From IMG/VR virus record IMGVR_UViG_3300045988_183378: a stretch of DNA of 64,000 nucleotides. One strand, 5' to 3'. Positions 1 to 64,000 of this stretch are shown piece by piece. The number at the start of each line of letters is the position of its first letter. Within the stretch, counting starts at the first letter, position 1. Source of the stretch: a virus. The notes beneath the pieces are model-generated. The model was not told the DNA's origin and made no database searches. It saw nothing but the letters and a program-made list of their open reading frames with translations. Both the position numbers and the translations under genes were made by a program.

Positions 1-28
1 TGTACTACCCTCATATTTTTTATCTTCT

Positions 29-1234
29 TTATCTTAGATCAAATTGCTTAATTGCATGAATATTTTCTTTATCTCTTTTATGTTGTTCTTCAACTAACTT
101 ATTTAGTTGCTTATATAAATCTTTAGCAATATCCTTATTAGACTCATGCTTAAGAGCACGATTTAATGTTTCAAAATATATATAATCTTTTCTGATTTCT
201 TTTATTGATTTTTTTGTACTTTCTAATACACCTAATAGCTTTTGTAACTCATGTTCTTTTGAAATAAGTTCCTCTTCTTTTTGTTTTAACTCTGCATCTT
301 TTTTCTTTTTTTCTTTTTCAAATTCTTCTTTTTCAAGTTCAATCTTTTCAAAGTCTGCATCTACTTTTTTTATTTCTTGCTTTAGTTCTTCTTTTAATTC
401 CTGGCGTAATGAATTTTCTAAAACTAAATAATGATATTTCACATTCTGAAATTCATCTAATACTCTTTCTTCGTAAGATGGCAAAATATGCCCATTACTA
501 TCCAATTCTTTCGGGTTAACCTTTATTATTTCACTTTCATCCATTATTTTACCAAGAGTGGCTTTTTTGAATTTAGATATATCAGAATAGTTAGGATATA
601 ATTTATTTTCCAATTCTTTAGAAGCCCTTATTTCTTTTTTAGAAACACCCCTTGATAACCCAAATTGTGAACCTACTTTCTTTGCATATTCAGTCTGCAA
701 TTTTGATAAATCAGTCGGGCCATTAATAAATGATTTAGCACTTAACCTACCTTTATTATTAATAGGAACAATTAAAGCATGTAAATGAGGAGTTGATTCA
801 TCCATATGTAATACTAAATGCTTTAAATTGTTTTTACCAAAACGCTCTTCAAGCCATTTTTTATTTTCCTGACACCATTTATCTAGGTCTTTTTCTGAAA
901 TAATATCTTTCCAGTCTTTCCCATCTGCCGGATTAAAACCTAAACAAATTTCAAATGCATAAACTGCATCAGGACGAACTTTTCCCATTGTACCATTATC
1001 TTGAATTTCTTTAATTGCATTTTTTACAACAGTCTGATAGGAGTAATGGCTTCCATCAATCATTTTAGGAAGTTCAACAATATCTTTATTTAAATTTTGT
1101 TTTTCAGAATCACAATTATCTGGTACATACTCCCTTAAATTATGTTCGCCTGCAGATCTAACACTATATCTGCCATTAGCGTTTAGTGAATTTAATTTCA
1201 TGATTTTGCAAATTGTATAAGATTTATCTGACAT
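29..1234 (-). CDS. MobV/Pre-family plasmid mobilisation relaxase
   Basis: N-terminal YTICKI...EHNLRE (HxxR motif) and LHMDESTPHLHALIVP (HxDE..PHxH metal motif) typical of MobV/Pre relaxases; conserved promoter motif on minus strand at 1268-1283. Confidence 0.8.
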   Translation of the reverse strand: MSDKSYTICKIMKLNSLNANGRYSVRSAGEHNLREYVPDNCDSEKQNLNKDIVELPKMIDGSHYSYQTVVKNAIKEIQDNGTMGKVRPDAVYAFEICLGFNPADGKDWKDIISEKDLDKWCQENKKWLEERFGKNNLKHLVLHMDESTPHLHALIVPINNKGRLSAKSFINGPTDLSKLQTEYAKKVGSQFGLSRGVSKKEIRASKELENKLYPNYSDISKFKKATLGKIMDESEIIKVNPKELDSNGHILPSYEERVLDEFQNVKYHYLVLENSLRQELKEELKQEIKKVDADFEKIELEKEEFEKEKKKKDAELKQKEEELISKEHELQKLLGVLESTKKSIKEIRKDYIYFETLNRALKHESNKDIAKDLYKQLNKLVEEQHKRDKENIHAIKQFDLR

Positions 1235-1267
1235 TCAAATACCTCAACTTTCAAATAATATTAATTA

Positions 1268-1283
1268 AGATATGACAGAAAAA
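1268..1283 (-). promoter_or_regulatory. conserved CTGTCATAT-type promoter motif (minus strand) for relaxase gene
   Basis: + strand reads gatATGACAGaaaaaa = revcomp TTTTTTCTGTCATATC; about 35 bp upstream of start codon at 1234. Confidence 0.55.
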
Positions 1284-1285
1284 AT

Positions 1286-1312
1286 AATAAAGTGTATATA
1301 TACACTTATAAT
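1286..1312. promoter_or_regulatory. candidate oriT / operator palindrome between divergent promoters
   Basis: perfect 14-bp palindrome GTGTATATATACAC immediately upstream of the MobV gene, where MobV oriTs usually lie. Confidence 0.25.
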
Positions 1313-1348
1313 TAATTTATTTTTTTATTAATTTTGCAGTTTGATTTT

Positions 1349-1364
1349 TTTTTCTGTCATACAT
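1349..1364 (+). promoter_or_regulatory. conserved promoter motif TTTTTCTGTCATAc
   Basis: core CTGTCAT 1354-1360; ATG at 1401. Confidence 0.55.
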
Positions 1365-1400
1365 TATTTAGTAATAAAAAATGAAAGGAGCATATATAGT

Positions 1401-2222
1401 ATGAATATGCAGACAATAAGCCTTTTTGAAGAGGGTAATGGAGTACATATTGTTATTCCGAATACAAAAATTGAAGAAATAAAGAATCTAATGGCAGCAT
1501 TATTAATTAATAATGTTGGAGCAAATACAAAGGAGTCAGTTTTAAATGTAGAAGCTCCTGTTGTTGCAAAGGAAATCGCCCCAACACTTGAAGATATTAA
1601 TGCAGAAAAAGAAAAAATCTCGTCTAAAATTGCTGAATCAGAAATAACTGAAATGGTTGAAGAACCAGTTTTAGATGAAAAGGAATTGCCTTGGAATCAG
1701 GATGATACTTCTAATGATTCTGTTGATGACACTATTGCTGACACTATTGTTGATACCATTAATGAACCTATTAATGAAGAAGCAAATAATGATTCACAGG
1801 TATCAGAAAGTACAGCAGTTATTACAGAGGTCCCAGAATATAATGAACAGGTCGGTGATGAATTAGTTTCAAGTGAAAATGAAGATGTATCTGAAGCTGT
1901 TTACAATAATTCAAATACTGATGTATCAGACACAGTAAATGTTGACCCAGTAGAAGAATCATCAGAATCAGAATCTTCAGTTCCAGTAACATCTAATGAT
2001 AGTTCAGATGATTCTGAAATGGTATTAAAGATTTCTGCTAATAAAAATGCAGATGCAGTTATAGGCGGTCTTGAAGCCACATTAATGTACGCTAAGATTA
2101 CTCCAGAAATGAAGCTTAGCAATGATAAGACAGCAGTTATTATTAATGCAGAAAATCTTGATCAGAATACAAAGGACATTATCCTTAGAACGGCAAGAAT
2201 AACCAGAAACTTTGATATGTAA
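1401..2222 (+). CDS. highly acidic low-complexity protein (D/E/S/T/N-rich), unknown function
   Basis: ORF 1341..2222 in track; RBS aaaggag before ATG 1401; acidic repeats DSVDDTIADTIVDT; internal antisense ORFs 1675..1866, 1901..2122 are spurious. Confidence 0.5.
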   Translation: MNMQTISLFEEGNGVHIVIPNTKIEEIKNLMAALLINNVGANTKESVLNVEAPVVAKEIAPTLEDINAEKEKISSKIAESEITEMVEEPVLDEKELPWNQDDTSNDSVDDTIADTIVDTINEPINEEANNDSQVSESTAVITEVPEYNEQVGDELVSSENEDVSEAVYNNSNTDVSDTVNVDPVEESSESESSVPVTSNDSSDDSEMVLKISANKNADAVIGGLEATLMYAKITPEMKLSNDKTAVIINAENLDQNTKDIILRTARITRNFDM

Positions 2223-2244
2223 AATGAAAAGGAGAAAGTATATA

Positions 2245-2415
2245 TGAGTACAAGTGAGTATGTCGATATGTTGCTTAAAGGAAGAAAACAAATGATTTCA
2301 TATTTAGAATATCTGGAAACGCTTTCCATTTTCGATTTAGCGAAGGAATTGGAAGACAATAATATTAGAATCAATATTAACGATTCTCATATAACAGGCT
2401 GTATAACAGCTTAAG
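2245..2415 (+). CDS. small hypothetical protein (56 aa)
   Basis: RBS aaaggagaaagtatatATG; MSTSEYVDMLLKGRKQ...; followed by terminator 2421-2452. Confidence 0.3.
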
Positions 2416-2420
2416 AAAAA

Positions 2421-2452
2421 AAGGTTGGGCAATAAAGCTCAACCTTTTTTAT
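2421..2452. terminator. rho-independent terminator (bidirectional)
   Basis: aaggttgggcaataaagctcaacctttttt hairpin + T tract. Confidence 0.6.
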
Positions 2453-2577
2453 GTTTAATTATTGCAAATTCACCCGTCTTTGAATCTACAATACTAAATT
2501 AATTTTCAATCAAAAAACTACATAATATTTCCTCCTTTAATGAAACGCTATTTATATATATGACAGATTTTATTTTT

Positions 2578-2593
2578 TATGTCTGTCATATTA
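2578..2593 (+). promoter_or_regulatory. conserved promoter motif
   Basis: core CTGTCAT 2583-2589; ATG 2674; inverted copy ATGACAG at 2560-2566 forms palindrome. Confidence 0.5.
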
Positions 2594-2673
2594 TTTTTAG
2601 ATGTTTTGTGTAATAAAAACTTCAATATTATTTTAGAAAGGAAGTTGCTAATATAGCAACAAGGTAGTAATTT

Positions 2674-3390
2674 ATGAACAATAAAAATAACCCAATTAAT
2701 TCATATAATATGTTGAGTAAACTGCCGGATATCAGACCAGTTCATTCTCTTATTATTATTTTTAATCTTGCACTTATTATAGGTGGACTTGTTTGCGAAA
2801 TTATTTTTTACGGAACAGAAAATTTTGCAGGTGTAATTGCCAGCGGAATAATTGCGGGTTCAAATTTATTATGTTTTTTGATTCTTAAAAATGTTATTAA
2901 TTGGTACCCTCAGGCTAGATTTGAAATATATAATGAATATATTGATTTTAGCTATTTTGTACCTGGAATTGACAAAATGACAGATTATAAAGTTGAACAA
3001 ATTGACCATATTAAAGAAACATTTGATGGTTTAATAGTATCAGGTATTATAAAACATAAACCTGCAGCAAAACTTAATTATGAAGCACTTGATAAATACA
3101 AATTTTATATTGCTAATAAGGAATTAAAAAACAAAATATTATTAGAATTGCAGGAATTCAAAAAAAGGCAATATATTAATGAGTTAAATAATTGTTTAGC
3201 TGATAAACCAGAAGAAAAAAATAATGATTCAAATAATATAGATATAGTTACTGAATCTACTGAAATGCCTGATTTAGAACAAAATATAAAAATGGTTAAA
3301 GACGAAATGGCAAAAAAACTAAACGATTCTGATAGGATGGATATTACAATTGATAAACCAAATATAAAAGTAACTACTTCAACAAAATAA
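2674..3390 (+). CDS. membrane protein (2 N-terminal TM helices), unknown function
   Basis: ORF track; hydrophobic segments LIIIFNLALIIGGLV and IASGIIAGSNLLCFLIL; K/E-rich C-terminus. Confidence 0.5.
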   Translation: MNNKNNPINSYNMLSKLPDIRPVHSLIIIFNLALIIGGLVCEIIFYGTENFAGVIASGIIAGSNLLCFLILKNVINWYPQARFEIYNEYIDFSYFVPGIDKMTDYKVEQIDHIKETFDGLIVSGIIKHKPAAKLNYEALDKYKFYIANKELKNKILLELQEFKKRQYINELNNCLADKPEEKNNDSNNIDIVTESTEMPDLEQNIKMVKDEMAKKLNDSDRMDITIDKPNIKVTTSTK

Positions 3391-3393
3391 TAA

Positions 3394-3448
3394 TTATCGC
3401 AATTAAGCAAAAAACTCCATCCAACAATAGTCGGTTGTGAGTAGTTCA
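3394..3448 (+). repeat. 57-bp hairpin repeat element, copy 1
   Basis: TTATCGCAATTAAGCAAAAAACTCCATCCaACAATAGTCGGTTGTGAGTAGTTCA; followed by terminator. Confidence 0.7.
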
Positions 3449-3455
3449 GATAGAA

Positions 3456-3502
3456 AAAGACTTAGTATGTATATAATATATATCATACTAAGTCTTTTTA
3501 TT
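3456..3502. terminator. rho-independent terminator (bidirectional)
   Basis: aagacttagtatg...catactaagtcttttt long perfect hairpin flanked by A/T tracts. Confidence 0.65.
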
Positions 3503-3900
3503 TATTTATAAATTTTATTCCATTCTGAATTTTTACAGATTAAATCTATGTCATCATCAGACATATTCAACAACATTTTTATTTCTTTTTTACCGTTTTC
3601 CGTAAAACACATAGCAGCTAAATATTGATCAAAAGACATCCATAATTTATGTTTCTTTAGTTTAGAAATAATAAATAATTTTGCATATAATTTATCCTTA
3701 ATATTATTAGGCATTATATTAACAAATACATTGTTTTTTATTGCTAAATCGGTCATTACATTTATATTAACCACATCGTTATGAGTATCTTTCCAATTAA
3801 AATGATTTTTTATATATTTGATAGACTCATTCTTTCCAACAAAAAACATTTTTCCATTTCCAAATTCAATTGAAAAAATATTAAGTTTGTTCATATTCAT
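3502..3900 (-). CDS. hypothetical protein (132 aa), minus strand
   Basis: ORF track; one of only two minus-strand genes; ends at bidirectional terminator. Confidence 0.45.
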   Translation of the reverse strand: MNMNKLNIFSIEFGNGKMFFVGKNESIKYIKNHFNWKDTHNDVVNINVMTDLAIKNNVFVNIMPNNIKDKLYAKLFIISKLKKHKLWMSFDQYLAAMCFTENGKKEIKMLLNMSDDDIDLICKNSEWNKIYK

Positions 3901-3976
3901 TTTACTCTCCTTAATTTTACAATATTAAATAATATACTATATATAAAATGAATTTACAAATTTATATCCAATTTTA

Positions 3977-3992
3977 TTTTTCTGACATATAT
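3977..3992 (+). promoter_or_regulatory. conserved promoter motif variant TTTTTCTGaCATAT
   Basis: core CTGACAT 3982-3988; ATG 4027. Confidence 0.45.
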
Positions 3993-4026
3993 ATTACATC
4001 AATTAATTAAAGGAGGCGTATTCAAA

Positions 4027-4227
4027 ATGATAGAACATATTGTTTTTAATGTGCAGGCAAATAAAACTTTATCTGATACTAATGAATCATTCTATGGATG
4101 CTGGACAAAAGGACATACATATGAATGTATTGCATTTGGCGATTTCGTATCAGTAAGAAATGATTCTGGGATGTATACACAATTTACAAAAGAAGCTTTC
4201 GAAAAATTTAAAGATAAAATTGCGTAA
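4027..4227 (+). CDS. small hypothetical protein (66 aa), first gene of PARP operon
   Basis: RBS aaaggaggcgtattcaaaATG; ORF track. Confidence 0.5.
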   Translation: MIEHIVFNVQANKTLSDTNESFYGCWTKGHTYECIAFGDFVSVRNDSGMYTQFTKEAFEKFKDKIA

Positions 4228-4243
4228 TATATAAGGAGGATTT

Positions 4244-5530
4244 ATGAAACAGGCAGATATAAATACAATACCAAATCATGAATATTTGGAACTTAATTAT
4301 GTTGCAGAAACAGCTACAGGTAAAGGTAATAATCAACAGATTATTATGCAGGTTAATGCCAATAATAAGAATGTTTTTGATGTTACTGAAGGTAGAATTG
4401 GAATCAGGATAGGAAGGAACAGGCCAAGGACATATTCACTTCCTATGACTAATTGGGATTCTTTTTATTTGTCTAAGGTAAATAGAGGTTGGTTGCTTAC
4501 AAAGACTCAAAAAATGGAGAAAAAAAAGATTACAAAAAAAGGTTTAAGTTTTAATGGCGGCACATATGCACAGACTGGAATTTTCTCTGTTGATTCTATT
4601 ATAACAAAACTGCTTTCATACGCTAATAAGGTTATTTCAGATAATTATTCAACTTCAGTTGAAGATATTTCAGATGAGATGCTTGAATATGGTAATTCGA
4701 TTTTGACTGAATTAGCTAAGAACCATGATTCTATGTCAATTGCAGAGTTTAATAATAAATTAAAAGTATTATATGCTGCAATTCCTAGAAGAATGGATAA
4801 TTTATCTAAACATTTGGCTAAAAGAAAGATTGAATTTGTGGATATCATTGACAAAGAGCAGGAACTGTTTGATATTGTGTATTCTCAGGTAAGATCTAAT
4901 AGTAATTTAGCTAAATATGACACTATGCCAACAGTTCTTCAGGCCTATGGACTTGAATGGAGACCTGTATCTGACGAAGAAGAGACTAAAATCAAGAAGT
5001 TTATGGGAGAAAATGCAAAGCAATATAAAAATGCTTGGAGAATCATTAATAAAAAGACCGAAAAGGCTTTCAATGAATATTGTGCTAAAGAAAATTTAAG
5101 TGATGAAAATAATGGAATATCTCATTTATTTCATGGTTCAAGATCAGAAAACTTCTGGTCCATTATAACTAATGGTTTAACAATAAATCCAGTTGGAGTT
5201 GTAACTAATGGAAAGATGTTTGGATTAGGTACATATTTTGCTAATAAGGCAAAAAAATCGATGGGATATACTTCAAGCTCCGGTTCTTATTGGACTCATG
5301 GTAGTGAAGCAATTGGATATTTAGGCATTTTCAAAGTGGCTACTGGTAAAACATATGATGTAACATCTGCTGAAAGTGATTTAACTTATAATGTTTTACA
5401 ACAGAGATGCCCTGGCGCTCATTGTACTTTTGCTCATGCGGGCCATAGTTTATGTAATGATGAAATTATTGTATATCAGGATCAGCAAAGTACTATAGAA
5501 TATTTTGTTGAATTTACAGCAGCTCAGTAA
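4244..5530 (+). CDS. PARP1-like ADP-ribosyltransferase: WGR domain + helical domain + PARP catalytic domain (H-Y-E triad)
   Basis: WGR-like segment EGRIGIRIGRNRPRTYSLPMTNWDSFYLSKVNRGW; catalytic motifs LFHGSRSENFWSIITNGL (H-G-S), GLGTYFANKAKKSMGY (Y-F-A), NDEIIVYQ (catalytic E) colinear with PARP1 LLWHGSR...GKGIYFAD...YNEYIVY. Confidence 0.75.
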   Translation: MKQADINTIPNHEYLELNYVAETATGKGNNQQIIMQVNANNKNVFDVTEGRIGIRIGRNRPRTYSLPMTNWDSFYLSKVNRGWLLTKTQKMEKKKITKKGLSFNGGTYAQTGIFSVDSIITKLLSYANKVISDNYSTSVEDISDEMLEYGNSILTELAKNHDSMSIAEFNNKLKVLYAAIPRRMDNLSKHLAKRKIEFVDIIDKEQELFDIVYSQVRSNSNLAKYDTMPTVLQAYGLEWRPVSDEEETKIKKFMGENAKQYKNAWRIINKKTEKAFNEYCAKENLSDENNGISHLFHGSRSENFWSIITNGLTINPVGVVTNGKMFGLGTYFANKAKKSMGYTSSSGSYWTHGSEAIGYLGIFKVATGKTYDVTSAESDLTYNVLQQRCPGAHCTFAHAGHSLCNDEIIVYQDQQSTIEYFVEFTAAQ

Positions 5531-5542
5531 GGAGGAAATTTT

Positions 5543-5686
5543 ATGAAAAAGAAAAATATATATGAATTAAAACGAGCAGGTATATGCTGCGAAGAAGAAA
5601 TGAAAAAAGTATATAGATTTTCTCCATTGCCTCCTGAGGCAATCACTTTTATAAATAATTTACATCAGAAAAAAATTAATAAATAA
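5543..5686 (+). CDS. small hypothetical protein (47 aa)
   Basis: RBS taaggaggaaattttATG; MKKKNIYELKRAGICCEEE...; followed by terminator. Confidence 0.3.
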   Translation: MKKKNIYELKRAGICCEEEMKKVYRFSPLPPEAITFINNLHQKKINK

Positions 5687-5696
5687 TGATTGTGTA

Positions 5697-5733
5697 AAGC
5701 GTAGAATTAATTATTCTACGCTTTATTTATTTT
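5697..5733 (+). terminator. rho-independent terminator
   Basis: aaagcgtagaattaattattctacgcttt + T tract. Confidence 0.6.
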
Positions 5734-5748
5734 AATTCTGTCATATTA
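5733..5748 (+). promoter_or_regulatory. conserved promoter motif (drives short noncoding unit)
   Basis: core CTGTCAT 5738-5744; no ORF before terminator-like structure at 5795-5848. Confidence 0.45.
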
Positions 5749-5749
5749 T

Positions 5750-5848
5750 TATTAGCTAAAAATAAAGGAGCTAATTATATTTTTTATAAAAAGGGTTCAG
5801 CGGTAACGGTAAGCATGATCTTACTTAGTCACGTTGAACTCTTTTTTT
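5750..5848 (+). ncRNA. candidate small RNA (promoter-to-U-tract unit, about 100 nt)
   Basis: GC-richer structured segment gttcagcggtaacggtaagcatgatcttacttagtcacgttgaac followed by tctttttttaa; no start codon after the aaaggag. Confidence 0.25.
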
Positions 5849-5851
5849 AAT

Positions 5852-5867
5852 ATTATCTGTCATATAT
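5852..5867 (+). promoter_or_regulatory. conserved promoter motif
   Basis: core CTGTCAT 5857-5863; ATG 5905. Confidence 0.55.
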
Positions 5868-5904
5868 ATATTAATATAACTTTTTTTGACTATAAGGAGG
5901 ACCT

Positions 5905-7119
5905 ATGGATAGAGAACAAGAAAGATTAAATACATCACTTTTATGTGGTTGGTCAGTAATAACAATAACACTATTAGGCATTTATTTTGGTGAAATGTTA
6001 AAACATGCTATATCACCACCATATTTTGCAATATTTGCTATATTAATCAGTATCCCGAATTTAACAGGGTGGTTGGTTTTTATTTATAATAAAAACTGGC
6101 TATTTTTAAAATATTTTGTAACATTCTCGTTTTTAATAATGTATACATTTACCTTATTTACAGGAAATACTGTTTTATGTTTTACTTATATATTTCCAAT
6201 TATCCTGCTTTTAATTTTATATTATGATCCAACTTTAATTATAGTAACCGGGTTATTTTCGACAGTGTTGAATATTACAGCAATATTTATTAAGACATAT
6301 AATAAAATTGATAAATCAGGTGGCAAAGACATGGAGATACAACTTGCAATAATTATTTTATGCTTTGCTGCAGCATATATTGTTTCAAAGTTTTATAAAA
6401 GAAATACAGACCTAAATTTACAAAATACACAAACAATAATAAATCAAATAGAACAAATTAATAAAATGTCTCTCCAAACAATTACAACTATAGCAAATAT
6501 TATCGATGCCAGAGATAATTACACCAAAGGCCATTCAACCAGAGTGGCAGATTATACAGCCTTATTAGCATATAAATTAGGAATGAATAAAAATGAGATT
6601 GAAGATATTCATTCAATAGCACTATTGCATGATATAGGGAAACTAGGAATCCCGGATAGCATATTAAATAAACCAGGGAAATTAACAAATGAAGAGTACC
6701 AAGTAATGAAGAACCACACAGTAATAGGCGGAAATATCTTAAAAGATATGTCAATGCTTAAGGACATTGATTTGGGAGCAAAATATCATCATGAAAGATA
6801 TGATGGAAAAGGATACCCAGATGGCTTAAAGGGAGAACAAATACCTTATATTGCAAGAATTATTTCTGTAGCAGATGCCTTTGACGCAATGACAAGTGAC
6901 AGAGTATATAGGAAACATTTAGATTCAATAATTGTAATCAATGAGCTTGAAAAAGGTAAAAGTACTCAATTTGATCCGGTAATTGCAGATGCTATGTTAA
7001 GTTTAATTAAATCTGAGAAAATCAAAATGAATTATAATGCTTTACTTGAAGAAATTGATTTAGCAGAAAATTTGAATGAATTGTATCCGGAGAAAGAATT
7101 TTATGATGCAACAGAGTAA
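5905..7119 (+). CDS. membrane-anchored HD-GYP domain phosphodiesterase (c-di-GMP hydrolase-type)
   Basis: 5-6 N-terminal TM helices; HD motif ALLHDIGK, HHERYDGKGYP (GYP motif), ISVADAFDAMTSDRVYR. Confidence 0.8.
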   Translation: MDREQERLNTSLLCGWSVITITLLGIYFGEMLKHAISPPYFAIFAILISIPNLTGWLVFIYNKNWLFLKYFVTFSFLIMYTFTLFTGNTVLCFTYIFPIILLLILYYDPTLIIVTGLFSTVLNITAIFIKTYNKIDKSGGKDMEIQLAIIILCFAAAYIVSKFYKRNTDLNLQNTQTIINQIEQINKMSLQTITTIANIIDARDNYTKGHSTRVADYTALLAYKLGMNKNEIEDIHSIALLHDIGKLGIPDSILNKPGKLTNEEYQVMKNHTVIGGNILKDMSMLKDIDLGAKYHHERYDGKGYPDGLKGEQIPYIARIISVADAFDAMTSDRVYRKHLDSIIVINELEKGKSTQFDPVIADAMLSLIKSEKIKMNYNALLEEIDLAENLNELYPEKEFYDATE

Positions 7120-7258
7120 TGTTAGATTTAATTAAAAAATGATAATAACTTTGTAAAATGCTCATATATTAGAAACAAAAAGATGCAATATGGCAGAAAG
7201 GAGAATTGCTTCTTCCCTTATCTTCAGATAAGGGATTCAGTGATTAATAAATATTATT

Positions 7259-8392
7259 ATGAAAACAATAGAAAAAATTAAAATACAAGATAATACAATA
7301 GATCATACAGAAAAACAAACCAGTTTATACGCATATTTGTATAATAAATTTCAAAATAAAATAATGGCTATTAACCTTCTTATAATAATCACAATATTTG
7401 TTTTTGAATTATTATTTATACCAATACATATAATAATAGAAAAACAAACAATAAATATATTATCTTATATTATATTGAATGTATTTACACCTACTACATC
7501 TAATTTAATAATATGGTTTACCGGTAGACAAATTATAAGAAAATATCAAGATAATATTAAACCAGAAATATATGAAGCCATGCCTTTGTATATTTTAACT
7601 TTAATTATAGTGGTTTCAATTATCATTCATTATAATTATCCGGTATTATATACATTAATAGCCTGCCCAATTTTTATGTGTATTGTATATGGTAGTAACA
7701 AGGTTAATTGGCAATTATTTTTGATAAGTCAATTTGAAATTATTACAATTTCATTATCATCAATCTCTGAATTAAATAAGTTACCATCAAATTATTTAAT
7801 ATATATGTTTTTATCATGTATCATAACAATATTTGCATATATTTATTCGAGACTTGTTATTAAATATGAGAAAGAAAAAGAACTTAAACTGGTTTTATCT
7901 GAAAATAGAAATGCACAATTACTAAAAGAAATTTCACAAGATGGATTAACTCGATTAGATAATTATATGTCTCTTTTTAATACAACAAAGAAATGGATAT
8001 CATATAAGAAAAAACTTTATTTTTGTATAATAGATATAGATGATTTTAAATCAGTTAACGATACATATGGACATGAATTTGGAAATACTGTTTTAATTAA
8101 TTTAGCTAAGGAACTTCAAAATATTAACCAATCAAATATTTTTGTCGCCAGATATGGAGGCGAAGAATTCGGAATATTATTTGCAGATTATGAATATACT
8201 GAGGCATATAATATAATTAACGATATCAGAATTAAATTCAACAATATTAAATATGAGAATATTCCGCAGCAATTTACTTTCTCTGGAGGAATAACAGAAT
8301 ATAAGAAAAATAATACCGTTCACGATTTATTTGATGCAGCAGATAAAAATTTGTATAAAGCTAAAAGAACAGGCAAAAATAAAATTATGTAA
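7259..8392 (+). CDS. membrane-anchored GGDEF-domain diguanylate cyclase
   Basis: 6 N-terminal TM helices; DGLTRLDN, IDIDDFKSVNDTYGHEFGN, RYGGEEFGILF (GGEEF active site), DAADKNLYKAKRTGKN; no own promoter motif or clear RBS so probably co-transcribed with HD-GYP gene. Confidence 0.8.
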   Translation: MKTIEKIKIQDNTIDHTEKQTSLYAYLYNKFQNKIMAINLLIIITIFVFELLFIPIHIIIEKQTINILSYIILNVFTPTTSNLIIWFTGRQIIRKYQDNIKPEIYEAMPLYILTLIIVVSIIIHYNYPVLYTLIACPIFMCIVYGSNKVNWQLFLISQFEIITISLSSISELNKLPSNYLIYMFLSCIITIFAYIYSRLVIKYEKEKELKLVLSENRNAQLLKEISQDGLTRLDNYMSLFNTTKKWISYKKKLYFCIIDIDDFKSVNDTYGHEFGNTVLINLAKELQNINQSNIFVARYGGEEFGILFADYEYTEAYNIINDIRIKFNNIKYENIPQQFTFSGGITEYKKNNTVHDLFDAADKNLYKAKRTGKNKIM

Positions 8393-8405
8393 AAATTTGC
8401 AATCA

Positions 8406-8421
8406 AAAATCTGTCATATAA
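8406..8421 (+). promoter_or_regulatory. conserved promoter motif (drives short noncoding unit)
   Basis: core CTGTCAT 8411-8417; next terminator at about 8591-8618; no credible ORF (track ORF 8331..8543 overlaps gene end and is likely spurious). Confidence 0.45.
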
Positions 8422-8618
8422 TGATTAAATCAATATTGTATTATAATTTACAATGTGATAAAATATTGTCGGTACATATTAGGCATACATATATGCCTCC
8501 TCAAAGACTAGCACTTTTGTTAAAGCCGGTAATTTTGTCGTAAAAATACACTTTAATAGAATTTTACAATTCTACTAGCAACTTTGATTATAGCTCTCAC
8601 CTTAATGGTGGGAGCTTT
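8422..8618 (+). ncRNA. candidate small RNA (about 200 nt) between promoter motif and terminator
   Basis: hairpins ggcatacatatatgcc and agctctcaccttaatggtgggagcttttt; noncoding. Confidence 0.25.
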
Positions 8619-8623
8619 TTGTT

Positions 8624-8639
8624 ATTCTCTGTCATATTT
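8624..8639 (+). promoter_or_regulatory. conserved promoter motif
   Basis: core CTGTCAT 8629-8635; ATG 8671. Confidence 0.55.
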
Positions 8640-8670
8640 ATTGTGTAAATAAATATAAAGGAGAATAATT

Positions 8671-11004
8671 ATGAGTTCTAAAAAACAACCACTTTATAAT
8701 GATGATAAAAATATTCCACTAAAAAAACAAAAAAATCATCTTTTAACCATATTTAAAATTTTTTTATTGATTATTATGATAGTCATATTATTATCTTTAA
8801 TATCATTATCAGTATTTTATATCAAATTTTATAGTAAATTCAAATTGGCACAGGAGAATGCGTATGAGTCATTACAAAATATGAACCAAGATGAATTTAA
8901 TAAAGAACTGAATACATACTTTTATTATGATGACGGTACATTAATGGCAGCTAATATTAACGGCTCTTATGAATATGTTAATATCAGCGATGTTAGTGAT
9001 TATATAATACAAGGATATATTGCTGTGGAAGATAAGAATTTCTATATTCATAAAGGTATTGATGCTAAAGCATTGTTACGAGCTTCTTTGGCTTATATAA
9101 AGAATAAAGGAAAAATAACTCAGGGCGGCAGTACAATTACACAACAGGTTGTAAAAAATATTGTTATAAAAAATTCAGACAAAACAATAGATAGAAAACT
9201 TACTGAAATAATAGCATCACTTGAAATGGAAAAATCATATTCTAAAGAACAAATACTTGAAATGTATTTAAACTCTAATTTCTATGGCAGCAATTGTTAT
9301 GGAATTCAGGCAGCTTGTAAATATTATTTTGGATGTGATGTATCTGATGTAACAATATCTCAAGCTGCAATGTTAATAGGCATTTCAAATGCCCCTACAA
9401 AATATAATCCTGAAACAAATTATGAATTAGCAATATGTAAAAGAAATCAAGTCCTTAATACAATGTATAATCAGAAAATAATTACAGAAAAACAATACAA
9501 TGAAGCATTAGAAGATCCTCTTGATTTAATTTTATATAAAGAAACATCTGATTTACCAACATCTTATGAATTTTCATATACACTTAAATGTTCTATTGAA
9601 TATCTTATGGAAATGAATGGATTTAATTTTAAATACCTTTTTGATTCTTCAGAAGATGAGCAAGATTATATTAATCAATATAATAGAATATACTCTAAGT
9701 ACAAAGAAGAAATATTAACTGGAGGATACAGGATATATACTTCAATAGATAAAGATAAGCAGCTTGAGCTATTACAAATTTCAAAAAATGTTTTATCACA
9801 ATATGATAACAGCTTATCCGAGGATGGGCGGCATCTTCTTCAAACATCATCCATGTGTATTGATAATGAAACTGGATATGTTAGAGCAATTATAGGTGGA
9901 CAAGAAGATAATGAATATATAAATAGAGCATATCAATCTCCTAGACAACCAGGCTCTTCCATTAAACCAATATTAGATTATGCTCCGGCTTTTGATATTT
10001 TAGACTATCATCCATCATCTATGATTTTGGATTCTCCACTTGAGGGTAAATACCAGCCTAAAAATCATGATGGATATTACAGAGGCAATATTTCAGTAAG
10101 AACAGCTTTATTACAATCAGTCAATACAACGGCTGTTAAAACATTAATGAATGTTGGAATAAACAATTGTTTAGAGTATTTAAATAAAATGCACTTTTAT
10201 AATATTTCATATGAAGATAATAATAATGCTGCAATTGCCATAGGTGGTTTTACAAATGGTGTAACAGTAGAAAACATGACTAAAGCATACAATGTATTAG
10301 CTAATAATGGTAAATACAATAATAATACATGCATCAAACATATGTTGCGTCAAAATGAAGAAATATATCAAAATAAAGAAGATATTCAAGTATATAAAAA
10401 AGGCACCGCTTATATGATGACAGATTGTTTAATTTCAAATTTTACAGAAGGATACGTCAAAAATTATCAAATAGATAATCAAATTTGTGCAGGGAAAACT
10501 GGAACAACGAATGATAACAAGGACTCTTGGCTATGTGCATATACACCATATTACACAACATGTATATGGACCGGATATGATATTCCTAAAAATTTTGATA
10601 ATGGTTCAGCAATATGTGGAGAAATATGGAAGCAGTTTAATGAATATTTACACCAGAATTTAGATAATAAGGAATTTGAGAAACCTGAAACTATTTATGA
10701 GCATTATATTGACTGGGAAGGGAAAAAATGTAATTATAATTCTGGTAAAAAAGATTTTTTTCAAATCGATTTTCCTAATTATGAAAATGCCAGTTTTTGT
10801 TACAAAAAAGCATATGATGCTTTAAAAAAAGCTGAGAATACTAATATTTCAGATTATAAAACTGCTAATACTGTTATAAAAAGTCTTGATGATATTATTA
10901 TCGATAAGAACGCATTAACTGATCAACAAGAAATTGATGCTATAAATAAATACTGGGATGAAATATATAATAATATTTTAATAAAAAGACAACAGTTTGG
11001 ATAA
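8671..11004 (+). CDS. class A penicillin-binding protein (GT51 transglycosylase + transpeptidase) with N-terminal TM anchor
   Basis: GT51 motifs [28 protein letters not shown]; transpeptidase RQPGSSIKP (SxxK), KTGTT; about 150-aa C-terminal extension. Confidence 0.8.
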
Positions 11005-11022
11005 ATCTTTAACATATACTGT

Positions 11023-11038
11023 TTTTTCTGTCATATAT
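11023..11038 (+). promoter_or_regulatory. conserved promoter motif
   Basis: core CTGTCAT 11028-11034; ATG 11090. Confidence 0.55.
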
Positions 11039-11089
11039 TTTTTATCAATAAATTTAATGGAGAATAACTCCAAGAAGGGAGTCTTATAT

Positions 11090-11377
11090 ATGAGACATTT
11101 TAAGAAAGCAAAGGAAGAATTAATTCCTTATATCAACAAAATTCTTGAAAGAAAGAATATTGATTATTTCTATAGAGATAACGAAATAATTGTAGATTTA
11201 TCTGGTAATCAGTTTCATAAGATTGTTACACGAGCTAAGTGCGAAATGCTTAATGAAAAGGATGGGTTGGATAACAGACATACATATTATGTATCCAAAG
11301 CAGAAAATATTGCCCGCTTAATGAGCGACAATCCGGAATATGAATTCTTTATAGAATATCCATATAATCCAGATTAA
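11090..11377 (+). CDS. hypothetical protein (95 aa)
   Basis: in-frame ATG with RBS aagggag inside track ORF 10997..11377. Confidence 0.45.
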   Translation: MRHFKKAKEELIPYINKILERKNIDYFYRDNEIIVDLSGNQFHKIVTRAKCEMLNEKDGLDNRHTYYVSKAENIARLMSDNPEYEFFIEYPYNPD

Positions 11378-11481
11378 ATAATTTTGAAAATTAGAACTAT
11401 TTGTTTAGCTACCTTAAAATGTCTTTATAGACTTTTTAGGGTAGCTTTTTTGTTCGCACATTGCGAAGAAAGGGCTGCACT

Positions 11482-12129
11482 ATGGCAGAATTAAATGAAA
11501 TTATGTCAGACAAAAAGGCTGGCACATATAAAAAGGATTTTTTTAATGTAGCATCATATATCGAAAAATTTTATGATGCAGAAGAATATCTTTTCAATTT
11601 CGAAGCTAATGATTTGGTTGAAACCAGATCAGGAGCAAATGATTATGTTGAGGAACATACTCCTCATGTGCTACAACATATAGCTCCAGAAATTTCATGG
11701 GCTATAAATAAAATTTCTGAAGCTACAAAAGAAAAGAAAGGAATTAAAGGCGCTAAGAATGGTACCTTTCATCCTACATGGTTTGATTCATTAGAAAGTG
11801 CATCTGAAGCATTAGAGAGAGTTTTAATTGCTTCAAATAATACCTCTATTATTTCTAAAATTCAGAACTGGTGTGAGGATAGAGATATTTATTACAACGA
11901 CAGAAGGCATAATCGTTTAGTTATAGATATAGTATCTAATACGGTTATAGGAAAAGGAATTGTAAAAGGTACAAATTATGATATTCCTTTTGACTGTCAT
12001 GGACTTCATATTGTTTTAGAATATACAATTTCTAAAAAAGATGGAGAATTTGCAGTCTATGATATGTATCCATATTTCACAGAAGAGGATTGGAGCATAA
12101 TTAAAAAAGCTAAAAATAAAAAATCTTAA
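11482..12129 (+). CDS. hypothetical protein
   Basis: track ORF 11461..12129 (TTG); first ATG at 11482; terminator downstream 12131-12168. Confidence 0.45.
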   Translation: MAELNEIMSDKKAGTYKKDFFNVASYIEKFYDAEEYLFNFEANDLVETRSGANDYVEEHTPHVLQHIAPEISWAINKISEATKEKKGIKGAKNGTFHPTWFDSLESASEALERVLIASNNTSIISKIQNWCEDRDIYYNDRRHNRLVIDIVSNTVIGKGIVKGTNYDIPFDCHGLHIVLEYTISKKDGEFAVYDMYPYFTEEDWSIIKKAKNKKS

Positions 12130-12185
12130 GCAAAAACAGTCATCATTTGATGGCTGTTTTTTATATTGTTTTTCAAAAAATATTT

Positions 12186-12201
12186 TTTAACTGTCATATA
12201 T
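12186..12201 (+). promoter_or_regulatory. conserved promoter motif
   Basis: core CTGTCAT 12191-12197; ATG 12244. Confidence 0.55.
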
Positions 12202-12243
12202 TAATAAAAATATTGTTTTAATTTAAGGAGTTAAATAGATATT

Positions 12244-12858
12244 ATGTTTATTAATGTACCATGTATTGAAAATACCAAAAAAGAAAATGGACTGTATTCA
12301 TATGAATTAAAATTCCCAGATATCATACAAGAAAACAAAAAGCATATAATACAAAATTCAAGACTTTCTGAAAATAACAAAATTGATTTAAGTGGAACAC
12401 TTGCATATAACAATAATTATTATAATTTATTTTCAGATAAAAACAGATTATTCGTTTTTAATTTTCAATCAAGTGATTTTTATATTATTGATCAGGAAGA
12501 AAGTTATTATGAACGAAAAAAATATTTCTATAGAACAATTAGAGATGGAGGAAATGTCTATTCATTATATGAATCAAAATTATTTAATAAAAATCTTATG
12601 TGTATTAAAAAAAATAATAAAATTATTGTTGTTGTATTACAGTCAATTAATCATGAAACAGAAATATACAATAAATTCTTTTGCTTAGAAAAGAATAAAA
12701 GAAATATATCTTATAATTGCAAAATTAATAACGATGAAAATAATTTTATTATTTATGCGCTAATCACAATAGGACACTATGATTGCGTAAAATATTCTAG
12801 TAAATTCATAGAATTACAAGACACAAGTAAATGGATAGAATGGTTTTCTAAACACTAA
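12244..12858 (+). CDS. hypothetical protein (204 aa)
   Basis: ORF track; RBS aaggag; overlapping ORF 12392..12688 is spurious. Confidence 0.45.
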   Translation: MFINVPCIENTKKENGLYSYELKFPDIIQENKKHIIQNSRLSENNKIDLSGTLAYNNNYYNLFSDKNRLFVFNFQSSDFYIIDQEESYYERKKYFYRTIRDGGNVYSLYESKLFNKNLMCIKKNNKIIVVVLQSINHETEIYNKFFCLEKNKRNISYNCKINNDENNFIIYALITIGHYDCVKYSSKFIELQDTSKWIEWFSKH

Positions 12859-12924
12859 TTTAAACAATCACAGCATTTAAGATTTTAATTTAAGAAACAG
12901 TATCATATTTTTTATCTTATTTTA

Positions 12925-12940
12925 TATTTCTGTCATTCAA
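12925..12940 (+). promoter_or_regulatory. conserved promoter motif variant (CTGTCATtc)
   Basis: core 12930-12936; ATG 12974. Confidence 0.45.
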
Positions 12941-12973
12941 TATATATGATAACAAAGCCAAAGGAGAAAAATT

Positions 12974-13189
12974 ATGAAGAAGAGATATCAAAAAATGATA
13001 GGTGACAGAAAAATATTAATGCCAATTACAGATGCACAACAATTAATGGTAATAGCAGATGATTTTTGTGTATTAAATGATAACAGAACTCAGGATTCTA
13101 TTATTAATATTATTTGCGGAAGCAAAACATATAATGATGGATTGAGAAAAGTAATCGATATTATTGATGCAACTGTATTGGCATCTTAA
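12974..13189 (+). CDS. hypothetical protein (71 aa)
   Basis: ORF track; RBS aaaggagaaaaattATG. Confidence 0.4.
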   Translation: MKKRYQKMIGDRKILMPITDAQQLMVIADDFCVLNDNRTQDSIINIICGSKTYNDGLRKVIDIIDATVLAS

Positions 13190-13201
13190 GGAGGTAATTT
13201 T

Positions 13202-13714
13202 ATGTATAAATATTATGCTTTAAAGGATACTATAGAGGAAATCCCGGATTCAATTGAGCCAATAGCTTTTCAAAATTTTAATGAAGCTAAAGATATCATT
13301 ATAAAGAAGCATGAATCTGAAAAGTCAGAAAGAATAACTGCATTTGGATTTTTATTATCCAAAAGTATTATTTCTAAGGCTGATTTAGAAAAGTATAACT
13401 GGTATGATGCAGGTATAGTAGATCGACATACATGTGTATCAGAGCTTCCGAGTATAATACAAGAAGCTTTAAGAAGAGAAATAAATCAATTTTATAAGCA
13501 ATCTGATAGCAATTATAGTATGAATCGTGAGAATTTTCTGAGTTTTTACGGAAGTTTTAAACTTGAAGATTTACATAGAATGATGCCAAGAATTGCTAAT
13601 AAATATAATTTGATTTCCGATAAGGACAAATCACCAATAGAAAAATTATTTGATGATAATATAAGAATTGAAAATATTGAACATACAATTACTTCTTCGA
13701 ATTCATCAATTTAA
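13202..13714 (+). CDS. hypothetical protein (170 aa)
   Basis: ORF track; RBS aaggaggtaattttATG; same operon. Confidence 0.45.
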   Translation: MYKYYALKDTIEEIPDSIEPIAFQNFNEAKDIIIKKHESEKSERITAFGFLLSKSIISKADLEKYNWYDAGIVDRHTCVSELPSIIQEALRREINQFYKQSDSNYSMNRENFLSFYGSFKLEDLHRMMPRIANKYNLISDKDKSPIEKLFDDNIRIENIEHTITSSNSSI

Positions 13715-13744
13715 AAAACAACTAGAAAAAAGGAGAATACAATA

Positions 13745-14113
13745 ATGGTAACAACAGCAACAGTGTCAACAAATGCAATAAATAAGACAAATAAGACAAT
13801 AAAGGTAGGACTCAAAAGATGTCCATTTTGTAGAAAGTGGGACTCAATGAGTATTATCCCTATTAAAACTAATGGCTTTAAGATTACTTGCGATTACGCA
13901 AAAGGAGGCTGTGGAGCCAGCGGTGGAATGGGTAAGACTAAAGATGAAGCAATAAAAATGTGGAATCTAAGAGTGCCTATTGATCATTTACGTCATGATG
14001 TTTCTGAAAAATCATATCATAATAGTTTAATGAATTGTGAAGTAATTCCTTCTACGGAAATATATGATGCATTAAATGATGAACAAGAAAAATATTTAGA
14101 AATAAAGATTTAA
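13745..14113 (+). CDS. Lar-family-like zinc-ribbon protein (possible restriction alleviation)
   Basis: CPFCRKW...CDYAKGGCGASG...EAIKMWN resembles Lar family CPFCG...C..C...WN pattern; N-terminal extension unusual. Confidence 0.4.
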   Translation: MVTTATVSTNAINKTNKTIKVGLKRCPFCRKWDSMSIIPIKTNGFKITCDYAKGGCGASGGMGKTKDEAIKMWNLRVPIDHLRHDVSEKSYHNSLMNCEVIPSTEIYDALNDEQEKYLEIKI

Positions 14114-14133
14114 AATGTAAAATAAAGATTTAA

Positions 14134-14164
14134 AACAGGGTATATATTACCCTGTTTTTTATTT
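14134..14164 (+). terminator. rho-independent terminator
   Basis: aaacagggtatatattaccctgtttttt. Confidence 0.6.
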
Positions 14165-14179
14165 TGTTCTGTCATATAT
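14164..14179 (+). promoter_or_regulatory. conserved promoter motif
   Basis: core CTGTCAT 14169-14175; ATG 14240. Confidence 0.55.
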
Positions 14180-14239
14180 ATTATATAGAATTAATTTTCT
14201 ATCAAACAATATAAGATTAATATATTTTGGAGGATTTAT

Positions 14240-15559
14240 ATGATAACAAAAGTTGAATTTAAGGAAAATAGTAATAAAAACAATAATGTAAAAAAAAGAG
14301 CAAATAGGAAATATCCTAAAGAAATTTTAAAAGCATTTAAATATGATTATAACAAATGTGATATTTTTTATAAAACAATGTATGGATATATGTGCGGCAG
14401 GCATATATTAGATTTATCACCATTACATATTTATAATTTACAAAATGGATATAATGCAAAAAAGAATGCCCTCATTAATTTATTTAAATATGATGATGTT
14501 GTTAAATTAAATATTGAAAATTTACCTACACGCTCTATTATCGAATTAGCCGATTTAGCTTATGGAATGATTTATAAGGGTTTGGTATTTAAATTAAAAG
14601 GATTAGATTTAAATTATTTTATGACTCCTGACAAAATTATTAATGCCGGTAATGTCATAAAAAATCATAACGGCACTGAAATTTATGGAGGAAATACAAT
14701 AAGAGATTTCTTAGCTCATTATAGTGTTAATGAAAAAAAATCAAATCTTACAGAAGATGAATTAAATAATATAACAAATTTTTTAAATGAAAGAATAAAT
14801 ATATATAAAAATTACGGTTCAATAAAAAGTATCCCTTTTTCTGTGTTCAGATATTCTTTATATATAAAGACTGATGAAAACAAAACCATTATTGTCCCTG
14901 ATATAGAAGCAAAACATAATTTACAAAAAATATTAGGTGTGGAATTATATGAAAAATATCATATTAAAGAACTTAGTATGATAAAAGCAACATATTTCGA
15001 AGCAAAAATTATTAAACAGATAAAGAAAACATTAACAAAAGAAATGAATTCTGTAGCAAATAATCTTTTAATTGATATTCCAGAGGGAAAATTAAAGGAA
15101 CACGCTATTTTAGCATCGTCTATTGATAATGTAACAGCAATAACTGGTAGTGGAATTATTTGTAATATTCTTGAATTTATGTCAAATAATATTATAAATA
15201 TTAAAAAATTGTATGCTGAGCCTGAAAGATTATTTACCGCTGAAGAACAGAAGTCATTATTCCAAATTGAATATACAGCTTTGCGTATGAATCAATTTGA
15301 AGCAGGACATAATGTTTTATGGATTAATGATATTTCAAAGGCTATTAAAGGTAAATATGCAAATTTAAAGTCATTGCAATTATGCATAGAATATAATTTT
15401 GCTCCTGTTATTAATGATAAGTCAATTTTAGATTACAAAATCAGTTATGATGTACTTTATAATTTTTATGTTCAATATATAATTGGCTTTGATAAAAACC
15501 AAATAATAGAAAATAATGAAGAAATTATGACTGCATTATCTAATATTATTACTCATTAA
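14240..15559 (+). CDS. hypothetical protein (439 aa)
   Basis: ORF track; no recognisable motifs. Confidence 0.5.
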   Translation: MITKVEFKENSNKNNNVKKRANRKYPKEILKAFKYDYNKCDIFYKTMYGYMCGRHILDLSPLHIYNLQNGYNAKKNALINLFKYDDVVKLNIENLPTRSIIELADLAYGMIYKGLVFKLKGLDLNYFMTPDKIINAGNVIKNHNGTEIYGGNTIRDFLAHYSVNEKKSNLTEDELNNITNFLNERINIYKNYGSIKSIPFSVFRYSLYIKTDENKTIIVPDIEAKHNLQKILGVELYEKYHIKELSMIKATYFEAKIIKQIKKTLTKEMNSVANNLLIDIPEGKLKEHAILASSIDNVTAITGSGIICNILEFMSNNIINIKKLYAEPERLFTAEEQKSLFQIEYTALRMNQFEAGHNVLWINDISKAIKGKYANLKSLQLCIEYNFAPVINDKSILDYKISYDVLYNFYVQYIIGFDKNQIIENNEEIMTALSNIITH

Positions 15560-15581
15560 AACCAATTTTTTAGGAGGCCGT

Positions 15582-16202
15582 ATGAAAATAAAATGTTATG
15601 CAAATAACTATATGAATATTCCTGAATATATGGAAATAAAACTTAAAAATAATCAATCTGTTTTAATAAATATTAGTGATTCTGAAACTCAAGATGAAGA
15701 ATACTTTGAATGTTCAGAAGCTGAAATTTTAGGAGATGCAGCAGATGAATATGATAGCGACACAAGATTTTTAGATGAAGAACTGAATATTATAGTAAAT
15801 GATTTTGATTGTGGATTATTTTGGGAAAAAGTAATATTTGAAGATAATGAAGGTACTGTGATCTATACAATTAATGATGATGAAATCAATATAAGTTCAC
15901 AATGGAATAATAAAATTGATTCTGATGCTGTTAATAAAGATGATAATTTAAATAATAATAAATCTGAAATAAAACAAAATATAAACAGTAATGTATTCGA
16001 TTTATTAAAAGAGGATGAAGGATATATTGAAAAAGGAGATATTATGATAATTAACGGTCAGGAGTATTGTTCTTTTAAAAAGCTTGCTGAATTATCACAA
16101 AGCCTGTCCCCAGATGATAGAATTAAAATTATTAAATCTATTCAAAAAACACAAAATAAACAATTAAATATAAAAAATATGGAAGAAGATATATCCAGAT
16201 AA
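15582..16202 (+). CDS. highly acidic hypothetical protein (206 aa)
   Basis: RBS aggaggccgtATG; D/E-rich (DEEYFECSEAEILGDAADEYDSD). Confidence 0.45.
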   Translation: MKIKCYANNYMNIPEYMEIKLKNNQSVLINISDSETQDEEYFECSEAEILGDAADEYDSDTRFLDEELNIIVNDFDCGLFWEKVIFEDNEGTVIYTINDDEINISSQWNNKIDSDAVNKDDNLNNNKSEIKQNINSNVFDLLKEDEGYIEKGDIMIINGQEYCSFKKLAELSQSLSPDDRIKIIKSIQKTQNKQLNIKNMEEDISR

Positions 16203-16260
16203 TACTTTACTTTATCAAACTATTGTAAAAGTCTTTATGTTTAATCGCATAAAGATTTTT

Positions 16261-16276
16261 TTTCTCTGTCATATAT
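16261..16276 (+). promoter_or_regulatory. conserved promoter motif
   Basis: core CTGTCAT 16266-16272; ATG 16308. Confidence 0.55.
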
Positions 16277-16307
16277 ATAATGAACAATATATTAATGGAG
16301 AAACATT

Positions 16308-17051
16308 ATGAAAAAATTTTTAAAACAATTCAATGTTACTTTAAGTTTATTTTTATTTTCACTGTGTATTTGCTTATGTAATTTTAAGCCATATGTGTAT
16401 GCGGCTGAAAACAAAAAATGTTCTAATTTTACAAACCATACAATAAAGCCTAATCAATCAGCTTTTTTTACAACAATTCAAAAGAAAATATCAGATAATT
16501 CATTAGATGATGATATTAATTGTCAAACAATTGAAGAAGTTGAAGTTAATGAAGATAATTCAGATTTAGAATCCGATTCGGATAAAAACGATATTCCTAA
16601 TATTTATTTATCTGAATATGAATTATATGATACTCCTGATAATTGCCATTTCAAATCCTTTATGGATTATAGAACAATTACAGATAAAACATCTAAGCAA
16701 TTTGATATACAGGATAATGAAGCTTATACAGATATTAATACCGGTCTTAGAATGGTAAATGATAGATATTGTATAGCAGTAGGTTCATATTATACAAAGA
16801 TTATAGGTAAAAAAATTGATGTGGTTTTAGAAAACGGAACTATTATTCCTTGTATTTTTGCTGAAGCTAAATCTGATGAACATACAGATAAACTGACGCA
16901 TAGGCAGAATCCAAATGGATCTGTAATAGAATTTATTGTAGATACTCCATTATTGGATAATAAAGTAATACATTCAGGTAATATTGAATCTGTTAATGAT
17001 TATTTCAAAGGTGAGATTGTTGAAATAAGAATTGAAAAAGAGGAGCAATAA
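16308..17051 (+). CDS. secreted hypothetical protein with signal peptide
   Basis: MKKFLKQFNVTLSLFLFSLCICLCNFKPYVYAAE signal-like N-terminus. Confidence 0.5.
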   Translation: MKKFLKQFNVTLSLFLFSLCICLCNFKPYVYAAENKKCSNFTNHTIKPNQSAFFTTIQKKISDNSLDDDINCQTIEEVEVNEDNSDLESDSDKNDIPNIYLSEYELYDTPDNCHFKSFMDYRTITDKTSKQFDIQDNEAYTDINTGLRMVNDRYCIAVGSYYTKIIGKKIDVVLENGTIIPCIFAEAKSDEHTDKLTHRQNPNGSVIEFIVDTPLLDNKVIHSGNIESVNDYFKGEIVEIRIEKEEQ

Positions 17052-17084
17052 GCTTCTCTTTTTTTATGTAAGAAAAATCCACTA

Positions 17085-17100
17085 TAAATCTGTCATATTT
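17085..17100 (+). promoter_or_regulatory. conserved promoter motif
   Basis: core CTGTCAT 17090-17096; repeat element then ATG 17204. Confidence 0.5.
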
Positions 17101-17114
17101 TAAATAAAAGATTT

Positions 17115-17171
17115 TTATTGAAAAATAGTAAGAAAACTCCATCTGACAATAGTCGGTTGTGAGTAGTTCAT
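17115..17171 (+). repeat. 57-bp hairpin repeat element, copy 2 (in 5' leader of helicase gene)
   Basis: ...AGTAAGAAAACTCCATCtGACAATAGTCGGTTGTGAGTAGTTCAT. Confidence 0.7.
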
Positions 17172-17203
17172 AAATTTAATAATGGAAAGGATTGTAATAA
17201 TTT

Positions 17204-19131
17204 ATGATTGATTATAAAGCTGTTTTAAATGAGCAGCAATATGAAGCTGCTACAACAATTGATGGGCCATTACTTATTATTGCAGGAGCAGGTACAGGTA
17301 AAACAGCAACATTAATACATAGAGTTGCATATATGATAGAAAATGGAATTCCACCTCAGAGTATTCTGCTTTTAACATTCACTAATAAGGCAGCTAATGA
17401 AATGAGTGAAAGAGCTGCACAAATATTAGATGAAAGATGCAATAAAATTACTGCATGTACATATCATTCTTTTTGTGCCAAAATGTTAAGGATATATGGG
17501 GTTTTAGTTGGGCTAAGAAAAAACTTTACTATACTTTCTGAGAGCGATGTTGTAAATACAATTAAACTTCTTATAGCTGAAAATCCAGAAAAATATAAAA
17601 TAAAAAGCGGCTTCTCTGTATCTGAAATCGCCAAAATATTTAGCATGTCAATTAATCAAGATTTACCATTAGAAACAGTTATTGGGCTTAAAGATAGTAA
17701 CTTGGCATTTTTATCATATATATATATACTGAGCTGTTTGAAAAATACAAAAATTATAAAAAGGAAAATAATCTGGTAGATTATGATGATTTGTTAATAT
17801 ACTTTAACGAATTATTAGATAATAAAGCTGTCAGAAATCAAATTTCAAGCAGTTATAAATATATTATGGTAGATGAATATCAAGATACCAATAATCTGCA
17901 GGAAAGAATTATATTTAAAATGGCTCAGAAATATGAGAATCTAGCAGTTGTAGGAGATGATTATCAAAGTATTTATGCTTTCAGAGGAAGTAATGTGTCT
18001 AACTTTATTAATTTCCCTAAAAAGCATAAAAATTGCAAAGTAATAAAACTTGAAAAGAATTATCGTTCCACTACAGAAATACTTAATTTAGCAAATTCAG
18101 TTATGAACCGGTATGCTAATTTTGGATATCCTAAGAATATGACAAGTAATAATAAACAAGGAACTATGCCTGAAGTCATAAGCCTTCAAAATCAGGCAGA
18201 AGAGGCAACCTGCATTTTAAATAGAATAATTAAGCTGCATAATAAAAATGTCCCATATAAGGATATAGCAGTGCTAGAGAAGTATTCCAGAGATTCAGCT
18301 ATATTGGAAACATTGTTAATGAATAATAATATTCCGTACAAAAAAGTTGGAGGACCTAAATTTTTTGAAAGAGAAGCTGTCCAGGATATCTTAGCCTATT
18401 TAAGAGTTATCGCTAATCCAATTGACACATTAGCGTGGTTTAGAATATTGCAATTAATATATGGAATTGGTGATACATATGCAAGAAATATTGTAGAACA
18501 TGTAACAGAAAAAGATTTCTTGCTGCATGAATATCCAACAAAAAAATTTCATCAAGACATGGAAAAATTGCATGATACAATTTTGAATTTTAGAATCAAG
18601 TATTATAGGAACCAGTTAAGTATCCCTGATCTTGTGCTAAAAATAAATGAATATTATATTGAACAAAGAAAAGAATTATTGGAAAATGCTAAATTAAATG
18701 AAGAGCAAAAAATAAATGAACAGGATAAATTAGATGATGATAAAAATATTTTAAAACAGTTATATGAATTATGTACAGTGTTTAATAATCACAAATCTTT
18801 AAACGCTTTTCTTGATAATTTAACTTTAGGGATGGATAACAAAGATGAAGAAGAGGGCTTGGTTATTTCAACAGTACATTCAGCAAAAGGTTTGGAATGG
18901 GAATATGTATTTGTACTTGATTGTGTTACAGGAGTTTACCCAGGATTTAATGCTATGAGCATGGCTGAAGAAGAAAGACAGGAAAATCTAAGAGTATTCT
19001 ATGTTGCTATTACAAGAGCAAAAAAACAAATGTACTTATGTGTCCCAGAAATATATCATGAACGTAAAGTGTATCTTACCCCATATTTAAAACATTTAAA
19101 TAATCATATGTCATTTTCGTATAATTACTGA
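17204..19131 (+). CDS. UvrD/PcrA-like SF1 helicase, reading frame broken within an (AT)6 tract at 17716-17728
   Basis: track ORFs 17204..17779 (GAGTGKTATL Walker A, LTFTNKAANEM) and 17791..19131 (VDYDDLL, MVDEYQDTN, VVGDDYQSIYAFRG, STVHSAKGLEW, FYVAITRAKK); frame ≡1 already open from ~17692 reads ...LFEKYKNYKKENNLVDYDDLL; removing one AT unit restores a single ORF. Confidence 0.7.
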
Positions 19132-19145
19132 TATATTCAAGTTTT

Positions 19146-19176
19146 AATAGTGCCATTTTTGGCACTATTTTTTTGT
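19146..19176 (+). terminator. rho-independent terminator
   Basis: aatagtgccatttttggcactattttttt. Confidence 0.6.
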
Positions 19177-19193
19177 GTAAGAAAAAAAATTTT

Positions 19194-19209
19194 TTTGTCT
19201 GTCATAAAT
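19194..19209 (+). promoter_or_regulatory. conserved promoter motif (CTGTCATAa)
   Basis: core 19199-19205; ATG 19242. Confidence 0.5.
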
Positions 19210-19241
19210 ATATATATAAGATTTTCATAGCGAGGTTATTT

Positions 19242-21008
19242 ATGACAAAACAGAAATTTTTAAATTGTGCAGATAAAAATGAGAAGAGAGCTATTAAATT
19301 TATAACAGAACAAGAAAATGAGCAGTATCAATGCCATTATCAATTTGTTGCATTAAATGTTAATGATTCATCTAAGACAGCAGTTTTTAGGTCTAATGCA
19401 AAAGATGTGCTTTCTAATCTCAATAAAGATTATTTAAACGAAGAATATAATAGATATATGTGCATTAACCCATTAAAGACATCTGTTGTTTCAGATAAAG
19501 AATTCTACGACAAAATTGAAATAGGTTTTTCTACTTCAGGGTATAGTACTGGTAAGACACCACATAGTAGAATACAAAAGCGAATGGCTAGGTGTGAAAA
19601 GAACATATTCTGTCTAAAAGCTATATGTGTAAGAATAATATGGCCAGAAGAAGATTATAAAGACAATATTCAATATTTCCTCAATAACTATGATTATATT
19701 TTAGGAGATGCCCCAAAGCCTAATATTATTAACGCTATATATAATGAAGTTGAATTAATATATGGCATTGAAGAATTATCAAAGGATCTCTTGTGGAAAT
19801 ATAATCTGGTAGGAAAGGTATTGTCACAGGTTATAAATAAACAAATAGACATAAATGGAATTTCATTAGGTTTCCCTGAAGTAGACAAAGAGTCAGTAAA
19901 ATGTGACTCTTTAATTCGTGTACCTGGAACTTATGATGCAATAAATTTTGAGACTCCAACATTATTATTTATTAATAAGAATAAAACAACTGTACATGAT
20001 TTATATAACACATTACACCCTTTATATTTTATAAAGAATAATGACAGATTGCATGATATTGTAAACTATGAAGATTCAGACAGCAAAAGTAGCAATAAAT
20101 TAAACCTTCCTTCATATTTACAGGATAATTTAATAAACAGAATAGAATTCCTTAATAATTTTGCTAAGGATGCTGTTCCTAAGTATGTTGATAAATTAGA
20201 TTTTGCATATTACGCATACAATACTTTGAGAGCAGCATATGATGATGAAACTGCAAAAAAGGAAATGCTGAAGCTAACAAAGAAAACTTTAGAGCCATTA
20301 TCAATTGATGAATTAGAACTATTTACATTCAAAGATTTTAATAATGTTAATAATGTGAATTGGTGTAAATTTAAAACAACGACCTTCATAAAAGGGTTAG
20401 GGTTGGATCCACTTACAGCAAGAAGAGAATATGGTCTTAAAAATCTTGAAGGCTATAGAATGGAAGAAAAGTTAAAGAAAAAAGAACAGGTAGAAAGAAA
20501 CAAAAAACGAAGAGAATTTAAATATAATAAAATTGTAGAATTATATGCAATGGGTAAAACATATAAGGAAATAATGAAAGAATTGCATGTATCTTCAAAT
20601 GTAATTTCACGAAAGCTTACTGAAGATGCTGACAGACTTGAACAGATAAAAAATAATATCAAAGAAGTTAATAAAAGAAAAATTGTTGGCGCTACACGGA
20701 GGAATCCCATAGTAGACAAACAAAAGCTTGTAAAAAAATATAAAGAAAAGTTAGATACAATAAAAAAATATGCAAACAAATATAGAATACTTAAAAAGAA
20801 AATAAAGGAATTTATTTTAAATTCAAGCTTTTTTAATTTATTTGAAAAAATATATTATCAGGATAAAAAATGGGGACTATGGAAAGATGATGTTGACGAT
20901 ATCATCTTTAAACTTGATGTCTGCGGATTTATGAATAAACATAGCTTAAGTCATAATGACGTAAGTATTGCTCTTAATGCAAATTACAGGCTAGTATTTG
21001 ATTTATAA
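19242..21008 (+). CDS. putative primase-polymerase (AEP-like) replication protein with C-terminal HTH
   Basis: AEP-motif-III-like CDSLIRVPGTYDAIN, possible motif II FSTSGYSTGKTPHS; C-terminal HTH ELYAMGKTYKEIMKELHVSSNVISRKL; start at 19242 after gcgaggttattt. Confidence 0.4.
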   Translation: MTKQKFLNCADKNEKRAIKFITEQENEQYQCHYQFVALNVNDSSKTAVFRSNAKDVLSNLNKDYLNEEYNRYMCINPLKTSVVSDKEFYDKIEIGFSTSGYSTGKTPHSRIQKRMARCEKNIFCLKAICVRIIWPEEDYKDNIQYFLNNYDYILGDAPKPNIINAIYNEVELIYGIEELSKDLLWKYNLVGKVLSQVINKQIDINGISLGFPEVDKESVKCDSLIRVPGTYDAINFETPTLLFINKNKTTVHDLYNTLHPLYFIKNNDRLHDIVNYEDSDSKSSNKLNLPSYLQDNLINRIEFLNNFAKDAVPKYVDKLDFAYYAYNTLRAAYDDETAKKEMLKLTKKTLEPLSIDELELFTFKDFNNVNNVNWCKFKTTTFIKGLGLDPLTARREYGLKNLEGYRMEEKLKKKEQVERNKKRREFKYNKIVELYAMGKTYKEIMKELHVSSNVISRKLTEDADRLEQIKNNIKEVNKRKIVGATRRNPIVDKQKLVKKYKEKLDTIKKYANKYRILKKKIKEFILNSSFFNLFEKIYYQDKKWGLWKDDVDDIIFKLDVCGFMNKHSLSHNDVSIALNANYRLVFDL

Positions 21009-21366
21009 AAAAAAATAATATCAATATTTTAGAATTTGGAATGGCGTATACACGGTATTCTTATTAAAGTTACCCTAAAATCAAATGAATCATTTCATAT
21101 ATTATTTTTATAAATTTTAGAAATATCAACAGCATCCAGAATTATATTTTTGAATATTTTTGATATACAAATTAATCTATTAATAAGCTGATTCATATTT
21201 TAGTAACTATTTGTTTTCTAAAATGTAATTTTACAAAAATTATAGTAAAACTCCATACTCTATTATTAATAAATTTGATATTTTCATATTAATTAAATTA
21301 AGTCTAAAAATTACTTTATTATTTATTGTAATAAAGGAATAAAAATTATATACATACTCCTATTAA

Positions 21367-21382
21367 TTTTTCTGTCATATAT
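21367..21382 (+). promoter_or_regulatory. conserved promoter motif
   Basis: core 21372-21378; ATG 21417. Confidence 0.55.
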
Positions 21383-21416
21383 CTATCAGAATATAATTAA
21401 TAAAGGAGAAGAAATA

Positions 21417-21803
21417 ATGAATAAAAATATATTAAATCATTTTTTCTTAAAGAAATATAACTCTGTTGCTGCAGGTTATACAACTTATTGGCGTGATATT
21501 GAAAAATATACAGCTATGCAGCAGACAAAGTTATGTGTAACTTTGTTAATTTCTATTTTTACAAATTCGAATTTATTAACTACAGGTTTAATACATATTA
21601 TATTAAGTATAATAAGTATTTTGTCTTATGTTATATTCTTTACTATTCTTATAGGATTTATAAATGATGTACATTATTTTAAATCTGATGTAAGAAGAGT
21701 AAAACAATATTCTTTTTTAGTGGATGAAAGAATTATTCAAGTTTGTAAAGAGATAGATAAACTTCCTAAGTATTATTATTCAGGGTTGTTTTTCTATTTA
21801 TGA
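21417..21803 (+). CDS. small membrane protein, unknown
   Basis: ORF track; hydrophobic core LCVTLLISIFT...IIILSIISILSYVIFFTILIGFI. Confidence 0.4.
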   Translation: MNKNILNHFFLKKYNSVAAGYTTYWRDIEKYTAMQQTKLCVTLLISIFTNSNLLTTGLIHIILSIISILSYVIFFTILIGFINDVHYFKSDVRRVKQYSFLVDERIIQVCKEIDKLPKYYYSGLFFYL

Positions 21804-21858
21804 TTCAGAAGCATACATTGTATTGCATAAAACAATATAATGTATGCTTTTTATTTTA

Positions 21859-21874
21859 TTTTTCTGTCATTAAT
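21859..21874 (+). promoter_or_regulatory. conserved promoter motif (CTGTCATta)
   Basis: core 21864-21870; ATG 21909. Confidence 0.5.
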
Positions 21875-21908
21875 TTGTTAAATAATATTGAAAAGGAGAA
21901 CAAATTAT

Positions 21909-23660
21909 ATGTGTATAACATGGAAGAAGAAAAATACTGATGAGGTAAATTTTATTGAAAAAGCAAATAAATATTTTGCTGATTTTAATAATGGTAGAGA
22001 AACATCTGAATATTACAAAATTTCCGATTTTGACAAGGCGTTTAATTTACTTAGTTTATTTAAATATAAGCCAGTTAGAATAATAGGAGATTATGATACC
22101 GATGGAATATGTTCAACATCTGAATTAAATCTTATGTTATTAGACCTTAAATTCTCAGATGTAAAATGGTATATACCAGATAGAGAATTAGATGGATATG
22201 GAGCTTCTGCAAATATTGTAGAATATTTATGTAATGAAATATCAATTCATGGTTTACCAGTTATAAAAAATTATGATACAGGATTGTTAATAACTGTAGA
22301 TAATGGTATCGCAGCTCTTGATGCAATAACAAAGGCAAAAGAATTAGGTTGGAGTGTTCTTATTTTAGATCATCACCTTCCAGTTACTGACGAAACCAAT
22401 AAAAAAATATTGCCACCTGCAGATGTAATTATTGATCCTCATGCAGTTGATTGTGGTGCAAAATTCTCAGATTATTGTGGTGCAGGACTTGTATATAAAT
22501 TTGCTCAGCATATTAAACAATTAAATTTGCCAGAATGGTATATCAAAGATGAAACAATAGATAAGATAAATGGTCTTGCTGCTATTGCAACTGTTGGTGA
22601 TAGTGTTAATTTAATTGAAAATATTAATGGAGTATATGGATATGATAATTATTTAATACTCAAGAACGGGCTATTCACATTAACACAGAATTCTGGACGT
22701 ACAACCGGGATGTTCTGCTTACTTGTAGGCCTTAAACCAGATCTTGAAACTGTTGTAACAACTGATGATTTAGCTTATTTAATAAGTCCTACCATTAACG
22801 CTATTTCAAGACTGGAAACTTTTGGTTCTAATCAGGTAGTAGACCTTTTCCTTCAGAATGACAATGACTTTGTTACAGCAATTGCAAAAGCAAAGGTTTT
22901 AGTAGAAGCAAATGAAAGAAGAAAGGCATATACTAATGACCTTTTACCTGTTTTAAAACAGCGTATAGAGGAAGCTCATATGGAAAATGACTATCCTATT
23001 GTTATATGTGGTAAGGAAGGAGAAATACATCCGGGAGTTATTGGCTTAATTGCCGGTAAGTTACAGGAAGAATACAATACTTCTGTTATTGTATTTGCTC
23101 CAATAAATAATGGTACCGCCTATAAAGGTTCTGCAAGAGCACCAGAAATTGAAGGGGCAAATGTTAATATGAAGTTATTATTAGATCAGGTTAAGCAGTA
23201 TATGGGTAATTATGGAGGACATCCGTATGCAGCAGGTATTTCAGAAGTTAAAGCTGAAAATATGGATAAGTTTATTGAAGCTATACATGAAGCTGCAGGA
23301 GAAAAGCCAAAAGAGTTCAATTACAAGTATTATGATTACGATATTACAGTAGAGCAGGTAAAGGAAGAGCAGGAAGCCTTTCATAATTATATCTTTGGCA
23401 AAGGATTTGAAGAGCCAAGATATAAAATTTCTTATATGACAGAACTAAGAAAAGGTGTATATTATCAGCTTTTGGGTGCTGAAAAAAAGGTTTTAAAACT
23501 CTTTAATAATCAGGCTAACGCAATTAATTTTGGCGGGTTAGTTGAAAAATTTGAAAAGCTTGGAGAACCAACTGTTTTAACTTTATATGGAAGATTAAGT
23601 GAAAATACATGGAATGGCGTAACAACTCCACAGATTATTTTCGATGATATTGATTATTAA
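21909..23660 (+). CDS. RecJ-like DHH/DHHA1 single-strand DNA exonuclease
   Basis: DHH motifs GDYDTDGICS, ITVDNG, LILDHHLP; DHHA1 GGHPYAAGIS; RBS aaaggagaacaaattatATG. Confidence 0.7.
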   Translation: MCITWKKKNTDEVNFIEKANKYFADFNNGRETSEYYKISDFDKAFNLLSLFKYKPVRIIGDYDTDGICSTSELNLMLLDLKFSDVKWYIPDRELDGYGASANIVEYLCNEISIHGLPVIKNYDTGLLITVDNGIAALDAITKAKELGWSVLILDHHLPVTDETNKKILPPADVIIDPHAVDCGAKFSDYCGAGLVYKFAQHIKQLNLPEWYIKDETIDKINGLAAIATVGDSVNLIENINGVYGYDNYLILKNGLFTLTQNSGRTTGMFCLLVGLKPDLETVVTTDDLAYLISPTINAISRLETFGSNQVVDLFLQNDNDFVTAIAKAKVLVEANERRKAYTNDLLPVLKQRIEEAHMENDYPIVICGKEGEIHPGVIGLIAGKLQEEYNTSVIVFAPINNGTAYKGSARAPEIEGANVNMKLLLDQVKQYMGNYGGHPYAAGISEVKAENMDKFIEAIHEAAGEKPKEFNYKYYDYDITVEQVKEEQEAFHNYIFGKGFEEPRYKISYMTELRKGVYYQLLGAEKKVLKLFNNQANAINFGGLVEKFEKLGEPTVLTLYGRLSENTWNGVTTPQIIFDDIDY

Positions 23661-23741
23661 TATCTGAATACACAACACAACAACTAAATATTTTAATAAA
23701 TAAGGCAATTTTATTGATTTGAGATTGTCTTATTTTTCTTT

Positions 23742-23757
23742 TTAAGCTGTCATATTT
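23742..23757 (+). promoter_or_regulatory. conserved promoter motif
   Basis: core 23747-23753; ATG 23791. Confidence 0.55.
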
Positions 23758-23790
23758 TTAATATAAAGTTTTATATATTGGAGGAAAAAT

Positions 23791-24282
23791 ATGGAAAATA
23801 ATAGACAGATTATATTAGCAATAGATCCAGGAGATGTTAAATCGGCTTATTCATTATTAGATAGTAATTATCATATATTGGACAAAGGATTATTAGATAA
23901 TAATGAATTATTAAAATTAATGAATAAAATTGATTTTGATATTTTAGCAATAGAAATGATAGCTTCATATGGTATGGCAGTAGGAAAAACTGTATTTGAT
24001 ACATGTGTATGGATTGGCAGATTCATTCAAGTAACTGAAAGCAGAAATATTAAATGGACGCAAATATACAGAATAGAAGAAAAACAATTTATTTGCCATG
24101 ATTCAAGAGCAAAGGATGCGAATATAAGGCAAGCATTAATAGATAGATTTGGAATTGTAGGAACTAAAAAGAATCCGGGATGGTTTTATGGCTTTAAAAA
24201 AGATATCTGGGCTTCATATGCTGTTGGTGTAGTCTATTTAGATAAAAAGAGAGAAGAGTTGCTTAAACAAAATGTCTCTTAA
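23791..24282 (+). CDS. RuvC-like Holliday junction resolvase
   Basis: N-terminal IILAIDPGDVKSAYSLLD (RuvC catalytic Asp motif), LAIEMIASYG second acidic motif. Confidence 0.6.
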   Translation: MENNRQIILAIDPGDVKSAYSLLDSNYHILDKGLLDNNELLKLMNKIDFDILAIEMIASYGMAVGKTVFDTCVWIGRFIQVTESRNIKWTQIYRIEEKQFICHDSRAKDANIRQALIDRFGIVGTKKNPGWFYGFKKDIWASYAVGVVYLDKKREELLKQNVS

Positions 24283-24320
24283 ATATAAATTAAATTAATT
24301 TATGTAAAAAATTGTTAAAC

Positions 24321-24336
24321 AAAAACTGTCATATAT
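24321..24336 (+). promoter_or_regulatory. conserved promoter motif
   Basis: core 24326-24332; ATG 24373. Confidence 0.55.
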
Positions 24337-24372
24337 ATCAATGTATAAATCATTTTTTAGGAGGAATTAAAT

Positions 24373-25467
24373 ATGGGAAGACCACCAAAGAATATTAATA
24401 CCGAAACACAGGGTAACGAATCAATTTCAAATGACAAATTAAAAGCACTTGATGCTGCAATGTTAGAAATTGAAAAGACCTATGGCAAAGGTTCTGTCTT
24501 TAAATTAGGTGATACAAAGAAATTAAATGTTGAAACATTTTCATCAGGTTCCTTAGCACTGGATCAGGCTTTAGGCGGAGGAATTCCAAAAGGAAGAATT
24601 ATAGAAGTATTTGGCCCGGAATCAAGTGGTAAAACAACTTTAACCTTGCATATGATTGCAGAAACACAAAAAAATGGTGGAATTGCCGGGTTTATTGATG
24701 CTGAACATGCATTAGACCCTGTTTATGCTTCTAATTTAGGTGTGGATATAAATAATTTATATATTTCACAGCCAGACAGCGGAGAACAGGCTTTAGAAAT
24801 AGCAGAAACAATGGTAAGATCCGGAGCTTTAGATTTGGTTGTAATAGATTCTGTAGCAGCTCTTGTACCTAAGGCAGAAATTGATGGAGAAATGGGGGAT
24901 TCACATGTTGGATTACAAGCAAGACTTATGTCGCAGGCTTTAAGGAAACTGACTCCCGTTGTAAGTAAAAGTAATTGTTCAGTTATTTTTATTAATCAGT
25001 TAAGAGAAAAGGTTGGAATTATGTTTGGCAACCCAGAAACAACAACTGGGGGACGAGCATTAAAGTTTTACTCTTCTGTAAGAATTGATGTACGAAGAAT
25101 TGAGTCAATTAAGGAAGGCGGAGCTATTGTTGCTAACAGAACAAAAGCAAAGGTAGTTAAAAATAAAATAGCTCCTCCATTTAAGGAGGCAACATTTGAA
25201 ATTTCATTTGGTAAAGGTATAGACAAGAATGGCGAAATAATTGATTTAGCTGTTGAACATGGATTTATCAATAAAACTGGAGCTTGGTTTACAGATGCAG
25301 AAGATTCTAGTTTAAGATGGCAGGGCAGAGCAAATGCTAAATTATATATAGAAGAGCACTCGGAATATAAAGATAAATTAGAAACTTTAATCAGAAAAAG
25401 ACTTAAGGGAGAAGACGACATTTCACCCTTTATTGAAAAAAATATAAAAAATGTAATTGATGAGTAA
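24373..25467 (+). CDS. recA: RecA recombinase
   Basis: [18 protein letters not shown], Walker [98 protein letters not shown]. Confidence 0.92.
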
Positions 25468-25486
25468 AAATCATCATATTATTTTT

Positions 25487-25502
25487 TATTTCTGTCATAT
25501 TA
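25487..25502 (+). promoter_or_regulatory. conserved promoter motif upstream of 460-bp noncoding leader
   Basis: core 25492-25498; next gene ATG only at 25953. Confidence 0.45.
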
Positions 25503-25546
25503 TATATGCTTTCAAATTAATGGAGTATTTTGAGTATTATTTACAA

Positions 25547-25560
25547 CATCCTACTTTTTA
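25547..25560 (+). repeat. direct repeat CATCCTACTTTTTA, copy 1
   Basis: three copies at 25547, 25636, 25801 in the recA-downstream noncoding region. Confidence 0.5.
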
Positions 25561-25635
25561 AAATAAAAAACAATTTGGTTATTATATTTGTTGTAAGCTG
25601 ACTCAGATTTATATTTTAAGGCATAATATATATAG

Positions 25636-25649
25636 CATCCTACTTTTTA
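25636..25649 (+). repeat. direct repeat CATCCTACTTTTTA, copy 2
   Basis: identical 14-mer. Confidence 0.5.
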
Positions 25650-25800
25650 ATACTCAAATAGTAAGTATGATTATATCAGGTTTTCTTTTGAGATATCCTG
25701 CGGGATTAAATAAAGAATAAACTTGTTATAATCATAAATCCTTTTGCTATATGCTGATGTATTAAAATATAAAAAAATATATAATAATATTTATGCTAAA

Positions 25801-25814
25801 CATCCTACTTTTAT
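25801..25814 (+). repeat. direct repeat CATCCTACTTTTaT, copy 3
   Basis: 13/14 match. Confidence 0.45.
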
Positions 25815-25952
25815 TCTAAATTATGAAAAATTATTTTTTTTGTTTAACGCTGATTATTATATTATTTGAGTCTTAATGTCATAGTAAATAAACTATGATA
25901 TTAAGACTTTTTTTGTAAGAACTATTGTGTTTATTTTTTTGGAGGTTATATT

Positions 25953-28487
25953 ATGAACAAATCTATTAATTCTATTTTATTTAACAATCTATCTAAGTTT
26001 TCAATCCCACAAAATCCCATTGATATTGAATATGAAAACATTAATATGGCTTTATCAGTCAATAGAAATTTGGAAAGTTATGGTTATACATTAAGCACGG
26101 ATGCTATATCTGCATTAGCTAAATTGCCTGCACAGGAAATATGTGAGGTATATAATGATTTGACAGATATTATTAAAGAATATAAAGGGATTGATGAATT
26201 TAATTCTGTTGAGTTATTCTATCCTAATTTCCCGGAAGAAGTCATGGATAAATCTGAGGAAGCATTATATATTAATTCGTTATTATATTATACATTTTCC
26301 CAGACAGATGATGAAAGATGTAAAACGATAGCACAAATGATAAGAGATTCTGTAACTGAGGAAAAAGTTGACAGGCTCCCATTATTGGAAAACTTCCCTG
26401 ACAAATTAAAGGTAATTAATAATACAAATATAAAAGAATTAGATGAATTAATGATAAACAGAATTCATGCGCCAAAAGGTATGAATGAAGAAAACTTGAA
26501 AGATGTTGAAACATATTTTCGTGAATATCCATTTAAAATTGACCAAATTGTTTCAACCGAGATACCTTATCAGAGTAAAGAAAATTTAGTTAAAACAGCT
26601 AGTCTATTATATAAACTGGGTGCAAGAAATTCAGCAGTTAATATGATAAAGGATTCTAAAGATGTATTAAGATTTGCAGCAGAACTTTCAAATCAGAATT
26701 TTGGAAACAAAGTTAATGATATATCATTAAATACTAAGAAAACAGTTTCAAATAAGAACGGCAAAGTTAAATATAAGTTAACCAATTCAGACAAAAGGTT
26801 AATAAAGGATATGTTAAATAACTGTCCAAATCTTTACTATGATATCTGGAAGGATGAAGGATTATATAAGAGATTAATGAATAGAATTGATTCACATACT
26901 GGTCCTGAAAGAGTAGTAAAGGCATTTGATAATCTTGCTAATAAAATAAAAAAGGATGAAAATGGTAAGGATATTATTCCAGTCCCAAGACAGTTTGAAA
27001 AAGCGATAGATAATCTTATTAAAGTTTCATCATTTGAAAATGTACAAAAATTTAATAAGCTTGCGGATAATTTCCCTGGGTATTTTGTTCAGCATTATAT
27101 TCAGTATGTTGATGAAGCAGCAAAAGAAGGCAATGGTTTAGCTTTAACTTCAATTGCAAACAAAATTATGTATTGTAATGTTCCTGTGCAGTCAATGCTT
27201 ACTATGTATAATTCGTTTGAATTAAGAAATAAAGAACATGAGAATAGAATTTATAAGAATAAAAATGGAAAATTATTAGTTTCAGACAATAAACCGTTAC
27301 ATCTTTCAGATGCTCAAATGAATAATATAAGAAATATTATTAGACAGACTATTGTTCATAACATTTCAGATACAAAACAGTTGGGTAAAGTATATATTGA
27401 CCCTAAATTAGAAGATATTAAAATTCCTTTAAGAGATATGAGAGATTGTTCTGCAGGTAATATTATTCCTCCATATAGTAGATTATCAGGTGATCAGAAT
27501 AAAAACTTATTAGCTTATGGAATATACTGGAAAAATTATAAGGATAATAATGGACATGAAGTAAGAGGGGACATTGATTTAAGTGTTAAGTTTTATAATG
27601 ATAAAAACATAACAGTTGATACCCTGTATTATTATAATTTAAAATCCGGAAAATTTGGTGTACATAGTGGCGATTACACAGATGCCCCAAATGGTGCTAC
27701 TGAAATGGTTTTATTAGATAAAAAAGCTATGAAAGATGCCGGTATTAAATATGCTGTTGTAGAAATTCATGGATTCTCAGTGCCATTTAATAAAGCTGAA
27801 GGACTTAAATTTATTGAAATGGAAAAAGAGGGTTCTTTAGGTGAGTATATGGATACAAGAAAAGCATGTCATAGGGATCATGATGCTGAATATGATGATT
27901 ATGATGAGGTTATTGATTTTACTAAAGATGAACGATCTGTTATTTTCCTTGGAAAACAGTTCGAAATATCACAGATTGAGCATCCAATTAAAATAAATGC
28001 AGCATCAACCATGGCAACTCCATGTGTTTATGATGTAGAAAACGATGCGACATATTGGATTGATCATGTAGGCAGTTTAAATTTAGGGCAGAATGTTGTT
28101 TCAAATGATTTAAATAAACAGACATCAGTTGAATTAGGATATATATTAAATAACGCTATTCCAGATATGAAACAATTATTTGATTTATATGCCGAAGGCT
28201 GCGGAGAGCTTACAACTGATATAAAAGAGGCTGATACAGTGTTCTCATTATATCCACTAGATGTTCAAAAAGAAGGTCTAAAAGAGAATGCAAAGGTAGT
28301 ATCATCGTATGACCTTGATTATATTTCTAATGAATTTTGCGGTAAATCTGAAAAATTAGATAATCCTGTTGCAAATAAGGAATTAGAAAAAGTAACAGTA
28401 AAGGCAGCAGATGAATTAGATTTAAAGAATTTATCTAAAGTAGAACATAAGGAAAATAGAATATTTGATGACGAATTAGAATTATAG
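25953..28487 (+). CDS. large hypothetical protein (844 aa)
   Basis: ORF track; RBS ttggaggttatattATG; no recognised motifs; TAG stop. Confidence 0.5.
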   Translation: MNKSINSILFNNLSKFSIPQNPIDIEYENINMALSVNRNLESYGYTLSTDAISALAKLPAQEICEVYNDLTDIIKEYKGIDEFNSVELFYPNFPEEVMDKSEEALYINSLLYYTFSQTDDERCKTIAQMIRDSVTEEKVDRLPLLENFPDKLKVINNTNIKELDELMINRIHAPKGMNEENLKDVETYFREYPFKIDQIVSTEIPYQSKENLVKTASLLYKLGARNSAVNMIKDSKDVLRFAAELSNQNFGNKVNDISLNTKKTVSNKNGKVKYKLTNSDKRLIKDMLNNCPNLYYDIWKDEGLYKRLMNRIDSHTGPERVVKAFDNLANKIKKDENGKDIIPVPRQFEKAIDNLIKVSSFENVQKFNKLADNFPGYFVQHYIQYVDEAAKEGNGLALTSIANKIMYCNVPVQSMLTMYNSFELRNKEHENRIYKNKNGKLLVSDNKPLHLSDAQMNNIRNIIRQTIVHNISDTKQLGKVYIDPKLEDIKIPLRDMRDCSAGNIIPPYSRLSGDQNKNLLAYGIYWKNYKDNNGHEVRGDIDLSVKFYNDKNITVDTLYYYNLKSGKFGVHSGDYTDAPNGATEMVLLDKKAMKDAGIKYAVVEIHGFSVPFNKAEGLKFIEMEKEGSLGEYMDTRKACHRDHDAEYDDYDEVIDFTKDERSVIFLGKQFEISQIEHPIKINAASTMATPCVYDVENDATYWIDHVGSLNLGQNVVSNDLNKQTSVELGYILNNAIPDMKQLFDLYAEGCGELTTDIKEADTVFSLYPLDVQKEGLKENAKVVSSYDLDYISNEFCGKSEKLDNPVANKELEKVTVKAADELDLKNLSKVEHKENRIFDDELEL

Positions 28488-28505
28488 TTTATTATTTTAT
28501 AATTA

Positions 28506-28537
28506 AACTGTCAGGACGATTCCTGACAGTTTTTTTA
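28506..28537 (+). terminator. rho-independent terminator
   Basis: ctgtcaggacgattcctgacagttttttt. Confidence 0.6.
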
Positions 28538-28538
28538 T

Positions 28539-28554
28539 TTCCTCTGTCATATTA
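28539..28554 (+). promoter_or_regulatory. conserved promoter motif (CTGTCATATTAAAAATATA, same extended form as 59239)
   Basis: core 28544-28550; ATG 28590. Confidence 0.55.
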
Positions 28555-28589
28555 AAAATATAATATATTTTTTAATTATGGAGGACTTT

Positions 28590-29012
28590 ATGTTTAAAAT
28601 TATGAGAAAAACAAAACAAAAACAAGTGTCAAGACAAAAAATTAGATATGAATTAAACCAGATAATCAATAATTTCATTTCAGAAATTAATTACGAATAT
28701 ATTTTTAGTTATAATTTTAATATATACAATGGAATTTCTGCATTTACAATTTCGGAAGACAGAATAAGATTTAATGCTAAAGATAAGAAGGTTCATATTA
28801 TTCAAAATGATCACAAAGATAAATTCATAATGAATTATGATAAGTTAAGAAATTTACTAATTAAATATTATGATCTGGATAAATCAGTATTAGAAAATCC
28901 AGTATTAACATATACATTCGTGGATAACAAAAGCAACATTATAAAAATAGTTTTAATAGAAAATTTTGTAGCAGATGCAGATTCTAATTTGATTAGAATT
29001 TTGATTAAATGA
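28590..29012 (+). CDS. hypothetical protein
   Basis: track ORF 28578..29012; ATG 28590 has better RBS (ggagga). Confidence 0.4.
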   Translation: MFKIMRKTKQKQVSRQKIRYELNQIINNFISEINYEYIFSYNFNIYNGISAFTISEDRIRFNAKDKKVHIIQNDHKDKFIMNYDKLRNLLIKYYDLDKSVLENPVLTYTFVDNKSNIIKIVLIENFVADADSNLIRILIK

Positions 29013-29027
29013 TATTTTATGTCATAT
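29012..29027 (+). promoter_or_regulatory. promoter motif variant (TTTTATGTCATATATA) driving standalone repeat-element unit
   Basis: core aTGTCAT 29017-29023. Confidence 0.35.
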
Positions 29028-29058
29028 ATAAAACATTCAATTAAAAAGGAAAAATCAA

Positions 29059-29115
29059 TTATCGAAGAATAGCAGGAAAACTCTATTCGACAATAGTCAA
29101 TTGTGAATAGTTCAT
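29059..29115 (+). repeat. 57-bp hairpin repeat element, copy 3 (standalone, between promoter-like motif and terminator)
   Basis: TTATCGAAGAATAGCAGGAAAACTCtAtTCGACAATAGTCaaTTGTGAaTAGTTCAT; compensatory changes keep hairpin. Confidence 0.7.
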
Positions 29116-29140
29116 AAAATAATTTAGAAATTAATATTTT

Positions 29141-29173
29141 AGCAGGAGATAAGCAAGCATCTCCTGCTTTTGT
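29141..29173 (+). terminator. rho-independent terminator
   Basis: agcaggagataagcaagcatctcctgcttttg. Confidence 0.6.
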
Positions 29174-29214
29174 TATATCATCATGAATTTAGAATCTCCT
29201 TTCATTAATGATTT

Positions 29215-29230
29215 TTTTTCTGTCATATCC
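29215..29230 (+). promoter_or_regulatory. conserved promoter motif
   Basis: core 29220-29226; ATG 29263. Confidence 0.55.
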
Positions 29231-29262
29231 TTTATATCAAAAATTTAAAGGAGGAATTTGTT

Positions 29263-29535
29263 ATGAATAAATTCGATTTTACGCCATGGAGAAAGGCTTT
29301 AGCAGTAGAAGTTAACAAAAATAAGGAGGATAATTATCCATATGTATGCAAAAATGTTTCTTCATCAGAAGGCATTGAATTAATAAACAGTGAAGAAAAT
29401 GTTTTTTATTTAGCTCCTGGAGATCATTTATATGCTACAAAGGATCTGGTTGTCGAATCCCTTAAAGCAATTGGCGGATATTGCAGCAATGCGCATATTG
29501 AAGGTAATGAAGTTGTTGTGGAGGCAGTTGCATGA
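29263..29535 (+). CDS. hypothetical protein (90 aa)
   Basis: RBS aaaggaggaatttgttATG; stop overlaps next start (ATGA). Confidence 0.4.
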   Translation: MNKFDFTPWRKALAVEVNKNKEDNYPYVCKNVSSSEGIELINSEENVFYLAPGDHLYATKDLVVESLKAIGGYCSNAHIEGNEVVVEAVA

Positions 29536-30470
29536 GATATGATAGACAAGCTATTGTAGATAGCATTAATATGCTAGATGTTATAAACAAGCTTAATATT
29601 AAAATTTCAAATGCTACTGCAGGAACGGATATAGTTACTGGGAATAAACGAGAAATTTTATGTCCGTTTCATAATGATAAACATTTTGGTTCAGCAAGTA
29701 TATATGTGGATTCAAAAAAGCATTTTAAGGGAATCCATTGCTTTGCTTGTGGAGAAAGTTGGAATGTAATTAAACTGGTCCAATTAAAAACAGGGCTAAA
29801 TTATGGACAGACATTAAATTGGCTTGCTGAATTATGTCCTGGAGATAAGTCAAACTACGCATTAGAAGAAGCAAATAATAAATCATCTTGGGGTATTGTT
29901 TCTATAGATTCTTCAGGAAAGTTATCTGTTAAAAATAATAATTCTAATGAAGAAAAATCTAAAGCCATTGACAATCCTATCAAAAATATATTTACATCTG
30001 AAGACTTAAAATTAATAGGAATTCAGGATTATCCATTAAATATATTTGATAAAAATGGTTCTATAATAGATTGTTTGCAATATGAACCGTCTATAATTGA
30101 TATACCGGATAATTGTGTTGCAGAAAAGGATTATGTTTATAGTACAGATAAGAAAGCTTTAAATGTAAAATTTGATGAAACTCTTGAAGCCGTTTGGTTA
30201 ATTAAAAAAAATGGCATTAACTCAAGATTTACATTCAATGATTTGATTCAGGAAAATCCAGATTGTGCAGTAAATTTGGCTTGTACACGAATTGTTTATC
30301 TAATTAAAGATAAACAGGTTATCTTGAATAAATTAGCAGGTTCTTCAAATAAAATGTTAGTTAATGTTGTTCATTTAACGAAAAAAGAAATAAAGAGACT
30401 TAAAGAATTATATAACAAAATCATGAATGCATGGCTCAAAACTGAAGAATTAAAAATTGAATATATTTAA
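29532..30470 (+). CDS. CHC2 zinc-finger protein (DnaG-primase-type Zn-binding domain), no TOPRIM seen
   Basis: CPFHNDKHFGSASIYV...IHCFACGESWNVIKLV matches primase CHC2 zinc-ribbon pattern CPFH.e.tpSf.v......yhCFgCg..Gd.i. Confidence 0.55.
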   Translation: MRYDRQAIVDSINMLDVINKLNIKISNATAGTDIVTGNKREILCPFHNDKHFGSASIYVDSKKHFKGIHCFACGESWNVIKLVQLKTGLNYGQTLNWLAELCPGDKSNYALEEANNKSSWGIVSIDSSGKLSVKNNNSNEEKSKAIDNPIKNIFTSEDLKLIGIQDYPLNIFDKNGSIIDCLQYEPSIIDIPDNCVAEKDYVYSTDKKALNVKFDETLEAVWLIKKNGINSRFTFNDLIQENPDCAVNLACTRIVYLIKDKQVILNKLAGSSNKMLVNVVHLTKKEIKRLKELYNKIMNAWLKTEELKIEYI

Positions 30471-30531
30471 TTGTGTTAAATGCATTTCTATATTAATAAA
30501 TAGAAATGCATTTTTTGTTTATCTTATTTTA

Positions 30532-30547
30532 TTTTTCAGTCATATAT
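30532..30547 (+). promoter_or_regulatory. promoter motif variant (TTTTTCaGTCATATATA)
   Basis: core 30537-30543; ATG 30581. Confidence 0.45.
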
Positions 30548-30580
30548 AAGATAAATCAATTTAAAAGGAGGACATACAGT

Positions 30581-31006
30581 ATGTTAGATTTATTTGATAT
30601 AAAAGAAGAAGACATTGACATATTTGAAAATAATATGTTTGATGAATCAATTGGAGAAACAGAGGTCTATATAGATGAAGATGAATCTTACATTTATATG
30701 GATAAAAAATTAGTGTTTGGTGAAGGTAAATATGTGCTTTTTATGGGTAGCGAATGCTATTATACAGATGACGGAATGCCTGAACCAGATTGCAATGTTG
30801 TTAGTATTTTTATTAATTCTGATAATATTGACATGAAAAATGACTGCGTATATTCAGAATTGCAGTCATCAATTGAAAGCTGTTTACATAATTTCCAGAA
30901 TATTGTTAAGTCTTACGAAAAAAGAATTAACAAAGAATTTATTCAAAGAGATATTACGGCAGCAAAAAGTTTGACTCATAAGCATACGTTTGCACTGTAT
31001 GCTTGA
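30581..31006 (+). CDS. acidic hypothetical protein (141 aa)
   Basis: ATG with RBS aaaggaggacatacagtATG inside track ORF 30506..31006. Confidence 0.4.
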   Translation: MLDLFDIKEEDIDIFENNMFDESIGETEVYIDEDESYIYMDKKLVFGEGKYVLFMGSECYYTDDGMPEPDCNVVSIFINSDNIDMKNDCVYSELQSSIESCLHNFQNIVKSYEKRINKEFIQRDITAAKSLTHKHTFALYA

Positions 31007-31080
31007 CAATAAATTTTAAACCTCCCTCCTGAATGGCTATGTGAAAACATAGCCATTTTTTATGTAAAAAAAATAAATTA

Positions 31081-31096
31081 AATATCTGTCATATTA
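31081..31096 (+). promoter_or_regulatory. conserved promoter motif
   Basis: core 31086-31092; repeat element then ATG 31224. Confidence 0.5.
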
Positions 31097-31133
31097 CTAA
31101 TGACTGGCGTAAACAAAATAATTTAAAAGATGT

Positions 31134-31190
31134 TTATCGCAATCAAGCAAGAAAGCTCCATCCGACTAATGTCGTTTGTGAGTAGTTCAT
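31134..31190 (+). repeat. 57-bp hairpin repeat element, copy 4 (5' leader of flotillin gene)
   Basis: TTATCGCAATCAAGCAAGAAAgCTCCATCCGACtAATGTCGtTTGTGAGTAGTTCAT. Confidence 0.7.
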
Positions 31191-31223
31191 GCTTATTTTT
31201 ACTAAAAGAAAGGAATAAAATTT

Positions 31224-32798
31224 ATGGGAATTGAAGTAACGATTGGAATTGTAGTAGCGGTGGTTGTAGTATTAATTGCATTATTATTTGCAAGTTATAT
31301 TAAGGCTCCGACAGACAAGGCACTTATTGTATCAGGACTTAGAAAGACACCTAAGTATGTTATCGGAAGGTCATCACTTAAGATACCATTTTTACAGAGA
31401 GTAGATAAGCTTGATTTAAAGATGATTTCTGTTGATGTAAAGACAAAGGAATCAGTACCAACAAATGAGTATATTAATGTTAATATTGATTCTGCTGTAA
31501 AGATTAAGATTGGTTCATCACCTGAAATGCTTGGAAAGGCTGCAAGTAACTTCCTTAATAAAAATTCAGATTATATCAGAGAATCAGTTGTAGATGTACT
31601 TGAAGGTAATGTCCGTGAAATTATAGGACAGATGAAGCTTGAGGATATTGTACAGGACAGAAAGTTATTTGCTGAAAAGGTACAGGAGAATGCTGCTCCT
31701 GATATGGAAAGAATGGGTCTTGAAATTGTAAGCTTTAATGTTCAGAATGTTACAGATGAAGGTAATGTTATTGAAAACCTTGGTATTGACAGGGTTGTAA
31801 GTATCAGTAAGTCAGCACAGATATCAAGAGCAGAATCAGAAAGAGATATTGCAGTTGCAAAGGCTAATGCTGAAAAGCAGGCTAATGATGCAAGAATTGA
31901 AGCTGAGACAGCTATTGCAGAAAGAAATAATGAACTTGAGATTAAGAAGCAGGAATTAAAGAGAGCAGCAGATGTTAAGAAGGCTGAAGCTGATGCGGCA
32001 TATGAAATCCAGCAGCAGGAACAGAGAAAGACAATTGAAATCACTACTGCCAATGCTAATATTGCAAAGCAGGAAAAGGAAATTGAATTAAGAGAAAAGG
32101 AAATCACTGTTAAGGAAAAAACACTTGATGCTGATATCCGTAAGCAGGCCGAAGCTGAAAAGTATGCAGCACAGCAAAAGGCAGATGCAGAACTTTATCA
32201 GAGACAGAAGGAAGCAGAAGCAAAGCAGTTTGAAATTCAGAAGCAGGCTGAAGCTAAGAAATCACAGGCAGAAGCAGACAGATTTGCTAAGGAACAGGAA
32301 GCTGAAGCAGTAAAGGCACAGGGCTTTGCAGAAGCAGAGAGTATTAAGGCAAAAGGTGTTGCTGATGCTGAAAGTATTAAGGCAAAAGGATTAGCTGAAG
32401 CTGAAGCTATGGAGAAGAAAGCAGATGCAATGGCTAAGTATGGTAAGGCTGCCATGACTGAAATGATTATCAAAGTACTTCCAGAGATGGCAGGAGCTAT
32501 TGCAAAGCCATTAGAAGCCATTGATAAGGTAACTATTATTGACAGTGGTAATGGTGAAACCGGAGTAGGTTCATTTAGCAGTAATGTACCATCAGTACTT
32601 GCAAAGACAATTGAATCTGTTAAGGAAACAACTGGTTTTGACCTTACAGAAGTAATGAAGGCTAATACATATGATGCCAAGACAACAAAGAATGTGAACT
32701 TTACAGGCATTCCAGAAGATGTTGACCCGGAGATTAAGGTAACTGTAAAGAATGTTCCTGAGAAAGTGTCTAAGTCAGAAAAGAATTCTACTAAGTAA
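31224..32798 (+). CDS. SPFH/band-7 flotillin-like protein
   Basis: N-terminal TM then YIKAPTDKALIVSGLRK...; long Ala/Glu/Lys-rich coiled-coil repeats (AEAE-KQAEA) typical of flotillins; antisense ORFs 31742..32107 and 32237..32875 are repeat artefacts. Confidence 0.75.
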   Translation: MGIEVTIGIVVAVVVVLIALLFASYIKAPTDKALIVSGLRKTPKYVIGRSSLKIPFLQRVDKLDLKMISVDVKTKESVPTNEYINVNIDSAVKIKIGSSPEMLGKAASNFLNKNSDYIRESVVDVLEGNVREIIGQMKLEDIVQDRKLFAEKVQENAAPDMERMGLEIVSFNVQNVTDEGNVIENLGIDRVVSISKSAQISRAESERDIAVAKANAEKQANDARIEAETAIAERNNELEIKKQELKRAADVKKAEADAAYEIQQQEQRKTIEITTANANIAKQEKEIELREKEITVKEKTLDADIRKQAEAEKYAAQQKADAELYQRQKEAEAKQFEIQKQAEAKKSQAEADRFAKEQEAEAVKAQGFAEAESIKAKGVADAESIKAKGLAEAEAMEKKADAMAKYGKAAMTEMIIKVLPEMAGAIAKPLEAIDKVTIIDSGNGETGVGSFSSNVPSVLAKTIESVKETTGFDLTEVMKANTYDAKTTKNVNFTGIPEDVDPEIKVTVKNVPEKVSKSEKNSTK

Positions 32799-32977
32799 AA
32801 ATATATAATTTTAAGGACAGGTTGAAGTATAATCAGCCTGTCCTTTTTATAATAAAGGCCTTGAAAATAAAGCAATATCGCATAAAGAAACTAATTTAAA
32901 GCTAAGTTAATTAAATAAGAAGCGCTGTGAATATTGATATTAAATTCCAAGATGGAATTATTGTTACTCTTGAATAT

Positions 32978-32993
32978 TTTTTCTGTCATATTT
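32978..32993 (+). promoter_or_regulatory. conserved promoter motif
   Basis: core 32983-32989; ATG 33024. Confidence 0.55.
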
Positions 32994-33023
32994 TCTTTAT
33001 CAAAATAATAAAGGAGATATTTT

Positions 33024-35945
33024 ATGAAAGTATTAAAATCAGAAGAGTTAAGAGGCAAATATCATTGTCGTCTTATGAAGAACTTAAAAAAGGAAATTGA
33101 AGTTACTACAAAGAAAAATGACAATTATGATAATGCTATTATCATTAAGCAGATTATTATGGGTTATTTAAAAGGTGAGTTTCAGATTAATGAATTTCAT
33201 GATTTAGTGTCTGAAGGTGTTGAAGAGAATAATTTACCTGCGGAAACTAATGAAGGAAGAATTAAGCGTCTTACAGAAATTCTTACAAGATATGCGTCTT
33301 GCGAAAAAAGAAAACTTGAAGTTGAAGTTGATGCTAAGGATATTCCTGTAAGTCAGGATTACGCAATTCATATTAGACCTGATGCTGTTTCTGTTAATAA
33401 AAATGAAATTGAAGCAATCAAGTTTTTTGCTTCAAAGCCCGTGGTAACTGTCTCAGGCAAGAAACAGGATTTATCTGTTTTAAAGTGTCCGGAAATATAT
33501 GCATTATATTTATATGCAAAATCATTACTTAAACCAGGTGAAAAAAAGATTATTAAAGGATCTTATTATTACTTAAGAAAAAGCACAGATACTTCTAAAA
33601 GTATGACTGATGCTGATTTCTTTTCAGGCTATGGTGGTAATGTTGTTTCATTTGAAAAAGAAGTTGAATGGGGTAAAGATAGCCTTTGTGGAGAAGAATT
33701 AGATTATATTAAGCAGATCAATTTATCTGAGCAGGGCCATATTCAGTGTACAGAAGATGATTGTAAAACATGTTCTTATAATATGCTTTGCCATTATACA
33801 AAAACTCCTGCACATTTCGAAAAGAAAACGCTTAAGAAGAGAGACAAAATTATTTTATCAGACGAACAGCAGCAGATAGTTGATTTTAGAAAAGGAATTG
33901 CAAGGGTAATTGCTACAGCCGGTGCAGGTAAAACAGAATGTGTTACTGAAAGAGGAGCACAAATGTTTGTTGAAGGTGTCAAGCCGGAAGAAATGTTATT
34001 TATAACATTTACAGACGCAGGTGCAGCAGAAATGAAAACAAGGATCGCAAGTAAGTGTTTAACTTATGGACTTTCTGTAAGTCCTGACGATATTCAGGCA
34101 ATGACTTTTAATAGTTTTGCTTATAATATTGTTAAATTTGAGTATAAGGAATTGGGATTTACAAATCCTCCTGTTGTAATTGATGATGTAAGAAATCGTA
34201 AGATTATTACTCAATTATTAACTGATAATCATATTAACGGAATCGATTACTTGAACTTTATGACAGATACACCGAACTTAAGAGGTGCATTAGCTTGTGC
34301 TGAAAAATGCTTTGAGTTGATTAAAACTGAACATGTTGATATTACACTTCCAGATGCAAATAATCAGCTTACAGAACTGTTAAGAGATAAAGGTTATTCA
34401 AGATTTATGGGCACTGGTATTGCTGTTACACAGTTAATAGATTTATATTCTGAATACCAGAAACAGCTACTTGAAGATTCACTTATTACATTTGCTGATC
34501 AGGAACCAATGATGTTTAACATTATCAATGCGCATCCGGGTTATTTAGAAAGATTAGGTTTTAAGCATATTATAGTAGATGAGTTTCAGGATTCTAATGA
34601 TATTCAGATGGATACAATAAAGGAGCTATGTAATTGTAAATGTTTTGAGTCTTTAATGGTTGTAGGTGATGATTCTCAGAGTATTTATGGGTTCAGACAT
34701 ACATCTCCGGAAAACATGATTCATTTCTTCGATAAGTTAGGCATAAAAGGTATAGATATTAATTTATCAGTTAATAGAAGAAGTACTCCTGAAATACTTA
34801 AGGTTGCAACTGATATAGAAGCACTTAATAAGGAAAGACTTATTAAAGCTATGAATCCATGTAAGGATCATGGTGCACCTGTAACAGTAAAGGGCTTTTA
34901 TAGCAAAGATGAAGAAATTGAGTATATTGTAGATACAATTAAAGAGATGTTGGATTTAAACGAACATATTCCAGAAGACATTGCAGTGCTTACATATACA
35001 AAGGCTGAACTTGTTTCTATTGGGGCCGCATTATCAAAAGCAAATATTCCTTGGGTTATGATGAATCCAATGCCATTAGCTGAAAATGGAAAGGTTAAAG
35101 CTGCATTATCTTTAGCTGATGCATTTTATCAGCCTGAAGCAGATAAGCTTTATTTAGATTATCTGGCTGCGAAATATAATGGAGAAATATTAAATCTTTT
35201 ATCATTTAATGATATTAATGATGAAATCTCTAAACTAAAGCAGCAGTTTATGAATATGGATATGATAGCGATTCCGTCTCAGAGACAAATCTTCCATAAT
35301 ATGCTTGATGCACTTAAGGGAGATGAAGGCGATGAAATCTATGAGTATTTCTTAGATTTAGTATATGCAAATGAGGATTTACAGTCTGAGTTAGAGTATA
35401 TTCAGGATTTTAAAGTATTTGGAACTAATTGCTGCAAGAAAATGGAACAGACTTACGAAGGTGTTGTACTTACAACAGCTCACTCATCAAAAGGACTTGA
35501 ATGGCCGGTTATATTTAACAGTGTCACAAAGTATGATAGCAAGCATTTGCATAGCATTCGTAATAAAGTTAATCATGAAAAAGAAATTGAGGAAATGAGA
35601 AGATTATTATTTGTTTCCTTAACCAGAGCAAAGGATGAATTATTTATAACAGGTCAATATGTTTGTTATTCAGATAAGGAACATGGAGAAATATATAACA
35701 CATTCCTTAAGGAAGTATTTGATGTAACTGATACTAATTATGTTCCTATTGATCCAAACAAGGCATTAAAGGAAGCTGCTAAGTTAAGAGAACAGGATGC
35801 TAAGATTAAAAAGGTAAGAGCTAATTCTCATGCATCTTCTCCTGCCAAAACTAAGAAGAATTCATCAGCACTTACAAAAATTGATACTAAAAAAATCGCT
35901 GCAGCGTATAGTACTAAGCCTAAAAATAAGAAGTCAGTATCTTAA
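33024..35945 (+). CDS. nuclease-helicase fusion: N-terminal Cas4/Dna2-like Fe-S PD-(D/E)XK nuclease domain + UvrD-like SF1 helicase
   Basis: Cys cluster C15 ... CKTCSYNMLC (C-x2-C-x5-C) as in Cas4/AddB/Dna2 nucleases; helicase motifs IATAGAGKTEC, HIIVDEFQDSN, VVGDDSQSIYGFR, TAHSSKGLEWPVIF, LFVSLTRAKDELFI. Confidence 0.65.
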   Translation: MKVLKSEELRGKYHCRLMKNLKKEIEVTTKKNDNYDNAIIIKQIIMGYLKGEFQINEFHDLVSEGVEENNLPAETNEGRIKRLTEILTRYASCEKRKLEVEVDAKDIPVSQDYAIHIRPDAVSVNKNEIEAIKFFASKPVVTVSGKKQDLSVLKCPEIYALYLYAKSLLKPGEKKIIKGSYYYLRKSTDTSKSMTDADFFSGYGGNVVSFEKEVEWGKDSLCGEELDYIKQINLSEQGHIQCTEDDCKTCSYNMLCHYTKTPAHFEKKTLKKRDKIILSDEQQQIVDFRKGIARVIATAGAGKTECVTERGAQMFVEGVKPEEMLFITFTDAGAAEMKTRIASKCLTYGLSVSPDDIQAMTFNSFAYNIVKFEYKELGFTNPPVVIDDVRNRKIITQLLTDNHINGIDYLNFMTDTPNLRGALACAEKCFELIKTEHVDITLPDANNQLTELLRDKGYSRFMGTGIAVTQLIDLYSEYQKQLLEDSLITFADQEPMMFNIINAHPGYLERLGFKHIIVDEFQDSNDIQMDTIKELCNCKCFESLMVVGDDSQSIYGFRHTSPENMIHFFDKLGIKGIDINLSVNRRSTPEILKVATDIEALNKERLIKAMNPCKDHGAPVTVKGFYSKDEEIEYIVDTIKEMLDLNEHIPEDIAVLTYTKAELVSIGAALSKANIPWVMMNPMPLAENGKVKAALSLADAFYQPEADKLYLDYLAAKYNGEILNLLSFNDINDEISKLKQQFMNMDMIAIPSQRQIFHNMLDALKGDEGDEIYEYFLDLVYANEDLQSELEYIQDFKVFGTNCCKKMEQTYEGVVLTTAHSSKGLEWPVIFNSVTKYDSKHLHSIRNKVNHEKEIEEMRRLLFVSLTRAKDELFITGQYVCYSDKEHGEIYNTFLKEVFDVTDTNYVPIDPNKALKEAAKLREQDAKIKKVRANSHASSPAKTKKNSSALTKIDTKKIAAAYSTKPKNKKSVS

Positions 35946-35974
35946 TCAATATTTAATACAATTGAATATAATAA

Positions 35975-36008
35975 AAAATAGCAGGTTAATTCCTGCTATT
36001 TTTTTTGT
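35975..36008 (+). terminator. rho-independent terminator
   Basis: aaaatagcaggttaattcctgctatttttttt. Confidence 0.6.
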
Positions 36009-36009
36009 T

Positions 36010-36025
36010 TCACTCCGTCATATTA
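36010..36025 (+). promoter_or_regulatory. promoter motif variant (CcGTCATAT)
   Basis: core 36015-36021; ATG 36062. Confidence 0.4.
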
Positions 36026-36061
36026 ATATATATAAACTTTTTTTAGGAAGGAATTATAATA

Positions 36062-36352
36062 ATGGACTTGAATCAAAAATTTAATATTGCAATACAATTA
36101 AACAAAGCTTTTAATACAAGAAATGAAGAAAAGAATATTGCGGTAATAAAATATAGTGAATCAACACAAACTTATTATTCGGATGAAAATTTAGCTAAAG
36201 AGCATGTAAAACAAATAACACAAAAAGATATTAATACAGCAAAAACAAAAGCTTCATTAGAAGATTGTATGCAGCAGATAAAAGACCATTTGGAAATTGA
36301 AAAATCATATCAAAATAAAAATAAGGCAAAATGGAGGTCAACTAAAAAATGA
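36062..36352 (+). CDS. hypothetical protein (96 aa)
   Basis: ORF track; stop overlaps next start. Confidence 0.4.
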   Translation: MDLNQKFNIAIQLNKAFNTRNEEKNIAVIKYSESTQTYYSDENLAKEHVKQITQKDINTAKTKASLEDCMQQIKDHLEIEKSYQNKNKAKWRSTKK

Positions 36353-37215
36353 TTAAACAAATTACAAAGATGATTGGAATAGTATTTGTTTTTCTTATTA
36401 CTCAAATTATATGTACATTGGGTGTATTTATTTTTAAATTGTTTTCTGACTCACAATGGTATGATAATTTATATGTATGTATAGAAACAGGTAATTTACT
36501 TTCATATAGTTATCTTAGTATGCTCAGTGAATTAATTATGCCTGCATTATTTGTTTCCGATATTATAATACTTGGGTTTGTTATGCTTAAAGAATATAAA
36601 GTTAATAAATCAATCATATTTATTTCAAAATTATCATTAAAAGATGTCAAGACATTTATTTTAACAGGCATTATTATGAATTTTTTAGCTTCTGTGGTAA
36701 TAGATTCCTTACCTAATAATTTGGTTTCTAATTCATATAATTCTTTGATGAATGTTGCTGTAACCGGAAATTGGCTTCAAGTACTCTTAATAACAGGTGT
36801 TATTACGCCAGTTGTTGAAGAATTAATATTTAGATACGGTATTACAAAAATAATAAAGCAAAACAAATTCTTTAAGAAACCAGATGTAAGCTCAATTTAT
36901 ATATCAGCTTTCGTTTTTGGATTAGTGCATTTTAATATTATTCAAAGCACTTATGCATTTATTTTCGGTATTATATTAGCCTATGTATATATAAAAACAG
37001 ATAATTTATTGTCCTCTATTTTAATTCATATTGGAGTTAATGCAAGTAGTGTATTGTATTCTTTTATGCCTGTTATGTTACAAAATATTTGTCTAATCGT
37101 AATGAGTATTATATTTTTCATAATTGTTATCAGAAATATTTTAGTAATAAGAAATAACAGTTCACATTCTAATGTAAATAATTTTCTGTCATATCTTCTT
37201 TATCAAACAAAATAA
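36349..37215 (+). CDS. CPBP-family (CAAX protease/Abi-like) intramembrane metalloprotease
   Basis: multi-TM; motifs VVEELIFRYG (EExxxR) and FGLVHFN (FxxxH). Confidence 0.65.
   Translation: MIKQITKMIGIVFVFLITQIICTLGVFIFKLFSDSQWYDNLYVCIETGNLLSYSYLSMLSELIMPALFVSDIIILGFVMLKEYKVNKSIIFISKLSLKDVKTFILTGIIMNFLASVVIDSLPNNLVSNSYNSLMNVAVTGNWLQVLLITGVITPVVEELIFRYGITKIIKQNKFFKKPDVSSIYISAFVFGLVHFNIIQSTYAFIFGIILAYVYIKTDNLLSSILIHIGVNASSVLYSFMPVMLQNICLIVMSIIFFIIVIRNILVIRNNSSHSNVNNFLSYLLYQTK
37181..37196 (+). promoter_or_regulatory. conserved promoter motif inside 3' end of CPBP gene
   Basis: core 37186-37192; ATG 37229. Confidence 0.5.
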
Positions 37216-37228
37216 AGGAGAATATATT

Positions 37229-38125
37229 ATGAGTGTTTTATCAAATCTGTTAGCGGCTTTTAAACCAGGAAAGCAGTTTACACTAAAAGAAGCATATGCT
37301 GTTAATCCCTCATATCCAAAAGAGTCAGTTAGAGCAAGAATTTATGAAAATTTAGGTAAAGAATTTAAGAAACTATCAAAAGGACTATATGTAACAGATG
37401 ATGTAGTTCTTATTGAAGGCGATGGAAGAGATTTATCTGTTTTTGAAAGTGAATCTATGGATTGCATAATTACTGATCATCCATGGGATGATAAGAAATC
37501 TAATAATGGTGGAACAAGACATTTAGCTCAGTATGATTGTTTTAAATATACCTTATCAGATTTTATGGAAAAAGCTAGGGTATTAAAGGAAGGCAGTTTC
37601 TTAGTAGAAATTTTACCTGCAGAAAATGAAAATAATTTTGATTATTTGTATGAGATTAAGAAGATGGCAGAACAGGCAGGGTTTAAGTATTATGCAAAAG
37701 TTGCATGGAAAAAAGGTACATTTGTAAGTAATACAGGCAGAAAAGCTAAAAATACAGAAGACATAATGATTTTTAGTAAAGGTAAGCCAAGAGCATTAAG
37801 ACCAGATAAGCAAAGAGGCGTTATAAATGGAGTACCTACCAGATTTATGAGTGGAGCTAATGGGATGCTGCCTACTGAATTTAATGTGCAGGCCATTCCC
37901 AATAAATTAAAGAATGTCCAGACAGAAAAACCAGTTGCTTTGTTTGAACAATTGTTAGAATATTTTACTTTACCTGGTGAATTAGTTTTAGATCAATTTG
38001 CGGGTAGTGGTGTTACAGGAGAAGCATGTCTTAATAAAAAAAGGAAATGTATTTTAATTGAAAAATGTAAGGAGCATGTAGTAAGTATAATAAACCGGTT
38101 AAATTTGCAATGTGCAGTAATTTAG
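37229..38125 (+). CDS. orphan beta-class DNA methyltransferase (N6-adenine/N4-cytosine)
   Basis: motif IV DHPW (DPPY-like) upstream of motif I LDQFAGSGVTG (FxGxG): beta-class order; no adjacent restriction endonuclease. Confidence 0.7.
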   Translation: MSVLSNLLAAFKPGKQFTLKEAYAVNPSYPKESVRARIYENLGKEFKKLSKGLYVTDDVVLIEGDGRDLSVFESESMDCIITDHPWDDKKSNNGGTRHLAQYDCFKYTLSDFMEKARVLKEGSFLVEILPAENENNFDYLYEIKKMAEQAGFKYYAKVAWKKGTFVSNTGRKAKNTEDIMIFSKGKPRALRPDKQRGVINGVPTRFMSGANGMLPTEFNVQAIPNKLKNVQTEKPVALFEQLLEYFTLPGELVLDQFAGSGVTGEACLNKKRKCILIEKCKEHVVSIINRLNLQCAVI

Positions 38126-38151
38126 TATGGAAAGAAAAAAAGGAGAACATC

Positions 38152-38241
38152 ATGGATAAATATATAGTAGGCATAAGAAAAGGAATAGATAGTGTAATAT
38201 TCCCTTGTATAATTGAAAAAGAAGTCGCCACAATCCTCTAA
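38152..38241 (+). CDS. small ORF (29 aa) running into IS left end; possible 5' fragment of a gene split by the IS
   Basis: RBS aaaaggagaacatcATG; stop lies inside IS left-end hairpin. Confidence 0.2.
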   Translation: MDKYIVGIRKGIDSVIFPCIIEKEVATIL

Positions 38242-38308
38242 GCTTTAGCTTAGGGGTTTAGGCGACAAAGATACAGCCGACCTAAGTCGGCAGAAAGGAG
38301 TAAGGTTT

Positions 38309-39433
38309 ATGGCAAATCGAGCAATTATATACAGATTATATCCAAACGAAAAGCAAAAGGTTCAGTTTCAGAAAACATTTGGCTGTGTTCGATTTGTTTA
38401 TAATCAGATGCTTACCGTTCAGGAAGAACGTTATAAAAATAACGAAAGCCATCTTAGTAAATTTGAGATGAACTATTATTGTAACAACGTTCTCAAAATA
38501 GAGCATGTGTGGTTAAAAGAAGTTGATAAATTTGCGTTGACAAATGCTATATATCATTTGGAAGACGGTTATCAACGTATGTTTAAACATTTAGGAAAAC
38601 ATCCCAAATATAAAAACAAACATACTGCAAAACGTTCCTATACCACCAATTTTACAAATAACAATATCAGTATTGGTGATAATTATGTAAAACTTCCGAA
38701 AGTAGGTAAAGTAAAGGCTAAAATCAGCCTTGATGTAAGCTTGTTAAAAATTAAGTCAGCTACAATCACACAAAACAGAGATGACTCTTATCAGGTGTCT
38801 ATACTTGTAGAGTATGATGAAGTTCCTATAACAGTAGGCGTAGCTACAGAGGATAATACAATCGGTCTGGATTATAAGTCAGATGGTTTGTATGTTGACA
38901 GTAATGGGGATATTGCGGATATGCCCCACTATTATAGAAAATCAGCCCATCAGCTGGCAAAACGTCAACGAAAACTTAAAAATAAAGTTGTAGGAAGCAA
39001 TAATTATTATAAGCAACAGAAAAAGGTTGCTAAAATTCACAGACATATTGCAAACCAGAGAAAGGATTATCTGCATCAAAAATCTACTGAGATAGTCAAT
39101 CAGTATGATTTTGTATGTGTGGAAGACCTTAATATGAAAGCGATGTCTAATAAAGGTTTTAGTAACGGAAAAGCCACTATGGATAATGGCTACGGAATGT
39201 TTCTTGTATTCTTAGATTATAAATTACAGGAACGAGGTGGAAAACTTGTTAAAGTGGATAAATACTACCCAAGCAGTCAGTTATGTAGCTGTTGTGGTTT
39301 TCAAAATGCAGAGTTAAAAAATTTATTCATAAGAGAATGGATTTGCCCTAATTGTGGTACTTATCACGATAGAGATAGAAATGCAGCTCTTAATATCAAA
39401 ACAGAAGGATTAAGATTGCTTGGAGCTTCTTAG
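38309..39433 (+). CDS. tnpB: TnpB (OrfB) RNA-guided nuclease of IS200/IS605 family
   Basis: N-terminal IIYRLYPNEKQKVQFQKTFGCVRFVYNQML; C-terminal RuvC/zinc-finger region CSCCGF...WICPNCGTYHDRDRNAALNI. Confidence 0.85.
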   Translation: MANRAIIYRLYPNEKQKVQFQKTFGCVRFVYNQMLTVQEERYKNNESHLSKFEMNYYCNNVLKIEHVWLKEVDKFALTNAIYHLEDGYQRMFKHLGKHPKYKNKHTAKRSYTTNFTNNNISIGDNYVKLPKVGKVKAKISLDVSLLKIKSATITQNRDDSYQVSILVEYDEVPITVGVATEDNTIGLDYKSDGLYVDSNGDIADMPHYYRKSAHQLAKRQRKLKNKVVGSNNYYKQQKKVAKIHRHIANQRKDYLHQKSTEIVNQYDFVCVEDLNMKAMSNKGFSNGKATMDNGYGMFLVFLDYKLQERGGKLVKVDKYYPSSQLCSCCGFQNAELKNLFIREWICPNCGTYHDRDRNAALNIKTEGLRLLGAS

Positions 39434-39589
39434 ATGGCTTCTTAGTCTATAAAAACATGGTAGGTGGGGACAACACCGAACCTAAAGCTTGTGGACACTG
39501 ATGGGAAAACTGCCAAAAGGTGTGATAATAACCGTAGTGGGTGAAGCAAGAATCCCCTGAGCTTTAGCTCTGGGAAGTGTCAAGCTTTT
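39434..39589 (+). ncRNA. candidate omega RNA (TnpB guide RNA scaffold) / IS right end
   Basis: GC-rich structured 3' region directly after tnpB stop, ending at right-end palindrome; position typical of omega RNAs. Confidence 0.4.
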
Positions 39590-39772
39590 ATGTTCATTCC
39601 TGATATTGCTTTTGATGTTATTAAGCACTTTGATAACATAATCCCAGGAGTTATTTTAATTGTAGTTAACGCTTTATTTATTGCAAAAATAATATCATCT
39701 TATATAATAATAGCTGATAAAAATGATGTCATTAATATTGATAATATTAATGAAAATATGGATGATAAATAG
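39590..39772 (+). CDS. small membrane peptide ORF lacking own RBS/promoter; possible 3' fragment of the IS-interrupted gene
   Basis: starts exactly at IS right boundary; hydrophobic IIPGVILIVVNALFIAKIISSYIII. Confidence 0.3.
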   Translation: MFIPDIAFDVIKHFDNIIPGVILIVVNALFIAKIISSYIIIADKNDVINIDNINENMDDK

Positions 39773-39796
39773 CATTAATTCATAAAAATAATTTTT

Positions 39797-39826
39797 AGTC
39801 CCATTTAATTAAATGGGACTTTTTTT
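39797..39826 (+). terminator. rho-independent terminator
   Basis: agtcccatttaattaaatgggacttttttt. Confidence 0.6.
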
Positions 39827-39837
39827 CTGTCATATAT
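39822..39837 (+). promoter_or_regulatory. conserved promoter motif
   Basis: core 39827-39833; ATG 39870. Confidence 0.55.
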
Positions 39838-39869
39838 TTAATAAATTTTAAGATAAAAGGAGTTAATAT

Positions 39870-40019
39870 ATGAAAGAAAATGGTAAATATACAAGAATAA
39901 AAAAAGAAATTCAAAATTGGGAAATTAAAAGGGACCAGTATTCGGAATCCGGTAATGAATTAGAAGCTGACAGATGCCAGAATCGCATTGATGAATTATA
40001 TAATTGCTTATGGCATTAG
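39870..40019 (+). CDS. small hypothetical protein (49 aa)
   Basis: RBS aaaggagttaatatATG; MKENGKYTRIKKEIQNWEIKRDQY... Confidence 0.35.
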   Translation: MKENGKYTRIKKEIQNWEIKRDQYSESGNELEADRCQNRIDELYNCLWH

Positions 40020-40076
40020 TTATCGAAGAATTGCAAGAAAACTCCATCCGACAAAAGTCGGTTGTGAGTAGTTCAT
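40020..40076 (+). repeat. 57-bp hairpin repeat element, copy 5 (5' leader of kinase gene)
   Basis: TTATCGAAGAATTGCAAGAAAACTCCATCCGACAAAAGTCGGTTGTGAGTAGTTCAT then taggagatttttaatATG. Confidence 0.75.
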
Positions 40077-40091
40077 TAGGAGATTTTTAAT

Positions 40092-40655
40092 ATGGATAAA
40101 AAGACAATAATTGCAGTTATAGGAAAGACATCAAGTGGCAAAGATACAGTCGCAAAAGTATTAAATGAAAAATATGGAATTCCTTCAGTTGTTTCAATGA
40201 CAACCAGACCAAAAAGAGAATATGAGACAAATGGTGTAGAACATATATTTATTTCAAAGGAAGAAATGAGCAATATTTTAAAAGAAAAAACAATCATTGC
40301 TTATACAAAAAATGATAAAACTGGAATAGAATATTGTGCTGCATTAGAAGCTTTGCCATCAAATACATGTGTATACATTATAAATCCAGATGGCGTTAAA
40401 TGGTTAAAAGAGCATAATAAGCATAATTTGTTTAATTTAATTTGCGTATATGTTGATTTGGCTGAGGATAAAATAATTAAAAGAGGACTTCTAAGAGGAG
40501 ATAATCCTGATACTTTGCGAATACGCTTGGAGAGTGAAAGAGAGGAATTTGATGCATATAAAAATTCAAAGGAATATGATTTCTTAATAACTAACGATAA
40601 GGATTTGCAATATTTGTATCATCAGGTTGATTTATTTTATTCGAGATATTTTTGA
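40092..40655 (+). CDS. guanylate kinase-like deoxynucleoside monophosphate kinase
   Basis: P-loop IAVIGKTSSGKDT; SMTTRPKREYETNGVEHIFIS matches GMP kinase S.TTR.pR..E..G..Y.Fvs motif. Confidence 0.65.
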   Translation: MDKKTIIAVIGKTSSGKDTVAKVLNEKYGIPSVVSMTTRPKREYETNGVEHIFISKEEMSNILKEKTIIAYTKNDKTGIEYCAALEALPSNTCVYIINPDGVKWLKEHNKHNLFNLICVYVDLAEDKIIKRGLLRGDNPDTLRIRLESEREEFDAYKNSKEYDFLITNDKDLQYLYHQVDLFYSRYF

Positions 40656-40667
40656 ATTATTTTAAAA

Positions 40668-40698
40668 AAGAGGTGGCAAAAAACACCTCTTTTTTTTA
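40668..40698 (+). terminator. rho-independent terminator
   Basis: aagaggtggcaaaaaacacctctttttttt. Confidence 0.6.
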
Positions 40699-40716
40699 TG
40701 TAAAAAAATGAGTAAT

Positions 40717-40732
40717 TAAATCTGTCATATAT
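40717..40732 (+). promoter_or_regulatory. conserved promoter motif
   Basis: core 40722-40728; small ORF ATG 40777. Confidence 0.5.
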
Positions 40733-40776
40733 TAAATGTCTTTAAAAAATATTTTAATCAAGAAAGGATTTAACAA

Positions 40777-40890
40777 ATGGGAATTACAGCAAAGCCTTTT
40801 GGCAAGAAGAAATCAATTTTTGTAAAGATGGAGAATAGTCTTTTAAAGGAAAAGGAAGAAAACAAGAAGAAAAATAATAAGGCAGAATAA
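40777..40890 (+). CDS. small basic peptide (37 aa)
   Basis: RBS aagaaaggatttaacaaATG; MGITAKPFGKKKSIFVKMEN... Confidence 0.3.
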   Translation: MGITAKPFGKKKSIFVKMENSLLKEKEENKKKNNKAE

Positions 40891-41038
40891 TTTATTATTC
40901 AGCTTTAACATTTTCCTTTATTGTTTTTCAATAAAAGTAAATAGTGAAACTCAACCTAAGCATATTGCTTACCTGTAAAAGGCAGGATTTTAATAATAAA
41001 GATTAGAGAAAAAGAAATAAAATAAAGGGGGACAGGTT

Positions 41039-41206
41039 ATGTTAGATTTTTTGCATGATTATGGTATTTATGTTGTTATTATAGCTGTTATTTGGATTAG
41101 TACAATAATGTTTGTGGTAGGCTATAGTGTTATAAATACAGCTAAGAATACGAATGTTGAAACACAGCAGACAGAAGCTACAGTAGAGAACTATGCAAAT
41201 GAATAA
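41039..41206 (+). CDS. small single-TM peptide (55 aa)
   Basis: RBS aaagggggacaggttATG; hydrophobic YVVIIAVIWISTIMFVVGYSVI; region 40890-41470 lacks promoter motif. Confidence 0.35.
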   Translation: MLDFLHDYGIYVVIIAVIWISTIMFVVGYSVINTAKNTNVETQQTEATVENYANE

Positions 41207-41470
41207 TAATTGATGTGTGATGTGTTTTGGGGGTAGTGTTGATTGATAATAAAGGTTATGACTATAGCTGACATTTTGAACAATAAAATGAGGTGAATAA
41301 GACGTTCATCGATGGAATACATGCCGTTGCCAGTGAAATATCTGAAGATGGGATTTCAGTCGATGTTTATTTGTATATGATGATATTGAAGTATTAAAAA
41401 TGCTATTTTAAAACTCTAAGTTAATTTTTAAATTATAGTTTTAGAGTATATTTAAATGTAAGGAGTTTTT

Positions 41471-42088
41471 ATGTTAAATGTAATAAGCACATGTTTAGGC
41501 TGCTTAGGGGTTATCATTGTTGCTACAGGTTTTTCTAATATACTTGGATCAGTTTTAAATGATGATGAGTCAGGAGTATCTATTGGAGTTGGTAACTGTA
41601 TAGTGGGGACAATCTTGATTTTTTCAAGATATATATTTTCTATTTTAATTTCAATTTTAAGAACCGAATATAATACTTCACAAACAGATTCGGAAAGTAC
41701 TACAGAAGCTACAGATAATATTGGAAATAGCATATCAGATGTTTTAACTAATATTCCGATTAAGGGTATATTAATTTGTATAGGTATTTTTATAGTTATT
41801 GTTATTGCGATAATAGTTATCGGTAATATAATTCGTAAGAATAATGAAAAAAGAAAAACTGAAAAGGAAAAAATGGAGCATGTTCTTAAGACATCACTAT
41901 CAGATCTTGTAAATGAAGAATTAGAAAAAGCTGATTATGCTAATAATAATTCTCAGAATTTAAGAACTGATTTTGATGAATATGTAGATTCTTTGGCAAA
42001 AAAGTATGATACAGAAAAGCAAAAATCATATAAAATAAATGATAAAAGAAGTAAATATCAGCAATCAATTAATTTAAATAAATTTTAA
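41471..42088 (+). CDS. membrane protein (2-3 TM) with S/T-rich and charged C-terminal segments
   Basis: ORF track; RBS aaggagtttttATG. Confidence 0.5.
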   Translation: MLNVISTCLGCLGVIIVATGFSNILGSVLNDDESGVSIGVGNCIVGTILIFSRYIFSILISILRTEYNTSQTDSESTTEATDNIGNSISDVLTNIPIKGILICIGIFIVIVIAIIVIGNIIRKNNEKRKTEKEKMEHVLKTSLSDLVNEELEKADYANNNSQNLRTDFDEYVDSLAKKYDTEKQKSYKINDKRSKYQQSINLNKF

Positions 42089-42145
42089 TAATTAATAAAA
42101 ATAGGATTTACAAAAAAAACAAGTCCTATTTTTTGTTTATTTTTA

Positions 42146-42161
42146 TTTTTCTGTCATATGT
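42146..42161 (+). promoter_or_regulatory. conserved promoter motif
   Basis: core 42151-42157; ATG 42200. Confidence 0.55.
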
Positions 42162-42199
42162 AATTTGTATTAAATAAAAAATAAAAGGAGGACTTAATC

Positions 42200-43249
42200 A
42201 TGAGAATAAACAAGATTAAGACTAATGTAACAGTATTAAACAAGGTAGACCGTAAGAATTACCAGATAATTAATGTTGATGGTTCAGGTGATTCCATTAA
42301 AGGAACAGCCAAGTTAATCAAAGAGGATGGTTCACTTGATGATTCGGTTACTGCAGTAATTACAGCTAATAATGCAATAGCTTACAAGCTGATTGATGAT
42401 CCTAATATTCCAGATGTTCCAACTGGATATACTGTAGAAAACGGAATTTTGCTTAAGGATGGAGTCCCTGCTACAGAACAGGGTTCACTAGTAATTAATA
42501 GTATTATTGCAGGTGTTGCAGGAAGGCTTATTTTATCTGTTGAACCAAGAGAGCCAAGAGAAGGTTATTTCGATATTATGTCATATACAGTTGAGTCAGA
42601 TAAGTTTAATAAGCTTATCAGAAGATCTATTCCAGAAGTTACAATCATTGCTTCTTCTGAGAATAAGATGCAGTTATATATGACATATTCAAGAACTTAT
42701 ACTAAGGATAAGAAGCTTGAAGATGGAACTATTGAAACAGATAATATCTTTGATGCTGCAGCAATCATGTTATATGATGTAATGTCTGATGCAGTTGTTG
42801 ATCATGTTTCTTTTGCGGAGCCAATTAAGGCTGTAGATTCTGTTAAGGCACCTAATGAAACAATTTTCGCAATTGAAGCAGATACAGTAGTCGATTCTGA
42901 CGGAGTTATCAAGGAAGATGATTATATTACATTAAGATTTGTTGCTTCTGAAGGTCATTCATTAAGTCTTTATAAGACAACAGCAATTGACAGTGTTCCA
43001 GAATCAATTTCAAAGGGATATAATGCAAGCCTGATTAAAGCTTCTTCAGGCAAGTGGTATATTAATGATATCACATATAAGATCCCAGATAAGATAGTTG
43101 CTGAGCTTGCAGGTTATAATGTAATTGTGGATATTACATCTAAGGATCATGTTACAAGAATTTCTCTTGCTAATACAAATACTATGGAGATAAAGACTCT
43201 TGTTATTTCTGAAACAAGAGATAGAGGAGACATTATAACCATAGAGTAA
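42200..43249 (+). CDS. hypothetical protein, paralog A of tandem pair
   Basis: N-term MRINKIKTNVTVLNKVD..., C-term VTRISLANTNTMEIKTLVISETRDRGDIITIE colinear with next gene. Confidence 0.55.
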   Translation: MRINKIKTNVTVLNKVDRKNYQIINVDGSGDSIKGTAKLIKEDGSLDDSVTAVITANNAIAYKLIDDPNIPDVPTGYTVENGILLKDGVPATEQGSLVINSIIAGVAGRLILSVEPREPREGYFDIMSYTVESDKFNKLIRRSIPEVTIIASSENKMQLYMTYSRTYTKDKKLEDGTIETDNIFDAAAIMLYDVMSDAVVDHVSFAEPIKAVDSVKAPNETIFAIEADTVVDSDGVIKEDDYITLRFVASEGHSLSLYKTTAIDSVPESISKGYNASLIKASSGKWYINDITYKIPDKIVAELAGYNVIVDITSKDHVTRISLANTNTMEIKTLVISETRDRGDIITIE

Positions 43250-43330
43250 TTGATATTAACGGAATTCTCTATAATTAATTTAAAAAGTAGGGTTAAGGCA
43301 TGTATATGCTTTAATCCTATTTTGTTTTAA

Positions 43331-43346
43331 TTTTTCTGTCATATTT
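43331..43346 (+). promoter_or_regulatory. conserved promoter motif
   Basis: core 43336-43342; ATG 43382. Confidence 0.55.
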
Positions 43347-43381
43347 TATTTGAATAAAATAAAAAAAGGAGATTTTTCATT

Positions 43382-44533
43382 ATGAGAGAAAACAAAATTT
43401 TAGAAAATGTAACAGTATTAAACAAGGTTGACAACAGACAGTATTTAATTACATCTGTTACCGATGGCGTAGGAACGGCTTGTCTTTTAGAAAATGGTGA
43501 AGTAAACGAGGATATATCTGTTATGATATCATCATCTAACGCAATTGCATTCAGGCTTATCAGCAATCCTAATATTCCAGATATTCCAGATGGATATTCA
43601 GTAGAAGACGGAATTTTACTTAAGGATGGTGTTGCTGCTACACAGCAGGGTTCACTGGTAATTAAGAGTATCGTTACATCTGTTCCAGGTAAGCTTTTAT
43701 TATCTGTATTACCTAGAGAAAACACAACAGAACATGATGATTATATTGATTTATTTGCTTATAAGCCGGATGAGGATAAGTTTAAGAAACTTATTCCAGT
43801 TTCAATTCCAATGCCGGAAGTTATAGGTGTATGTGACAAATATGTGATACTAAAGACTTCCTATACACACTTTGAAACAAAGAAGGATTTTAATGGAAAG
43901 GATATTTTCGCTGAATATTTTGATAATGCTGAAATTATCGTTTATGATGGTGCAAAGAATTATATTTCAAGTTATTTAATGCTTGACGCACCAATAAATA
44001 ATGTCATTACTGTAAGAAATTCAATGAATGTACCTACATGGGTCATTGAATATACAGAGCAGGTATGTGATAATAATTATTATAATCCTGATTGTGATTG
44101 TGGTTATGACTGCGAAAATGATTGTGGAGATTATGATGAATGCAATAATTGTGATTATCATTTAGATACAATTACTAATACTAAGGAATTAATCGAAATG
44201 GATCATATTAAAGCAGAAATGATTGCTCTTAATGGTGGTACATTAATGAGGCTCAATAGTATTAATATCCCTTCACATATTAAATCTGTTTCAATTGGTT
44301 GGAATAGTGCTGATTTTATCAGACTTGAAGACAGAATTATGATTGGAGAGTATGTTGATAAAATCATTACTGATTCAAAGATAATGTCTGCAGTTGAAGG
44401 ATATGATTGGATTGTCGATACAAGTAAGGAAGATAATGTAACAAGAATTGCTCTTGCAAACGACAATATGGAAATCAAGTATATTGTTATTACTGAAACA
44501 TCAGATAGAGGAGACGTTGTTAAGGTAGAATAA
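43382..44533 (+). CDS. hypothetical protein, paralog B with Cys/Asp-rich insertion
   Basis: about 50% identical ends to 42200 gene; insert CDNNYYNPDCDCGYDCENDCGDYDECNNCDYH. Confidence 0.55.
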   Translation: MRENKILENVTVLNKVDNRQYLITSVTDGVGTACLLENGEVNEDISVMISSSNAIAFRLISNPNIPDIPDGYSVEDGILLKDGVAATQQGSLVIKSIVTSVPGKLLLSVLPRENTTEHDDYIDLFAYKPDEDKFKKLIPVSIPMPEVIGVCDKYVILKTSYTHFETKKDFNGKDIFAEYFDNAEIIVYDGAKNYISSYLMLDAPINNVITVRNSMNVPTWVIEYTEQVCDNNYYNPDCDCGYDCENDCGDYDECNNCDYHLDTITNTKELIEMDHIKAEMIALNGGTLMRLNSINIPSHIKSVSIGWNSADFIRLEDRIMIGEYVDKIITDSKIMSAVEGYDWIVDTSKEDNVTRIALANDNMEIKYIVITETSDRGDVVKVE

Positions 44534-44566
44534 TAAAATAATTAACAATTAAATAATGTGTATTTA

Positions 44567-44602
44567 TACACCAGTTGAGATTAGTCAACTGGTGTATTTT
44601 TT
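44567..44602 (+). terminator. rho-independent terminator
   Basis: tacaccagttgagattagtcaactggtgtatttttt. Confidence 0.6.
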
Positions 44603-44613
44603 CTGTCATGTAT
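44598..44613 (+). promoter_or_regulatory. conserved promoter motif (CTGTCATgT)
   Basis: core 44603-44609; ATG 44645. Confidence 0.5.
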
Positions 44614-44644
44614 TAATTATAAAATTTATAAAGGAGGAAATTTA

Positions 44645-46438
44645 ATGTCAATGTTTGAACATGTAAAAATTGGAGAATTAACAAAAAAGGTTATTGAGTC
44701 AGGAGTTACAGTGTGTGAACATAACCATCCAGGAGGCTCTTTGTTTGATGCCGTAGATGAACCTAAAAGTTATTTAGATGCTGCATTTAATGCAGGATAT
44801 ACTAAATTTGCTGTTACGGACCATGCATCATTTTCAGCAATGCAAACATGTATTGATTACGCTAAGAAAATAAGTACTGAGGAACATCCATTTAATATCA
44901 TTTATGGCGTAGAGGCTTATATTGAAGTGCCACCATTTAAGATAAATGAACAGATTGGCCATATTATTATGTTAGCCACTTCAGAAAGAGGCAAGCATAT
45001 TATTGATAAGTTAAATTCTAAGGCTTCTGAAAAAAGAATGGGAAAGCCTGTTATTACAATATCAGATTTAAAGAAATATAACTTTAACGGTGATATAATA
45101 GCAACTTCAGCTTGCGTTTCGGGTGCACCAGCTCTGCAATTATTATCAGATGATGTTTTGGATAAAATGATTAACAGAGAAAGAAAAGCACAGCAGCATA
45201 CTACTGAAAAAGACGAGCTAGTTATACGTGATTGTATAAGTCCTGATGATAAAGAATATCTTTCAGCTAAAGATGAATTTGAAAGGGTATCGGCAGATTT
45301 AGATGAATTGATTAATATTCGTGATTCCAAGGAACTTAAATCAGAAAGAACACAGATTTCAAGAAAATTAAGAGATGCAAGAAAGTGTTTAAATGATGAT
45401 GATCCAGAGCTTATTAAACTGATTAACGAATATGAGGAGATAAATAATAAAATTCTGGAAGCTAAAGATAAAATTCCTAATGTCAGAAAATTAGTTAATG
45501 CTAAGAAAGCCGAGTTAAAGGATATAAGTCTTAAAGTAGAGGAATATATTAATCATGAAAATAAGATACAGCATTATGAATCATTAAAGAAAAGCCCAAT
45601 AGAATTAATGTCTGAAGCAGAAAAGACAATGCTTTTTTATCAGGAAATTTTTGGAGCAGGTAATTATTACATTGAAGTTCAGAATCATGGGCTTGAAATG
45701 GAAAGCAGAACATATCCTGTGTTAGCTCAGTTAGCAAGGAAGCATAATATCCCATTAGTTGCTGCTAATGATGCACATATGGCAGATAATTCTGATAGAA
45801 GTATTGATATGCGTAATGTAGCTAAATTTTTAAGATTTATTAAGATAAGTGAGTCGGAATCAGATAAAGAGTTATATGTAAAAACACCTTACGAACTTGC
45901 TCAGGCCTTATCAGCTATATTAACAGATGATCAGGTTGCAGAAGCACTCAATAACTTAAATGTAATTGGAAAAAGATGTGCTTATATTCCAGAAAAATCT
46001 AATCATTATCCAGTATTTGATAAGAACAAGGACTCAAACGAATTATTAAGATCTGAAGCAATTAAGGGAATTAATTGGAGATATCCTAACGGAAAAGGAT
46101 GGGATGAAGAACATCAGAAACGAATGGAATACGAACTTAATATTATCATTCAGATGGGCTTTGCCGATTATCATTTAATTGTAAAGGACTTCCTGGAATA
46201 TGGAAGAATTTGTGGATTAGTACCTATGGATAAACTATCAGAAGTACCTTTAACAATTGAAGGTGCAAAAGAGTATGTTAAGGCTCACAATTATAATACC
46301 GGAATTGGAATAGGCATTGGAAGAGGTTCAGGTGCCGGTTCATTGGTTACATATTTACTTGGTATTACCGGAATTGATCCATTTAAGTATAATCTGATTT
46401 TTGAACGATTCTTAAATCCAGAAAGAGTAAGTATGCCT
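44645..46438 (+). CDS. dnaE: DNA polymerase III alpha (DnaE-type) N-terminal part, exon 1 (PHP domain through ...[10 protein letters not shown])
   Basis: PHP motifs [15 protein letters not shown]; YYIEVQNHG; [10 protein letters not shown]; [42 protein letters not shown]; about 190-aa coiled-coil insertion in PHP region. Confidence 0.8.
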
Positions 46439-47378
46439 AAATATATTGGGCGTTCAGCGTGGACTCTAACTCAGAGGTGTGCTTAATATTTTATTATTAA
46501 GTGCTAACGGTAGAAGTTGAATAAGACTGCTATATAAAGTGTCACAACAGGATATATAGCTTAACCCATAGACGAAGCAGCTTCGTAAGAGAACCTACGG
46601 TCCTAATATTTTTATATAAAAGATATTGAAGGATAGCAGGCGATACCGTGCTAAGATTATAAATAATATTATATAAATAAGGAGGTGTATATTTATGATA
46701 GATTATATCAATTTTACATCATTCCTTGAAAAAGGTGAAAAAATAGTAGAAATTAAAAATCACCACGAATATTACATAACTTCATATGGAAAGATTTTTA
46801 GTATAAAACAAGGGAAAATTCGACAACTTAAACCTTTTTTAGATAGTAAAAAGAATTACAGGATGATAAGATTAGATAATAAAAAATATTTATTGCATCG
46901 ATTAGTTGCGATGAATTTTATTCCTAATCCTTATAATCTACCAGAAGTTAATCATAAAGACAAAAATAAACAAAATTGTAAGGTGAATAATTTAGAATGG
47001 TGTACTAGAAAAGACAATTTATATGATAGTTATAAAACTATGTCTCCTGTAAGAAATTATAAGTGTTGTAAATTATATAAAGGAGATATATTAATTGATA
47101 GATTTGAAAGCATATTAGCAGCAGCTCGATATGCTAAAGAAAAATATAACGCAAGTTATTCCTCAATGCATAAATATTTAAAATGGAATGACTTAAAAAT
47201 TGTTCGTATATAATATTATTTATTTTAAAGTGTAACGACTATCCTTTTTAAGGAGTACAACTGAGAATGGTTACAGTTGGAAGTGCGTTGAAATATAATA
47301 TTAACAATATTATATTGAGATATAGTCTAATCCCACTTATACAAGTGTTAAAGTACTACGAAAGTAGGGGTATATTTG
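46439..47378 (+). ncRNA. group I intron (940 nt) carrying an HNH homing endonuclease ORF
   Basis: exon1 ends ...AUGCCU with IGS-like GGGC at intron 5' end (U.G P1 pair); intron ends ...UUUG before GAUAUCGAU; joining gives ERVSMP|DIDSD contiguous with DnaE consensus; GC-richer structured segments. Confidence 0.65.
46695..47213 (+). CDS. intron-encoded HNH homing endonuclease
   Basis: HRLVAMNFIP...EVNHKDKNKQNCKVNNLEWCTRKDN (HNH with conserved N and H); own RBS aaggaggtgtatatttATG. Confidence 0.75.
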   Translation: MIDYINFTSFLEKGEKIVEIKNHHEYYITSYGKIFSIKQGKIRQLKPFLDSKKNYRMIRLDNKKYLLHRLVAMNFIPNPYNLPEVNHKDKNKQNCKVNNLEWCTRKDNLYDSYKTMSPVRNYKCCKLYKGDILIDRFESILAAARYAKEKYNASYSSMHKYLKWNDLKIVRI

Positions 47379-48134
47379 GATATCGATAGCGATCTTGCTC
47401 TTGGAGTAAGAGAAAAGACAATTGAGTATGTAAGAGCTAAATATGGTAGTGAAGCTGTTGTTGGAATTATTACAGAATCAAGACAGCAGGCTAAAGGTGC
47501 TATCAGAGATGCTGCAAGATATTATGGAAAGAAAGCTTATGATGATGAAAAGAAATTCTTATCTTTAGGAGATCAGATTCGTAAGAAAGTGCCTGCTAAA
47601 GCAACTAATTTTGAAGATATTGTTGGCATGAAAGATACTAATAAGGTTGATGAATTAGGCATTAATATTCAGGACAGCGTTTCTTTGTTAGATTTCTTAA
47701 AGGATGAATATAATAGTAATCCAGATGCTATTTCTATTCTTAATATTGCAGCTCATTGTGAAGGTATGCTTACGACATACGGACAACATGCCGCAGGTGT
47801 TATTATTTATGATAGTAATGATGTTACTGATTATATTCCTATTAGAGATGGAAAAAAGGGAATTAAAACTACAGAAATGGATATGATTCAGTGCGAAGCT
47901 AATGGATTATTAAAAATGGATTTTCTTGGATTAAAAACTCTTACAATTATTACTGACACACTCAGAATGATTCAGAGAGATACAGGAGAAGTAATTGATG
48001 TAATGAATATTCCATTAGAGGGTCCTAAAGCTGATAAGGTATACAAAGAAGTATATGCAAAAGGAAGAACTAAGAATGTTTTCCAGTTTGAGTCAGCCGG
48101 TATGAGGAATAACCTTAAGAAGTTATGCTCATAG
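47379..48134 (+). CDS. dnaE: DnaE N-terminal part, exon 2 (DIDSD...FQFESAGM...)
   Basis: DIDSDLALGVREKTIEYVRAKYG..VVGIITE...AKGAIRDAARYYG matches DnaE PDIDIDF..R.EVI.YV..KYG; ends LKKLCS* with TAG. Confidence 0.75.
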   Translation, partial: DIDSDLALGVREKTIEYVRAKYGSEAVVGIITESRQQAKGAIRDAARYYGKKAYDDEKKFLSLGDQIRKKVPAKATNFEDIVGMKDTNKVDELGINIQDSVSLLDFLKDEYNSNPDAISILNIAAHCEGMLTTYGQHAAGVIIYDSNDVTDYIPIRDGKKGIKTTEMDMIQCEANGLLKMDFLGLKTLTIITDTLRMIQRDTGEVIDVMNIPLEGPKADKVYKEVYAKGRTKNVFQFESAGMRNNLKKLCS

Positions 48135-48187
48135 TGAATAGTTAATTGAATATTTTGTATTAAAACGCATGTCATTATGATGTGCGT

Positions 48188-48203
48188 TTTTTCTGTCATA
48201 TTT
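48188..48203 (+). promoter_or_regulatory. conserved promoter motif
   Basis: core 48193-48199; ATG 48239. Confidence 0.55.
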
Positions 48204-48238
48204 CTTTTAAATTATAATAAATAAAGGAGAACAATATT

Positions 48239-48475
48239 ATGGAGAAAAATAATAAAACTCTTATGCAACGATTCATTGAAGCTGGATATTCTGCAAAAGA
48301 TATATTTCATCATGAATCAGATTTATATGTATTTGTCACACCAATTACTACTAGAGTTATTAATGAATGGTGTAAGGAAACAGGATTTGATAAGGATTGG
48401 CATTGCCCTATATTCACAGATCAGATAACTGGGAAACAAATGTATGATTGTGCATTCCAATACTATACTGAATAA
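48239..48475 (+). CDS. hypothetical protein (78 aa)
   Basis: ORF track. Confidence 0.4.
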   Translation: MEKNNKTLMQRFIEAGYSAKDIFHHESDLYVFVTPITTRVINEWCKETGFDKDWHCPIFTDQITGKQMYDCAFQYYTE

Positions 48476-48502
48476 AAATAAATAAAGTTTAAGGAGAAAA
48501 AT

Positions 48503-49135
48503 ATGGCAATATTTCATGAACATTTACAATACCATCCAGACACAGTAGAGAAACATAAAATTACAGATAAAGAAATCAAATTTTTGTCTGATTTGCAGCA
48601 TGAATTAAATACACAGGACCATGTAGGACAAGCTGATCCTCGATTTTGGGTTATTATGGGGAAAGAAAAGTGTATTGTTCCAGAAGGATATGAAGACGGT
48701 GTAACATTAATAGATAATGAGGCAGTCGAAGAAGTTGCTGATAATATTGATGATGCAATTGTATTTTTTAATAAGGAATTTGAAGAAAACGGTGACTCTT
48801 GGGTTATTTCAAAAGAATATGATGGATATTATGTTACATCAAAAGAAGATAATGATTATGAGGAATGTTTAGCTGATCTTGATGATTTAAAGACTTGGTT
48901 GAATGAGCATAATTATGGCAGATATACTTTCACCTGTTATGCATATAGAGATAAAATTTATGAAAACACAATGTTTTTAACAGAAAAGGCAGCCGCTGAA
49001 CATCTAAAGGCAAATCATTATCATTACGATGAGTACGCTCATACCTATGCTATGACTGCATGGAGAAGTCCTGAAGTAGAAGATATCATTAAGATTTTAC
49101 AGTCAGTAGATTTTTCTGCTATTGTTAGAAAATAA
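48503..49135 (+). CDS. acidic hypothetical protein (210 aa)
   Basis: ORF track; RBS aaggagaaaaatATG. Confidence 0.45.
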   Translation: MAIFHEHLQYHPDTVEKHKITDKEIKFLSDLQHELNTQDHVGQADPRFWVIMGKEKCIVPEGYEDGVTLIDNEAVEEVADNIDDAIVFFNKEFEENGDSWVISKEYDGYYVTSKEDNDYEECLADLDDLKTWLNEHNYGRYTFTCYAYRDKIYENTMFLTEKAAAEHLKANHYHYDEYAHTYAMTAWRSPEVEDIIKILQSVDFSAIVRK

Positions 49136-49145
49136 AAGAATGATA

Positions 49146-49202
49146 TTATCGCAATTAAGCAAAAAAACCCCAACCGACAATAGCCGGTTGTGGGTAGTTC
49201 AA
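49146..49202 (+). repeat. 57-bp hairpin repeat element, copy 6
   Basis: TTATCGCAATTAAGCAAAAAAACCCCAaCCGACAATAGcCGGTTGTGgGTAGTTCAAT; compensatory base changes preserve extended stem. Confidence 0.7.
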
Positions 49203-49224
49203 TTACAAGGATAGGGAAGAGAAT

Positions 49225-50214
49225 ATGATAAATAAAAATATATTAAATATGCCTGAGTATTCATTTTTAAAGGAAAATCAAAATTTAGATAAAAATATTT
49301 GTATACTTGGATTAGGTGGTAGCAGAGCATATGGGACAAATCTTCCAGAAAGCGATATTGATATAAGAGGAGTTGCTATTAGAAGAAAAGAAGATATCTT
49401 GTTAGGTAATGATTTTGAAAATTTTGTAGACGTTAATACAGATACAACTATTTATAGTTTTGATAAAATTATTGATTTATTAACAAAATGCAATCCAAAC
49501 ACTATTGAACTTTTAGGATTAGATACAGATGATTATATTTATAAAAATGAATTTGGGGAGCTTTTATTAAAAAATAAAGATATTTTTTTATCGAATAGAT
49601 GTATTAATACATTTAGTGAATATGCATTACAACAGTTATACCGTATGCAGCAGAAGACCAACGCTGCTTTAACGGAAGAAGAATTAAATAGACACATTTC
49701 TGGAGTGCTTAATAATATGTCCAAGAAAATGAAAGATAAGTACAATTTAGATGAAAATAATCTGTCTTTTTATTTGGTTGATGGCAAAATCAAATGTAAT
49801 ATTATTGCAACGCAGTGTTCAATAGAAGATTTGTCAGGAATGCTTTCGGAATTTAATAACACTTTAAGAGATTACCGGAAAACAAGTAAAAGGAATGAAC
49901 ATGCATTAAATCATGGTAAAATAGCAAAACATAGTATGCATTTACTTAGATTGTATATGATGGGAATTGATTTAGTTTCTGAAGGGAAAATTCAAACAAA
50001 AAGAATTAAAGAACATGATTTGTTGATGGATATTAGAAATGGTGTATATCTTGATGAAAATGGAATTCCTAATAAACAGTTTTTTGAAATAGTAGATGAA
50101 TACAAGAATAAGTTTGAAAATGCATGTAAAAACTCTGTATTGCCAGATGAGCCGGATATAGACAAAATCAATACATTTAGAATGGAAGTTAATGAGAAAA
50201 TTGTAAAGTTATAA
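49225..50214 (+). CDS. Pol-beta-superfamily nucleotidyltransferase-fold protein
   Basis: ILGLGGSRAYGTNLPESDIDIRGV = GS-x9-SDxD minimal NTase signature. Confidence 0.45.
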   Translation: MINKNILNMPEYSFLKENQNLDKNICILGLGGSRAYGTNLPESDIDIRGVAIRRKEDILLGNDFENFVDVNTDTTIYSFDKIIDLLTKCNPNTIELLGLDTDDYIYKNEFGELLLKNKDIFLSNRCINTFSEYALQQLYRMQQKTNAALTEEELNRHISGVLNNMSKKMKDKYNLDENNLSFYLVDGKIKCNIIATQCSIEDLSGMLSEFNNTLRDYRKTSKRNEHALNHGKIAKHSMHLLRLYMMGIDLVSEGKIQTKRIKEHDLLMDIRNGVYLDENGIPNKQFFEIVDEYKNKFENACKNSVLPDEPDIDKINTFRMEVNEKIVKL

Positions 50215-50250
50215 AATTAAACTGGTTACTATTAGTAGCCAGTTTTTTTA

Positions 50251-50266
50251 TTTTTTTGTCATTGTA
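50251..50266 (+). promoter_or_regulatory. promoter motif variant (TTTTTTTGTCATtg)
   Basis: core tTGTCAT 50256-50262; ATG 50299. Confidence 0.4.
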
Positions 50267-50298
50267 TTATTATAAAATTTAAAAAGGAGAATAAAATT

Positions 50299-50757
50299 AT
50301 GAAAACTAATGCATTTGAAATTAAGGAAAACAACTTAGAAACAATAAATGATATGATAGAAGCATTATTGGAAGTGCCTAAGAATTATTTATTGCATCCA
50401 TTAGGACAGAAATGCGCAATTGCAGTTGATAATTACCATAAATGTGTATATTTAGACGATCCTAATATGATGAGCGAGTTTAAATATGAATTAGAAGAAG
50501 ATATAAAAGAAAATGATGATTGGGATGGAGAAATCCCTGACGACAGTGATAGCCTTGAAAGCTTTTCATTATATTATGTATGGATAGGATATGAGTCAGA
50601 TAGTGGAGACAATTCAGGAGAATATTCATATTTTTCAAATGAGGATATGGCAAATGATTTCTTTGAATCTTCTAAAAATACTGATAAAACATTAGGAACA
50701 GCTTCATTTATAAACGGCAGATTAGAACCTGTTAAGGTTCTAAAAAGTACATTGTAA
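50299..50757 (+). CDS. very acidic hypothetical protein (152 aa)
   Basis: D/E/S-rich DDWDGEIPDDSDSLESFS..SDSGDNSGEYSYFSNEDMANDFFE. Confidence 0.45.
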   Translation: MKTNAFEIKENNLETINDMIEALLEVPKNYLLHPLGQKCAIAVDNYHKCVYLDDPNMMSEFKYELEEDIKENDDWDGEIPDDSDSLESFSLYYVWIGYESDSGDNSGEYSYFSNEDMANDFFESSKNTDKTLGTASFINGRLEPVKVLKSTL

Positions 50758-50788
50758 AAAGAAAGGGATTTTATGAAAACTTTAAATA

Positions 50789-50845
50789 TTATCGAAGAAT
50801 TGCAAGAAAACTCCATCCGACTAATGTCGGTTGTGAGTAGTTCAT
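50789..50845 (+). repeat. 57-bp hairpin repeat element, copy 7
   Basis: TTATCGAAGAATTGCAAGAAAACTCCATCCGACTAATGTCGGTTGTGAGTAGTTCAT. Confidence 0.75.
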
Positions 50846-50876
50846 TAAAACTTCAGAATCAGAAACAGAAAAGAAT

Positions 50877-51083
50877 ATGTTAAATATCATTAAAAATACT
50901 TTAATAAGTGAGATTTCAGAAGCTTCTATAGAAGTCTCTGAGACAAGTTGGTTGACTGAAAGTACATATGATGACGATGGATATTCTAACGATGATGGCG
51001 AGGAAGTTATTTATGCAAATACAGCGGTTAATATAATTGAAAGCGTCATATATGATAATTCTGACGAAAATAATAACAACTAA
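50877..51083 (+). CDS. small very acidic protein (68 aa)
   Basis: TYDDDGYSNDDGEEV...DNSDENNNN. Confidence 0.35.
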   Translation: MLNIIKNTLISEISEASIEVSETSWLTESTYDDDGYSNDDGEEVIYANTAVNIIESVIYDNSDENNNN

Positions 51084-51096
51084 AGGAGAATAAGAC

Positions 51097-51354
51097 ATGA
51101 CAATAATAAGAAATGGTAAGGAAATAAAATTAACATATGACGAAATTTATGCTGCTCATAAGGAATTTGTTTCAACATGGATGATTAATACAGCTAAAGA
51201 GATTATTCAGCCTCAGTATCATTCTGATATTACTGAGAATGATTATATTGATATTGGTGAAGCAGCTTATGATACTTACGCAGAAGGTAACGGTCTTACT
51301 GAATATGAAGCTGTTGAAGATGCTGTGGAAAAATTCTTAAGTGAAAGAAATTGA
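51097..51354 (+). CDS. acidic hypothetical protein (85 aa)
   Basis: RBS aaaggagaataagacATG. Confidence 0.4.
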   Translation: MTIIRNGKEIKLTYDEIYAAHKEFVSTWMINTAKEIIQPQYHSDITENDYIDIGEAAYDTYAEGNGLTEYEAVEDAVEKFLSERN

Positions 51355-51417
51355 ATATTTTAATTTTTCATAACTGAATAAGATTTTTTGAAAGCGGGAG
51401 ACTTATGTTTCCTGCTT

Positions 51418-51433
51418 TTTTTCTGTCATAAAT
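51418..51433 (+). promoter_or_regulatory. conserved promoter motif
   Basis: core 51423-51429; ATG 51463. Confidence 0.55.
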
Positions 51434-51462
51434 ATATTAAAAATTATAAAGGAGAAAAATTA

Positions 51463-52344
51463 ATGAAAAATATTATGATTTTTGATGGGAATTACATTCT
51501 CAGAAGATCTTTTTACGGTGTTCCAGAATTAAAAACCTCAAAGGGATTTCCGACTAATGCAATTAAAGGAGCTTTAAATACAATTCTATATATGAAAGAA
51601 AAGTATAGTCCTGATGAATTAATTGTTGCGTTTGATACTGCAAAGCCAACTTTCAGGCATTTAATGTATAACGGGTATAAGGCAACTAGAGATCCTGCAC
51701 CGGAAGAATTTAAGATTCAGAGACAGGCTATTGTTCCTATTCTTAAAACAATGAATATATGTGTTATTGAAAAAGAAGGATATGAAGCAGATGATATTAT
51801 AGGAACAATTTCAACTATTGAAAGTAAAGCCGGAAATAAGGTTAATATTATATCTGCAGATCATGATTTGTTACAATTATGTAATGATTTAGTATCATTA
51901 GTTGTTCCAAACAACCCGGAAGATATTTGGACTCCGGTAGAAATTATGAATGAGTATTCCGTTACTCCTAAACAGTTTATTGATGTAAAAACATTAATGG
52001 GAGATAAATCGGATAATATTCCTGGAGCTGCAGGTATTGGTCCTAAAACTGCAAGTAAACTAATACATAAGTATGGAAATTTGTTTAACATATATATGAA
52101 TATTTCAGATATTGAATCTAATATGTCTAAAGGAAAAAGTATTTCAACTTGTTTAATAAATAGTGAAGATAATATTTTGTTGTCAAAAATTTTAGCAACA
52201 ATAAAAACAGATGTAGAACTTGATGCTTATAACGCTAATGTATCAGATAATATGTTAAATGAAATTAGTGAGCAGATATTAGGTTTGTATGAACTTAACA
52301 GTATTATAAGTATACTTAAAAATGGCAACATTGTTTGCCTATAA
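51463..52344 (+). CDS. 5'-3' exonuclease / flap endonuclease (Pol I N-terminal 5'-nuclease family)
   Basis: IFDGNYILRRSFYG, LIVAFDTAKPTFRHLMYNGYKATR, GYEADDIIGTIS, TLMGDKSDNIPGAAGIGPKTASKLI. Confidence 0.75.
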   Translation: MKNIMIFDGNYILRRSFYGVPELKTSKGFPTNAIKGALNTILYMKEKYSPDELIVAFDTAKPTFRHLMYNGYKATRDPAPEEFKIQRQAIVPILKTMNICVIEKEGYEADDIIGTISTIESKAGNKVNIISADHDLLQLCNDLVSLVVPNNPEDIWTPVEIMNEYSVTPKQFIDVKTLMGDKSDNIPGAAGIGPKTASKLIHKYGNLFNIYMNISDIESNMSKGKSISTCLINSEDNILLSKILATIKTDVELDAYNANVSDNMLNEISEQILGLYELNSIISILKNGNIVCL

Positions 52345-52364
52345 TTATATTTAAGGAGAAAATC

Positions 52365-52781
52365 ATGATAATTGAAATTTTAACAAATGGTTGGTGTAAT
52401 ATTAAATTCGAAAAGACAAATTGTAGAGTAAACGCTTCATATTTAACCGATGTCCCAAATGACTTATTAGATATGTGCATTAATTATTATAACAATAATA
52501 CGGCATCCTGTTATTTTGATTCTGAAGGCTCTACAGCAACGCTAGTTTTGACACCAGATACAGCTTTCATAATTCATGAAGGGGAGCATTTAGGCTTAAT
52601 TAAACTATTGGAATCACCAAAGGAAATCATCGATTGTATAGTAAAGGAAATTGTAAAACAGATTGATTCTGCTGCAAGTTTTTTATCATGTAAATGTAAT
52701 GATTTATTTCAGTATGAAAAAAGAAAATCTGAATTAATACAAAAATTATATTTTGTACATGATAAGAGTAATTCAAATTAA
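52365..52781 (+). CDS. hypothetical protein
   Basis: ATG with RBS aaggagaaaatcATG within track ORF 52335..52781. Confidence 0.4.
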   Translation: MIIEILTNGWCNIKFEKTNCRVNASYLTDVPNDLLDMCINYYNNNTASCYFDSEGSTATLVLTPDTAFIIHEGEHLGLIKLLESPKEIIDCIVKEIVKQIDSAASFLSCKCNDLFQYEKRKSELIQKLYFVHDKSNSN

Positions 52782-52829
52782 AACAAATGCTTAATAACAA
52801 GTACCTATTAATGGGTACTTGTTATTTTA

Positions 52830-52845
52830 TTTTTCTGTCATTTAT
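52830..52845 (+). promoter_or_regulatory. conserved promoter motif (CTGTCATtt)
   Basis: core 52835-52841; ATG 52881. Confidence 0.5.
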
Positions 52846-52880
52846 TTATTATAACAATAAATGGAAGGAGAGTAAAAAAT

Positions 52881-53462
52881 ATGATTAAAGAATTTAAGGA
52901 ATTAGTAAATGCAATAAATTCGCCAGATAATGAATATAGAGAGAATGATTTAGATATGTTAAATTACAATATGGCCGCATTTGGAGAATATGTACAGATT
53001 GTTTATCATCAAAACTATTCAACTCCAATTAAATATGCTACACTTGAGGGAGAAGAATTACGAGAAGCTATTCAGTCTATGGATAAAAATCGGAGAATTA
53101 AACATGAAGCTGCAATAGCTGCGTGTTCCCAAATCAATAGAGATTGTGAATATTATAATGTTCCTAAGTTTTGCCCTGAAACAACTGATAGACATATAAT
53201 CGCAGATTTTTGCGCCCAGGTAACGGCTGCTTTTTATCTTGACGGAATCGGTAGAGATGCTAAAACTATAGATGATGTTATAAAGGCAATGACTCAAAAT
53301 TGTAAAAGTGTTAATATTAGTAATATAACAAACAATATTGACACAAATGAACTATCAGATATTGATTTAGATTTAGGCGGAGAAGATGATGAAGATAAAA
53401 TTATGCCAGATGTAATTCATACTGAAATTAATAAAGATAACAGAGAGGAAGAAGTAAGATAA
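52881..53462 (+). CDS. hypothetical protein (193 aa)
   Basis: ORF track; RBS aatggaaggagagtaaaaaatATG. Confidence 0.4.
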   Translation: MIKEFKELVNAINSPDNEYRENDLDMLNYNMAAFGEYVQIVYHQNYSTPIKYATLEGEELREAIQSMDKNRRIKHEAAIAACSQINRDCEYYNVPKFCPETTDRHIIADFCAQVTAAFYLDGIGRDAKTIDDVIKAMTQNCKSVNISNITNNIDTNELSDIDLDLGGEDDEDKIMPDVIHTEINKDNREEEVR

Positions 53463-53767
53463 TGGTAACTTTTATTAGAACATATGAATCCGGTCCATGG
53501 ATAATAGATGAATACGATAATAAAACATATAGAATTCTATTAAGAAGAGATTTAAGAACAGGTAAAGTCATAAGATTCTTTTTTACTCCAAAGATTCCAT
53601 ATTATGATATTGAAATTAAAACCATAAAAGATGATTTTTATATTAGTATTACTGGTAATGTTTCATATGATATTAATGATATTGATAAATTAAAAGACAG
53701 AATAGATTATGCTAAAAATTTGATCACTTATATAAAAGAAAATATATGTAATAAGTATTCTTTTTAA
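53462..53767 (+). CDS. hypothetical protein (101 aa)
   Basis: start overlaps previous stop (TAATG). Confidence 0.4.
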   Translation: MVTFIRTYESGPWIIDEYDNKTYRILLRRDLRTGKVIRFFFTPKIPYYDIEIKTIKDDFYISITGNVSYDINDIDKLKDRIDYAKNLITYIKENICNKYSF

Positions 53768-53777
53768 TATTCATGCA

Positions 53778-53803
53778 AGCGTCCAAAATTGGACGCTTTT
53801 TTT
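53778..53803 (+). terminator. rho-independent terminator
   Basis: agcgtccaaaattggacgcttttttt. Confidence 0.6.
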
Positions 53804-53804
53804 A

Positions 53805-53820
53805 ATTTTCTGTCATAAAT
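53805..53820 (+). promoter_or_regulatory. conserved promoter motif (CTGTCATAa)
   Basis: core 53810-53816; ATG 53854. Confidence 0.5.
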
Positions 53821-53853
53821 TATATAGTTATGAATTGAAAGGAGAAATTTAAA

Positions 53854-55539
53854 ATGAATAAAACAGGTATTGAAGATTTAATAGCAATGAATGCTTTATA
53901 TCGTCCTGGTCCTGAAAAGTTTATACCTGATTTCATAGAAGGTAAAAAGGATGCATCTAAGATTAAATATTTATGTCCTCAATTAGAGCCAATTTTGTCA
54001 ACTACTTATGGACAGATAGTTTATCAGGAACAGGTAATGCAGATTGTTCGTGATTTAGCAGGATATACATGGGGGCGTTCTGATTTAGTCCGTAGAGCTA
54101 TGTCAAAAAAACATCAGGATGAGATTGATGCTGAAAGACACACTTTTGTATATGGTAATGCTGATACTAAAAAAGAAAATGAAGCATTAGTACCAGGTTG
54201 TATTGCAAATGGAATTCCAGAAGTTATAGCTCATAAGATTTGGGATGCAATGGTTGACTTTGCTAAGTATGCGTTTAATAAGTCACATGCCACTGCTTAT
54301 GCTGTTACATCATATTGGACAGCTTTTCTTAAGTATTATTATCCGGCTTATTATCTTACAAATGTAATAAATCATACTGATAAGATTGATGAAGTCGCTG
54401 ATGATATTAGTGATGCCCTTGATTTTGGAGTAAAGGTATTGCCTCCGGACATTAATGCTTCAAATTTACATTGTGATGTTGTAGATGGGAACATTTTGTA
54501 TGGTCTGAGTAATATTAAGAATGTTGGAGCAGAAGCAGCTAAAATTATTGAAGATAGAAATGTTAATGGAGAATATTCTGATATTAAGGATTTTATCAAA
54601 CGAACAAATATTAATGCAGAAGCATTAAGTTCCTTAATTAAAGCAGGTGCTTTCGATTGCCTTGGTTATACAAGAACAATGATATCATTAGATATGATTT
54701 GTATGAAAGAAATTCAGGATACAATTAAGAAAATCAGAGAGAAGAGTAAGTTTATTGAAAACGCAAGTAAAGTTATTGAATTTGTGGAAGATTATATTGA
54801 TCTTGATGAGTTTAAGGAAAGAATTTCAGAAGAAAATATTTCCTTTCAAGTTACTTCAAAAAAGATGCCAACTAAGGATTCCATAATTAAACGTATCAAT
54901 TCAGCTAAGACAGTTATAGAAAGCTTAGAAGATGATCTTGAAAATATAGATATTGATTATGTAGAAGATGATTTAGGTCAGATTCTAAATGATGAAAAAG
55001 AAGTGTTAGGCGTTTATATTACAGGGCATCCAATTGATGAGTATAATATTTATACAGATCCCATTTCTGATATTTCAACAGAAGTTAACGATGTATCTGG
55101 TATAATTAAAAATCTTGTTGTAAGAAAGGATAGAAATGGATACGAATGGGTAACTTTTGAGGTAGAAGATAAAACAGGTTCTATTAATGGTGTATGTTTT
55201 TCTAAGGATTATGCGAATATTAGAGACTTACTTGTTAATGATGCTAAATTATGTTTATCAGGAAAAATTCAAGTAGATGATTTTAGATCTTCAGATGACG
55301 AAACTGTATATCAGATTATTGTTAAGTCTGTTAAACCTTTAAAGAAAAATAAGTCTTCATACAGATTTATATGTACTGTTTCTGAAGTAAATGATATTCT
55401 TGATTCTATTAATGAATATCTGGTAGATAATGACGGGGATTATTTATATTGGCTTGATTCAACAACCGGAATTGAACATTTATGCAAGAAATTCATTAAC
55501 CCTGATATGTCAGCACCTTCAATAGTCCGTAAATGCTAA
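53854..55539 (+). CDS. dnaE: DnaE C-terminal part as separate gene (fingers/thumb, OB-fold region)
   Basis: IAMNALYRPGPEKFIPDFIEGKK, LEPILSTTYGQIVYQEQVMQIVRDLAGYTWGRSDLVRRAMSKK, FAKYAFNKSHATAYAVTSY colinear with E. coli DnaE; own terminator, promoter motif, RBS and ATG. Confidence 0.8.
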   Translation: MNKTGIEDLIAMNALYRPGPEKFIPDFIEGKKDASKIKYLCPQLEPILSTTYGQIVYQEQVMQIVRDLAGYTWGRSDLVRRAMSKKHQDEIDAERHTFVYGNADTKKENEALVPGCIANGIPEVIAHKIWDAMVDFAKYAFNKSHATAYAVTSYWTAFLKYYYPAYYLTNVINHTDKIDEVADDISDALDFGVKVLPPDINASNLHCDVVDGNILYGLSNIKNVGAEAAKIIEDRNVNGEYSDIKDFIKRTNINAEALSSLIKAGAFDCLGYTRTMISLDMICMKEIQDTIKKIREKSKFIENASKVIEFVEDYIDLDEFKERISEENISFQVTSKKMPTKDSIIKRINSAKTVIESLEDDLENIDIDYVEDDLGQILNDEKEVLGVYITGHPIDEYNIYTDPISDISTEVNDVSGIIKNLVVRKDRNGYEWVTFEVEDKTGSINGVCFSKDYANIRDLLVNDAKLCLSGKIQVDDFRSSDDETVYQIIVKSVKPLKKNKSSYRFICTVSEVNDILDSINEYLVDNDGDYLYWLDSTTGIEHLCKKFINPDMSAPSIVRKC

Positions 55540-55560
55540 TTTAATATTTATTTTATGTTT

Positions 55561-55591
55561 TACCGCTGTTTATTGCAGCGGTATTTTTTTT
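55561..55591 (+). terminator. rho-independent terminator
   Basis: taccgctgtttattgcagcggtatttttttt. Confidence 0.6.
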
Positions 55592-55610
55592 ATGTAAAGA
55601 TTTTTAAAAT

Positions 55611-55626
55611 TGTATCTGTCATATAT
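55611..55626 (+). promoter_or_regulatory. conserved promoter motif
   Basis: core 55616-55622; ATG 55653. Confidence 0.55.
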
Positions 55627-55652
55627 ATATTAGAAAGGTTGGAGGAAAATAT

Positions 55653-56564
55653 ATGATACTTAGTAACAATAACAGTAATATTAAGGAATTAAGAAATAAA
55701 AAAAATAAGCATGATTTAAATTCTTATATGGATTTTATGGCAAAAAACAAAATGAAAAGTAATTCTTTTTTTTCAAAATCAAAACAGTATATAAAGATTT
55801 TTATTCCATTTATTATTTCTGTTTTTATAATTTTATTTTCAATGTTTATTGCAACATTTATAGACAGTCTATTAAATATGTATATGAATGATGCAGGAGG
55901 AATTTCAACTAAAATAGATTATGAAGGATTTCGATTAATTTACACAATATCAACATATACATTAATGTTTGTTATGTGCATTATTTGTATAAAAAGCTCA
56001 TTTTACAATTATAAAAAAGATTTGTTTATGAAAAATAAATTAGTAGTAAATTGGAATTTTGCATTTTGTTTCATATTAATTTCTGTAATATTGCAGCTTA
56101 TTTCAGGAATTCAAATGCATTTTGTAAATGTATCAGATATTGATTATGGAAGTTTAGGAATAAAAACAATTATATCTACAATAATAGCAACTTTTGTGGC
56201 ACCTATTATTGAGGAATTGACTTTTAGATATATAATTTATGGCTATGCATATAAAGCAAGCAACAATAAATTATGTGCAAATATAATCCAAGCATTTTTA
56301 TTTGGAATAATTCATTTTAATTTTATTTTATTCCCTATATATGCTTTTGGCGGATATTTGTTAGGTGCTGTAAGAGATAAATATGGTATTAAACTTAGCA
56401 GCTTATATCATATTCTAATAAACTGTGTGGCATTAATACCATTTACGTTTTTTATAACAAATATATATTTACAGGTATGCATTTTAATAGTCTGCATAAT
56501 GAGTTTAATTTATTTTGTAATTAAGTGTTTTGAAAATATCAATATAGAAATTAAGGAGCAATAA
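55653..56564 (+). CDS. CPBP-family (CAAX/Abi-like) intramembrane protease, first gene of sigma-factor operon
   Basis: multi-TM; APIIEELTFRY (EExxxR) and FGIIHFN (FxxxH). Confidence 0.6.
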   Translation: MILSNNNSNIKELRNKKNKHDLNSYMDFMAKNKMKSNSFFSKSKQYIKIFIPFIISVFIILFSMFIATFIDSLLNMYMNDAGGISTKIDYEGFRLIYTISTYTLMFVMCIICIKSSFYNYKKDLFMKNKLVVNWNFAFCFILISVILQLISGIQMHFVNVSDIDYGSLGIKTIISTIIATFVAPIIEELTFRYIIYGYAYKASNNKLCANIIQAFLFGIIHFNFILFPIYAFGGYLLGAVRDKYGIKLSSLYHILINCVALIPFTFFITNIYLQVCILIVCIMSLIYFVIKCFENINIEIKEQ

Positions 56565-56567
56565 TTT

Positions 56568-56963
56568 ATGAAAACAAATATGAATAATGAATTAAAAAAT
56601 AAGTCTATAAGTGATATCCTTGAAGCTTCTTCAACAGATTTATATGAATGGTATTTAATTAATTTTAAGAAAGAAATTCCTAGATCAGATGAAATAGATT
56701 TATTGGAAATAGGAAATTTATTGAGTGAAGTAGGAAATTATTTTACCTATTTTTCTTCAATGCATTCTATTTTAGATTCAATGGTAAAAGAAATGAAATT
56801 ACACAAAGAGTCTTCAGATAAATGTAAAGAGCTTATGATTAAACGAGATATATTAGGAACCTTTGAAGAGCAATCTAAATTTACATATAATGCAATTAGT
56901 AGAATATGTACAATGAAAATAGAAGCAAATAATGAATTAAAAATGCTAGGACATCAATGTTAA
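56568..56963 (+). CDS. hypothetical protein between protease and sigma factor
   Basis: ORF track; 4-bp spacing to both neighbours. Confidence 0.4.
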   Translation: MKTNMNNELKNKSISDILEASSTDLYEWYLINFKKEIPRSDEIDLLEIGNLLSEVGNYFTYFSSMHSILDSMVKEMKLHKESSDKCKELMIKRDILGTFEEQSKFTYNAISRICTMKIEANNELKMLGHQC

Positions 56964-56975
56964 GAGGAGATTTTT

Positions 56976-58004
56976 ATGGCAGATAAGAATTTATTATTAA
57001 ATAAAAAAAACAATAAAGATGAATATGTTGATGAATTATTTGATACAAATAAACCAATAGAAAACATAAATATTTTATCAGAGGATAATTATACCGATAT
57101 TTTAAATGATAAAGAGATTTTAAATGAAAAAGAGAAACTATTATTAGAAAATAATATAACTTATTATATTAAATCATTCGCTGATTATCCGGTTTTATCC
57201 AAAGATGAAACTCTTAAATTATTTGAAGAGATAAAAAAACATCCTAAAAAGAAAAAAGAAATAACCGAAAAATTGATTTTATCTAATATGCGTTTAGTCA
57301 TCAGTATTGCTAAAGCTGTTACAGCTAAAACGCAAAGTTTTGAAATGGATGATTTATGTCAGGCCGGTATTTTCGGGTTATACAGAGCTATACAAATGTT
57401 TGATTATAAATTAGGATATGCATTTTCAACTTATGCAACTCATTGGATTAGACAGAGTATATATAGAGAATTAGCCAATTATGATTTATTAGTTAGATTC
57501 CCTGTACATGTAAGAGAGCAGGATTCTTTTGTTAAGACTACATTTGTGGATTTAACTAATAAACTTCAAAGAAAACCTACAATTGATGAATTATATGATG
57601 TAGTAAAACAAAGATATCCTCTTTTAACTAAAGAAATGCTTGTACATATTCAGAGCTTTAATGAATTGGTTTCATTAGATGCACCTATTCAAAGTGATGA
57701 AGGCCATGACGATTCGTGTTTGGCTGATTATATAGAAGCTCCTGAACCTAAAGTTGAAGATACGATTATTCAAAAAGAAATGAATGAACTGCTTTGGAAA
57801 GAAGTTGAAGATTGTCTCACTCCTAGAGAATTATATGTAATTAAGAGTAGAATGGGATATGGTTCAAAGGTTAAAACTTTAAAAGATATAGGTACTGAAT
57901 GGAATGTTTCCAGAGAACGAATCAGACAAATTGAATCAAAAGCAATAAAAAAGATTAGAGTTCGTTTCAGACGGAAAGGATATAGTATACAATCTTTTAT
58001 GTAA
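56976..58004 (+). CDS. sigma-70-family RNA polymerase sigma factor (regions 1.2-4 present)
   Basis: region 2 LILSNMRLVISIAK...DDLCQAGIFGLYRAIQMFD...FSTYATHWIRQSIYREL; region 4 LTPRELYVIKSRMGYG..KTLKDIGTEWNVSRERIRQIESKAIKKIR. Confidence 0.8.
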   Translation: MADKNLLLNKKNNKDEYVDELFDTNKPIENINILSEDNYTDILNDKEILNEKEKLLLENNITYYIKSFADYPVLSKDETLKLFEEIKKHPKKKKEITEKLILSNMRLVISIAKAVTAKTQSFEMDDLCQAGIFGLYRAIQMFDYKLGYAFSTYATHWIRQSIYRELANYDLLVRFPVHVREQDSFVKTTFVDLTNKLQRKPTIDELYDVVKQRYPLLTKEMLVHIQSFNELVSLDAPIQSDEGHDDSCLADYIEAPEPKVEDTIIQKEMNELLWKEVEDCLTPRELYVIKSRMGYGSKVKTLKDIGTEWNVSRERIRQIESKAIKKIRVRFRRKGYSIQSFM

Positions 58005-58018
58005 TATATAAATAAAAT

Positions 58019-58049
58019 GCAGTTATCAATAGGTAGCTGTATTTTTTTA
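58019..58049 (+). terminator. rho-independent terminator
   Basis: gcagttatcaataggtagctgtattttttt. Confidence 0.5.
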
Positions 58050-58832
58050 TGATTACACTTCCTTTAAGTGTAATATGTCATACACCTTCTTCAAAGCCCT
58101 TCTATTATTTTCTTTTTCATTGACACGCTTTTTATTATTAAAATATAAATATTAGAGCCTTATATAATACATTTGAGTATTCCTTAATAGCGTTTTAAGA
58201 CTTAATATAATAACCGCCAGAACATTATTAAGGATTAAAAGCGTATAACTATTATTGTTATATCCTTATACAATATCATTTATCAGCTTAATACATTTTG
58301 TGTTTATTTCCCTGGCAATTCCTTATCTGTCTCTAGCAAGCACTCCATTTATCCCAATTAATGCCTTTAATACACTAATAAATAATATAATTCCCTCATA
58401 TATAATATATGATAATTACAAAATTATGATTACTAGATTCCTGTAAATCTATTCTTCGCCCTGTAAATGCCTTAATAAGCCCAATAATCCCATTTCTGTC
58501 TCAATAGATGCATTCATATACACTAATTCTTTCTTATTTGTTCTTAGATCTATTTCCTTTACTCTATCATTCCTATATGTGTTTCCAGTAATTCCATTAA
58601 TTAACTTTAGTAAATAATAATTATATCCCATTAATCAGTTATATTTATTTTTCTCACTGATCATACAGTCTATTGTACCCAATTAATCCATATATAATTG
58701 CTAATATTACCAATTATATGTTATCAAATTAACATTTTTTATCTCTTAAATCAGCATATGATAACTACATCATGGTATTATTCTGACACATATAAGGCAT
58801 TTTATTGGCTATGCAACGGATAATACATTACT

Positions 58833-59094
58833 ACATATTGTTATCATTATTACATTTATGTATCAAATATTTAGCTATATATTGTTAATTTTATTGCACA
58901 AGTTCTTCTATTCTATAACATAATGATGTTAATTTTAATGTATATTAAACCATATTTTATATCTATATATTGTTATTATTTTTGTATCTTAGCTATATTT
59001 TGATAAGTCTCAAATAACTATATATTGTTAATAAAGTTAACATATTAAACTAATATACAACAATAAACGTACAATATATTGTTATTATTTTTTA
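58833..59094 (+). repeat. array of 5 iteron-like direct repeats (C)TATATATTGTTA(A/T)T in 1.28-kb noncoding region
   Basis: copies at about 58833-58849, 58875-58890, 58963-58980, 59018-59034, 59073-59094. Confidence 0.5.
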
Positions 59095-59233
59095 CAAGCA
59101 AAGGCATGGCATACCCAATAAAGTGCTTAGAAGAACACAAAAACGGGATATTTTAATAAATAAAAGGCATTTACATTTAGTTGCTGTCTTATTTTAACAC
59201 ACATCAATTATTTTATGTAAAATAATAATTCAT

Positions 59234-59249
59234 TTTTTCTGTCATATTA
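59234..59249 (+). promoter_or_regulatory. conserved promoter motif (CTGTCATATTAAAAATATA)
   Basis: core 59239-59245; ATG 59283. Confidence 0.55.
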
Positions 59250-59282
59250 AAAATATAACTAAATAAAAGGAGAACTAATTAT

Positions 59283-60218
59283 ATGCAAAAAATGAATTAC
59301 GAAGATTTTCTTAAATATCTTAAATTCGAATTACTTCAAAATATTGAAGATATTACATCAACAGATATAGCTTACACATCAGATAAGCTTATTTTTCATT
59401 CTAAAAATCAGTTTATGCGTCTTTTAGAATTTAAATTAAATCAATTATATAAACAATATTTAAATAATTCGTCAATAGAAGAAATTGCATTGTCAATATC
59501 TAAAGCATTTTATAGAAACGAAAATTCTAATGGTAGTGAATATAAACTTAATAATTTAGCTCCAGAAATTAATTCAAATGATATAAAACACTATATTATG
59601 CCTCAATTAATACAAAAGCCGGACAATATGGAAGATTTAAGCAGTATTACTCATAGGCCATTTTATGAGTTTGAAATAATTTATAATGTGATCATACCTG
59701 AAGAAAATTCAGAAGGTACAATATTTGTAATTGATAATAACTATATGAGAGACATACTGAAAATTGATGAAAACGAATTATATAATCTTGCAATTCATTC
59801 AATATATTCCAACAAATATTTTATCAGTGTATTAGGTGATTATTTTTTGACGCAACTGGCAGATAATGATAATTATGAAAAAACAAAGAAAGAATTATTT
59901 TTTCTAAGTAATTCTGGTGGTTTTGAGAGCAAATGTATTAAAGGAATATATGCAATTCAAAATGTAATTGACTTTTATAATACAAGTGCAATTCTGAATA
60001 ATAATTTGCTTAAGAATATTTCAGAGAAATTGAAAACAAATTTATACATTGTTCCTGTTACAGCACATATTTTGTTGATATGTAAATACAATGAATTTAC
60101 TCCTGAAGAAATTCAAATGGCATTAAAGATATTTGGTATTCAGGAAGAAGAAGATTATCTGAGTTCAGATATATTTATATTTAACAAAGAATCAGGTGAA
60201 TTCAATAAAATAGAATAA
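59283..60218 (+). CDS. hypothetical protein (311 aa)
   Basis: ORF track; RBS aaaggagaactaattatATG. Confidence 0.45.
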   Translation: MQKMNYEDFLKYLKFELLQNIEDITSTDIAYTSDKLIFHSKNQFMRLLEFKLNQLYKQYLNNSSIEEIALSISKAFYRNENSNGSEYKLNNLAPEINSNDIKHYIMPQLIQKPDNMEDLSSITHRPFYEFEIIYNVIIPEENSEGTIFVIDNNYMRDILKIDENELYNLAIHSIYSNKYFISVLGDYFLTQLADNDNYEKTKKELFFLSNSGGFESKCIKGIYAIQNVIDFYNTSAILNNNLLKNISEKLKTNLYIVPVTAHILLICKYNEFTPEEIQMALKIFGIQEEEDYLSSDIFIFNKESGEFNKIE

Positions 60219-60257
60219 ACAATAAAATATATATTAAAACAGAAAGGAAAGAGAAAG

Positions 60258-60773
60258 ATGATTATAACTATATTAGTAAATGTAGTCTTTGTTGTTTCAT
60301 TGATTATGCTTAGTTTTTATTTTGTGACTGCAAACATATACGATATGACTCTTATGGATAAGGCGTTTATGTCCTTACTTATGGGAGCATTGCCAGCGCT
60401 TGTTAATATAAGCTTTAAAAATTTTATAGCTACTGTGATAGCCTTATTAATCAGTGTAATGGCTCTTATATGGATAGCTTTTACAAAATTTTTTGAAAAA
60501 GAACATGAAAAAGAACTTCTTTATGATTGTTTGCTTGATGATATATCACAGGATGATTTAAAGAAATTCAGACATATGAGCCGTAATGAACAGATTGCTT
60601 TTCTAAAGGCTGTTATTACAACTGTAGAATCAACGGAAAAGGAAGAGTCCACTGATGAGAACGGTAATAAGGTTATTACAACCAAGACAGTAATACAGAA
60701 AGTACCTTTAATTGAAAATGATGAAGAATTAGCAGAGTATGAACCAATCCTTAGAAAGGAGATAAAACTATGA
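60258..60773 (+). CDS. membrane protein (3 TM), paralogous C-terminal motif with 61522 gene
   Basis: DISQDDLKKFRHMSRNEQIAFLKAV vs 61522 product DEIITFKKQLSREEQITFLKSL. Confidence 0.4.
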   Translation: MIITILVNVVFVVSLIMLSFYFVTANIYDMTLMDKAFMSLLMGALPALVNISFKNFIATVIALLISVMALIWIAFTKFFEKEHEKELLYDCLLDDISQDDLKKFRHMSRNEQIAFLKAVITTVESTEKEESTDENGNKVITTKTVIQKVPLIENDEELAEYEPILRKEIKL

Positions 60774-60989
60774 AACAGAAAAATTACAGAATAAAGAAAA
60801 TTAAAAGTATATTACCAGCATTAGGAATAAATTATTATAGCTCTTATTATATTTTTTTATGTTTATATAATATGTAGCTCTGACATACCAGTATGGGCTA
60901 AATGGCTGATATTAACAAGGTAAAAGGCAGCTTTTTAAGAAAAGACAATAAAGACTATTTTATATGATAACTGAGTATGGAGAACTTAT

Positions 60990-61163
60990 ATGAAACTTAC
61001 AGGAAATGATGCTGTTGGGTTTCTTGAGTCAATGCGGCATCCGGATGAAAAACAGCAGACAAAATTAAAAGAAATATCTACGAATATAACCTTAAGGAAT
61101 ATTCCTAATGGGTATGAAGCTGATATAAAGAATTTGGATATGTCTTTTTTAGGAGAAAAATAA
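60990..61163 (+). CDS. small hypothetical protein (57 aa)
   Basis: MKLTGNDAVGFLESMRHPDEK...; stop overlaps next start (TAATG). Confidence 0.3.
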   Translation: MKLTGNDAVGFLESMRHPDEKQQTKLKEISTNITLRNIPNGYEADIKNLDMSFLGEK

Positions 61164-61438
61164 TGACATTTAAAGAAGCAAGGAAAGAGGCAAGAGAAAT
61201 AGCACAGCGAACCGGATATTGGGGATATATTTTTAAAGATAAATCCGGGGAATGGTTTACATCAGACTGTAATAATTTTACTTCTGATAATTCATTCTAT
61301 GTAAATAAGGCCGGTAAGATCCTTAACATGCAAAAATATGAGAAGATAAAAAAGAAGCTTGATAAGCAGGGGATAAGAGGACTGTGTTTATTTTCGCCCG
61401 AATTAATGAAATATATTGAACAGCATGGCGGTTATTAA
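61163..61438 (+). CDS. hypothetical protein (91 aa)
   Basis: RBS aggagaaaaataATG. Confidence 0.35.
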   Translation: MTFKEARKEAREIAQRTGYWGYIFKDKSGEWFTSDCNNFTSDNSFYVNKAGKILNMQKYEKIKKKLDKQGIRGLCLFSPELMKYIEQHGGY

Positions 61439-61521
61439 AAATATGATAAAAAAATTATAATATATAATGATTTTTCTTTAATTTAAGTTAATACATTTAC
61501 ACTACTTAAATATAAAATAGT

Positions 61522-61830
61522 GTGGATTTTACACTATTTATGAAGATTATTATACTTTCGTTTATTGTAACTTTTATGGTAATAATGCTGTTTAAATCAA
61601 CTATTGATTTAATTGACAGAGTAAAAGAGAAGTCATTTCTATATAGTCTTATTGAGCAATGTACTGATTGCAGCCATGATGAGATTATTACCTTTAAGAA
61701 GCAGTTATCAAGGGAAGAGCAGATAACATTTTTAAAGTCACTTAAGTATAAGGAGTCTTATAAGAATGGATTTCTTATTACAGAAGAGATAGATTTAAAA
61801 ATATATAAACCAATACTAAAAAGGAGATAA
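61522..61830 (+). CDS. small membrane protein, paralog of 60258 C-terminal region
   Basis: shared FLK motif. Confidence 0.35.
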   Translation: MDFTLFMKIIILSFIVTFMVIMLFKSTIDLIDRVKEKSFLYSLIEQCTDCSHDEIITFKKQLSREEQITFLKSLKYKESYKNGFLITEEIDLKIYKPILKRR

Positions 61831-61833
61831 GTT

Positions 61834-62508
61834 ATGAAATTTAAGAAAAAGAAATCATTTTGGAAAGTTTTTTTAGATGAGTGTGCAGGAGTAATATTAG
61901 CCGGGGCAATTATGATATACATTGCCTTATCTGCCATTATAGGAAATCTGATATTGCCATACATAAATAATGGTAAGTTGATAAATCCATATGTAGAAGA
62001 TATAAGCAATAAATTTACATTATTTGTAATTAGAACATTCATAAGCTGTATATGTTTATTTGGCGTAATTTTCATGCTGTTAATTGCTTTTGCTATTATA
62101 GGCGTAATTGTAATAGCAATAATAACCGGAATAACACATATAACAGCCGTAAAACGATATACATATTTGCCTCTTACAGCAGATGAAGTAAGAGAAGCTA
62201 TAAATGCAGGATTATTTAAAGATACTCCTGAAAGCTATATAGATTATCTTACAAAACAGATGAAGTATTTTGATGGCAGTATAACCTTTTCAATAAATGA
62301 TATGAAAATGATAATAAAAACAGTAAAGGAAATATGGGATAAGCCATTTAAGCTTAATAAAGATTATCTTATCAGGAATGAAATAGAAAGTTATGATTAT
62401 TTCCCATTTAGATTTAGGGATGACAGAGATGATTTATTTCAGTTAAAGAAAGGCAAAACAGTAACTTTTGATATGGATAAAGGTTCTTTGATTCAGGATA
62501 TCAAATAA
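61834..62508 (+). CDS. membrane protein (3-4 TM)
   Basis: ORF track; RBS aaaaaggagataagttATG. Confidence 0.4.
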   Translation: MKFKKKKSFWKVFLDECAGVILAGAIMIYIALSAIIGNLILPYINNGKLINPYVEDISNKFTLFVIRTFISCICLFGVIFMLLIAFAIIGVIVIAIITGITHITAVKRYTYLPLTADEVREAINAGLFKDTPESYIDYLTKQMKYFDGSITFSINDMKMIIKTVKEIWDKPFKLNKDYLIRNEIESYDYFPFRFRDDRDDLFQLKKGKTVTFDMDKGSLIQDIK

Positions 62509-62523
62509 AAAGGAGCATATAAG

Positions 62524-62937
62524 ATGAATAGAGATAAAATTTTTAATTTAGTTATATGTTTAACATTTAGTATTACACTTATTTCGATTATAACAGCATT
62601 GCAGCTTGGGCTTAGATATGAAATTAAGAAATTTTCAAAAGAAACCACAGAAGAAGCCCAGCTTTACAGTATCAGCACGGATAAAGAATATGAAGGTTCA
62701 TTTGTATTAGGTTCGGGAAGTATTGGTTCACAAGAATATATAACTGCTTACCAGATTACAGAAGACGGTGGTAAGAAGTATTTCAAGATGAACAGAGATA
62801 AAGTAACAATCTATGATACATTAAACAATGATGAACAGGCTTATGCAGAGATAAAGAAGACTTCATTAGGAATTAAAGAAATTAAGCTGTACGTTCCTAA
62901 AAATACAATAGAAAAGGAAATTAATCTTAATTTATAG
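62524..62937 (+). CDS. hypothetical protein with N-terminal TM/signal anchor
   Basis: ORF track. Confidence 0.4.
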   Translation: MNRDKIFNLVICLTFSITLISIITALQLGLRYEIKKFSKETTEEAQLYSISTDKEYEGSFVLGSGSIGSQEYITAYQITEDGGKKYFKMNRDKVTIYDTLNNDEQAYAEIKKTSLGIKEIKLYVPKNTIEKEINLNL

Positions 62938-63142
62938 TAGGGATAAATTTGGAATTGACAGATATGATTTATTCTGCCAGTTAGAGAGAAACAAAACAGT
63001 TGTTTTTGATATTGATGGTTGTTCTTTAATTCAAAATGTCAAATAAAGAAAAAGGAAAAATTTTGATACATTTGATGATACTGATATAAAAAATCAAAAA
63101 GACAAAATTAATAAAGAATCATTAATAGTAGGAGAATAAGGT

Positions 63143-63664
63143 ATGAATTTAAAATTAAAAACACATAACGAATATTTGAATATTAATTTTGATAATGCGA
63201 CTGATGAAAATATTAATAAATCTTTATCAAAAAAACGAATAACTAAAATTGTTTTAGCAGGTATTCTTATATGTTTTATTTTAAGAATTATAAGTTTGAT
63301 TATAAAACTTACATTTATTTCAATAATCGCATTAATAGGTTTTGGTATTTTTATATATTTAAGCTTATTTATATGTATCAGTAAAGACATTGATTCCACT
63401 GTTATAGGTATTAAAAATTCAGAATATTGGGATAAAATAATAGCTTTAAAAAAGGTTATTCAAGAAATGGACATAAATAAAGAAGTATATTTTCAATCAG
63501 ATTTTACAGAGCTTCTTTATTTAAAAAAAAATAGCAGCATATATTCTGAATATAAGTTGCCTTTAAGTGAAATAAAATATTCTGAATCGGATAACTTTGA
63601 ATTAACTTATGACAAAAATACATTAAATATAATTTTGTATGTTCCTATAAAATACATGTATTGA
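63143..63664 (+). CDS. membrane protein (2 TM)
   Basis: RBS aggagaataaggtATG. Confidence 0.4.
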   Translation: MNLKLKTHNEYLNINFDNATDENINKSLSKKRITKIVLAGILICFILRIISLIIKLTFISIIALIGFGIFIYLSLFICISKDIDSTVIGIKNSEYWDKIIALKKVIQEMDINKEVYFQSDFTELLYLKKNSSIYSEYKLPLSEIKYSESDNFELTYDKNTLNIILYVPIKYMY

Positions 63665-63746
63665 AAAAGCAACAAATGATTTTATTCTTAATTCTAAAAG
63701 AAAGGATGATAGTTATGACAGATAAAGAATTTCATGATTTGAATAA

Positions 63747-63797
63747 TTATCGAAAAATAGCAAGAAAACTCCATCCGACAAGAGTCGGTTGTGAGAT
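63747..63797 (+). repeat. 57-bp hairpin repeat element, copy 8 (diverged 3' end), immediately upstream of TnpB-like gene
   Basis: TTATCGAAAAATAGCAAGAAAACTCCATCCGACAAGAGTCGGTTGTGAG then atgaattgctctg. Confidence 0.65.
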
Positions 63798-63849
63798 GAA
63801 TTGCTCTGATATTTTTTAATTTAACTAATAAGGAAAGGAGATAAAGTGG

Positions 63850-64000
63850 TATGTATCGAACACGACAATACCATATTCGAAAAGGTCATAAAATGTACTC
63901 TTACTGCTCTGATATTTGTAAGAAGTCAACAAATCTATATAACAGGGCGAACTACATATTAAGACAATATGCTACTGCTGTAAGAGATTTTGAAAACCTA
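63850..64000 (+). CDS. TnpB-like N-terminus (partial, runs off window)
   Basis: MYRTRQYHIRKGHKMYSYCSDICKKSTNLYNRANYILRQ loosely fits TnpB N-terminal pattern (..R.Y.....Q......G..R..YN.....R); RBS aaggaaaggagataaaGTGgtATG. Confidence 0.3.

Follow-up and report, generated by a model that had tools for sequence, protein, structure and literature searches.

Locus and its features

The window, a 64,000-nt stretch of DNA (IMG/VR virus record IMGVR_UViG_3300045988_183378), is part of a large mobile element, rich in AT and originating from human-gut bacteria, that is probably not a phage. No virion genes were found in the ~120 kb of the element inspected, which does encode a MobV relaxase and a TraG/VirD4-type coupling protein; this does not support the phage framing implied by a preliminary description of this DNA that referred to infected cells. 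That description also placed a sigma-70 gene at 56976-58004, and this gene is indeed there, in an operon with two conserved neighbours:

55653-56564, +: CAAX/Rce1-like membrane protease gene (Pfam PF02517), first in the sigma operon; neighbour in 5/5 lineages
56568-56963, +: conserved 131-aa protein immediately preceding sigma; 56-64% identity across lineages
56976-58004, +: sigma-70-family factor, RpoD-like, without region 1.1

The sigma product contains Sigma70_r2 and r4 domains and aligns with RpoD/SigA over regions 1.2 to 4. It is ~37% identical to clostridial RpoD and scores under all RpoD equivalog cut-offs. Contigs carrying the same sigma are 137-400 kb long.

The other features are copies of a short motif, TCTGTCATAT, and of a box found upstream of some of them (distances to starts are downstream of the motif; terminators lie upstream of it):

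1270-1279, -: exact TCTGTCATAT before MobV relaxase; ATG at 45 nt
1353-1362, +: motif TCTGTCATAC; start codon at 48 nt
2558-2567, -: exact motif, divergent partner of 2582; then RBS and ATG-TAG, no ORF
2582-2591, +: exact motif; gene 2674 at 92 nt
3981-3990, +: motif TCTGACATAT, 46 nt before 66-aa ORF leading PARP-like gene
5737-5746, +: exact motif, tandem with 5856; hairpin and T-tract 11 nt upstream
5856-5865, +: motif before HD-GYP gene; start codon at 49 nt
8385-8392, +: upstream box TTATGTAA of 8410 copy, exactly 17 nt before TCTG
8410-8419, +: exact motif with upstream box; 261-nt leader
8628-8637, +: motif before PBP1A gene; start at 43 nt, terminator at 11 nt
11027-11036, +: motif, 63 nt before ORF at 11090
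12190-12199, +: motif ACTGTCATAT; start at 54 nt, terminator at 28 nt
12929-12938, +: degenerate motif TCTGTCATTC, 45 nt before 71-aa ORF
14168-14177, +: motif; start at 72 nt, terminator at 9 nt
16265-16274, +: motif; start at 43 nt, terminator at 5 nt
17064-17071, +: upstream box TTATGTAA of 17089 copy, 17 nt before TCTG
17089-17098, +: motif with upstream box before UvrD-like gene; 115-nt leader including D1 hairpin element
19173-19180, +: upstream box variant TTGTGTAA of 19198 copy, 17 nt before TCTG
19198-19207, +: motif TCTGTCATAA with upstream box, 44 nt before 588-aa ORF start
21371-21380, +: motif, 46 nt before start
21863-21872, +: degenerate motif TCTGTCATTA before RecJ gene, 46 nt before start
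23746-23755, +: motif GCTGTCATAT, 45 nt before start
24300-24307, +: upstream box TTATGTAA of 24325 copy, 17 nt before motif
24325-24334, +: motif ACTGTCATAT with upstream box before RecA gene, 48 nt before start
25491-25500, +: exact motif; 462-nt ORF-poor leader, then 844-aa gene
28543-28552, +: motif; start at 47 nt, terminator at 10 nt
29018-29027, +: motif TATGTCATAT; D1 element follows
29219-29228, +: motif, 44 nt before start
30536-30545, +: motif TCAGTCATAT, 45 nt before start
31060-31067, +: upstream box TTATGTAA of 31085 copy, 17 nt before TCTG
31085-31094, +: motif with upstream box before flotillin-like gene; 139-nt leader with D1 element
32982-32991, +: motif before 973-aa UvrD-like gene, 42 nt before start
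36014-36023, +: motif TCCGTCATAT; start at 48 nt, terminator at 9 nt
37185-37194, +: motif in 3' end of gene 36349-37215, 44 nt before methylase gene start 37229
39826-39835, +: motif, 44 nt before 49-aa ORF, then D1 and guanylate kinase gene
40696-40703, +: upstream box TTATGTAA of 40721 copy, 17 nt before TCTG
40721-40730, +: motif with upstream box, 56 nt before 37-aa ORF
42150-42159, +: motif, 50 nt before start
43335-43344, +: motif, 47 nt before start
44602-44611, +: motif TCTGTCATGT, DnaE N-terminal part; start at 43 nt; kept at L123 orthologous site
48192-48201, +: motif, 47 nt before 78-aa ORF; terminator at 4 nt
51422-51431, +: motif TCTGTCATAA before 5'-3' exonuclease gene, 41 nt before start
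52834-52843, +: motif TCTGTCATTT, 47 nt before start
53809-53818, +: motif TCTGTCATAA, DnaE C-terminal part; start at 45 nt; kept at L123 orthologous site
55590-55597, +: upstream box TTATGTAA of 55615 copy, 17 nt before TCTG
55615-55624, +: motif with upstream box, heads sigma operon, 38 nt before start 55653; kept in L123
59213-59220, +: upstream box TTATGTAA of 59238 copy, 17 nt before TCTG
59238-59247, +: motif with upstream box before DUF5688 gene, 45 nt before start

The motif is enriched and placed upstream of genes

Allowing one to two mismatches, TCTGTCATAT occurs at 38 sites on the + strand, as first counted, and at two rather than one on the - strand (1270-1279 and 2558-2567), usually preceded by a T-run. 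The first of the - strand copies does precede the relaxase gene assigned to it. A 16-mer built on the motif (TTTTTCTGTCATATWT, ≤2 mismatches) is matched 33 times in the window against 1.16 expected, a number reached in 0/100 shuffles, and the core CTGTCATA has 35 exact matches (30 on the + strand) against 2.25 expected. At ≤1 mismatch, 33 + strand matches are intergenic and three fall in called coding sequence (37185, 42577 and 56082), even though ~82% of the window is coding. Only one counted copy is not intergenic, the match at 37185, which we retained as a site because it lies in the last 30 nt of its gene with the next start 44 nt on.

The spacing to the start codon described earlier also holds, with 38-50 nt, counted from the motif's first base, at 28/40 sites (median 46). 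The statement that each copy follows a terminator U-tract applies to about two thirds: a hairpin and T-tract end within ~30 nt upstream at ~24/38 sites. Where terminators lie directly upstream, the gap to the motif is just 4-30 nt, leaving little space for any other promoter. Genes lacking the motif had been assigned to two clusters, and these do include the TnpB insertion and 60258-63664; most of the remaining motif-less genes, however, are internal to operons, with gaps <40 nt.

The motif has the anatomy of an extended -10 promoter

Its layout is T-15, G-14, one variable base and then CATATW, with C rather than T at -12. All window sites (n=40) have C at -12, A at -11 and T at -10; -16 is C in 39/40, and -7 is A or T. 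Seven nucleotides downstream of CATATW, at motif positions +16/+17, we found a pyrimidine-purine step, assessed over 83 sites: within the window, +16 is T in 32/40 and +17 a purine in 36/40, and among 43 independent sites outside it the step recurs (pyrimidine 39/43, purine 40/43), although these 43 were picked by exact CTGTCATA and so provide no independent test of the -12 C. No -35 element is conserved, and the interval from terminator to RBS holds no conserved element besides the motif. The core was earlier called unlike the host TATAAT, which the intergenic counts bear out (27 TGnCATAT, 1 TGnTATAAT); TTGACA/TATAAT pairs are not enriched and are distributed as by chance.

Together, position, orientation, anatomy, the pyrimidine-purine step and conservation in diverged relatives make the reading of the motif as an extended -10 promoter well supported in silico, with transcription predicted to start ~7 nt past CATATW. 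We also considered the motif as a -35 element, which would place the start site on the conserved ribosome-binding site, and rejected it.

The motif is conserved in diverged relatives

Four further lineages keep the motif at orthologous positions despite sigma identities of only 37-51% and otherwise diverged intergenic DNA. In orthologous intergenic regions of a relative with a 51%-identical sigma, the terminator stems have diverged and the motif and RBS are kept; the P0121, P0122 and L227 lineages (sigma identity 37-44%) carry the motif as well. The -12 C is kept across all lineages compared, and P0122 additionally uses TTTTTCTTATATAT, which lacks TG and has T at -12, at the same position. Whole cassettes, including the leader (cttttatatcaaaattataaaggagg), recur within and between lineages. 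Neither the 62 other IMG/VR contigs that have a gene in common with the element nor a 244-kb contig sharing 93-97% identical patches contains the motif.

In all 5/5 lineages the sigma operon lies behind a motif copy, and the sigma keeps the TG-reading residues H455 and E458. Region 4.2 (RERIRQ) is canonical, although no -35 is conserved. The comparison of region 2.4 proposed earlier proved equivocal. The sigma is altered at W433, A438 or T440 in 4/5 lineages, whereas the exact canonical WWIRQAITRAIADQ is found in 83/120 homologues. The -12-reading residue T440 is substituted in two lineages, by Y in the window sigma and by I in the P0003 lineage, the latter being the classical T440I; in E. coli sigma-70, T440I and Q437H are the classical substitutions that suppress a change from T to C at -12 (PMC2613000). 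The orthologous L227 sigma, however, has a canonical WWIRQ..T region 2.4 and its promoters still carry TGTCATAT, so the T440 and W433 changes do not explain the -12 C.

Which polymerase reads the motif

We somewhat favour a model in which nearly all transcription units of the element share TTTTT-TCTGTCATAT-W-T as their core promoter, the most likely reader being a holoenzyme of host core RNA polymerase and the element-encoded RpoD-like sigma (56976-58004). The motif would act as an extended -10 (T-15 G-14, one base, then C-12 A-11 T-10 A-9 T-8 W-7) that needs no -35 hexamer, and starts ~7 nt beyond the hexamer would give leaders of 21-33 nt with a strong ribosome-binding site. The intrinsic terminator just upstream would insulate most units, so that many genes would have their own terminator-promoter-RBS cassette. 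Lying behind such a promoter, the sigma gene would boost, by positive feedback, both its own expression and that of the entire element. The motif, its placement and its conservation are observed, and from these we infer the start site and which sigma reads it; the link of the element sigma to the motif is plausible, since both occur in all five lineages and the sigma operon always follows a motif copy. Synteny confounds this co-occurrence: any protein that these elements conserve, the ~130-aa neighbour among them, would show the same pattern. Were the element sigma the sole reader, its expression would need a seed.

That dependence of the sigma operon on the motif, which calls for a pre-existing reader, is one argument for a less probable but serious alternative: that the host primary sigma reads the promoter, alone or with an element-encoded accessory protein that shifts its specificity, and that the element sigma has another role, such as serving fewer genes or standing in for a host sigma that has been disabled. 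The motif offers SigA the TG at -15/-14, A-11 and T-10 that it requires at an extended -10, the L227 sigma shows that canonical residues are compatible with the motif, and the conserved protein beside the sigma could be the accessory factor. SigA prefers T at -12, however, whereas here C is invariant, accompanied by the near-invariant C-16, and is maintained in every lineage compared; if the element relied on SigA, the optimal hexamer would be expected to be less rare than the intergenic counts indicate. We consider it improbable that another element factor encoded outside the window, perhaps another sigma-like protein or a dedicated RNA polymerase, is the reader. T4 gp55/gp33 and the non-virion polymerases of phiKZ and AR9 are models for such a factor. 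The ~120 kb inspected is only part of what sigma-bearing contigs can hold, the -10-only architecture resembles T4 late promoters, and the 19239-21008 protein has a weak sigma/HTH-like match; yet no polymerase subunit or second sigma occurs in those ~120 kb, and the register of the motif matches a sigma-70 extended -10 exactly.

Two further readings are very unlikely. The host mother-cell factors SigE or SigK could read a CATA-type -10 and tie element expression to sporulation, and clostridial -10 sequences such as CATATAAT do resemble CATATWT (PMC3789822), but the sites do not conserve the ATA or AC -35 motifs of these factors at the required distance, and the conserved TCTGT upstream part is missing from their consensus. 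Equally doubtful is that the motif is no promoter at all but the operator of a global regulator, or an RNA-level signal for processing or translational control in 5' leaders. The recurrence of cassettes together with cttttatatcaaaattataaaggagg means that conservation may partly reflect the RNA level or cassette spread; against this, the motif is not symmetric and runs in the direction of the genes on both strands, the terminators directly upstream leave no space for another promoter, and nothing else between terminator and RBS is conserved.

Comparison with known systems

The putative promoters most resemble the extended -10 class of primary sigmas (TRTGnTATAAT in Firmicutes; in the low-GC clostridial reference C. 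difficile, the SigA extended -10 is TGNTATAAT over 245 start sites, PMC7438776). Both have TG one base before the hexamer, invariant A-11/T-10, no required -35 and a start ~7 nt downstream (predicted here), and the element sigma has the TG-reading H455 and E458. They differ in the element's C at -12 in every copy, its C-16 (39/40) and its A/T at -7, and in that the likely reader is the element's sigma rather than the host's. The I (P0003) or Y (window) at T440 together with -12 C recalls the E. coli Q437H/T440I mutants (PMC2613000), but these are natural proteins with many other changes, and L227 keeps T440 yet uses -12 C, which breaks a one-to-one correspondence. In Bacillus and Clostridium, SigE/SigK promoters (CATATAAT; PMC3789822) likewise have a -10 starting CATA, but belong to a different sigma group, require ATA or AC at -35, absent in the element, and do not have the TCTGT extension.

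As in T4 late transcription (gp55 and gp33, -10 TATAAATA), many genes are preceded by copies of a promoter that consists of a -10 alone, and a small conserved partner protein is encoded beside the specificity factor; unlike gp55, a minimal sigma without region 4, the element sigma has regions 2-4, and no sliding-clamp coupling is indicated. Giant viruses combine per-gene promoters with hairpin terminators, as with the Mimivirus AAAATTGA motif. By analogy only, a large proportion of genes there also follow a single short motif and transcripts terminate at hairpins, but Mimivirus infects eukaryotes and has its own polymerase.

SPO1 gp28 and gp33/34 are phage sigma factors with their own promoter sets. 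RpoD-like sigma factors are found in group 2 jumbo phages (PMC7824862), and a huge phage encodes its own sigma-70 (PMC7162821). Like phages that encode sigmas, this mobile element has a sigma-70-family protein and a genome-wide non-host promoter consensus. Unlike phage-encoded sigmas, its sigma is close to primary sigmas (~37% to clostridial RpoD), the element shows genes for conjugation and none for virions in the part inspected, and one consensus serves nearly all units with no clear early/middle/late series. A self-contained transcription programme of this sort would be of a known kind; its consensus is new.

Distribution of the motif across the window

Across the window, the 16-mer TTTTTCTGTCATATWT has 33 matches at up to two mismatches where 1.16 are expected, a count that no shuffle came near, and exact copies of the 8-mer CTGTCATA number 35 (2.25 expected), with 30 on the + strand. 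Guided by the 10-mer TCTGTCATAT, we compiled a list of 38 + strand and 2 - strand sites, each named here by its first base. The repeated motif of the preliminary description is thus real, at about 40 sites compared with the 39 counted there. As a check, that description had singled out the frequency of the motif inside coding regions: allowing one mismatch, 33 of 36 + strand matches are intergenic, though ~82% of the window is coding. The three matches within coding sequence are at 37185, which was counted as a site, and at 42577 and 56082, both put down to chance.

1270-1279, - strand: motif copy, 45 nt before the ATG of the MobV relaxase gene
29-1234, - strand: MobV/Mob_Pre relaxase
37185, + strand: motif copy in the final 30 nt of a gene, with the next start 44 nt on

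The regular spacing to start codons claimed earlier was also recovered, with an ATG, itself behind a ribosome-binding site, 38-50 nt past the first motif base at 28 of 40 sites (median 46). So was the position of a - strand copy ahead of the relaxase, the sole long - strand gene of the window; the motif therefore tracks gene orientation rather than replication direction. Among the ~65 + strand ORFs, 35 have a motif copy directly before them. Most of the others begin less than 40 nt after the preceding gene, and the motif-less ORFs are therefore mostly operon-internal.

Terminator-like sites, defined as a GC-containing hairpin with a T-run, number 14 in the first 20 kb (4.3 expected). A terminator had been proposed immediately before every motif copy; a hairpin and T-tract ending within ~30 nt upstream is present at ~24 of 38 copies. 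These terminators finish so close to the motif (4-30 nt upstream) that a second promoter would not fit, and nothing besides the motif is conserved between terminator and ribosome-binding site. The resulting terminator-promoter-ribosome-binding-site cassettes are a very regular design, new here.

Several further arrangements were observed in the window:

2558-2591, both strands: divergent pair of motif copies, 14 nt between them; the - strand copy is followed by a ribosome-binding site and an ATG-TAG start-stop, with no ORF
25468-25955: 488-nt ORF-poor leader behind motif 25491, upstream of an 844-aa gene, with three CATCCTACTTTT copies and the sole intergenic TGnTATAAT (25724)
38126-39800: TnpB (IS200/605 OrfB) insertion without a motif copy, with a host-like TAGATA-16-TATAAT at 38186
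42200-43249 and 43382-44533: tandem paralogous genes (DNA repeats 78-79% identical), each with a motif copy

The motif resembles an extended -10 promoter with C at -12

The 40 aligned sites give a consensus of a T-rich run, T C T G T C A T A T, then W and T. At positions +16 and +17 from the first T, we found T in 32/40 sites and A or G in 36/40, respectively. We repeated this count on 43 non-redundant sites, all from beyond the window, either elsewhere in the same element or in four other lineages; there the two positions hold a pyrimidine in 39 and a purine in 40. A pyrimidine-purine step 7 nt after the hexamer, seen here in 83 sites overall, has the look of a bacterial start site, suggesting that transcription may begin ~7 nt past the hexamer.

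In this register (T-17 C-16 T-15 G-14 T-13 C-12 A-11 T-10 A-9 T-8 W-7), a TG stands at -15/-14, one base before the hexamer (T in 38/40, G in 40/40). Position -12 is C and -11 is A in all 40 sites, and -7 is A in 23 and T in 13. The motif thus does not match a TATAAT hexamer, which has T at -12; its predicted layout is that of a TGn extended -10 with invariant A-11 and T-10 and with C in place of T at -12. The 40 sites share no conserved -35 hexamer. CTGTCA within the motif matches TTGACA at 4 of 6 positions, and we rejected it as a -35 element because the -10 and start site would then overlap the conserved AAGGAG. Sigma-54, ECF and sporulation sigma consensus sequences do not fit the motif either.

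The suggestion that the -10 is not host-like agrees with our counts. Intergenic DNA contains TGnCATAT 27 times and TGnTATAAT once. TTGACA/TATAAT pairs are not enriched in the first 20 kb (158 vs 162 expected), and 6 of 43 strong matches are intergenic, the proportion expected by chance.

At eight sites (8410, 17089, 19198, 24325, 31085, 40721, 55615 and 59238) an upstream box, TTATGTAA, lies exactly 17 nt before TCTG, once in the variant form TTGTGTAA and usually inside T7-ATGTA-A7. The box spans about -42 to -35, and its distance of 22-23 nt from the hexamer is too great for a -35 element; it could be a candidate site for an activator or the alpha subunit. Promoters of this class precede the sigma operon, recA, a UvrD-like gene and a flotillin-like gene. 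A 589-aa protein behind a box-type motif (19239-21008) has a weak sigma/HTH-like match (TIGR02937, E 0.002, residues 311-462) and may be a regulator.

The element encodes a diverged sigma-70 factor

56976-58004, + strand: sigma-70-family ORF, with Sigma70_r2 (PF04542, 1.8e-14) and Sigma70_r4 (PF04545, 7.6e-11)

The self-encoded sigma factor of the preliminary description is borne out by these domains and by alignment to RpoD/SigA across regions 1.2, 2, 3 and 4 (RpoD_Cterm, residues 98-334; PRK09210, residues 29-334; SigA chains in the PDB, E 3e-43). It is ~37% identical to clostridial RpoD proteins, and its score of 179 bits lies below all RpoD equivalog cut-offs (354-572), placing it outside the housekeeping class. 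The region 1.1 domain PF03979, present in host homologues, was not detected in it, and its N-terminal 60 residues are unaligned.

Region 2.4 reads HWIRQSIYRELANY rather than the canonical WWIRQAITRAIADQ, which is exact in 83 of 120 database homologues. Using E. coli numbering, the window sigma carries the substitutions W433H, A438S and T440Y and retains Q437 and the TG readers H455 and E458. A -12 T-to-C promoter mutation is classically suppressed by T440I and Q437H (PMC2613000). The comparison of regions 2.4 and 4.2 with SigA proposed earlier gave a divided result: region 2.4 is altered in most lineages (T440Y in the window, T440I in the P0003 lineage) and canonical in the L227 lineage, and the -35 readers R584, E585, R588 and Q589 are kept in the window sigma.

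55653-58004: CAAX-type membrane protease, ~130-aa protein and sigma, a triad conserved in five lineages
58005-59282: 1.28 kb past the sigma gene, with no ORF of at least 80 aa on either strand and reversed GC skew

The 130-aa neighbour is 56-64% identical across lineages, compared with 40-47% for the sigma, and could be a sigma partner or control module. Relatives have a 324-429-aa gene in place of 58005-59282, which may be a decayed gene or non-coding.

Sigma and motif are conserved together in related elements

Word-indexed and exhaustive profile searches recovered a small family of related sigma factors, to which a metagenome scan added L227; a genome scan returned unrelated RpoD genes only.

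Sigma lineages and their identity to the window sigma
Window type: 98-100%; human-gut contigs of 88, 95, 103, 137, 203, 322 and 400 kb
P0003: 51%; Hadza gut contigs up to 295 kb
P0121: ~44%
P0122: ~43%; 138-kb contig
P0123: known from tiny contigs only
L227: 37%; metagenome scan

Within IMG/VR, the window lineage alone is represented. All members with enough flank share the order split DnaE, CAAX protease, ~130-aa protein, sigma, and a motif copy heads the sigma-containing operon in every lineage. Orthologous sites upstream of both DnaE parts and of the CAAX gene carry the motif in the P0003 lineage, where terminator stems and the remaining spacer DNA have diverged. The motif reads TCTGT(C/T)AT(A/T)T in the related contig L205 and (TC)TGTCATAT in L227. 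Copies in the P0122 lineage read CTGTCATATT, most of them accompanied by the upstream box, and TTTTTCTTATATAT is also present there at equal distance from start codons. This second promoter-like motif, with T at -12 and no TG, was seen in the P0122-lineage contigs L206, L208, L223 and L225 and at L227:~10870.

The motif is absent from 62 IMG/VR contigs that have a 92-aa protein in common with the element and from a 244-kb contig with 93-97% identical patches, whose CTGTCATA matches are antisense to coding sequence, with no T-run or ribosome-binding site. An IMG/VR scan with the 16-mer gave single chance matches only, and megablast of 20 kb against phage and plasmid collections gave no match.

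44645-48134 and 53854-55539: DnaE, in pieces
46439-47378: 940-nt insertion with an HNH gene, in frame within the catalytic PDID|SD motif of DnaE

The HNH insertion is intron-like and mobile, since contig L122, 98% identical, lacks it. In all five lineages, the C-terminal part of DnaE (finger/HhH/OB domains) is encoded apart, by a gene that has a motif copy of its own; the two parts are 5.7 kb apart in the window vs ~0.1-0.8 kb in relatives.

A second repeat, D1, is a ~60-nt element, TTATCGAAGAATWGCAAGAAAACTCCATCCGACAATAGTCGGTTGTGAGTAGTTCA, with a conserved hairpin and eight + strand copies:

3411-3448, 17133-17170, 29077-29114 and 31152-31189, + strand: D1 cores
40038-40075, 49164-49201, 50807-50844 and 63765-63802, + strand: D1 cores
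L135:10390-10450 and L123:~6215: further D1 copies

D1 copies are found in 5′ leaders or intercistronic gaps, in many cases 17-35 nt ahead of the starts of genes without their own motif, and the copy at 49164 carries a compensatory U-A to C-G change. D1 may serve as a signal for processing, attenuation or translation. Rfam gave no match for the window, the HNH insertion or D1.

Which factor reads the motif

That the motif is a promoter, whatever reads it, we hold with high confidence, and we give a non-promoter role very little credence. The fuller statement, that this promoter is read by the element's own sigma factor, we consider somewhat probable. Sigma and motif occur together in five lineages and nowhere else among the sequences examined. 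Against over-reading this association, the motif accompanies every protein that these elements conserve just as well, including the 130-aa neighbour, which is better conserved than the sigma. That another element-encoded factor, from outside the window, is the reader seems to us improbable. The C at -12 is invariant and that at -16 nearly so, a conservation not expected of a host SigA promoter, and we regard reading by host SigA, alone or helped by an accessory factor, as unlikely. Still, a promoter dependent on its own sigma needs a seed, for example weak use by host SigA. Recognition by host SigE or SigK would be in keeping with the CATA-type -10 of the motif (PMC3789822), set against its misfit to sporulation consensus sequences; we judge it very improbable.

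Reading by the element's sigma is further favoured by region 2.4, which is changed at the -12-reading position in most lineages, including P0003 with its textbook T440I. Caution comes from L227, whose sigma reads WWIRQSVTRALMDK, with W433 and T440 intact, yet has TGTCATAT promoters around it, and from the P0122 lineage, which mixes CATAT and TATAT types. We also considered a residue-to-base code for -12. T440Y and T440I accompany -12 C in two lineages and T440R accompanies both types in P0122; L227, with T440 and -12 C, contradicts such a code.

A fully orthogonal transcription system of gut elements is a tentative extension that we find doubtful. It would combine a primary-like sigma without region 1.1 with a -12C extended -10 poorly read by host SigA, and the CAAX-protease/130-aa protein/sigma module might act as a switch, for example through regulated sigma release. 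A single event could then switch on over 100 kb of single-gene cassettes, each insulated from the others, in a host far richer in GC than the element.

The element resembles a conjugative or mosaic replicon

The window is 28% GC, with nearly all genes on one strand.

Genes of the window
Relaxase, PARP-like protein, HD-GYP and GGDEF proteins, TnpB
RecJ, RecA, two UvrD-like helicases, primase-like zinc-finger protein, DNA methylase, split DnaE, 5′-3′ exonuclease
PBP1A, flotillin-like protein, guanylate kinase, sigma factor

The UvrD-like helicase at 17204-19131 is split by a frameshift beside an (AT)n run (~17725-17790), either a pseudogene or an assembly error.

The implicit phage framing of the preliminary description was not supported. 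Capsid, portal, terminase and tail genes were not found in the window or in a ~55-kb extension walked along a 103-kb IMG/VR contig, which together cover part of the element. Motif density in the extension is like that of the window (13 + strand CTGTCATA in 20 kb vs 0.63 expected). To the left of the window, the 203-kb contig and three similar places encode a NERD protein and a TraG/VirD4-type coupling protein, the latter ~2.4 kb from the window in the 203-kb contig, so that relaxase and type IV coupling protein are both present, as in conjugative or mobilisable elements. About 4.5 kb left of the window start, GC content rises from ~28% to 45-50%, and the motif is absent beyond. In L246:11207-21206, the DNA left of window position 1, the AT-rich motif-bearing part ends after the NERD and coupling-protein genes; GTTGTC repeats and VapE-like, primase-like and ABC-transporter genes lie past the jump. 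This junction recurs in four assemblies, suggesting integration or a mosaic replicon; no terminal overlap indicating circularity was found in the 95-kb contig. Given the coupling protein, the relaxase, the GC junction and the failure to find virion genes, the element looks more like a very large conjugative/integrative element or mosaic megaplasmid than a phage. A Clostridia-like Firmicutes host is indicated by the strong ribosome-binding sites and by the closest sigma homologues.

Relation to known systems

If the pairing of sigma and motif is true, the two would form an orthogonal sigma/promoter pair that occurs naturally in Firmicute-like gut bacteria. Its five diverged sigma versions and ~80 aligned natural promoter variants would be of use for studying how region 2.4 reads -12, and the pair could serve as a synthetic-biology part. 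The signature TGTCATAT ~45 nt before start codons would also help to recognise and delimit a family of very large uncharacterised mobile elements in human gut metagenomes.

Mobile elements with their own sigma-70-family protein and promoter consensus are textbook cases (SPO1, T4), and the principle is already well established. RpoD-like sigma factors occur in jumbo and huge phages (PMC7824862, PMC7162821), and extended -10 promoters that lack a -35 are frequent among low-GC Firmicutes (PMC7438776). A literature search for the motif string found nothing relevant. What is new is the consensus TnTGTCATAT with C at -12, the sigma lineage, and their setting in a huge, apparently non-viral gut element.

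Follow-up and report, generated by a model that had tools for sequence, protein, structure and literature searches.

The hairpin repeat dispersed through this DNA is best explained as the end sequences of one insertion sequence of the IS200/IS605 family and the IS605 type, which carries a Y1 tnpA gene and, divergent from it, a tnpB gene of about 460 codons; we put the probability of this reading at about 0.88. The element has entered this genome, a phage- or plasmid-like one from the gut, more than once; we analysed one stretch of it, 64,000 nucleotides long (hereafter, the window). The initial annotation had proposed a novel repeat family that could be a cis-regulatory RNA, a small RNA or a remnant of a mobile element. 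The last of these suggestions was right, the repeat being the ends of a tnpA-tnpB insertion sequence. Novelty and a regulatory or small-RNA identity are not supported, the same sequences bounding tnpA-tnpB in unrelated bacterial contexts.

Repeat copies and their hairpin

A scan with a 38-nt core, allowing up to 12 mismatches, recovers exactly eight copies on the + strand of the window and none on the - strand, while shuffled sequences give a chance expectation of 0. The eight co-oriented copies of the initial annotation, and their positions, are thereby borne out; its uniform 57-bp length is not, as copy 1 measures 56 nt and copy 8 shares only its first 49 nt with the others. The features are as follows.

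3394..3449, + strand: copy 1, solo unit of 56 nt; TTAT target, left-end 5' part of the CGCAAT subtype, palindrome and TAGTTCAG tail
17115..17171, + strand: copy 2, solo unit; TCTGTCATA promoter-like motif 18 nt upstream
29059..29115, + strand: copy 3, solo unit with the most decayed stem (GTCAA, GAAT)
31134..31190, + strand: copy 4, solo unit of the CGCAAT subtype, upstream of a flotillin-like gene
40020..40076, + strand: copy 5, solo unit beginning directly after the stop codon of a 49-aa ORF
49146..49202, + strand: copy 6, solo unit of the CGCAAT subtype with a compensatory ACCC/GGGT outer stem
50789..50845, + strand: copy 7, solo unit whose right boundary coincides with the start of a deletion in L044
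63747..63812, + strand: copy 8, true left end of the resident tnpB-only copy; TTAT target, CGAAAAATAGCAAGAAA, palindrome (63768-63796) and ATGAATTGCTC
63851..64000, + strand: the opening 50 codons of TnpB, which measures 462 aa in L007 and has the Pfam matches OrfB_IS605 and Cas12f1-like_TNB

The hairpin is larger than its 5-bp CCGAC/GTCGG core and can be written GAA.ACUCCA.UCCGAC-loop-GUCGG.UG.UGAGU..UUC. Fold z-scores range from -1.9 to -4.3 for the repeat and from -3.7 to -5.3 for the element-end palindromes folded as single-stranded DNA. Covariation supports the stem: when left ends, right ends and solo units are taken together (26 distinct palindromes), the proportion of cells that pair is 92%, against 20-42% in slid controls, and double changes occur in four of the 11 pairs. 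The compensatory substitutions previously reported for copies 3 and 6 are sound for copy 6, a true double change of the outer stem from ACTC/GAGT to ACCC/GGGT that recurs in the right end of the L028 element; in copy 3, however, one double change (C-G to T-A) is accompanied by two C-A mismatches. Copy 1, which ends in TTCAG, is decayed, as its 1-nt deletion in the A-run and its CCAAC stem mismatch attest.

The hairpin had also been likened to the left-end palindrome GCCGAC-CTAA-GTCGGC (38276) of another IS605 element resident in the window. That is a different insertion sequence, and the 5-bp similarity is incidental in view of its boundaries (38218-39581, mapped from empty sites) and of its own AGCTTTAGCT-type palindromes, which read CCTCTAAGCTTTAGCTTAGGGG on the left and CCCCTGAGCTTTAGCTCTGGG on the right.

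Ends, boundaries and relatives of the element

Copy 8 matches the repeat over positions 63747-63795 and then continues into ATGAATTGCTC, a conserved left-end-specific sequence of the insertion sequence. As the left end of the element it supplies TTAT, then CG..GCAAGAAAACTCC-hairpin-GTGAG-ATGAATTGC, and the element stops with a right end of the sequence ..CATAGAAACTCC-hairpin-GTGAG-TAGTTCAT. The remainder of the TnpB gene and the right end (finishing in ..CATAGAAACTCCATCCGACTAATGTCGGTTGTGAGTAATTCAT) fall beyond the window, as presumably does the omega RNA (guide-RNA) region. In L007, identical to the window over copy 8 (57/57 positions) and its flanks (300/300 and 197/197), the hairpin recurs just past the TnpB stop codon as the right end, which substantiates the earlier proposal that copy 8 is the left end belonging to the gene at 63851. 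The near-identical relatives L007-L016, metagenome contigs that reach beyond the window, have this gene bracketed by the palindrome on both sides, with GTTGTGAG joined to ATGAATTGC at the left junction and CATAG joined to AAACTCC..GTTGTGAGTAATTCAT on the right. The window contains no tnpA of this element's family, so copy 8 and its gene constitute a non-autonomous, tnpB-only copy.

The 462-aa product matches PF01385 and PF07282 and has more than 5,700 homologues, some of which their sources call RNA-guided endonuclease InsQ/TnpB. As far as the sequence can be read, it appears to be without the usual cysteine zinc-finger motif between RuvC motifs 2 and 3. A guide RNA ending in ..GTAATTCAT is predicted, which would take the right flank as its guide and TTAT as the target-adjacent motif; an E-value scan of Rfam around the TnpB copy returned nothing meaningful.

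Membership in the IS200/IS605 family emerges from relatives. TnpB homologues at three levels of identity adjoin a divergent PF01797 (Y1_Tnp) gene and are enclosed by a left and a right end that match those of this element: P0007 (76% identity; L026 and L027), P0008 (62%; L028) and P0115 (53%; L036, the chromosome of Butyrivibrio sp. AE2032). The L036 copy interrupts an otherwise open reading frame, for which a search for uninterrupted homologues with the halves joined gave no hits. P0004, an 86% identical TnpB in L037, keeps a right end, with no recognisable left end. The left-end-specific ATGAAT(T/C)GC and the right-end-specific CATAGAAAC are conserved family-wide. L026 also holds an ends-only element of about 230 bp (4515-4746), made of the left end, the last ~156 nt of tnpB with the right end, and the tip of the right end. 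The element thus does give rise to derivatives with internal deletions. An exact-hairpin scan of a genome collection, whose pattern is too strict for diverged copies such as that in L036, gave a single contig from a Clostridia MAG, belonging to this replicon family, and one chance match in a high-GC genome. Megablast for close phage relatives gave only one unannotated 4.4-kb fragment, tblastn with the helicase only distant (~25% identity) Herelleviridae-like matches, and a tRNA scan found none.

IS200/IS605 elements move as single-stranded DNA, in a transposition mode known as 'peel and paste'. Each end has, on the top strand, a subterminal imperfect palindrome to which TnpA binds. Cleavage by TnpA is 3' of a target tetranucleotide on the left side of the element and, at its right tip, 3' of a tetranucleotide that resembles it. 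The ends described here have this layout. On the left, TTAT is followed by CG(A/C)A..GCAAGAAA, the palindrome ACTCCATCCGAC-loop-GTCGGTTGTGAG and then ATGAATTGC; on the right, ..CATAGAA leads into the palindrome ACTCCATCCGAC-loop-GTCGGTTGTGAGT and then AGTTCAT, the last bases of the element. The two palindromes are nearly identical. TTAT stands 17 nt 5' and the terminal TCAT 7 nt 3' of the palindrome arm, which matches the geometry of IS608, with TTAC 19 nt 5' and TCAA 10 nt 3' of the palindrome foot (PMC3201880). The conserved tetranucleotide that the initial annotation had thought worth looking for is thus present: TTAT precedes all eight window copies and at least five additional solo sites, and it also precedes the left ends of the elements in L026, L028, L073 and L074. 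Variants are ATAT (L036), TCAT (one copy) and TTAC (one orthologue). Beyond TTAT the flanks share no similarity, after TTCAT nothing is conserved, and no target duplication is seen, IS200/IS605 elements making none (PMC7290912).

Comparison of genomes marks the same boundaries. The flanks of L009 and L007 part directly after TTCAT, and in L044 a deletion of 164 bp (window 50846-51009) sets in exactly where copy 7 ends on the right. The presence of copy 5 is polymorphic: L021 is without it and has the seven nucleotides TAATTAT after TTAT instead, the kinase gene and its ribosome-binding site remaining intact. All copies lie on the G-rich + strand (GC skew of +0.1 to +0.25 over 4-64 kb, with gene orientation confounded with skew). 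Such uniform orientation is what a rule that places insertions in the template of the lagging strand predicts (PMC5027513), and that rule may account for it here.

Origin of the solo units and competing explanations

What, then, are the seven copies that stand alone? Each combines the 5' part of the left end, a single palindrome shared by both ends, and the tail of the right end, a composition that marks it as derived from the insertion sequence, in solo or miniature form. Most likely they are scars, where a full or tnpB-only copy would have lost its interior through recombination or replication slippage between the two palindromes, direct repeats of about 30 bp, much as solo LTRs arise. We found no site where a full-length copy in one genome corresponds to a solo unit in another, and for this reason a deletion origin is something that we infer. 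Their intergenic, promoter-proximal placement would fit a preference for TTAT-rich, transiently single-stranded DNA as target, and the intergenic placement would equally fit selection against insertions within genes.

Less likely, though the most serious competitor at perhaps one chance in four, is that the 57-nt unit is mobile in its own right, a miniature element that is REP-like or a PATE with one palindrome and that the family's TnpA, acting in trans, would excise and insert 3' of TTAT. Solo units occupy at least nine sites in this replicon family against one tnpB-only copy, and since they outnumber gene-bearing copies the unit itself could spread. The solo-specific pattern also recurs at at least five additional sites with unrelated flanks, TTAT on the left and a sharp TTCAT boundary on the right. 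Each unit retains the palindrome along with the bases 5' of its foot, and has the target tetranucleotide and the right tip as well, and the polymorphism of copy 5 is what a mobile unit would produce. However, the TnpA dimer binds both end palindromes (IPL and IPR), and the four bases 5' of each recognise its own cleavage site (PMC3201880), from which it would follow that a lone palindrome is unable to offer the two cleavage sites simultaneously. The 5' subtypes CGAAGAAT, CGAAAAAT and CGCAAT each match different full-length left ends, which fits independent origins as well as spread, and the L021 site, where TAATTAT separates TTAT from the right flank, falls short of a precise donor joint, a point that weighs against the main reading as well. 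An extension of the same idea, in which a minimal transposon mobilised in trans had some of its copies co-opted as 5'-leader hairpins tuning phage replication genes, we regard as improbable.

Similarly improbable is a reading by which the repeat would be, or would have become, a cis-acting RNA of 5' leaders, either a translational operator or a hairpin for stabilisation or processing, with copy 3 as a small RNA of about 120 nt. Its appeal lies in a stable RNA hairpin with sense copies in transcribed intergenic regions. Copies 2, 4, 5, 6 and 7 do precede start codons, as had been reported, at a spacing of 15-33 nt rather than 13-35 bp; the UvrD-like gene starts 32 nt downstream of copy 2, and 15 nt separate copy 5 from the dNMP/guanylate-kinase gene. 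Copies 2, 3 and 4, together with a copy at 19134 of L007 that lies outside the window, are downstream of the promoter-like TCTGTCATA motif. The flanks described for copy 3 are real, consisting of a one-mismatch match to the abundant TTCTGTCATA motif upstream (29017-29026) and a terminator-like hairpin downstream (29141-29168). A look-up for the protein at 30506-31006 of the window returned no record.

Against a cis-acting RNA, insertion-sequence ends in unrelated genomes account for the whole of the repeat sequence. Rfam 15 gave no hits in the whole window at gathering score, and its sole match below E = 1 was at chance level (rteR, 28.5 against 72 bits). The downstream genes are functionally unrelated, and copy 5 is dispensable in L021. 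Nor is there support for the selection on structure that the initial annotation read from the stem: orthologous solo units differ at 16 of 1197 positions and their flanks at 62 of 8400, copy 3 orthologues at 5 of 57 and 6 of 587, respectively, and because the units diverge at least as fast as their surroundings they show no sign of constraint. Stem-breaking changes have accumulated in copies 1, 3 and 4. The five sense copies close to start codons may have a secondary effect on expression, and, if the hairpin once transcribed did influence the genes that follow it, this would be a by-product.

Very little speaks for a pre-existing phage regulatory repeat into one copy of which a TnpB cassette was inserted with duplication of about 30 bp. 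The order hairpin-tnpB-hairpin at copy 8 would by itself be compatible with it, but the same ends bracket tnpA-tnpB in the Butyrivibrio chromosome and other unrelated contigs (L028 and L036 contradict it directly), the family makes no target duplications (PMC7290912), and ATGAAT(T/C)GC and CATAGAAAC are conserved across the family. The least credible proposal is that of a coding fragment (a J domain-like frame of some copies, reading YRRIARKLHPTKVGCE up to a stop) or of a CRISPR-like repeat standing alone. The frame is open in copies 5 and 8, but the 1-nt deletion of copy 1 and a TGA stop in copy 2 rule out coding. Rfam, including its CRISPR direct-repeat families, gave nothing at E <= 1 when copies 3 and 4 were scanned, and tandem arrays of the repeat were not detected.

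Relation to known systems and significance

The insertion sequence to which we attribute the repeats closely parallels IS605 and IS608 of Helicobacter pylori and ISDra2, which likewise combine a Y1 HUH TnpA with TnpB; the relatives found here share the divergent tnpA/tnpB layout of IS605. In common with these elements are near-identical imperfect palindromes near both ends on one strand and the absence of terminal inverted repeats and of target duplication; the uniform orientation seen here on the G-rich strand may be a further common trait. Insertion 3' of a tetranucleotide recalls IS608, with TTAT in place of TTAC and a right tip of TCAT in place of TCAA at a comparable distance between cleavage site and palindrome. 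It is, however, a different, unnamed member, found in gut Clostridia (Lachnospiraceae/Butyrivibrio-type hosts) and their phages or plasmids, with a TnpB of about 460 aa and, in the window, a copy lacking tnpA.

PATEs, the ends-only derivatives of IS200/IS605 elements, are likewise non-coding and made of element ends. Those described keep both ends and span about 230-270 bp (PMC7290912, PMC10055086); among our sequences a left and a right palindrome without a gene occur together only in the classic, PATE-like unit of about 230 bp at L026 4515-4746, where they enclose the omega-RNA region, whereas the 57-nt units keep one palindrome and are without the omega-RNA scaffold. REP and BIME sequences are also short, dispersed single imperfect palindromes, related to Y1 substrates, intergenic and co-transcribed with their neighbours. 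REPs, in contrast, are tied to a single-copy domesticated RAYT gene and not to a TnpA/TnpB insertion sequence; the Y1 genes seen here are insertion-sequence tnpA genes adjoining tnpB, and copies number in the tens rather than the hundreds. The closest analogy for the proposed origin may be the solo LTR, a single hybrid repeat left by recombination of two direct terminal repeats, although LTRs belong to another transposon class and the recombining repeat would here be only ~30 bp.

The main value of these results is a correction: a structured repeat located in gene leaders looks regulatory and is transposon-end debris, and its annotation as transposon ends keeps a spurious RNA family from being created. 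For an uncharacterised and very abundant TnpB family of gut Clostridia, the results define the ends together with the right tip TCAT and the likely target motif TTAT, which is the information that predicting its guide RNA and target-adjacent motif requires. The single-palindrome hybrids of left and right ends offer a simple substrate for establishing the minimal DNA requirement of TnpA. The large gut phage- or plasmid-like replicon itself stands out as a repeated landing site, having received at least four different IS200/IS605 elements.

Hairpin repeats and the tnpB gene at the window end

The initial annotation described a family of eight hairpin repeats on the + strand, and this description holds: searching by consensus core, by repeat finder and with mismatches allowed recovered exactly eight copies in the window each time, no additional copy turned up on either strand, and shuffled sequence gave no match.

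Repeat copies, by start position
3394, + strand: copy 1, solo unit with a 1-nt deletion
17115, + strand: copy 2, solo unit
29059, + strand: copy 3, solo unit
31134, + strand: copy 4, solo unit
40020, + strand: copy 5, solo unit
49146, + strand: copy 6, solo unit
50789, + strand: copy 7, solo unit
63747, + strand: copy 8, left end of a tnpB-only element

Each copy folds, as RNA or single-stranded DNA, into an extended imperfect hairpin (GAA.ACUCCA.UCCGAC-loop-GUCGG.UG.UGAGU..UUC). In copy 8 the consensus match stops at GGTTGTGAG, from where the sequence reads ATGAATTGCTC. Contigs of replicon relatives (L007-L016) are identical to the window across copy 8 and its flanks and run beyond the window end. 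There TnpB, its gene beginning at 63851, is 462 aa long and has OrfB_IS605 and Cas12f1-like_TNB domains; a second hairpin copy lies about 50 nt 3' of the stop codon. Left of the gene the sequence is TTATCGAAAAATAGCAAGAAAACTCCATCCGACAAGAGTCGGTTGTGAG|ATGAATTGCTC, right of it ...TTACATGTTAAAAAAAACATGTAACATAG|AAACTCCATCCGACTAATGTCGGTTGTGAGTAATTCAT. The left hairpin copy has the repeat's 5' part and no TAGTTCAT tail, the right copy has the tail and no 5' part, and a solo 57-nt unit is therefore exactly the left-end 5' part, the palindrome and the right-end tail. The mobile-element reading proposed earlier was correct, as was the placement of copy 8 at the left end of this gene.

Ends shared with tnpA-tnpB relatives

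Homologues of this TnpB number more than 5,700, many of them from Lachnospiraceae/Butyrivibrio and many on ~2-kb contigs, which is typical of repeated insertion sequences. We compared genomic surroundings at TnpB identities of 76% (L026/L027), 62% (L028) and 53% (L036, the chromosome of Butyrivibrio sp. AE2032); at all three levels tnpB adjoins a divergently transcribed Y1 transposase gene (PF01797), the classic IS605 layout. At the left boundary of the pair, (T/A)TAT is followed by CG...AG(A/C)AAAAC(T/C)CC-palindrome-GTTGTG(A/G)G-ATGAAT(T/C)GC, and the right boundary lies directly after ...CA(T)AGAAAC..-palindrome-..G(T/G)G(A/G)G-TAGTTCAT. Since the same two ends bound tnpA-tnpB pairs in all these contigs, the hairpins are the subterminal palindromes of an insertion sequence. 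The L028 element has bacterial sensor-kinase and methyltransferase genes as neighbours, that in L036 interrupts an otherwise continuous reading frame, and a further viral contig (38-43% G+C) carries two left ends of a related variant, each right after TTAT. We are dealing with an unnamed IS200/IS605-family element and with degenerate derivatives of it that keep a single palindrome; repeat family and element represent no new kind of system. The landing of a TnpB cassette in a pre-existing phage repeat is excluded, because the same ends bound tnpA-tnpB outside the replicon.

The copies agree with the IS200/605 target rule raised in the initial annotation: TTAT stands directly 5' of all window copies, of all new solo sites and of the left ends of full elements, with no similarity upstream of TTAT and no conservation after TTCAT. 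IS608 is cleaved on the left at TTAC, 19 nt 5' of the palindrome foot, and on the right at TCAA, 10 nt 3' of it, and the four bases 5' of the foot read both cleavage sites (PMC3201880). Here, by comparison, the distance from TTAT to the palindrome arm is 17 nt, and the element end TCAT follows 7 nt 3' of the arm, the four bases 5' of the arm being AAAA at the left end and GAAA at the right. In our reading TTAT is both the target and the target-adjacent motif, and the right tip is TCAT.

Three comparisons among relatives provide evidence that the repeat boundaries are real junctions. L021, without copy 5, reads GGCATTAGTTAT-TAATTAT-TAGGAG where other relatives have GGCATTAGTTAT-(CGAAG...TAGTTCAT)-TAGGAG; the right junction is exact, yet 7 extra nt are left behind, so this is not a clean donor joint. 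L007 and L009 have the right end in common and part immediately past TTCAT, and the first base of a 164-bp deletion in L044 (window 50846-51009) falls directly after copy 7. This deletion at the right boundary of copy 7 (about 1020-1024 in L044) resembles transposase-end-associated adjacent deletions.

Across 26 distinct palindromes from left ends, right ends and solo units, 92% of cells pair in the proposed helix; with partner columns slid, 20-42% do. Both-sided changes occur in 4 of 11 helix pairs. ACTC/GAGT becomes ACCC/GGGT in three palindromes (copy 6 of the window, the right end of L028 and the left end of L036), and CCGAC/GTCGG becomes CCGAT/ATCGG in L036; an additional outer helix of the left end, GCAA..TTGC, is GCGA..TCGC in L036. 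Just 5' of the right-end palindrome lies a second covarying hairpin (TTACATGTT/AACATGTAA in L007, ATGAATGGAAT/ATTCCATTCAT in L028), which probably forms the final stem in the guide-RNA scaffold of TnpB.

Second right-end hairpin
L007, 12120-12150
L026, 4405-4435
L028, 4395-4425

The replicon and its other elements

The window has ~27% G+C, a strongly positive GC skew and nearly all genes on the + strand. It encodes Pol III alpha (several ORFs), UvrD-type helicases, RecJ, RecA and primase, besides a sigma-70 family protein, a Mob_Pre relaxase (29-1234, - strand, at the left edge and opposite in strand, with a PARP-domain protein nearby at 4244-5530, + strand) and two TnpB genes. No close annotated phage was found in the phage collection; the same replicon, which may be a phage, a phage-plasmid or a large plasmid, occurs widely in metagenome assemblies of the human gut. 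Its contigs there measure 100-600 kb; of these, ERZ824458 NODE_60 (203 kb) matches the window exactly in all regions compared, and IMG/VR holds two replicon contigs of ~100 kb each.

In the stretches 44645-46486, 46695-47213, 47376-48134 and 53854-55539, Pol III alpha is divided among three separate ORFs with PHP+pol3_alpha, pol3_alpha+finger and finger+HHH_6+OB, and an HNH_3 endonuclease gene lies 3' of the first piece; between the second and third pieces are ~5.7 kb of genes unrelated to them, along with repeat copies 6 and 7, and relatives keep the arrangement. A UvrD-type helicase is split in the window (17204-17779 and 17791-19131; 191 and ~421-446 aa) and in NODE_60, whereas most relatives (L054-L059) have one uninterrupted ORF of 641 aa; a recent mutation (nonsense or frameshift) or an error of assembly is the likely cause of the split. 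The neighbouring paralogues at 42200-43249 and 43382-44533 (349 and 383 aa), with ~79% identical segments and repeated upstream regions, are a tandem duplication. The motif TTCTGTCATA(T) occurs 55 times at no more than one mismatch (9.8 expected), mostly on the + strand (~40) and ~30 nt upstream of AGGAG ribosome-binding sites, often with a TTATGTAA box ~20 nt further upstream. It resembles a promoter type particular to the replicon and may be recognised by the encoded sigma factor (56976-58004; Sigma70_r2 and r4).

Examples of TTCTGTCATA(T), + strand
1352, 5736, 11026, 14167, 21370, 25490, 29218, 32981
37184, 39825, 42149, 43334, 48191, 51421, 53808, 59237

Second, unrelated IS605-type element
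38218-39581: 374-aa TnpB with HTH_OrfB

This second element, whose two ends have AGCTTTAGCT-type palindromes in common, interrupts an 84-aa ORF after ...ATAATTGAA, and its last bases are ...GTGTCAA; it is present in L017 and L021, and absent, with the ORF intact, from L018, L019, L020, L023, L045, L046, L048 and L050. Likeness of the repeat to the hairpin at 38276 had been offered as support for mobility and is incidental, because that hairpin belongs to this different, polymorphic element with palindromes of its own. Relatives carry a distinct element with co-oriented Y1 tnpA and 368-aa tnpB (L007/L010, 14214-15697), and Y1 tnpA with a 418-aa tnpB replacing the region beside the Mob_Pre gene (L065/L066, 1-1324). 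The replicon family thus hosts at least four different IS200/IS605 elements, two of them in the window.

Origin and significance of the solo units

In a full copy the palindromes form direct repeats of ~30 bp; deletion of the interior between them, by recombination or replication slippage, would leave exactly the observed hybrid and is the probable route to a solo unit. An internal-deletion derivative exists in L026 (4515-4746; also in L027): a ~230-bp PATE-like, ends-only unit, 40 bp downstream of a full tnpA-tnpB element, that joins the left end to the final ~156 nt of the tnpB/right-end region, in which it is 90% identical to the full copy nearby, and to the right tip. The unit directly follows a promoter-like CTGTCATA motif, the ATTAT of which serves as target, and an orphan guide RNA for TnpB could be encoded in it. 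No site was found that is occupied by a gene-bearing copy in one genome and by a solo unit in a second genome, and for this reason movement of the 57-nt unit itself by TnpA, though unlikely, keeps appreciable weight beside interior deletion. A solo-specific pattern scan of gut metagenomes found at least five further solo sites with unrelated flanks, and the solo 5' subtypes CGAAGAAT, CGAAAAAT and CGCAAT each have their counterpart in a different left end of full-length elements, suggesting that the element invaded several times independently.

In IS200/IS605 elements one specific strand transposes and the lagging-strand template is preferred for insertion, resulting in genomic orientation bias (PMC5027513). 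All copies lie on the G-rich strand, co-directional with the genes, which would fit this rule. Intergenic positions would be expected from selection, and the location of copies 2, 3 and 4, another copy outside the window (L007 19134) and the mini-element of L026 just downstream of promoter-like motifs would fit AT-rich TTAT targets in frequently unwound DNA.

Compared with the window, orthologous copies in relatives show 16 differences in 1197 positions and their 200-nt flanks 62 in 8400, counts that are phylogenetically non-independent; for copy 3 the figures are 5 of 57 and 6 of 587, and copies 1, 3 and 4 have stem-breaking changes. This comparison gives no sign of purifying selection on solo units beyond that on the neighbouring, mostly coding, DNA, and the repeat matches no Rfam family. 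The regulatory or small-RNA roles envisaged earlier are unnecessary, the repeats being accounted for as insertion-sequence ends. The element and its solo derivatives are worth annotating, and the defined ends help in predicting which guide and target-adjacent motif an abundant TnpB clade uses.

Follow-up and report, generated by a model that had tools for sequence, protein, structure and literature searches.

What does a PARP1-like ADP-ribosyltransferase do on this stretch of DNA, and what kind of element carries it? The window, by which we mean the whole 64,000 nucleotides analysed, holds such a gene close to its left end. The domains of the protein, its transcription unit and its carrier each bear on the answer.

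Domains and catalytic residues of the PARP-like protein

The ORF at 4244–5530 is read as a PARP1-3-like ADP-ribosyltransferase with three predicted domains: a WGR-type sensor, a helical regulatory domain and an ART domain. Its features are:

4244–5530, + strand: gene of the PARP1-3-like ADP-ribosyltransferase, 428 aa (by PF00644, PHROG 23333, fold and triad)
4274–4513, + strand: WGR-type domain, aa 11–90; five strands and one helix, motif T-E49-G50-R51-I-G
4571–4948, + strand: helical regulatory (HD-like) domain, aa 110–235
4769–4792, + strand: conserved LYAAIPRR motif of the HD-like domain
4949–5527, + strand: ART catalytic domain, aa 236–428
5132–5140, + strand: HGS motif, H297–S299 (codon of H297, 5132–5134)
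5234–5242, + strand: YFA motif, Y331–A333 (codon of Y331, 5234–5236)
5255–5269, + strand: codons of K338, S339 and Y342
5462–5476, + strand: EIIVY motif, E407–Y411 (codon of E407, 5462–5464)

The Pfam family PF00644 (PARP) matches the ORF at E 1.3e-18 with 67.7 bits, above the curated cut-off of 26.7, and is also matched by all 38 aligned relatives. PHROG 23333 matches over the full length (E 3e-31, residues 20–424 of 428), and the best sequence matches among solved structures are catalytic fragments of PARP1 (E 4e-9). In the AlphaFold model (pLDDT 87.4, pTM 0.83) the product has an ART fold. The model matches 380 PDB chains at E <= 1e-3, and the best 50 of these 380 are all PARP1-4; the top full-length fold matches are 7aeo_A and 4dqy_C, DNA-bound WGR-CAT chains of PARP2 and PARP1 (E ~1e-18; TM 0.62 versus 4dqy_C).

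The initial annotation, made from the letters, had claimed the PARP1-like motifs HGS, Y-F-A and E-I-V-Y, and all of them were located in the ORF. H297, Y331 and E407 are in register with H862, Y896 and E988 of PARP1 (aligned to HGS, YFA and NEYIVY) and, like K338, S339 and Y342, are invariant in the alignment of 38 relatives of 47–84% identity. In the wider set of 93 proteins from the loci compared, H297 and Y331 are kept in all 93; E407 is kept in 92 and falls on a gap in the other. The H-Y-E triad is thus present as claimed, but the step from it to poly-ADP-ribosylation does not follow, since the triad is necessary, not sufficient, for this activity and is no proof by itself.

A WGR-like module ahead of the catalytic region had been claimed as well, and the profile alignment, the full-length fold match and hhalign agree with this. 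The family profile is colinear with WGR-HD-ART of PARP1 (profile positions 26–370, E 5e-19), with TEGRIG falling on SWGRVG and LYAAIPRR on FYTLIPHD of PARP1, and hhalign relates the N-terminus of the window clade to the N-termini of the phage clade (NNNKYY...YGRIG...KGY) with a probability of 97.4% (E 1.4e-11). In the model the WGR-type domain has a pLDDT of 78–96, and five to six helices are predicted between WGR and ART (residues 114–234), among them those at 114–134, 144–163, 166–179, 184–190 and 195–224. The Pfam profiles for WGR (PF05406) and PARP_reg (PF02877) matched 0 of 38 members even at E <= 1, so that the WGR profile search proposed with the initial annotation came out negative. 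Judged by sequence and model, both the WGR-like module at the N-terminus and the helical region exist, in forms that have diverged beyond the reach of the Pfam profiles.

In the alignment, the WGR motif has lost its aromatic residue in the window clade. The first WGR position is aromatic in 0 of 38 clade members; it is mostly E, as in the window protein (E49), but also D, N, M, I or K. Among the 93 loci proteins position 49 is Y, F or W in 82, all of them from the phage-type clade, and E, M or N in those of the window clade. G50 is kept in 90 of the 93 and R51 in 92, and R51 is nearly invariant in the clade alignment. With a glutamate in place of the aromatic residue and the Pfam WGR profile silent, recognition of DNA ends may differ or may be lost.

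With human PARP1, PARP2 and PARP3 the window protein shares the domain order WGR-HD-ART and the ART fold, and its best PDB matches are these enzymes. The likeness to PARP1 extends from H-Y-E to K903, S904 and Y907 (K338, S339 and Y342 here), to FYTLIPH, which resembles LYAAIPR, and to the G and R of the WGR motif. However, the protein is only 16–20% identical to human PARP1-3 and has no zinc fingers, BRCT or other N-terminal extension; W589 of PARP1 is, by alignment, Glu49 here, and the Pfam WGR and PARP_reg profiles are silent.

The bacterial PARPs compared are those of Herpetosiphon aurantiacus (A9B244), Clostridioides difficile CD160 (T3DQ72) and Butyrivibrio proteoclasticus (E0S444, megaplasmid pCY360). 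Bacterial PARPs resemble the window protein in length (about 400–450 aa), in their WGR, helical and PARP_cat regions and in a sporadic distribution, often on megaplasmids. The nearest published group is 'Clostridiales clade 1.2' (Garcia-Saura et al. 2018), a likeness by features and not by tree placement; the Clostridiales clade, too, is without a Pfam-defined PARP_reg yet models as helical (PMC5966428). In the published bacterial PARPs the WGR motif starts with Y, W or F (PMC5966428), whereas the window clade is non-aromatic there, and the published enzymes with demonstrated activity have a cognate PARG, whereas the window PARP has none in 64 kb. The Herpetosiphon enzyme requires DNA and makes PAR, and that of C. 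difficile CD160 shows high activity in vitro (PMC8120803, PMC5966428). Assays exist for these two alone, in vitro in each case, and reviews list the cellular role and target of bacterial and phage PARPs as unknown (PMC8120803).

Such enzymes had been called rare, which is overstated. We found 1,606 relatives in a 90% cluster database, 456 clusters at 50% identity (E <= 1e-30) and 168 IMG/VR loci with relatives. PARPs are annotated in cultured phages and on megaplasmids; 21 plasmid records match, all of 100 kb to 1.2 Mb, with a tblastn identity of 24–40%, usually over the C-terminal 30–70%. The family is already described, its phage and plasmid members being annotated, surveyed and reviewed (PMC4245714, PMC5966428, PMC8120803, PMC7824862).

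The 168-member IMG/VR clade, at 35–40% identity over about residues 20–424, belongs with phi4:1 gp031 (PHROG 23333) and PARPs of jumbo and huge phages. Its catalytic motifs are identical to those of the window protein, but it keeps the canonical NNNKYY...YGR(I/V)G...KGY where the window clade has EGR. At least 60 of the 80 phage-type loci carry, directly 5' of the PARP gene and on the same strand, a homologue of TARG1/OARD1 (E 6e-30 to 4j5q_A). In 42 of the 80, LigA or an ATP-dependent DNA ligase is found within 6 kb, and in about 20 loci the ligase is immediately 5' of the TARG1-PARP pair, inside PolIII/primase/nuclease clusters. In the cultured Cellulophaga phage phi4:1 the PARP gene is followed, after one intervening gene, by that of a DNA ligase. 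This ligase/TARG1 association belongs to relatives of only 35–40% identity; the window clade is eraser-less and has other neighbours, and the window PARP sits on a conjugative carrier.

The transcription unit and its small ORFs

The PARP gene is the second of three ORFs on the + strand, in a compact unit as the initial annotation had described it:

3980–3990, + strand: copy of the promoter-like motif, TTCTGACATAT, 1 mismatch, 37 nt 5' of the start codon of orf1
4011, 4234 and 5530, + strand: AGGAGG ribosome-binding sites of orf1, PARP and orf3
4027–4227, + strand: orf1, 66 aa, first gene
5543–5686, + strand: orf3, 47 aa, third gene; micro-protein motifs YEL-RAGI and PLPPE-I-F
5694–5726, + strand: intrinsic-terminator-like hairpin, 14 pairs with T-run, 8 nt past the orf3 stop, ending the unit

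The spacers are 16 nt (orf1 to PARP) and 12 nt (PARP to orf3). Terminator-like sites number 5 in 1200–6000 versus 1.1 expected. The promoter-like motif is found throughout the element, with 41 copies in the window versus 3.9 expected, 34 of them on the + strand and nearly all 35–75 nt upstream of start codons; the PARP operon thus shares its upstream motif with most other genes of the element.

Neither small ORF has a family match in Pfam, PHROG or PADLOC. In a related element (L010), whose PARP is 77% identical, the ORF directly 5' of the PARP gene is 47% identical to orf1 over 62 aa (E 7e-13), and a 46-aa ORF 3' of it is 68% identical to orf3 (E 8e-16). A second relative (L103) has a 56-aa ORF 3' of its PARP gene with the orf3 motifs YEL-RAGI and PLPPE-I-F (tblastn E 8e-4); a counterpart of orf1 was not found upstream of PARP there, nor in any of the more distant relatives. 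Thus orf3 occurs in three lineages, two besides the window, and orf1 in two, one besides the window. Both are absent in more distant clade members (L006/L014, L009, L011, L013 and L016, for example), and many distant family members are stand-alone genes on the strand opposite to their neighbours. The three-ORF operon is not a family trait. A dedicated adjacent antitoxin conserved across the family was not found, nor was a macrodomain or NADAR gene.

The carrier and the place of the gene on it

The initial annotation called the enzyme phage-borne, and this found no support. A relaxase gene lies about 3 kb from the PARP gene. The parts of the window that bear on the carrier and the gene neighbourhood are:

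29–1234, – strand: Mob_Pre (MOBV-type) relaxase gene, PF01076 E 3.5e-30, divergent from the PARP-operon block
1235–1401: relaxase-proximal intergenic region, candidate oriT region
1290–1307: perfect 9+9 palindrome AAGTGTATA/TATACACTT inside 1235–1401
1270–1280 (– strand) and 1352–1362 (+ strand): divergent copies of the motif TTCTGTCATAT, flanking the palindrome
5905–7119, + strand: gene of a membrane-anchored HD-GYP-type (HD_5) protein, PF13487 E 1.2e-38, own transcription unit
11461–12129: weak CdiA-CT RNase-A-like ORF, 25 bits, below cut-off
13745–14110, + strand: borderline Lar-like restriction-alleviation ORF, 28.4 bits versus a cut-off of 28.6
37229–38125, + strand (as PARP): orphan N6/N4 methylase gene

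On two longer contigs of 322 kb (L117) and 400 kb (L115) the relaxase gene is preceded by genes for a NERD protein, a VirD4/TraG coupling protein (T4SS-DNA_transf/TrwB/TraG-D_C domains), a VirB4-like ATPase and PrgI, and these type IV secretion genes, the coupling protein and the relaxase are colinear with the PARP operon. On L117, PrgI is matched at E 1.6e-20 and the ATPase has TraG P-loop and CagE_TrbE_VirB domains. The order coupling protein, NERD protein, one further gene, Mob_Pre on the – strand is conserved on L001, L115, L117 and the related element L010, in which PARP sits at the same post-relaxase position. Capsid, portal, terminase and tail families were found (Pfam, PHROGs) in none of the ORFs scanned in the window and its 10-kb flanks, a search covering about 100 kb of an element of at least 320 kb, with 25 of 35 PHROG families listed. 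Some traits of the window are phage-like: a PolIII alpha gene broken into three ORFs with HNH genes close by, an own sigma factor, RecA, RecJ and the repeated promoter motif. A 95-kb fragment of the element (L021), with a 100% identical PARP, is filed in IMG/VR as viral, as are further related contigs, and this filing is the only 'viral' evidence; no phage is demonstrable, and IMG/VR holds no relative of the element's coupling protein. The carrier is a giant conjugative element of the human gut, of about 320–400 kb. Three elements with coupling proteins 60–66% identical (L113, L118 and L121) have no PARP gene after the relaxase; PARP is dispensable for transfer, an accessory gene.

As relaxase genes usually adjoin oriT in the lagging region (PMC11541004), 1235–1401 is a candidate for oriT. 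PARP is the sixth ORF, 2.9 kb from this region, and is co-oriented with the ~55 kb of genes for replication and recombination that come next; where the relaxase lies and how the genes are oriented place it in a putative leading region.

Erasers of ADP-ribosylation were sought in the 64-kb window and the flanking loci of the ~320–400 kb element. The window has no PARG (tblastn with a bacterial-type query), six-frame HMM searches of window and flanking loci gave no TARG1-like macrodomain, and the Pfam families matched by the window ORFs scanned, listed for some of them in summary, include no macrodomain, PARG or ARH. The flanking ORFs are thus without a recognisable partner of this kind, as had been noted before. 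One clade member (L009) has a PARG_cat_microb gene 5.6 kb from PARP. The HD_5 gene is also found 3' of PARP in L103 and L104 (74% and 65% PARP identity) and is a recurrent neighbour in this sub-clade, and UvrD-type helicases recur beside window-clade PARPs. PADLOC-DB 2.0 (5,027 models) gave 0 families for PARP and nine neighbours at E <= 1e-3. Distant clade members have accessory neighbourhoods with Bro-N, DUF3849, LPD1, YodL, serpin, Fic and orphan methylases; such varied surroundings fit anti-defence or defence cargo as well as a DNA-maintenance enzyme.

A proposed role on the element's own DNA and its alternatives

The reading that we favour, tentatively and at a little short of an even chance, is that of a regulated, NAD+- and DNA-dependent ADP-ribosyltransferase of the PARP1-3 type serving DNA transactions or establishment of the element. 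If PARP1-3 and the two bacterial PARPs with assay data are a guide, the helical domain would block the NAD+ site at rest, and binding of the WGR-type domain to a discontinuity in nucleic acid (a nick, end or junction of single and double strand) would relieve the block. The site H297-Y331-E407 may then mono- or poly-ADP-ribosylate the enzyme itself as well as proteins close by or phosphorylated DNA ends; PARP1-3 are known to ADP-ribosylate such ends, which can block phosphatase access (PMC8385414). On the element's DNA this could mark or shield nicks and ends, or recruit or block processing enzymes, possibly during establishment of the transferred strand in the recipient or during replication and recombination. 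The orf3 product, and less certainly that of orf1, may be accessory or regulatory partners.

Action on the element's own DNA is suggested by the place of the gene near the relaxase and its orientation with the replication and recombination genes. A link to DNA transactions is indicated by the TARG1 and ligase neighbours of the relatives, the phi4:1 ligase and the UvrD-type helicases. Since the HD-like domain with its IPR motif is kept and R51 is nearly invariant, the enzyme is apparently regulated rather than a free toxin, and we do not think that it acts as a toxin, whether secreted or constitutive. Establishment and anti-defence genes are overrepresented in leading regions, those of MOBV elements included, and a 219-member 'WGR domain-containing' family appears in the family tables of the same study (PMC11541004). 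E49, the uncertain leading-region placement, the PARP-less kin, the varied neighbourhoods and the lack of an eraser in cis sit less well with the favoured reading.

The same position near the relaxase, co-oriented with downstream genes, would suit an anti-defence effector, a reading that we regard as possible though unlikely. Such an enzyme, made early in the recipient, would ADP-ribosylate restriction enzymes, CRISPR effectors, RecBCD/AddAB-type nucleases or repair proteins, with WGR only localising it to incoming DNA. The NAD+-dependent ARTs used by mobile elements in conflicts, T4 Alt/ModA/ModB, AcrIF11 and DarT-DarG, are related in principle, and Alt/ModB and the plasmid- and phage-borne AcrIF11 are ART precedents (PMC12421852). 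Leading regions are anti-defence islands in MOBV elements as well (PMC11541004), the Lar-like ORF and the orphan methylase lie on the same strand, clade neighbours (DUF3849, DUF3846/YodL, LPD1/LPD28, Bro-N, orphan methylases) are typical of establishment regions, and PARP is an accessory gene, variable among related elements. However, the known anti-defence ARTs are small and single-domain, Alt, ModA, ModB, AcrIF11 and DarT being without a WGR-HD gate and Alt/Mod of the R-S-E type, and the retained autoinhibitory domain argues for nucleic-acid-gated activity and not for simple target modification. Moreover, no PARP or ADP-ribosyl family is in the leading-region family tables of PMC11541004, and the linkage seen in the sister clade is with genes for ligase and replication rather than anti-defence.

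A one-protein sensor-effector for foreign or damaged DNA, in which NAD+ use or PARylation leads to abortive infection and guards the host population against phages or competitors, is improbable. Defence genes are common on mobile elements, the layout of sensor, gate and NAD+-consuming effector resembles NAD+-depleting defence, a NERD nuclease-family gene and the weak CdiA-CT ORF are nearby, and the distribution of PARP is patchy and accessory; but none of the PADLOC models matches PARP or its neighbours, housekeeping-type genes on the element carry the operon's promoter motif too, and eraser-paired relatives in the replication modules of 168 large phage-type contigs are unexpected for an anti-phage suicide module.

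Modification of host proteins or DNA ends in lytic infection, the reading of the initial annotation, is distinctly improbable. The IMG/VR entries, the phage-like traits of the window and the homologues in bona fide phages speak for it; against it stand PrgI, the VirB4-like ATPase, the coupling protein and the relaxase on the same contigs, the lack of virion families in the ORFs scanned over about 100 kb of the element, and a coupling protein without IMG/VR relative. An addiction module that stabilises the giant element, with PARP as a growth-arresting toxin comparable to DarT (a DNA-modifying enzyme distantly related to PARPs, with a TARG1-like macrodomain as its partner; PMC8385414) and orf1 or orf3 as antitoxin, is very improbable: the unit is tight, orf3 and orf1 are kept with PARP in three and two lineages and there are well-known ART toxins whose neutralisers lie next to them (PMC8385414), but most family members are without both small ORFs and many stand alone on the opposite strand, PARP already carries an autoinhibitory domain, and neither a macrodomain nor a NADAR-type antitoxin is present, whereas an adjacent macrodomain antitoxin is obligatory for DarT.

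A role on the element's own DNA can be taken further, in a form that we consider unlikely: mobile elements would run eukaryote-like PARP signalling or capping on their own DNA, with the full module of ligase, TARG1 eraser and WGR-HD-PARP in large phages and an eraser-less, E-for-W/Y variant in gut conjugative elements. Expressed from the leading region, the latter would ADP-ribosylate ends of the incoming strand or proteins there against nucleases and defences, with orf3 being HPF1-like.

New in this description are the loss of the WGR aromatic residue, the absence of a TARG1-like eraser and the place 2.9 kb from the relaxase in a putative leading region. A large, gut-associated clade of these PARPs is found on mobile elements, just after the relaxase in one widespread element, and the sister clade in large phages, tied to a TARG1-type eraser and DNA ligases, points to nick or end metabolism. 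The glutamate is a natural sensor variant whose ligand preference is directly comparable. If the enzyme is just one more regulated ART, this is a correctly annotated, ordinary accessory gene. If it acts at DNA entry or repair, ADP-ribosylation would join the plasmid establishment toolkit, with a bearing on the origin of eukaryotic PARP1-3. If PARP signalling or capping on the element's own DNA is true, it would give PARPs of bacteria or mobile elements their first physiological role, and mobile elements, rather than transfer from eukaryotes to bacteria, would be the reservoir of the PARP1-3 architecture.

The PARP and its sensor domain

The 428-aa ORF at 4244-5530 (+) encodes a PARP1-3-type enzyme with gated architecture and an intact active site. 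It matches the Pfam PARP model PF00644 with an E value of 1.3e-18 (67.7 bits, cut-off 26.7), and its best sequence matches in the PDB are catalytic fragments of PARP1 (E 4e-9). Across 38 aligned relatives (47-84% identity), H297, Y331 and E407 never vary. The same holds for K338, S339 and Y342, the aligned counterparts of K903, S904 and Y907 of PARP1. The His and Glu positions named in the initial annotation are thus kept on careful alignment. The alignment is of the H-Y-E and not of the R-S-E toxin type, which was rejected; a decayed or inactive enzyme was also discarded, because the catalytic and NAD+-site residues are all invariant over this range of identity. Polymer synthesis, as opposed to mono-ADP-ribosylation, requires the H-Y-E triad but is not guaranteed by it.

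The WGR-type and the helical regulatory domain were demonstrated by profile, hhalign and fold, because the Pfam models miss both: neither Pfam WGR nor PARP_reg matched any of the 38 family members, even at E <= 1. The family profile is colinear with PARP1 in the order WGR, helical domain, catalytic (ART) domain (E 5e-19) and pairs TEGRIG with SWGRVG and LYAAIPRR with FYTLIPHD of PARP1. An AlphaFold2 model calculated from the alignment (pLDDT 87.4, pTM 0.83) has an N-terminal domain of five strands and one helix (residues 14-87), a helical bundle (114-234) and then the ART domain. Its top Foldseek matches are multi-domain chains, DNA-bound PARP2 (7aeo_A) and PARP1 (7s6h, 4dqy_C), with a TM score of 0.62 for 4dqy_C; the top multi-domain chain alignments span about 480 columns. 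The domain reading of the initial annotation (WGR-type, helical, H-Y-E catalytic) is therefore correct by Pfam PARP, family profile and predicted fold; of the Pfam searches, that for the catalytic domain succeeded and that for Pfam WGR failed.

Judged from its sequence, the sensor domain is present but re-tooled. Glu49 occupies the W position of the W-G-R motif, and R51 is nearly always kept in the clade of closer relatives, hereafter the window clade, which has E, D, N or another non-aromatic residue at the W position. Among 93 homologues taken from retrieved loci, 82 have Y, F or W there; these all come from the phage-type clade, the IMG/VR relatives with 35-40% identity, and the aromatic is absent from the 11 window-clade proteins. 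The phage-type clade has mostly YGR, flanked by NNNKYY and KGY, and a survey of bacterial PARPs gives Y, W or F (PMC5966428). The N-termini of the two clades are homologous (hhalign probability 97.4%, E 1.4e-11). A phmmer search of the PDB with the phage-clade N-terminus alone gave no meaningful match; a single sequence as query lacks the power to find WGR. What had been called a WGR-like module is indeed there by profile, hhalign and fold, but lacks the aromatic residue of the motif.

The PARP family and its link to erasers and ligases

Bacterial and viral PARPs had been described as rare, which is an overstatement. A word-indexed search returned 1,606 relatives at E <= 1e-3, nearly all metagenomic, about 420 aa long and with PF00644 as sole annotation, and an exhaustive search of 1.84 billion cluster representatives gave 456 clusters at E <= 1e-30, 868 at <= 1e-10 and 1,842 at <= 1e-3. 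PHROG 23333 matches over the full length (E 3e-31). Annotated homologues occur in cultured phages (Cellulophaga phi4:1; jumbo phages of Xanthomonas, Stenotrophomonas and Klebsiella) and, among plasmids, in 21 that measure 100 kb to 1.2 Mb, one of them pCY360 of Butyrivibrio proteoclasticus. Carriers of relatives in GTDB include Blautia and Lachnospiraceae MAGs, a Clostridiaceae isolate, Paenibacillus medicaginis and Clostridium tagluense. PARPs have been reported in four dsDNA viruses and 28 bacteria (PMC4245714) and noted in jumbo phages (PMC7824862); a survey of 72 bacterial sequences found a Clostridiales clade without Pfam PARP_reg (PMC5966428). In vitro activity was described only for the enzymes of Herpetosiphon and C. 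difficile CD160, with target and function given as unknown (PMC8120803), and our literature search found no later functional work on bacterial or phage PARPs. The protein belongs to the already known PARPs of bacteria and mobile elements, and such a gene is no surprise to the specialist. Three features are variant: the Glu in place of the aromatic residue, the lack of an eraser in cis and the putative leading-region position.

The 168 relatives in IMG/VR with 35-40% identity have a different neighbourhood. Clustering of the neighbours in 92 loci revealed a 145-aa gene directly 5' of the PARP gene on the same strand. It is a homologue of the ADP-ribose eraser TARG1/OARD1 (E 6e-30 to human TARG1, 4j5q_A), in which Pfam sees nothing. 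A TARG1-like HMM was positive in 77 of 103 sequences (retrieved loci plus window), and the homologue lies directly upstream of PARP in at least 60 of 80 phage-type loci. A DNA ligase is found within 6 kb of PARP in 42 of the 80 (BRCT-bearing NAD-dependent LigA in 27, ATP-dependent in 15), in about 20 loci directly 5' of the macrodomain-PARP pair. Around the pair are genes for PolIII alpha, primase, PD-(D/E)XK and ERCC4 nucleases, NrdD, ThyX and guanylate kinase.

Example loci from the IMG/VR set (L022-L100)
L044:9526-9960, macrodomain
L059:7550-9523, LigA
L057:8195-9520, ATP-dependent ligase

In gene order, the phage-type loci present what reads as a ligase-eraser-writer module set within replication gene clusters, and we found no description of this module in the literature searched. 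In the cultured phage phi4:1, PARP is followed by one unrelated gene and then a DNA ligase; the gene product between them, gp030, was ruled out as a TARG1-like macrodomain. PARP1-3 are able to attach ADP-ribose to phosphorylated DNA ends, a modification that TARG1 or PARG remove (PMC8385414). The linkage is guilt-by-association evidence that the PARP family works on nicks and ends.

The TARG1-like HMM found no match in the DNA examined from the window clade. One clade member (L009, 50% identity, GCA_024712465.1) has a PARG of the PARG_cat_microb type 5.6 kb downstream of PARP (L009:16881-17669) and a serpin gene directly downstream (L009:11399-12754). With this PARG as query, tblastn detected no other copy in the window or about 100 loci, which makes it the sole PARG found near about 100 homologues. 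The initial annotation was right that no PARG or macrodomain partner is recognisable beside the PARP; none was found in the window.

The operon and its carrier element

The PARP gene is the second of three closely spaced ORFs.

4027-4227 (+), orf1, 66 aa; AGGAGG at 4011
4244-5530 (+), PARP, 428 aa; AGGAGG at 4234
5543-5686 (+), orf3, 47 aa; AGGAGG at 5530
5694-5726, hairpin of 14 pairs plus T-run, 3' of orf3
5905-7119, membrane-anchored HD-GYP-type phosphodiesterase, directly after the operon
7259-8392, membrane GGDEF cyclase, after the HD-GYP-type gene

The spacers within the unit are 16 and 12 nt, and a 126-nt AT-rich gap separates it from a divergent 132-aa ORF (3502-3900, -). This gap carries one copy of TTCTGTCATAT (3980-3990, one mismatch). 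Allowing up to one mismatch, 41 copies lie in the window where 3.9 would be expected, and no shuffle matched this count; 34 of the 41 copies are on the + strand and almost all lie 35-75 nt 5' of start codons. Examples are 1270-1280 (-), 1352-1362, 3980-3990, 5736-5746, 5855-5865, 8627-8637, 21370-21380, 32981-32991, 42149-42159, 43334-43344 and 59237-59247. This distribution suggests that TTCTGTCATAT is a promoter or operator specific to the element, which encodes a sigma-70-family protein of its own (56976-58004). Spacing, AGGAGG sites, terminal hairpin and upstream motif thus make "three-gene operon" a sound anatomical description.

A family-wide three-gene system was rejected, the small ORFs being limited to the closest lineages. 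In the close relative L010 orf3 is kept 3' of PARP (68% identity, E 8e-16), and orf1 is conserved in this one only (47%, E 7e-13). A second close relative, L103, has an orf3 counterpart in this same position with the YEL-RAGI and PLPPE-I-F motifs in common. Neither ORF is present in the distant clade members L006/L014, L009, L011, L013 and L016, and distant clade PARPs are often lone genes amid small ORFs of opposite orientation. An HD_5 (HD-GYP-type) gene follows PARP in three lineages (window, L103 and L104). Apart from this HD domain, the small ORFs and neighbours matched nothing in Pfam, PHROGs or PADLOC.

Contigs of 302 and 351 kb encode the identical protein. IMGVR_UViG_3300029581_000240 (L021, 95 kb, filed as viral) contains the window, and the same DNA is present on gut contigs of 322-400 kb.

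Gene order on the human-gut contigs L117 (322 kb) and L115 (400 kb)
Start: PrgI (E 1.6e-20), VirB4-like ATPase, 1,295-aa protein
Middle: VirD4/TraG coupling protein, 109-aa ORF, NERD protein, 277-aa ORF, Mob_Pre (-)
End: four small ORFs, orf1-PARP-orf3, HD-GYP protein, GGDEF protein

The 5' end of the window falls in the Mob_Pre (MOBV) relaxase region (29-1234, -; E 3.5e-30), and the remaining genes are almost all on the + strand. Capsid, portal, terminase and tail families were not found in the window and its 10-kb flanks, the analysis covering about 100 kb of the 320-400 kb element; a downstream walk for virion genes met just small hypothetical ORFs, TnpB, YqeY and LRR proteins. The coupling protein has no relative in IMG/VR, and the sole "phage" link is the filing of L021 and some related contigs in IMG/VR. 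Megablast of window positions 1-25000 against phage and plasmid collections gave nothing useful, the element being absent there. A tRNA scan found none, and Rfam at gathering threshold was negative for the whole window. On gene content, the carrier is a giant conjugative element and not a demonstrable phage: either such an element misfiled as virus or an unusual hybrid. The description "phage-borne" is not supported, in view of PrgI, ATPase, coupling protein and relaxase and the lack of virion families in window and flanks.

The relaxase gene is divergent from the PARP-containing block. Between it and the first + strand ORF is a 167-nt gap (1235-1401). In this gap, divergent copies of the promoter-like motif flank a perfect 9+9 palindrome (1290-1307; half-sites AAGTGTATA and TATACACTT), a candidate oriT/nic hairpin. 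For the first + strand ORF, ATG 1402, preceded by AAAGGAG, is a more probable start than TTG 1341. Since relaxase genes usually adjoin oriT on the lagging-region side (PMC11541004), the PARP gene would come sixth among the leading-region ORFs, 2.9 kb from the relaxase-proximal gap. The first ~30 ORFs of leading regions, those of MOBV elements included, are enriched in establishment and anti-defence genes; text and supplementary tables of that study contain no PARP or ADP-ribosyl family, and its large families include family 233 (supplementary file 3), with 219 "WGR domain-containing" members (PMC11541004). Perhaps these WGR-only proteins are a plasmid establishment factor in their own right, of interest for comparison with the N-terminus of the PARP. 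In the related element L010 the placement is equal (PARP 77%, relaxase 55% identical). The PARP is missing after the relaxase in three relatives whose coupling proteins are 60-66% identical; the gene is therefore accessory.

The rest of the window encodes UvrD-type helicases, RecJ, RecA, a primase-type zinc ribbon, flotillin, an orphan methylase, TnpB, a PBP1A-type enzyme, a Lar-like ORF, a split PolIII alpha, a 5'-3' exonuclease and the sigma factor.

Selected genes in the rest of the window
8671-11004, full bifunctional PBP1A-type transglycosylase/transpeptidase, unusual cargo for a mobile element
11461-12129, CdiA-CT RNase-A-like, sub-threshold (25 bits vs 27)
13745-14113, Lar restriction alleviation, sub-threshold (28.4 bits vs 28.6)
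17204-17779, UvrD-type helicase ORF 1, N-domain profile positions 1-153
17791-19131, UvrD-type helicase ORF 2, positions 191-270 plus UvrD_C, same strand, 11 nt from ORF 1
24373-25467, bacterial-type RecA (E 2.5e-137), unusual cargo
31224-32798, flotillin/SPFH protein, unusual cargo
44645-46486, PolIII alpha part 1, PHP plus NTPase profile positions 1-102
47376-48134, PolIII alpha part 2, NTPase 103-260 plus start of finger domain
53854-55539, PolIII alpha part 3, finger plus HHH plus OB

The PolIII alpha parts are about 0.9 and about 5.7 kb apart, with other ORFs between them and HNH endonuclease families in that stretch; this could be a split gene or one invaded by an intron or intein. For the split UvrD, a frameshift or stop-codon pseudogene, a misassembly and a truly split gene are all conceivable. 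An intact UvrD lies near PARP in L103 and L104.

Possible function of the PARP

A PARP of gated architecture with an intact active site is thus encoded on a conjugative element, near the relaxase and with the element's common promoter-like motif. It is tempting to speculate that a nucleic-acid discontinuity engages the WGR-type domain, upon which the helical domain would free the NAD+ site and ADP-ribose would be passed to the enzyme itself, to neighbouring proteins or to DNA ends. The activity would then help the element to process its own DNA, whether on entry or in replication and recombination. As a whole this DNA-gated, element-serving reading is the likeliest of those considered but tentative, and we give it slightly less than an even chance. 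An anti-defence effector that acts on host proteins is conceivable but unlikely. That the gene is defence or abortive-infection cargo is improbable: PADLOC found nothing in PARP and nine neighbours, and relatives reside in phage replication modules. A true phage enzyme is slightly less probable still, and a toxin-antitoxin unit with a micro-protein as antitoxin the least probable, most relatives being without the small ORFs.

Phages with ligase, TARG1 and PARP side by side can now be set against an eraser-less PARP beside a relaxase, and this comparison makes the biology of these enzymes more testable.
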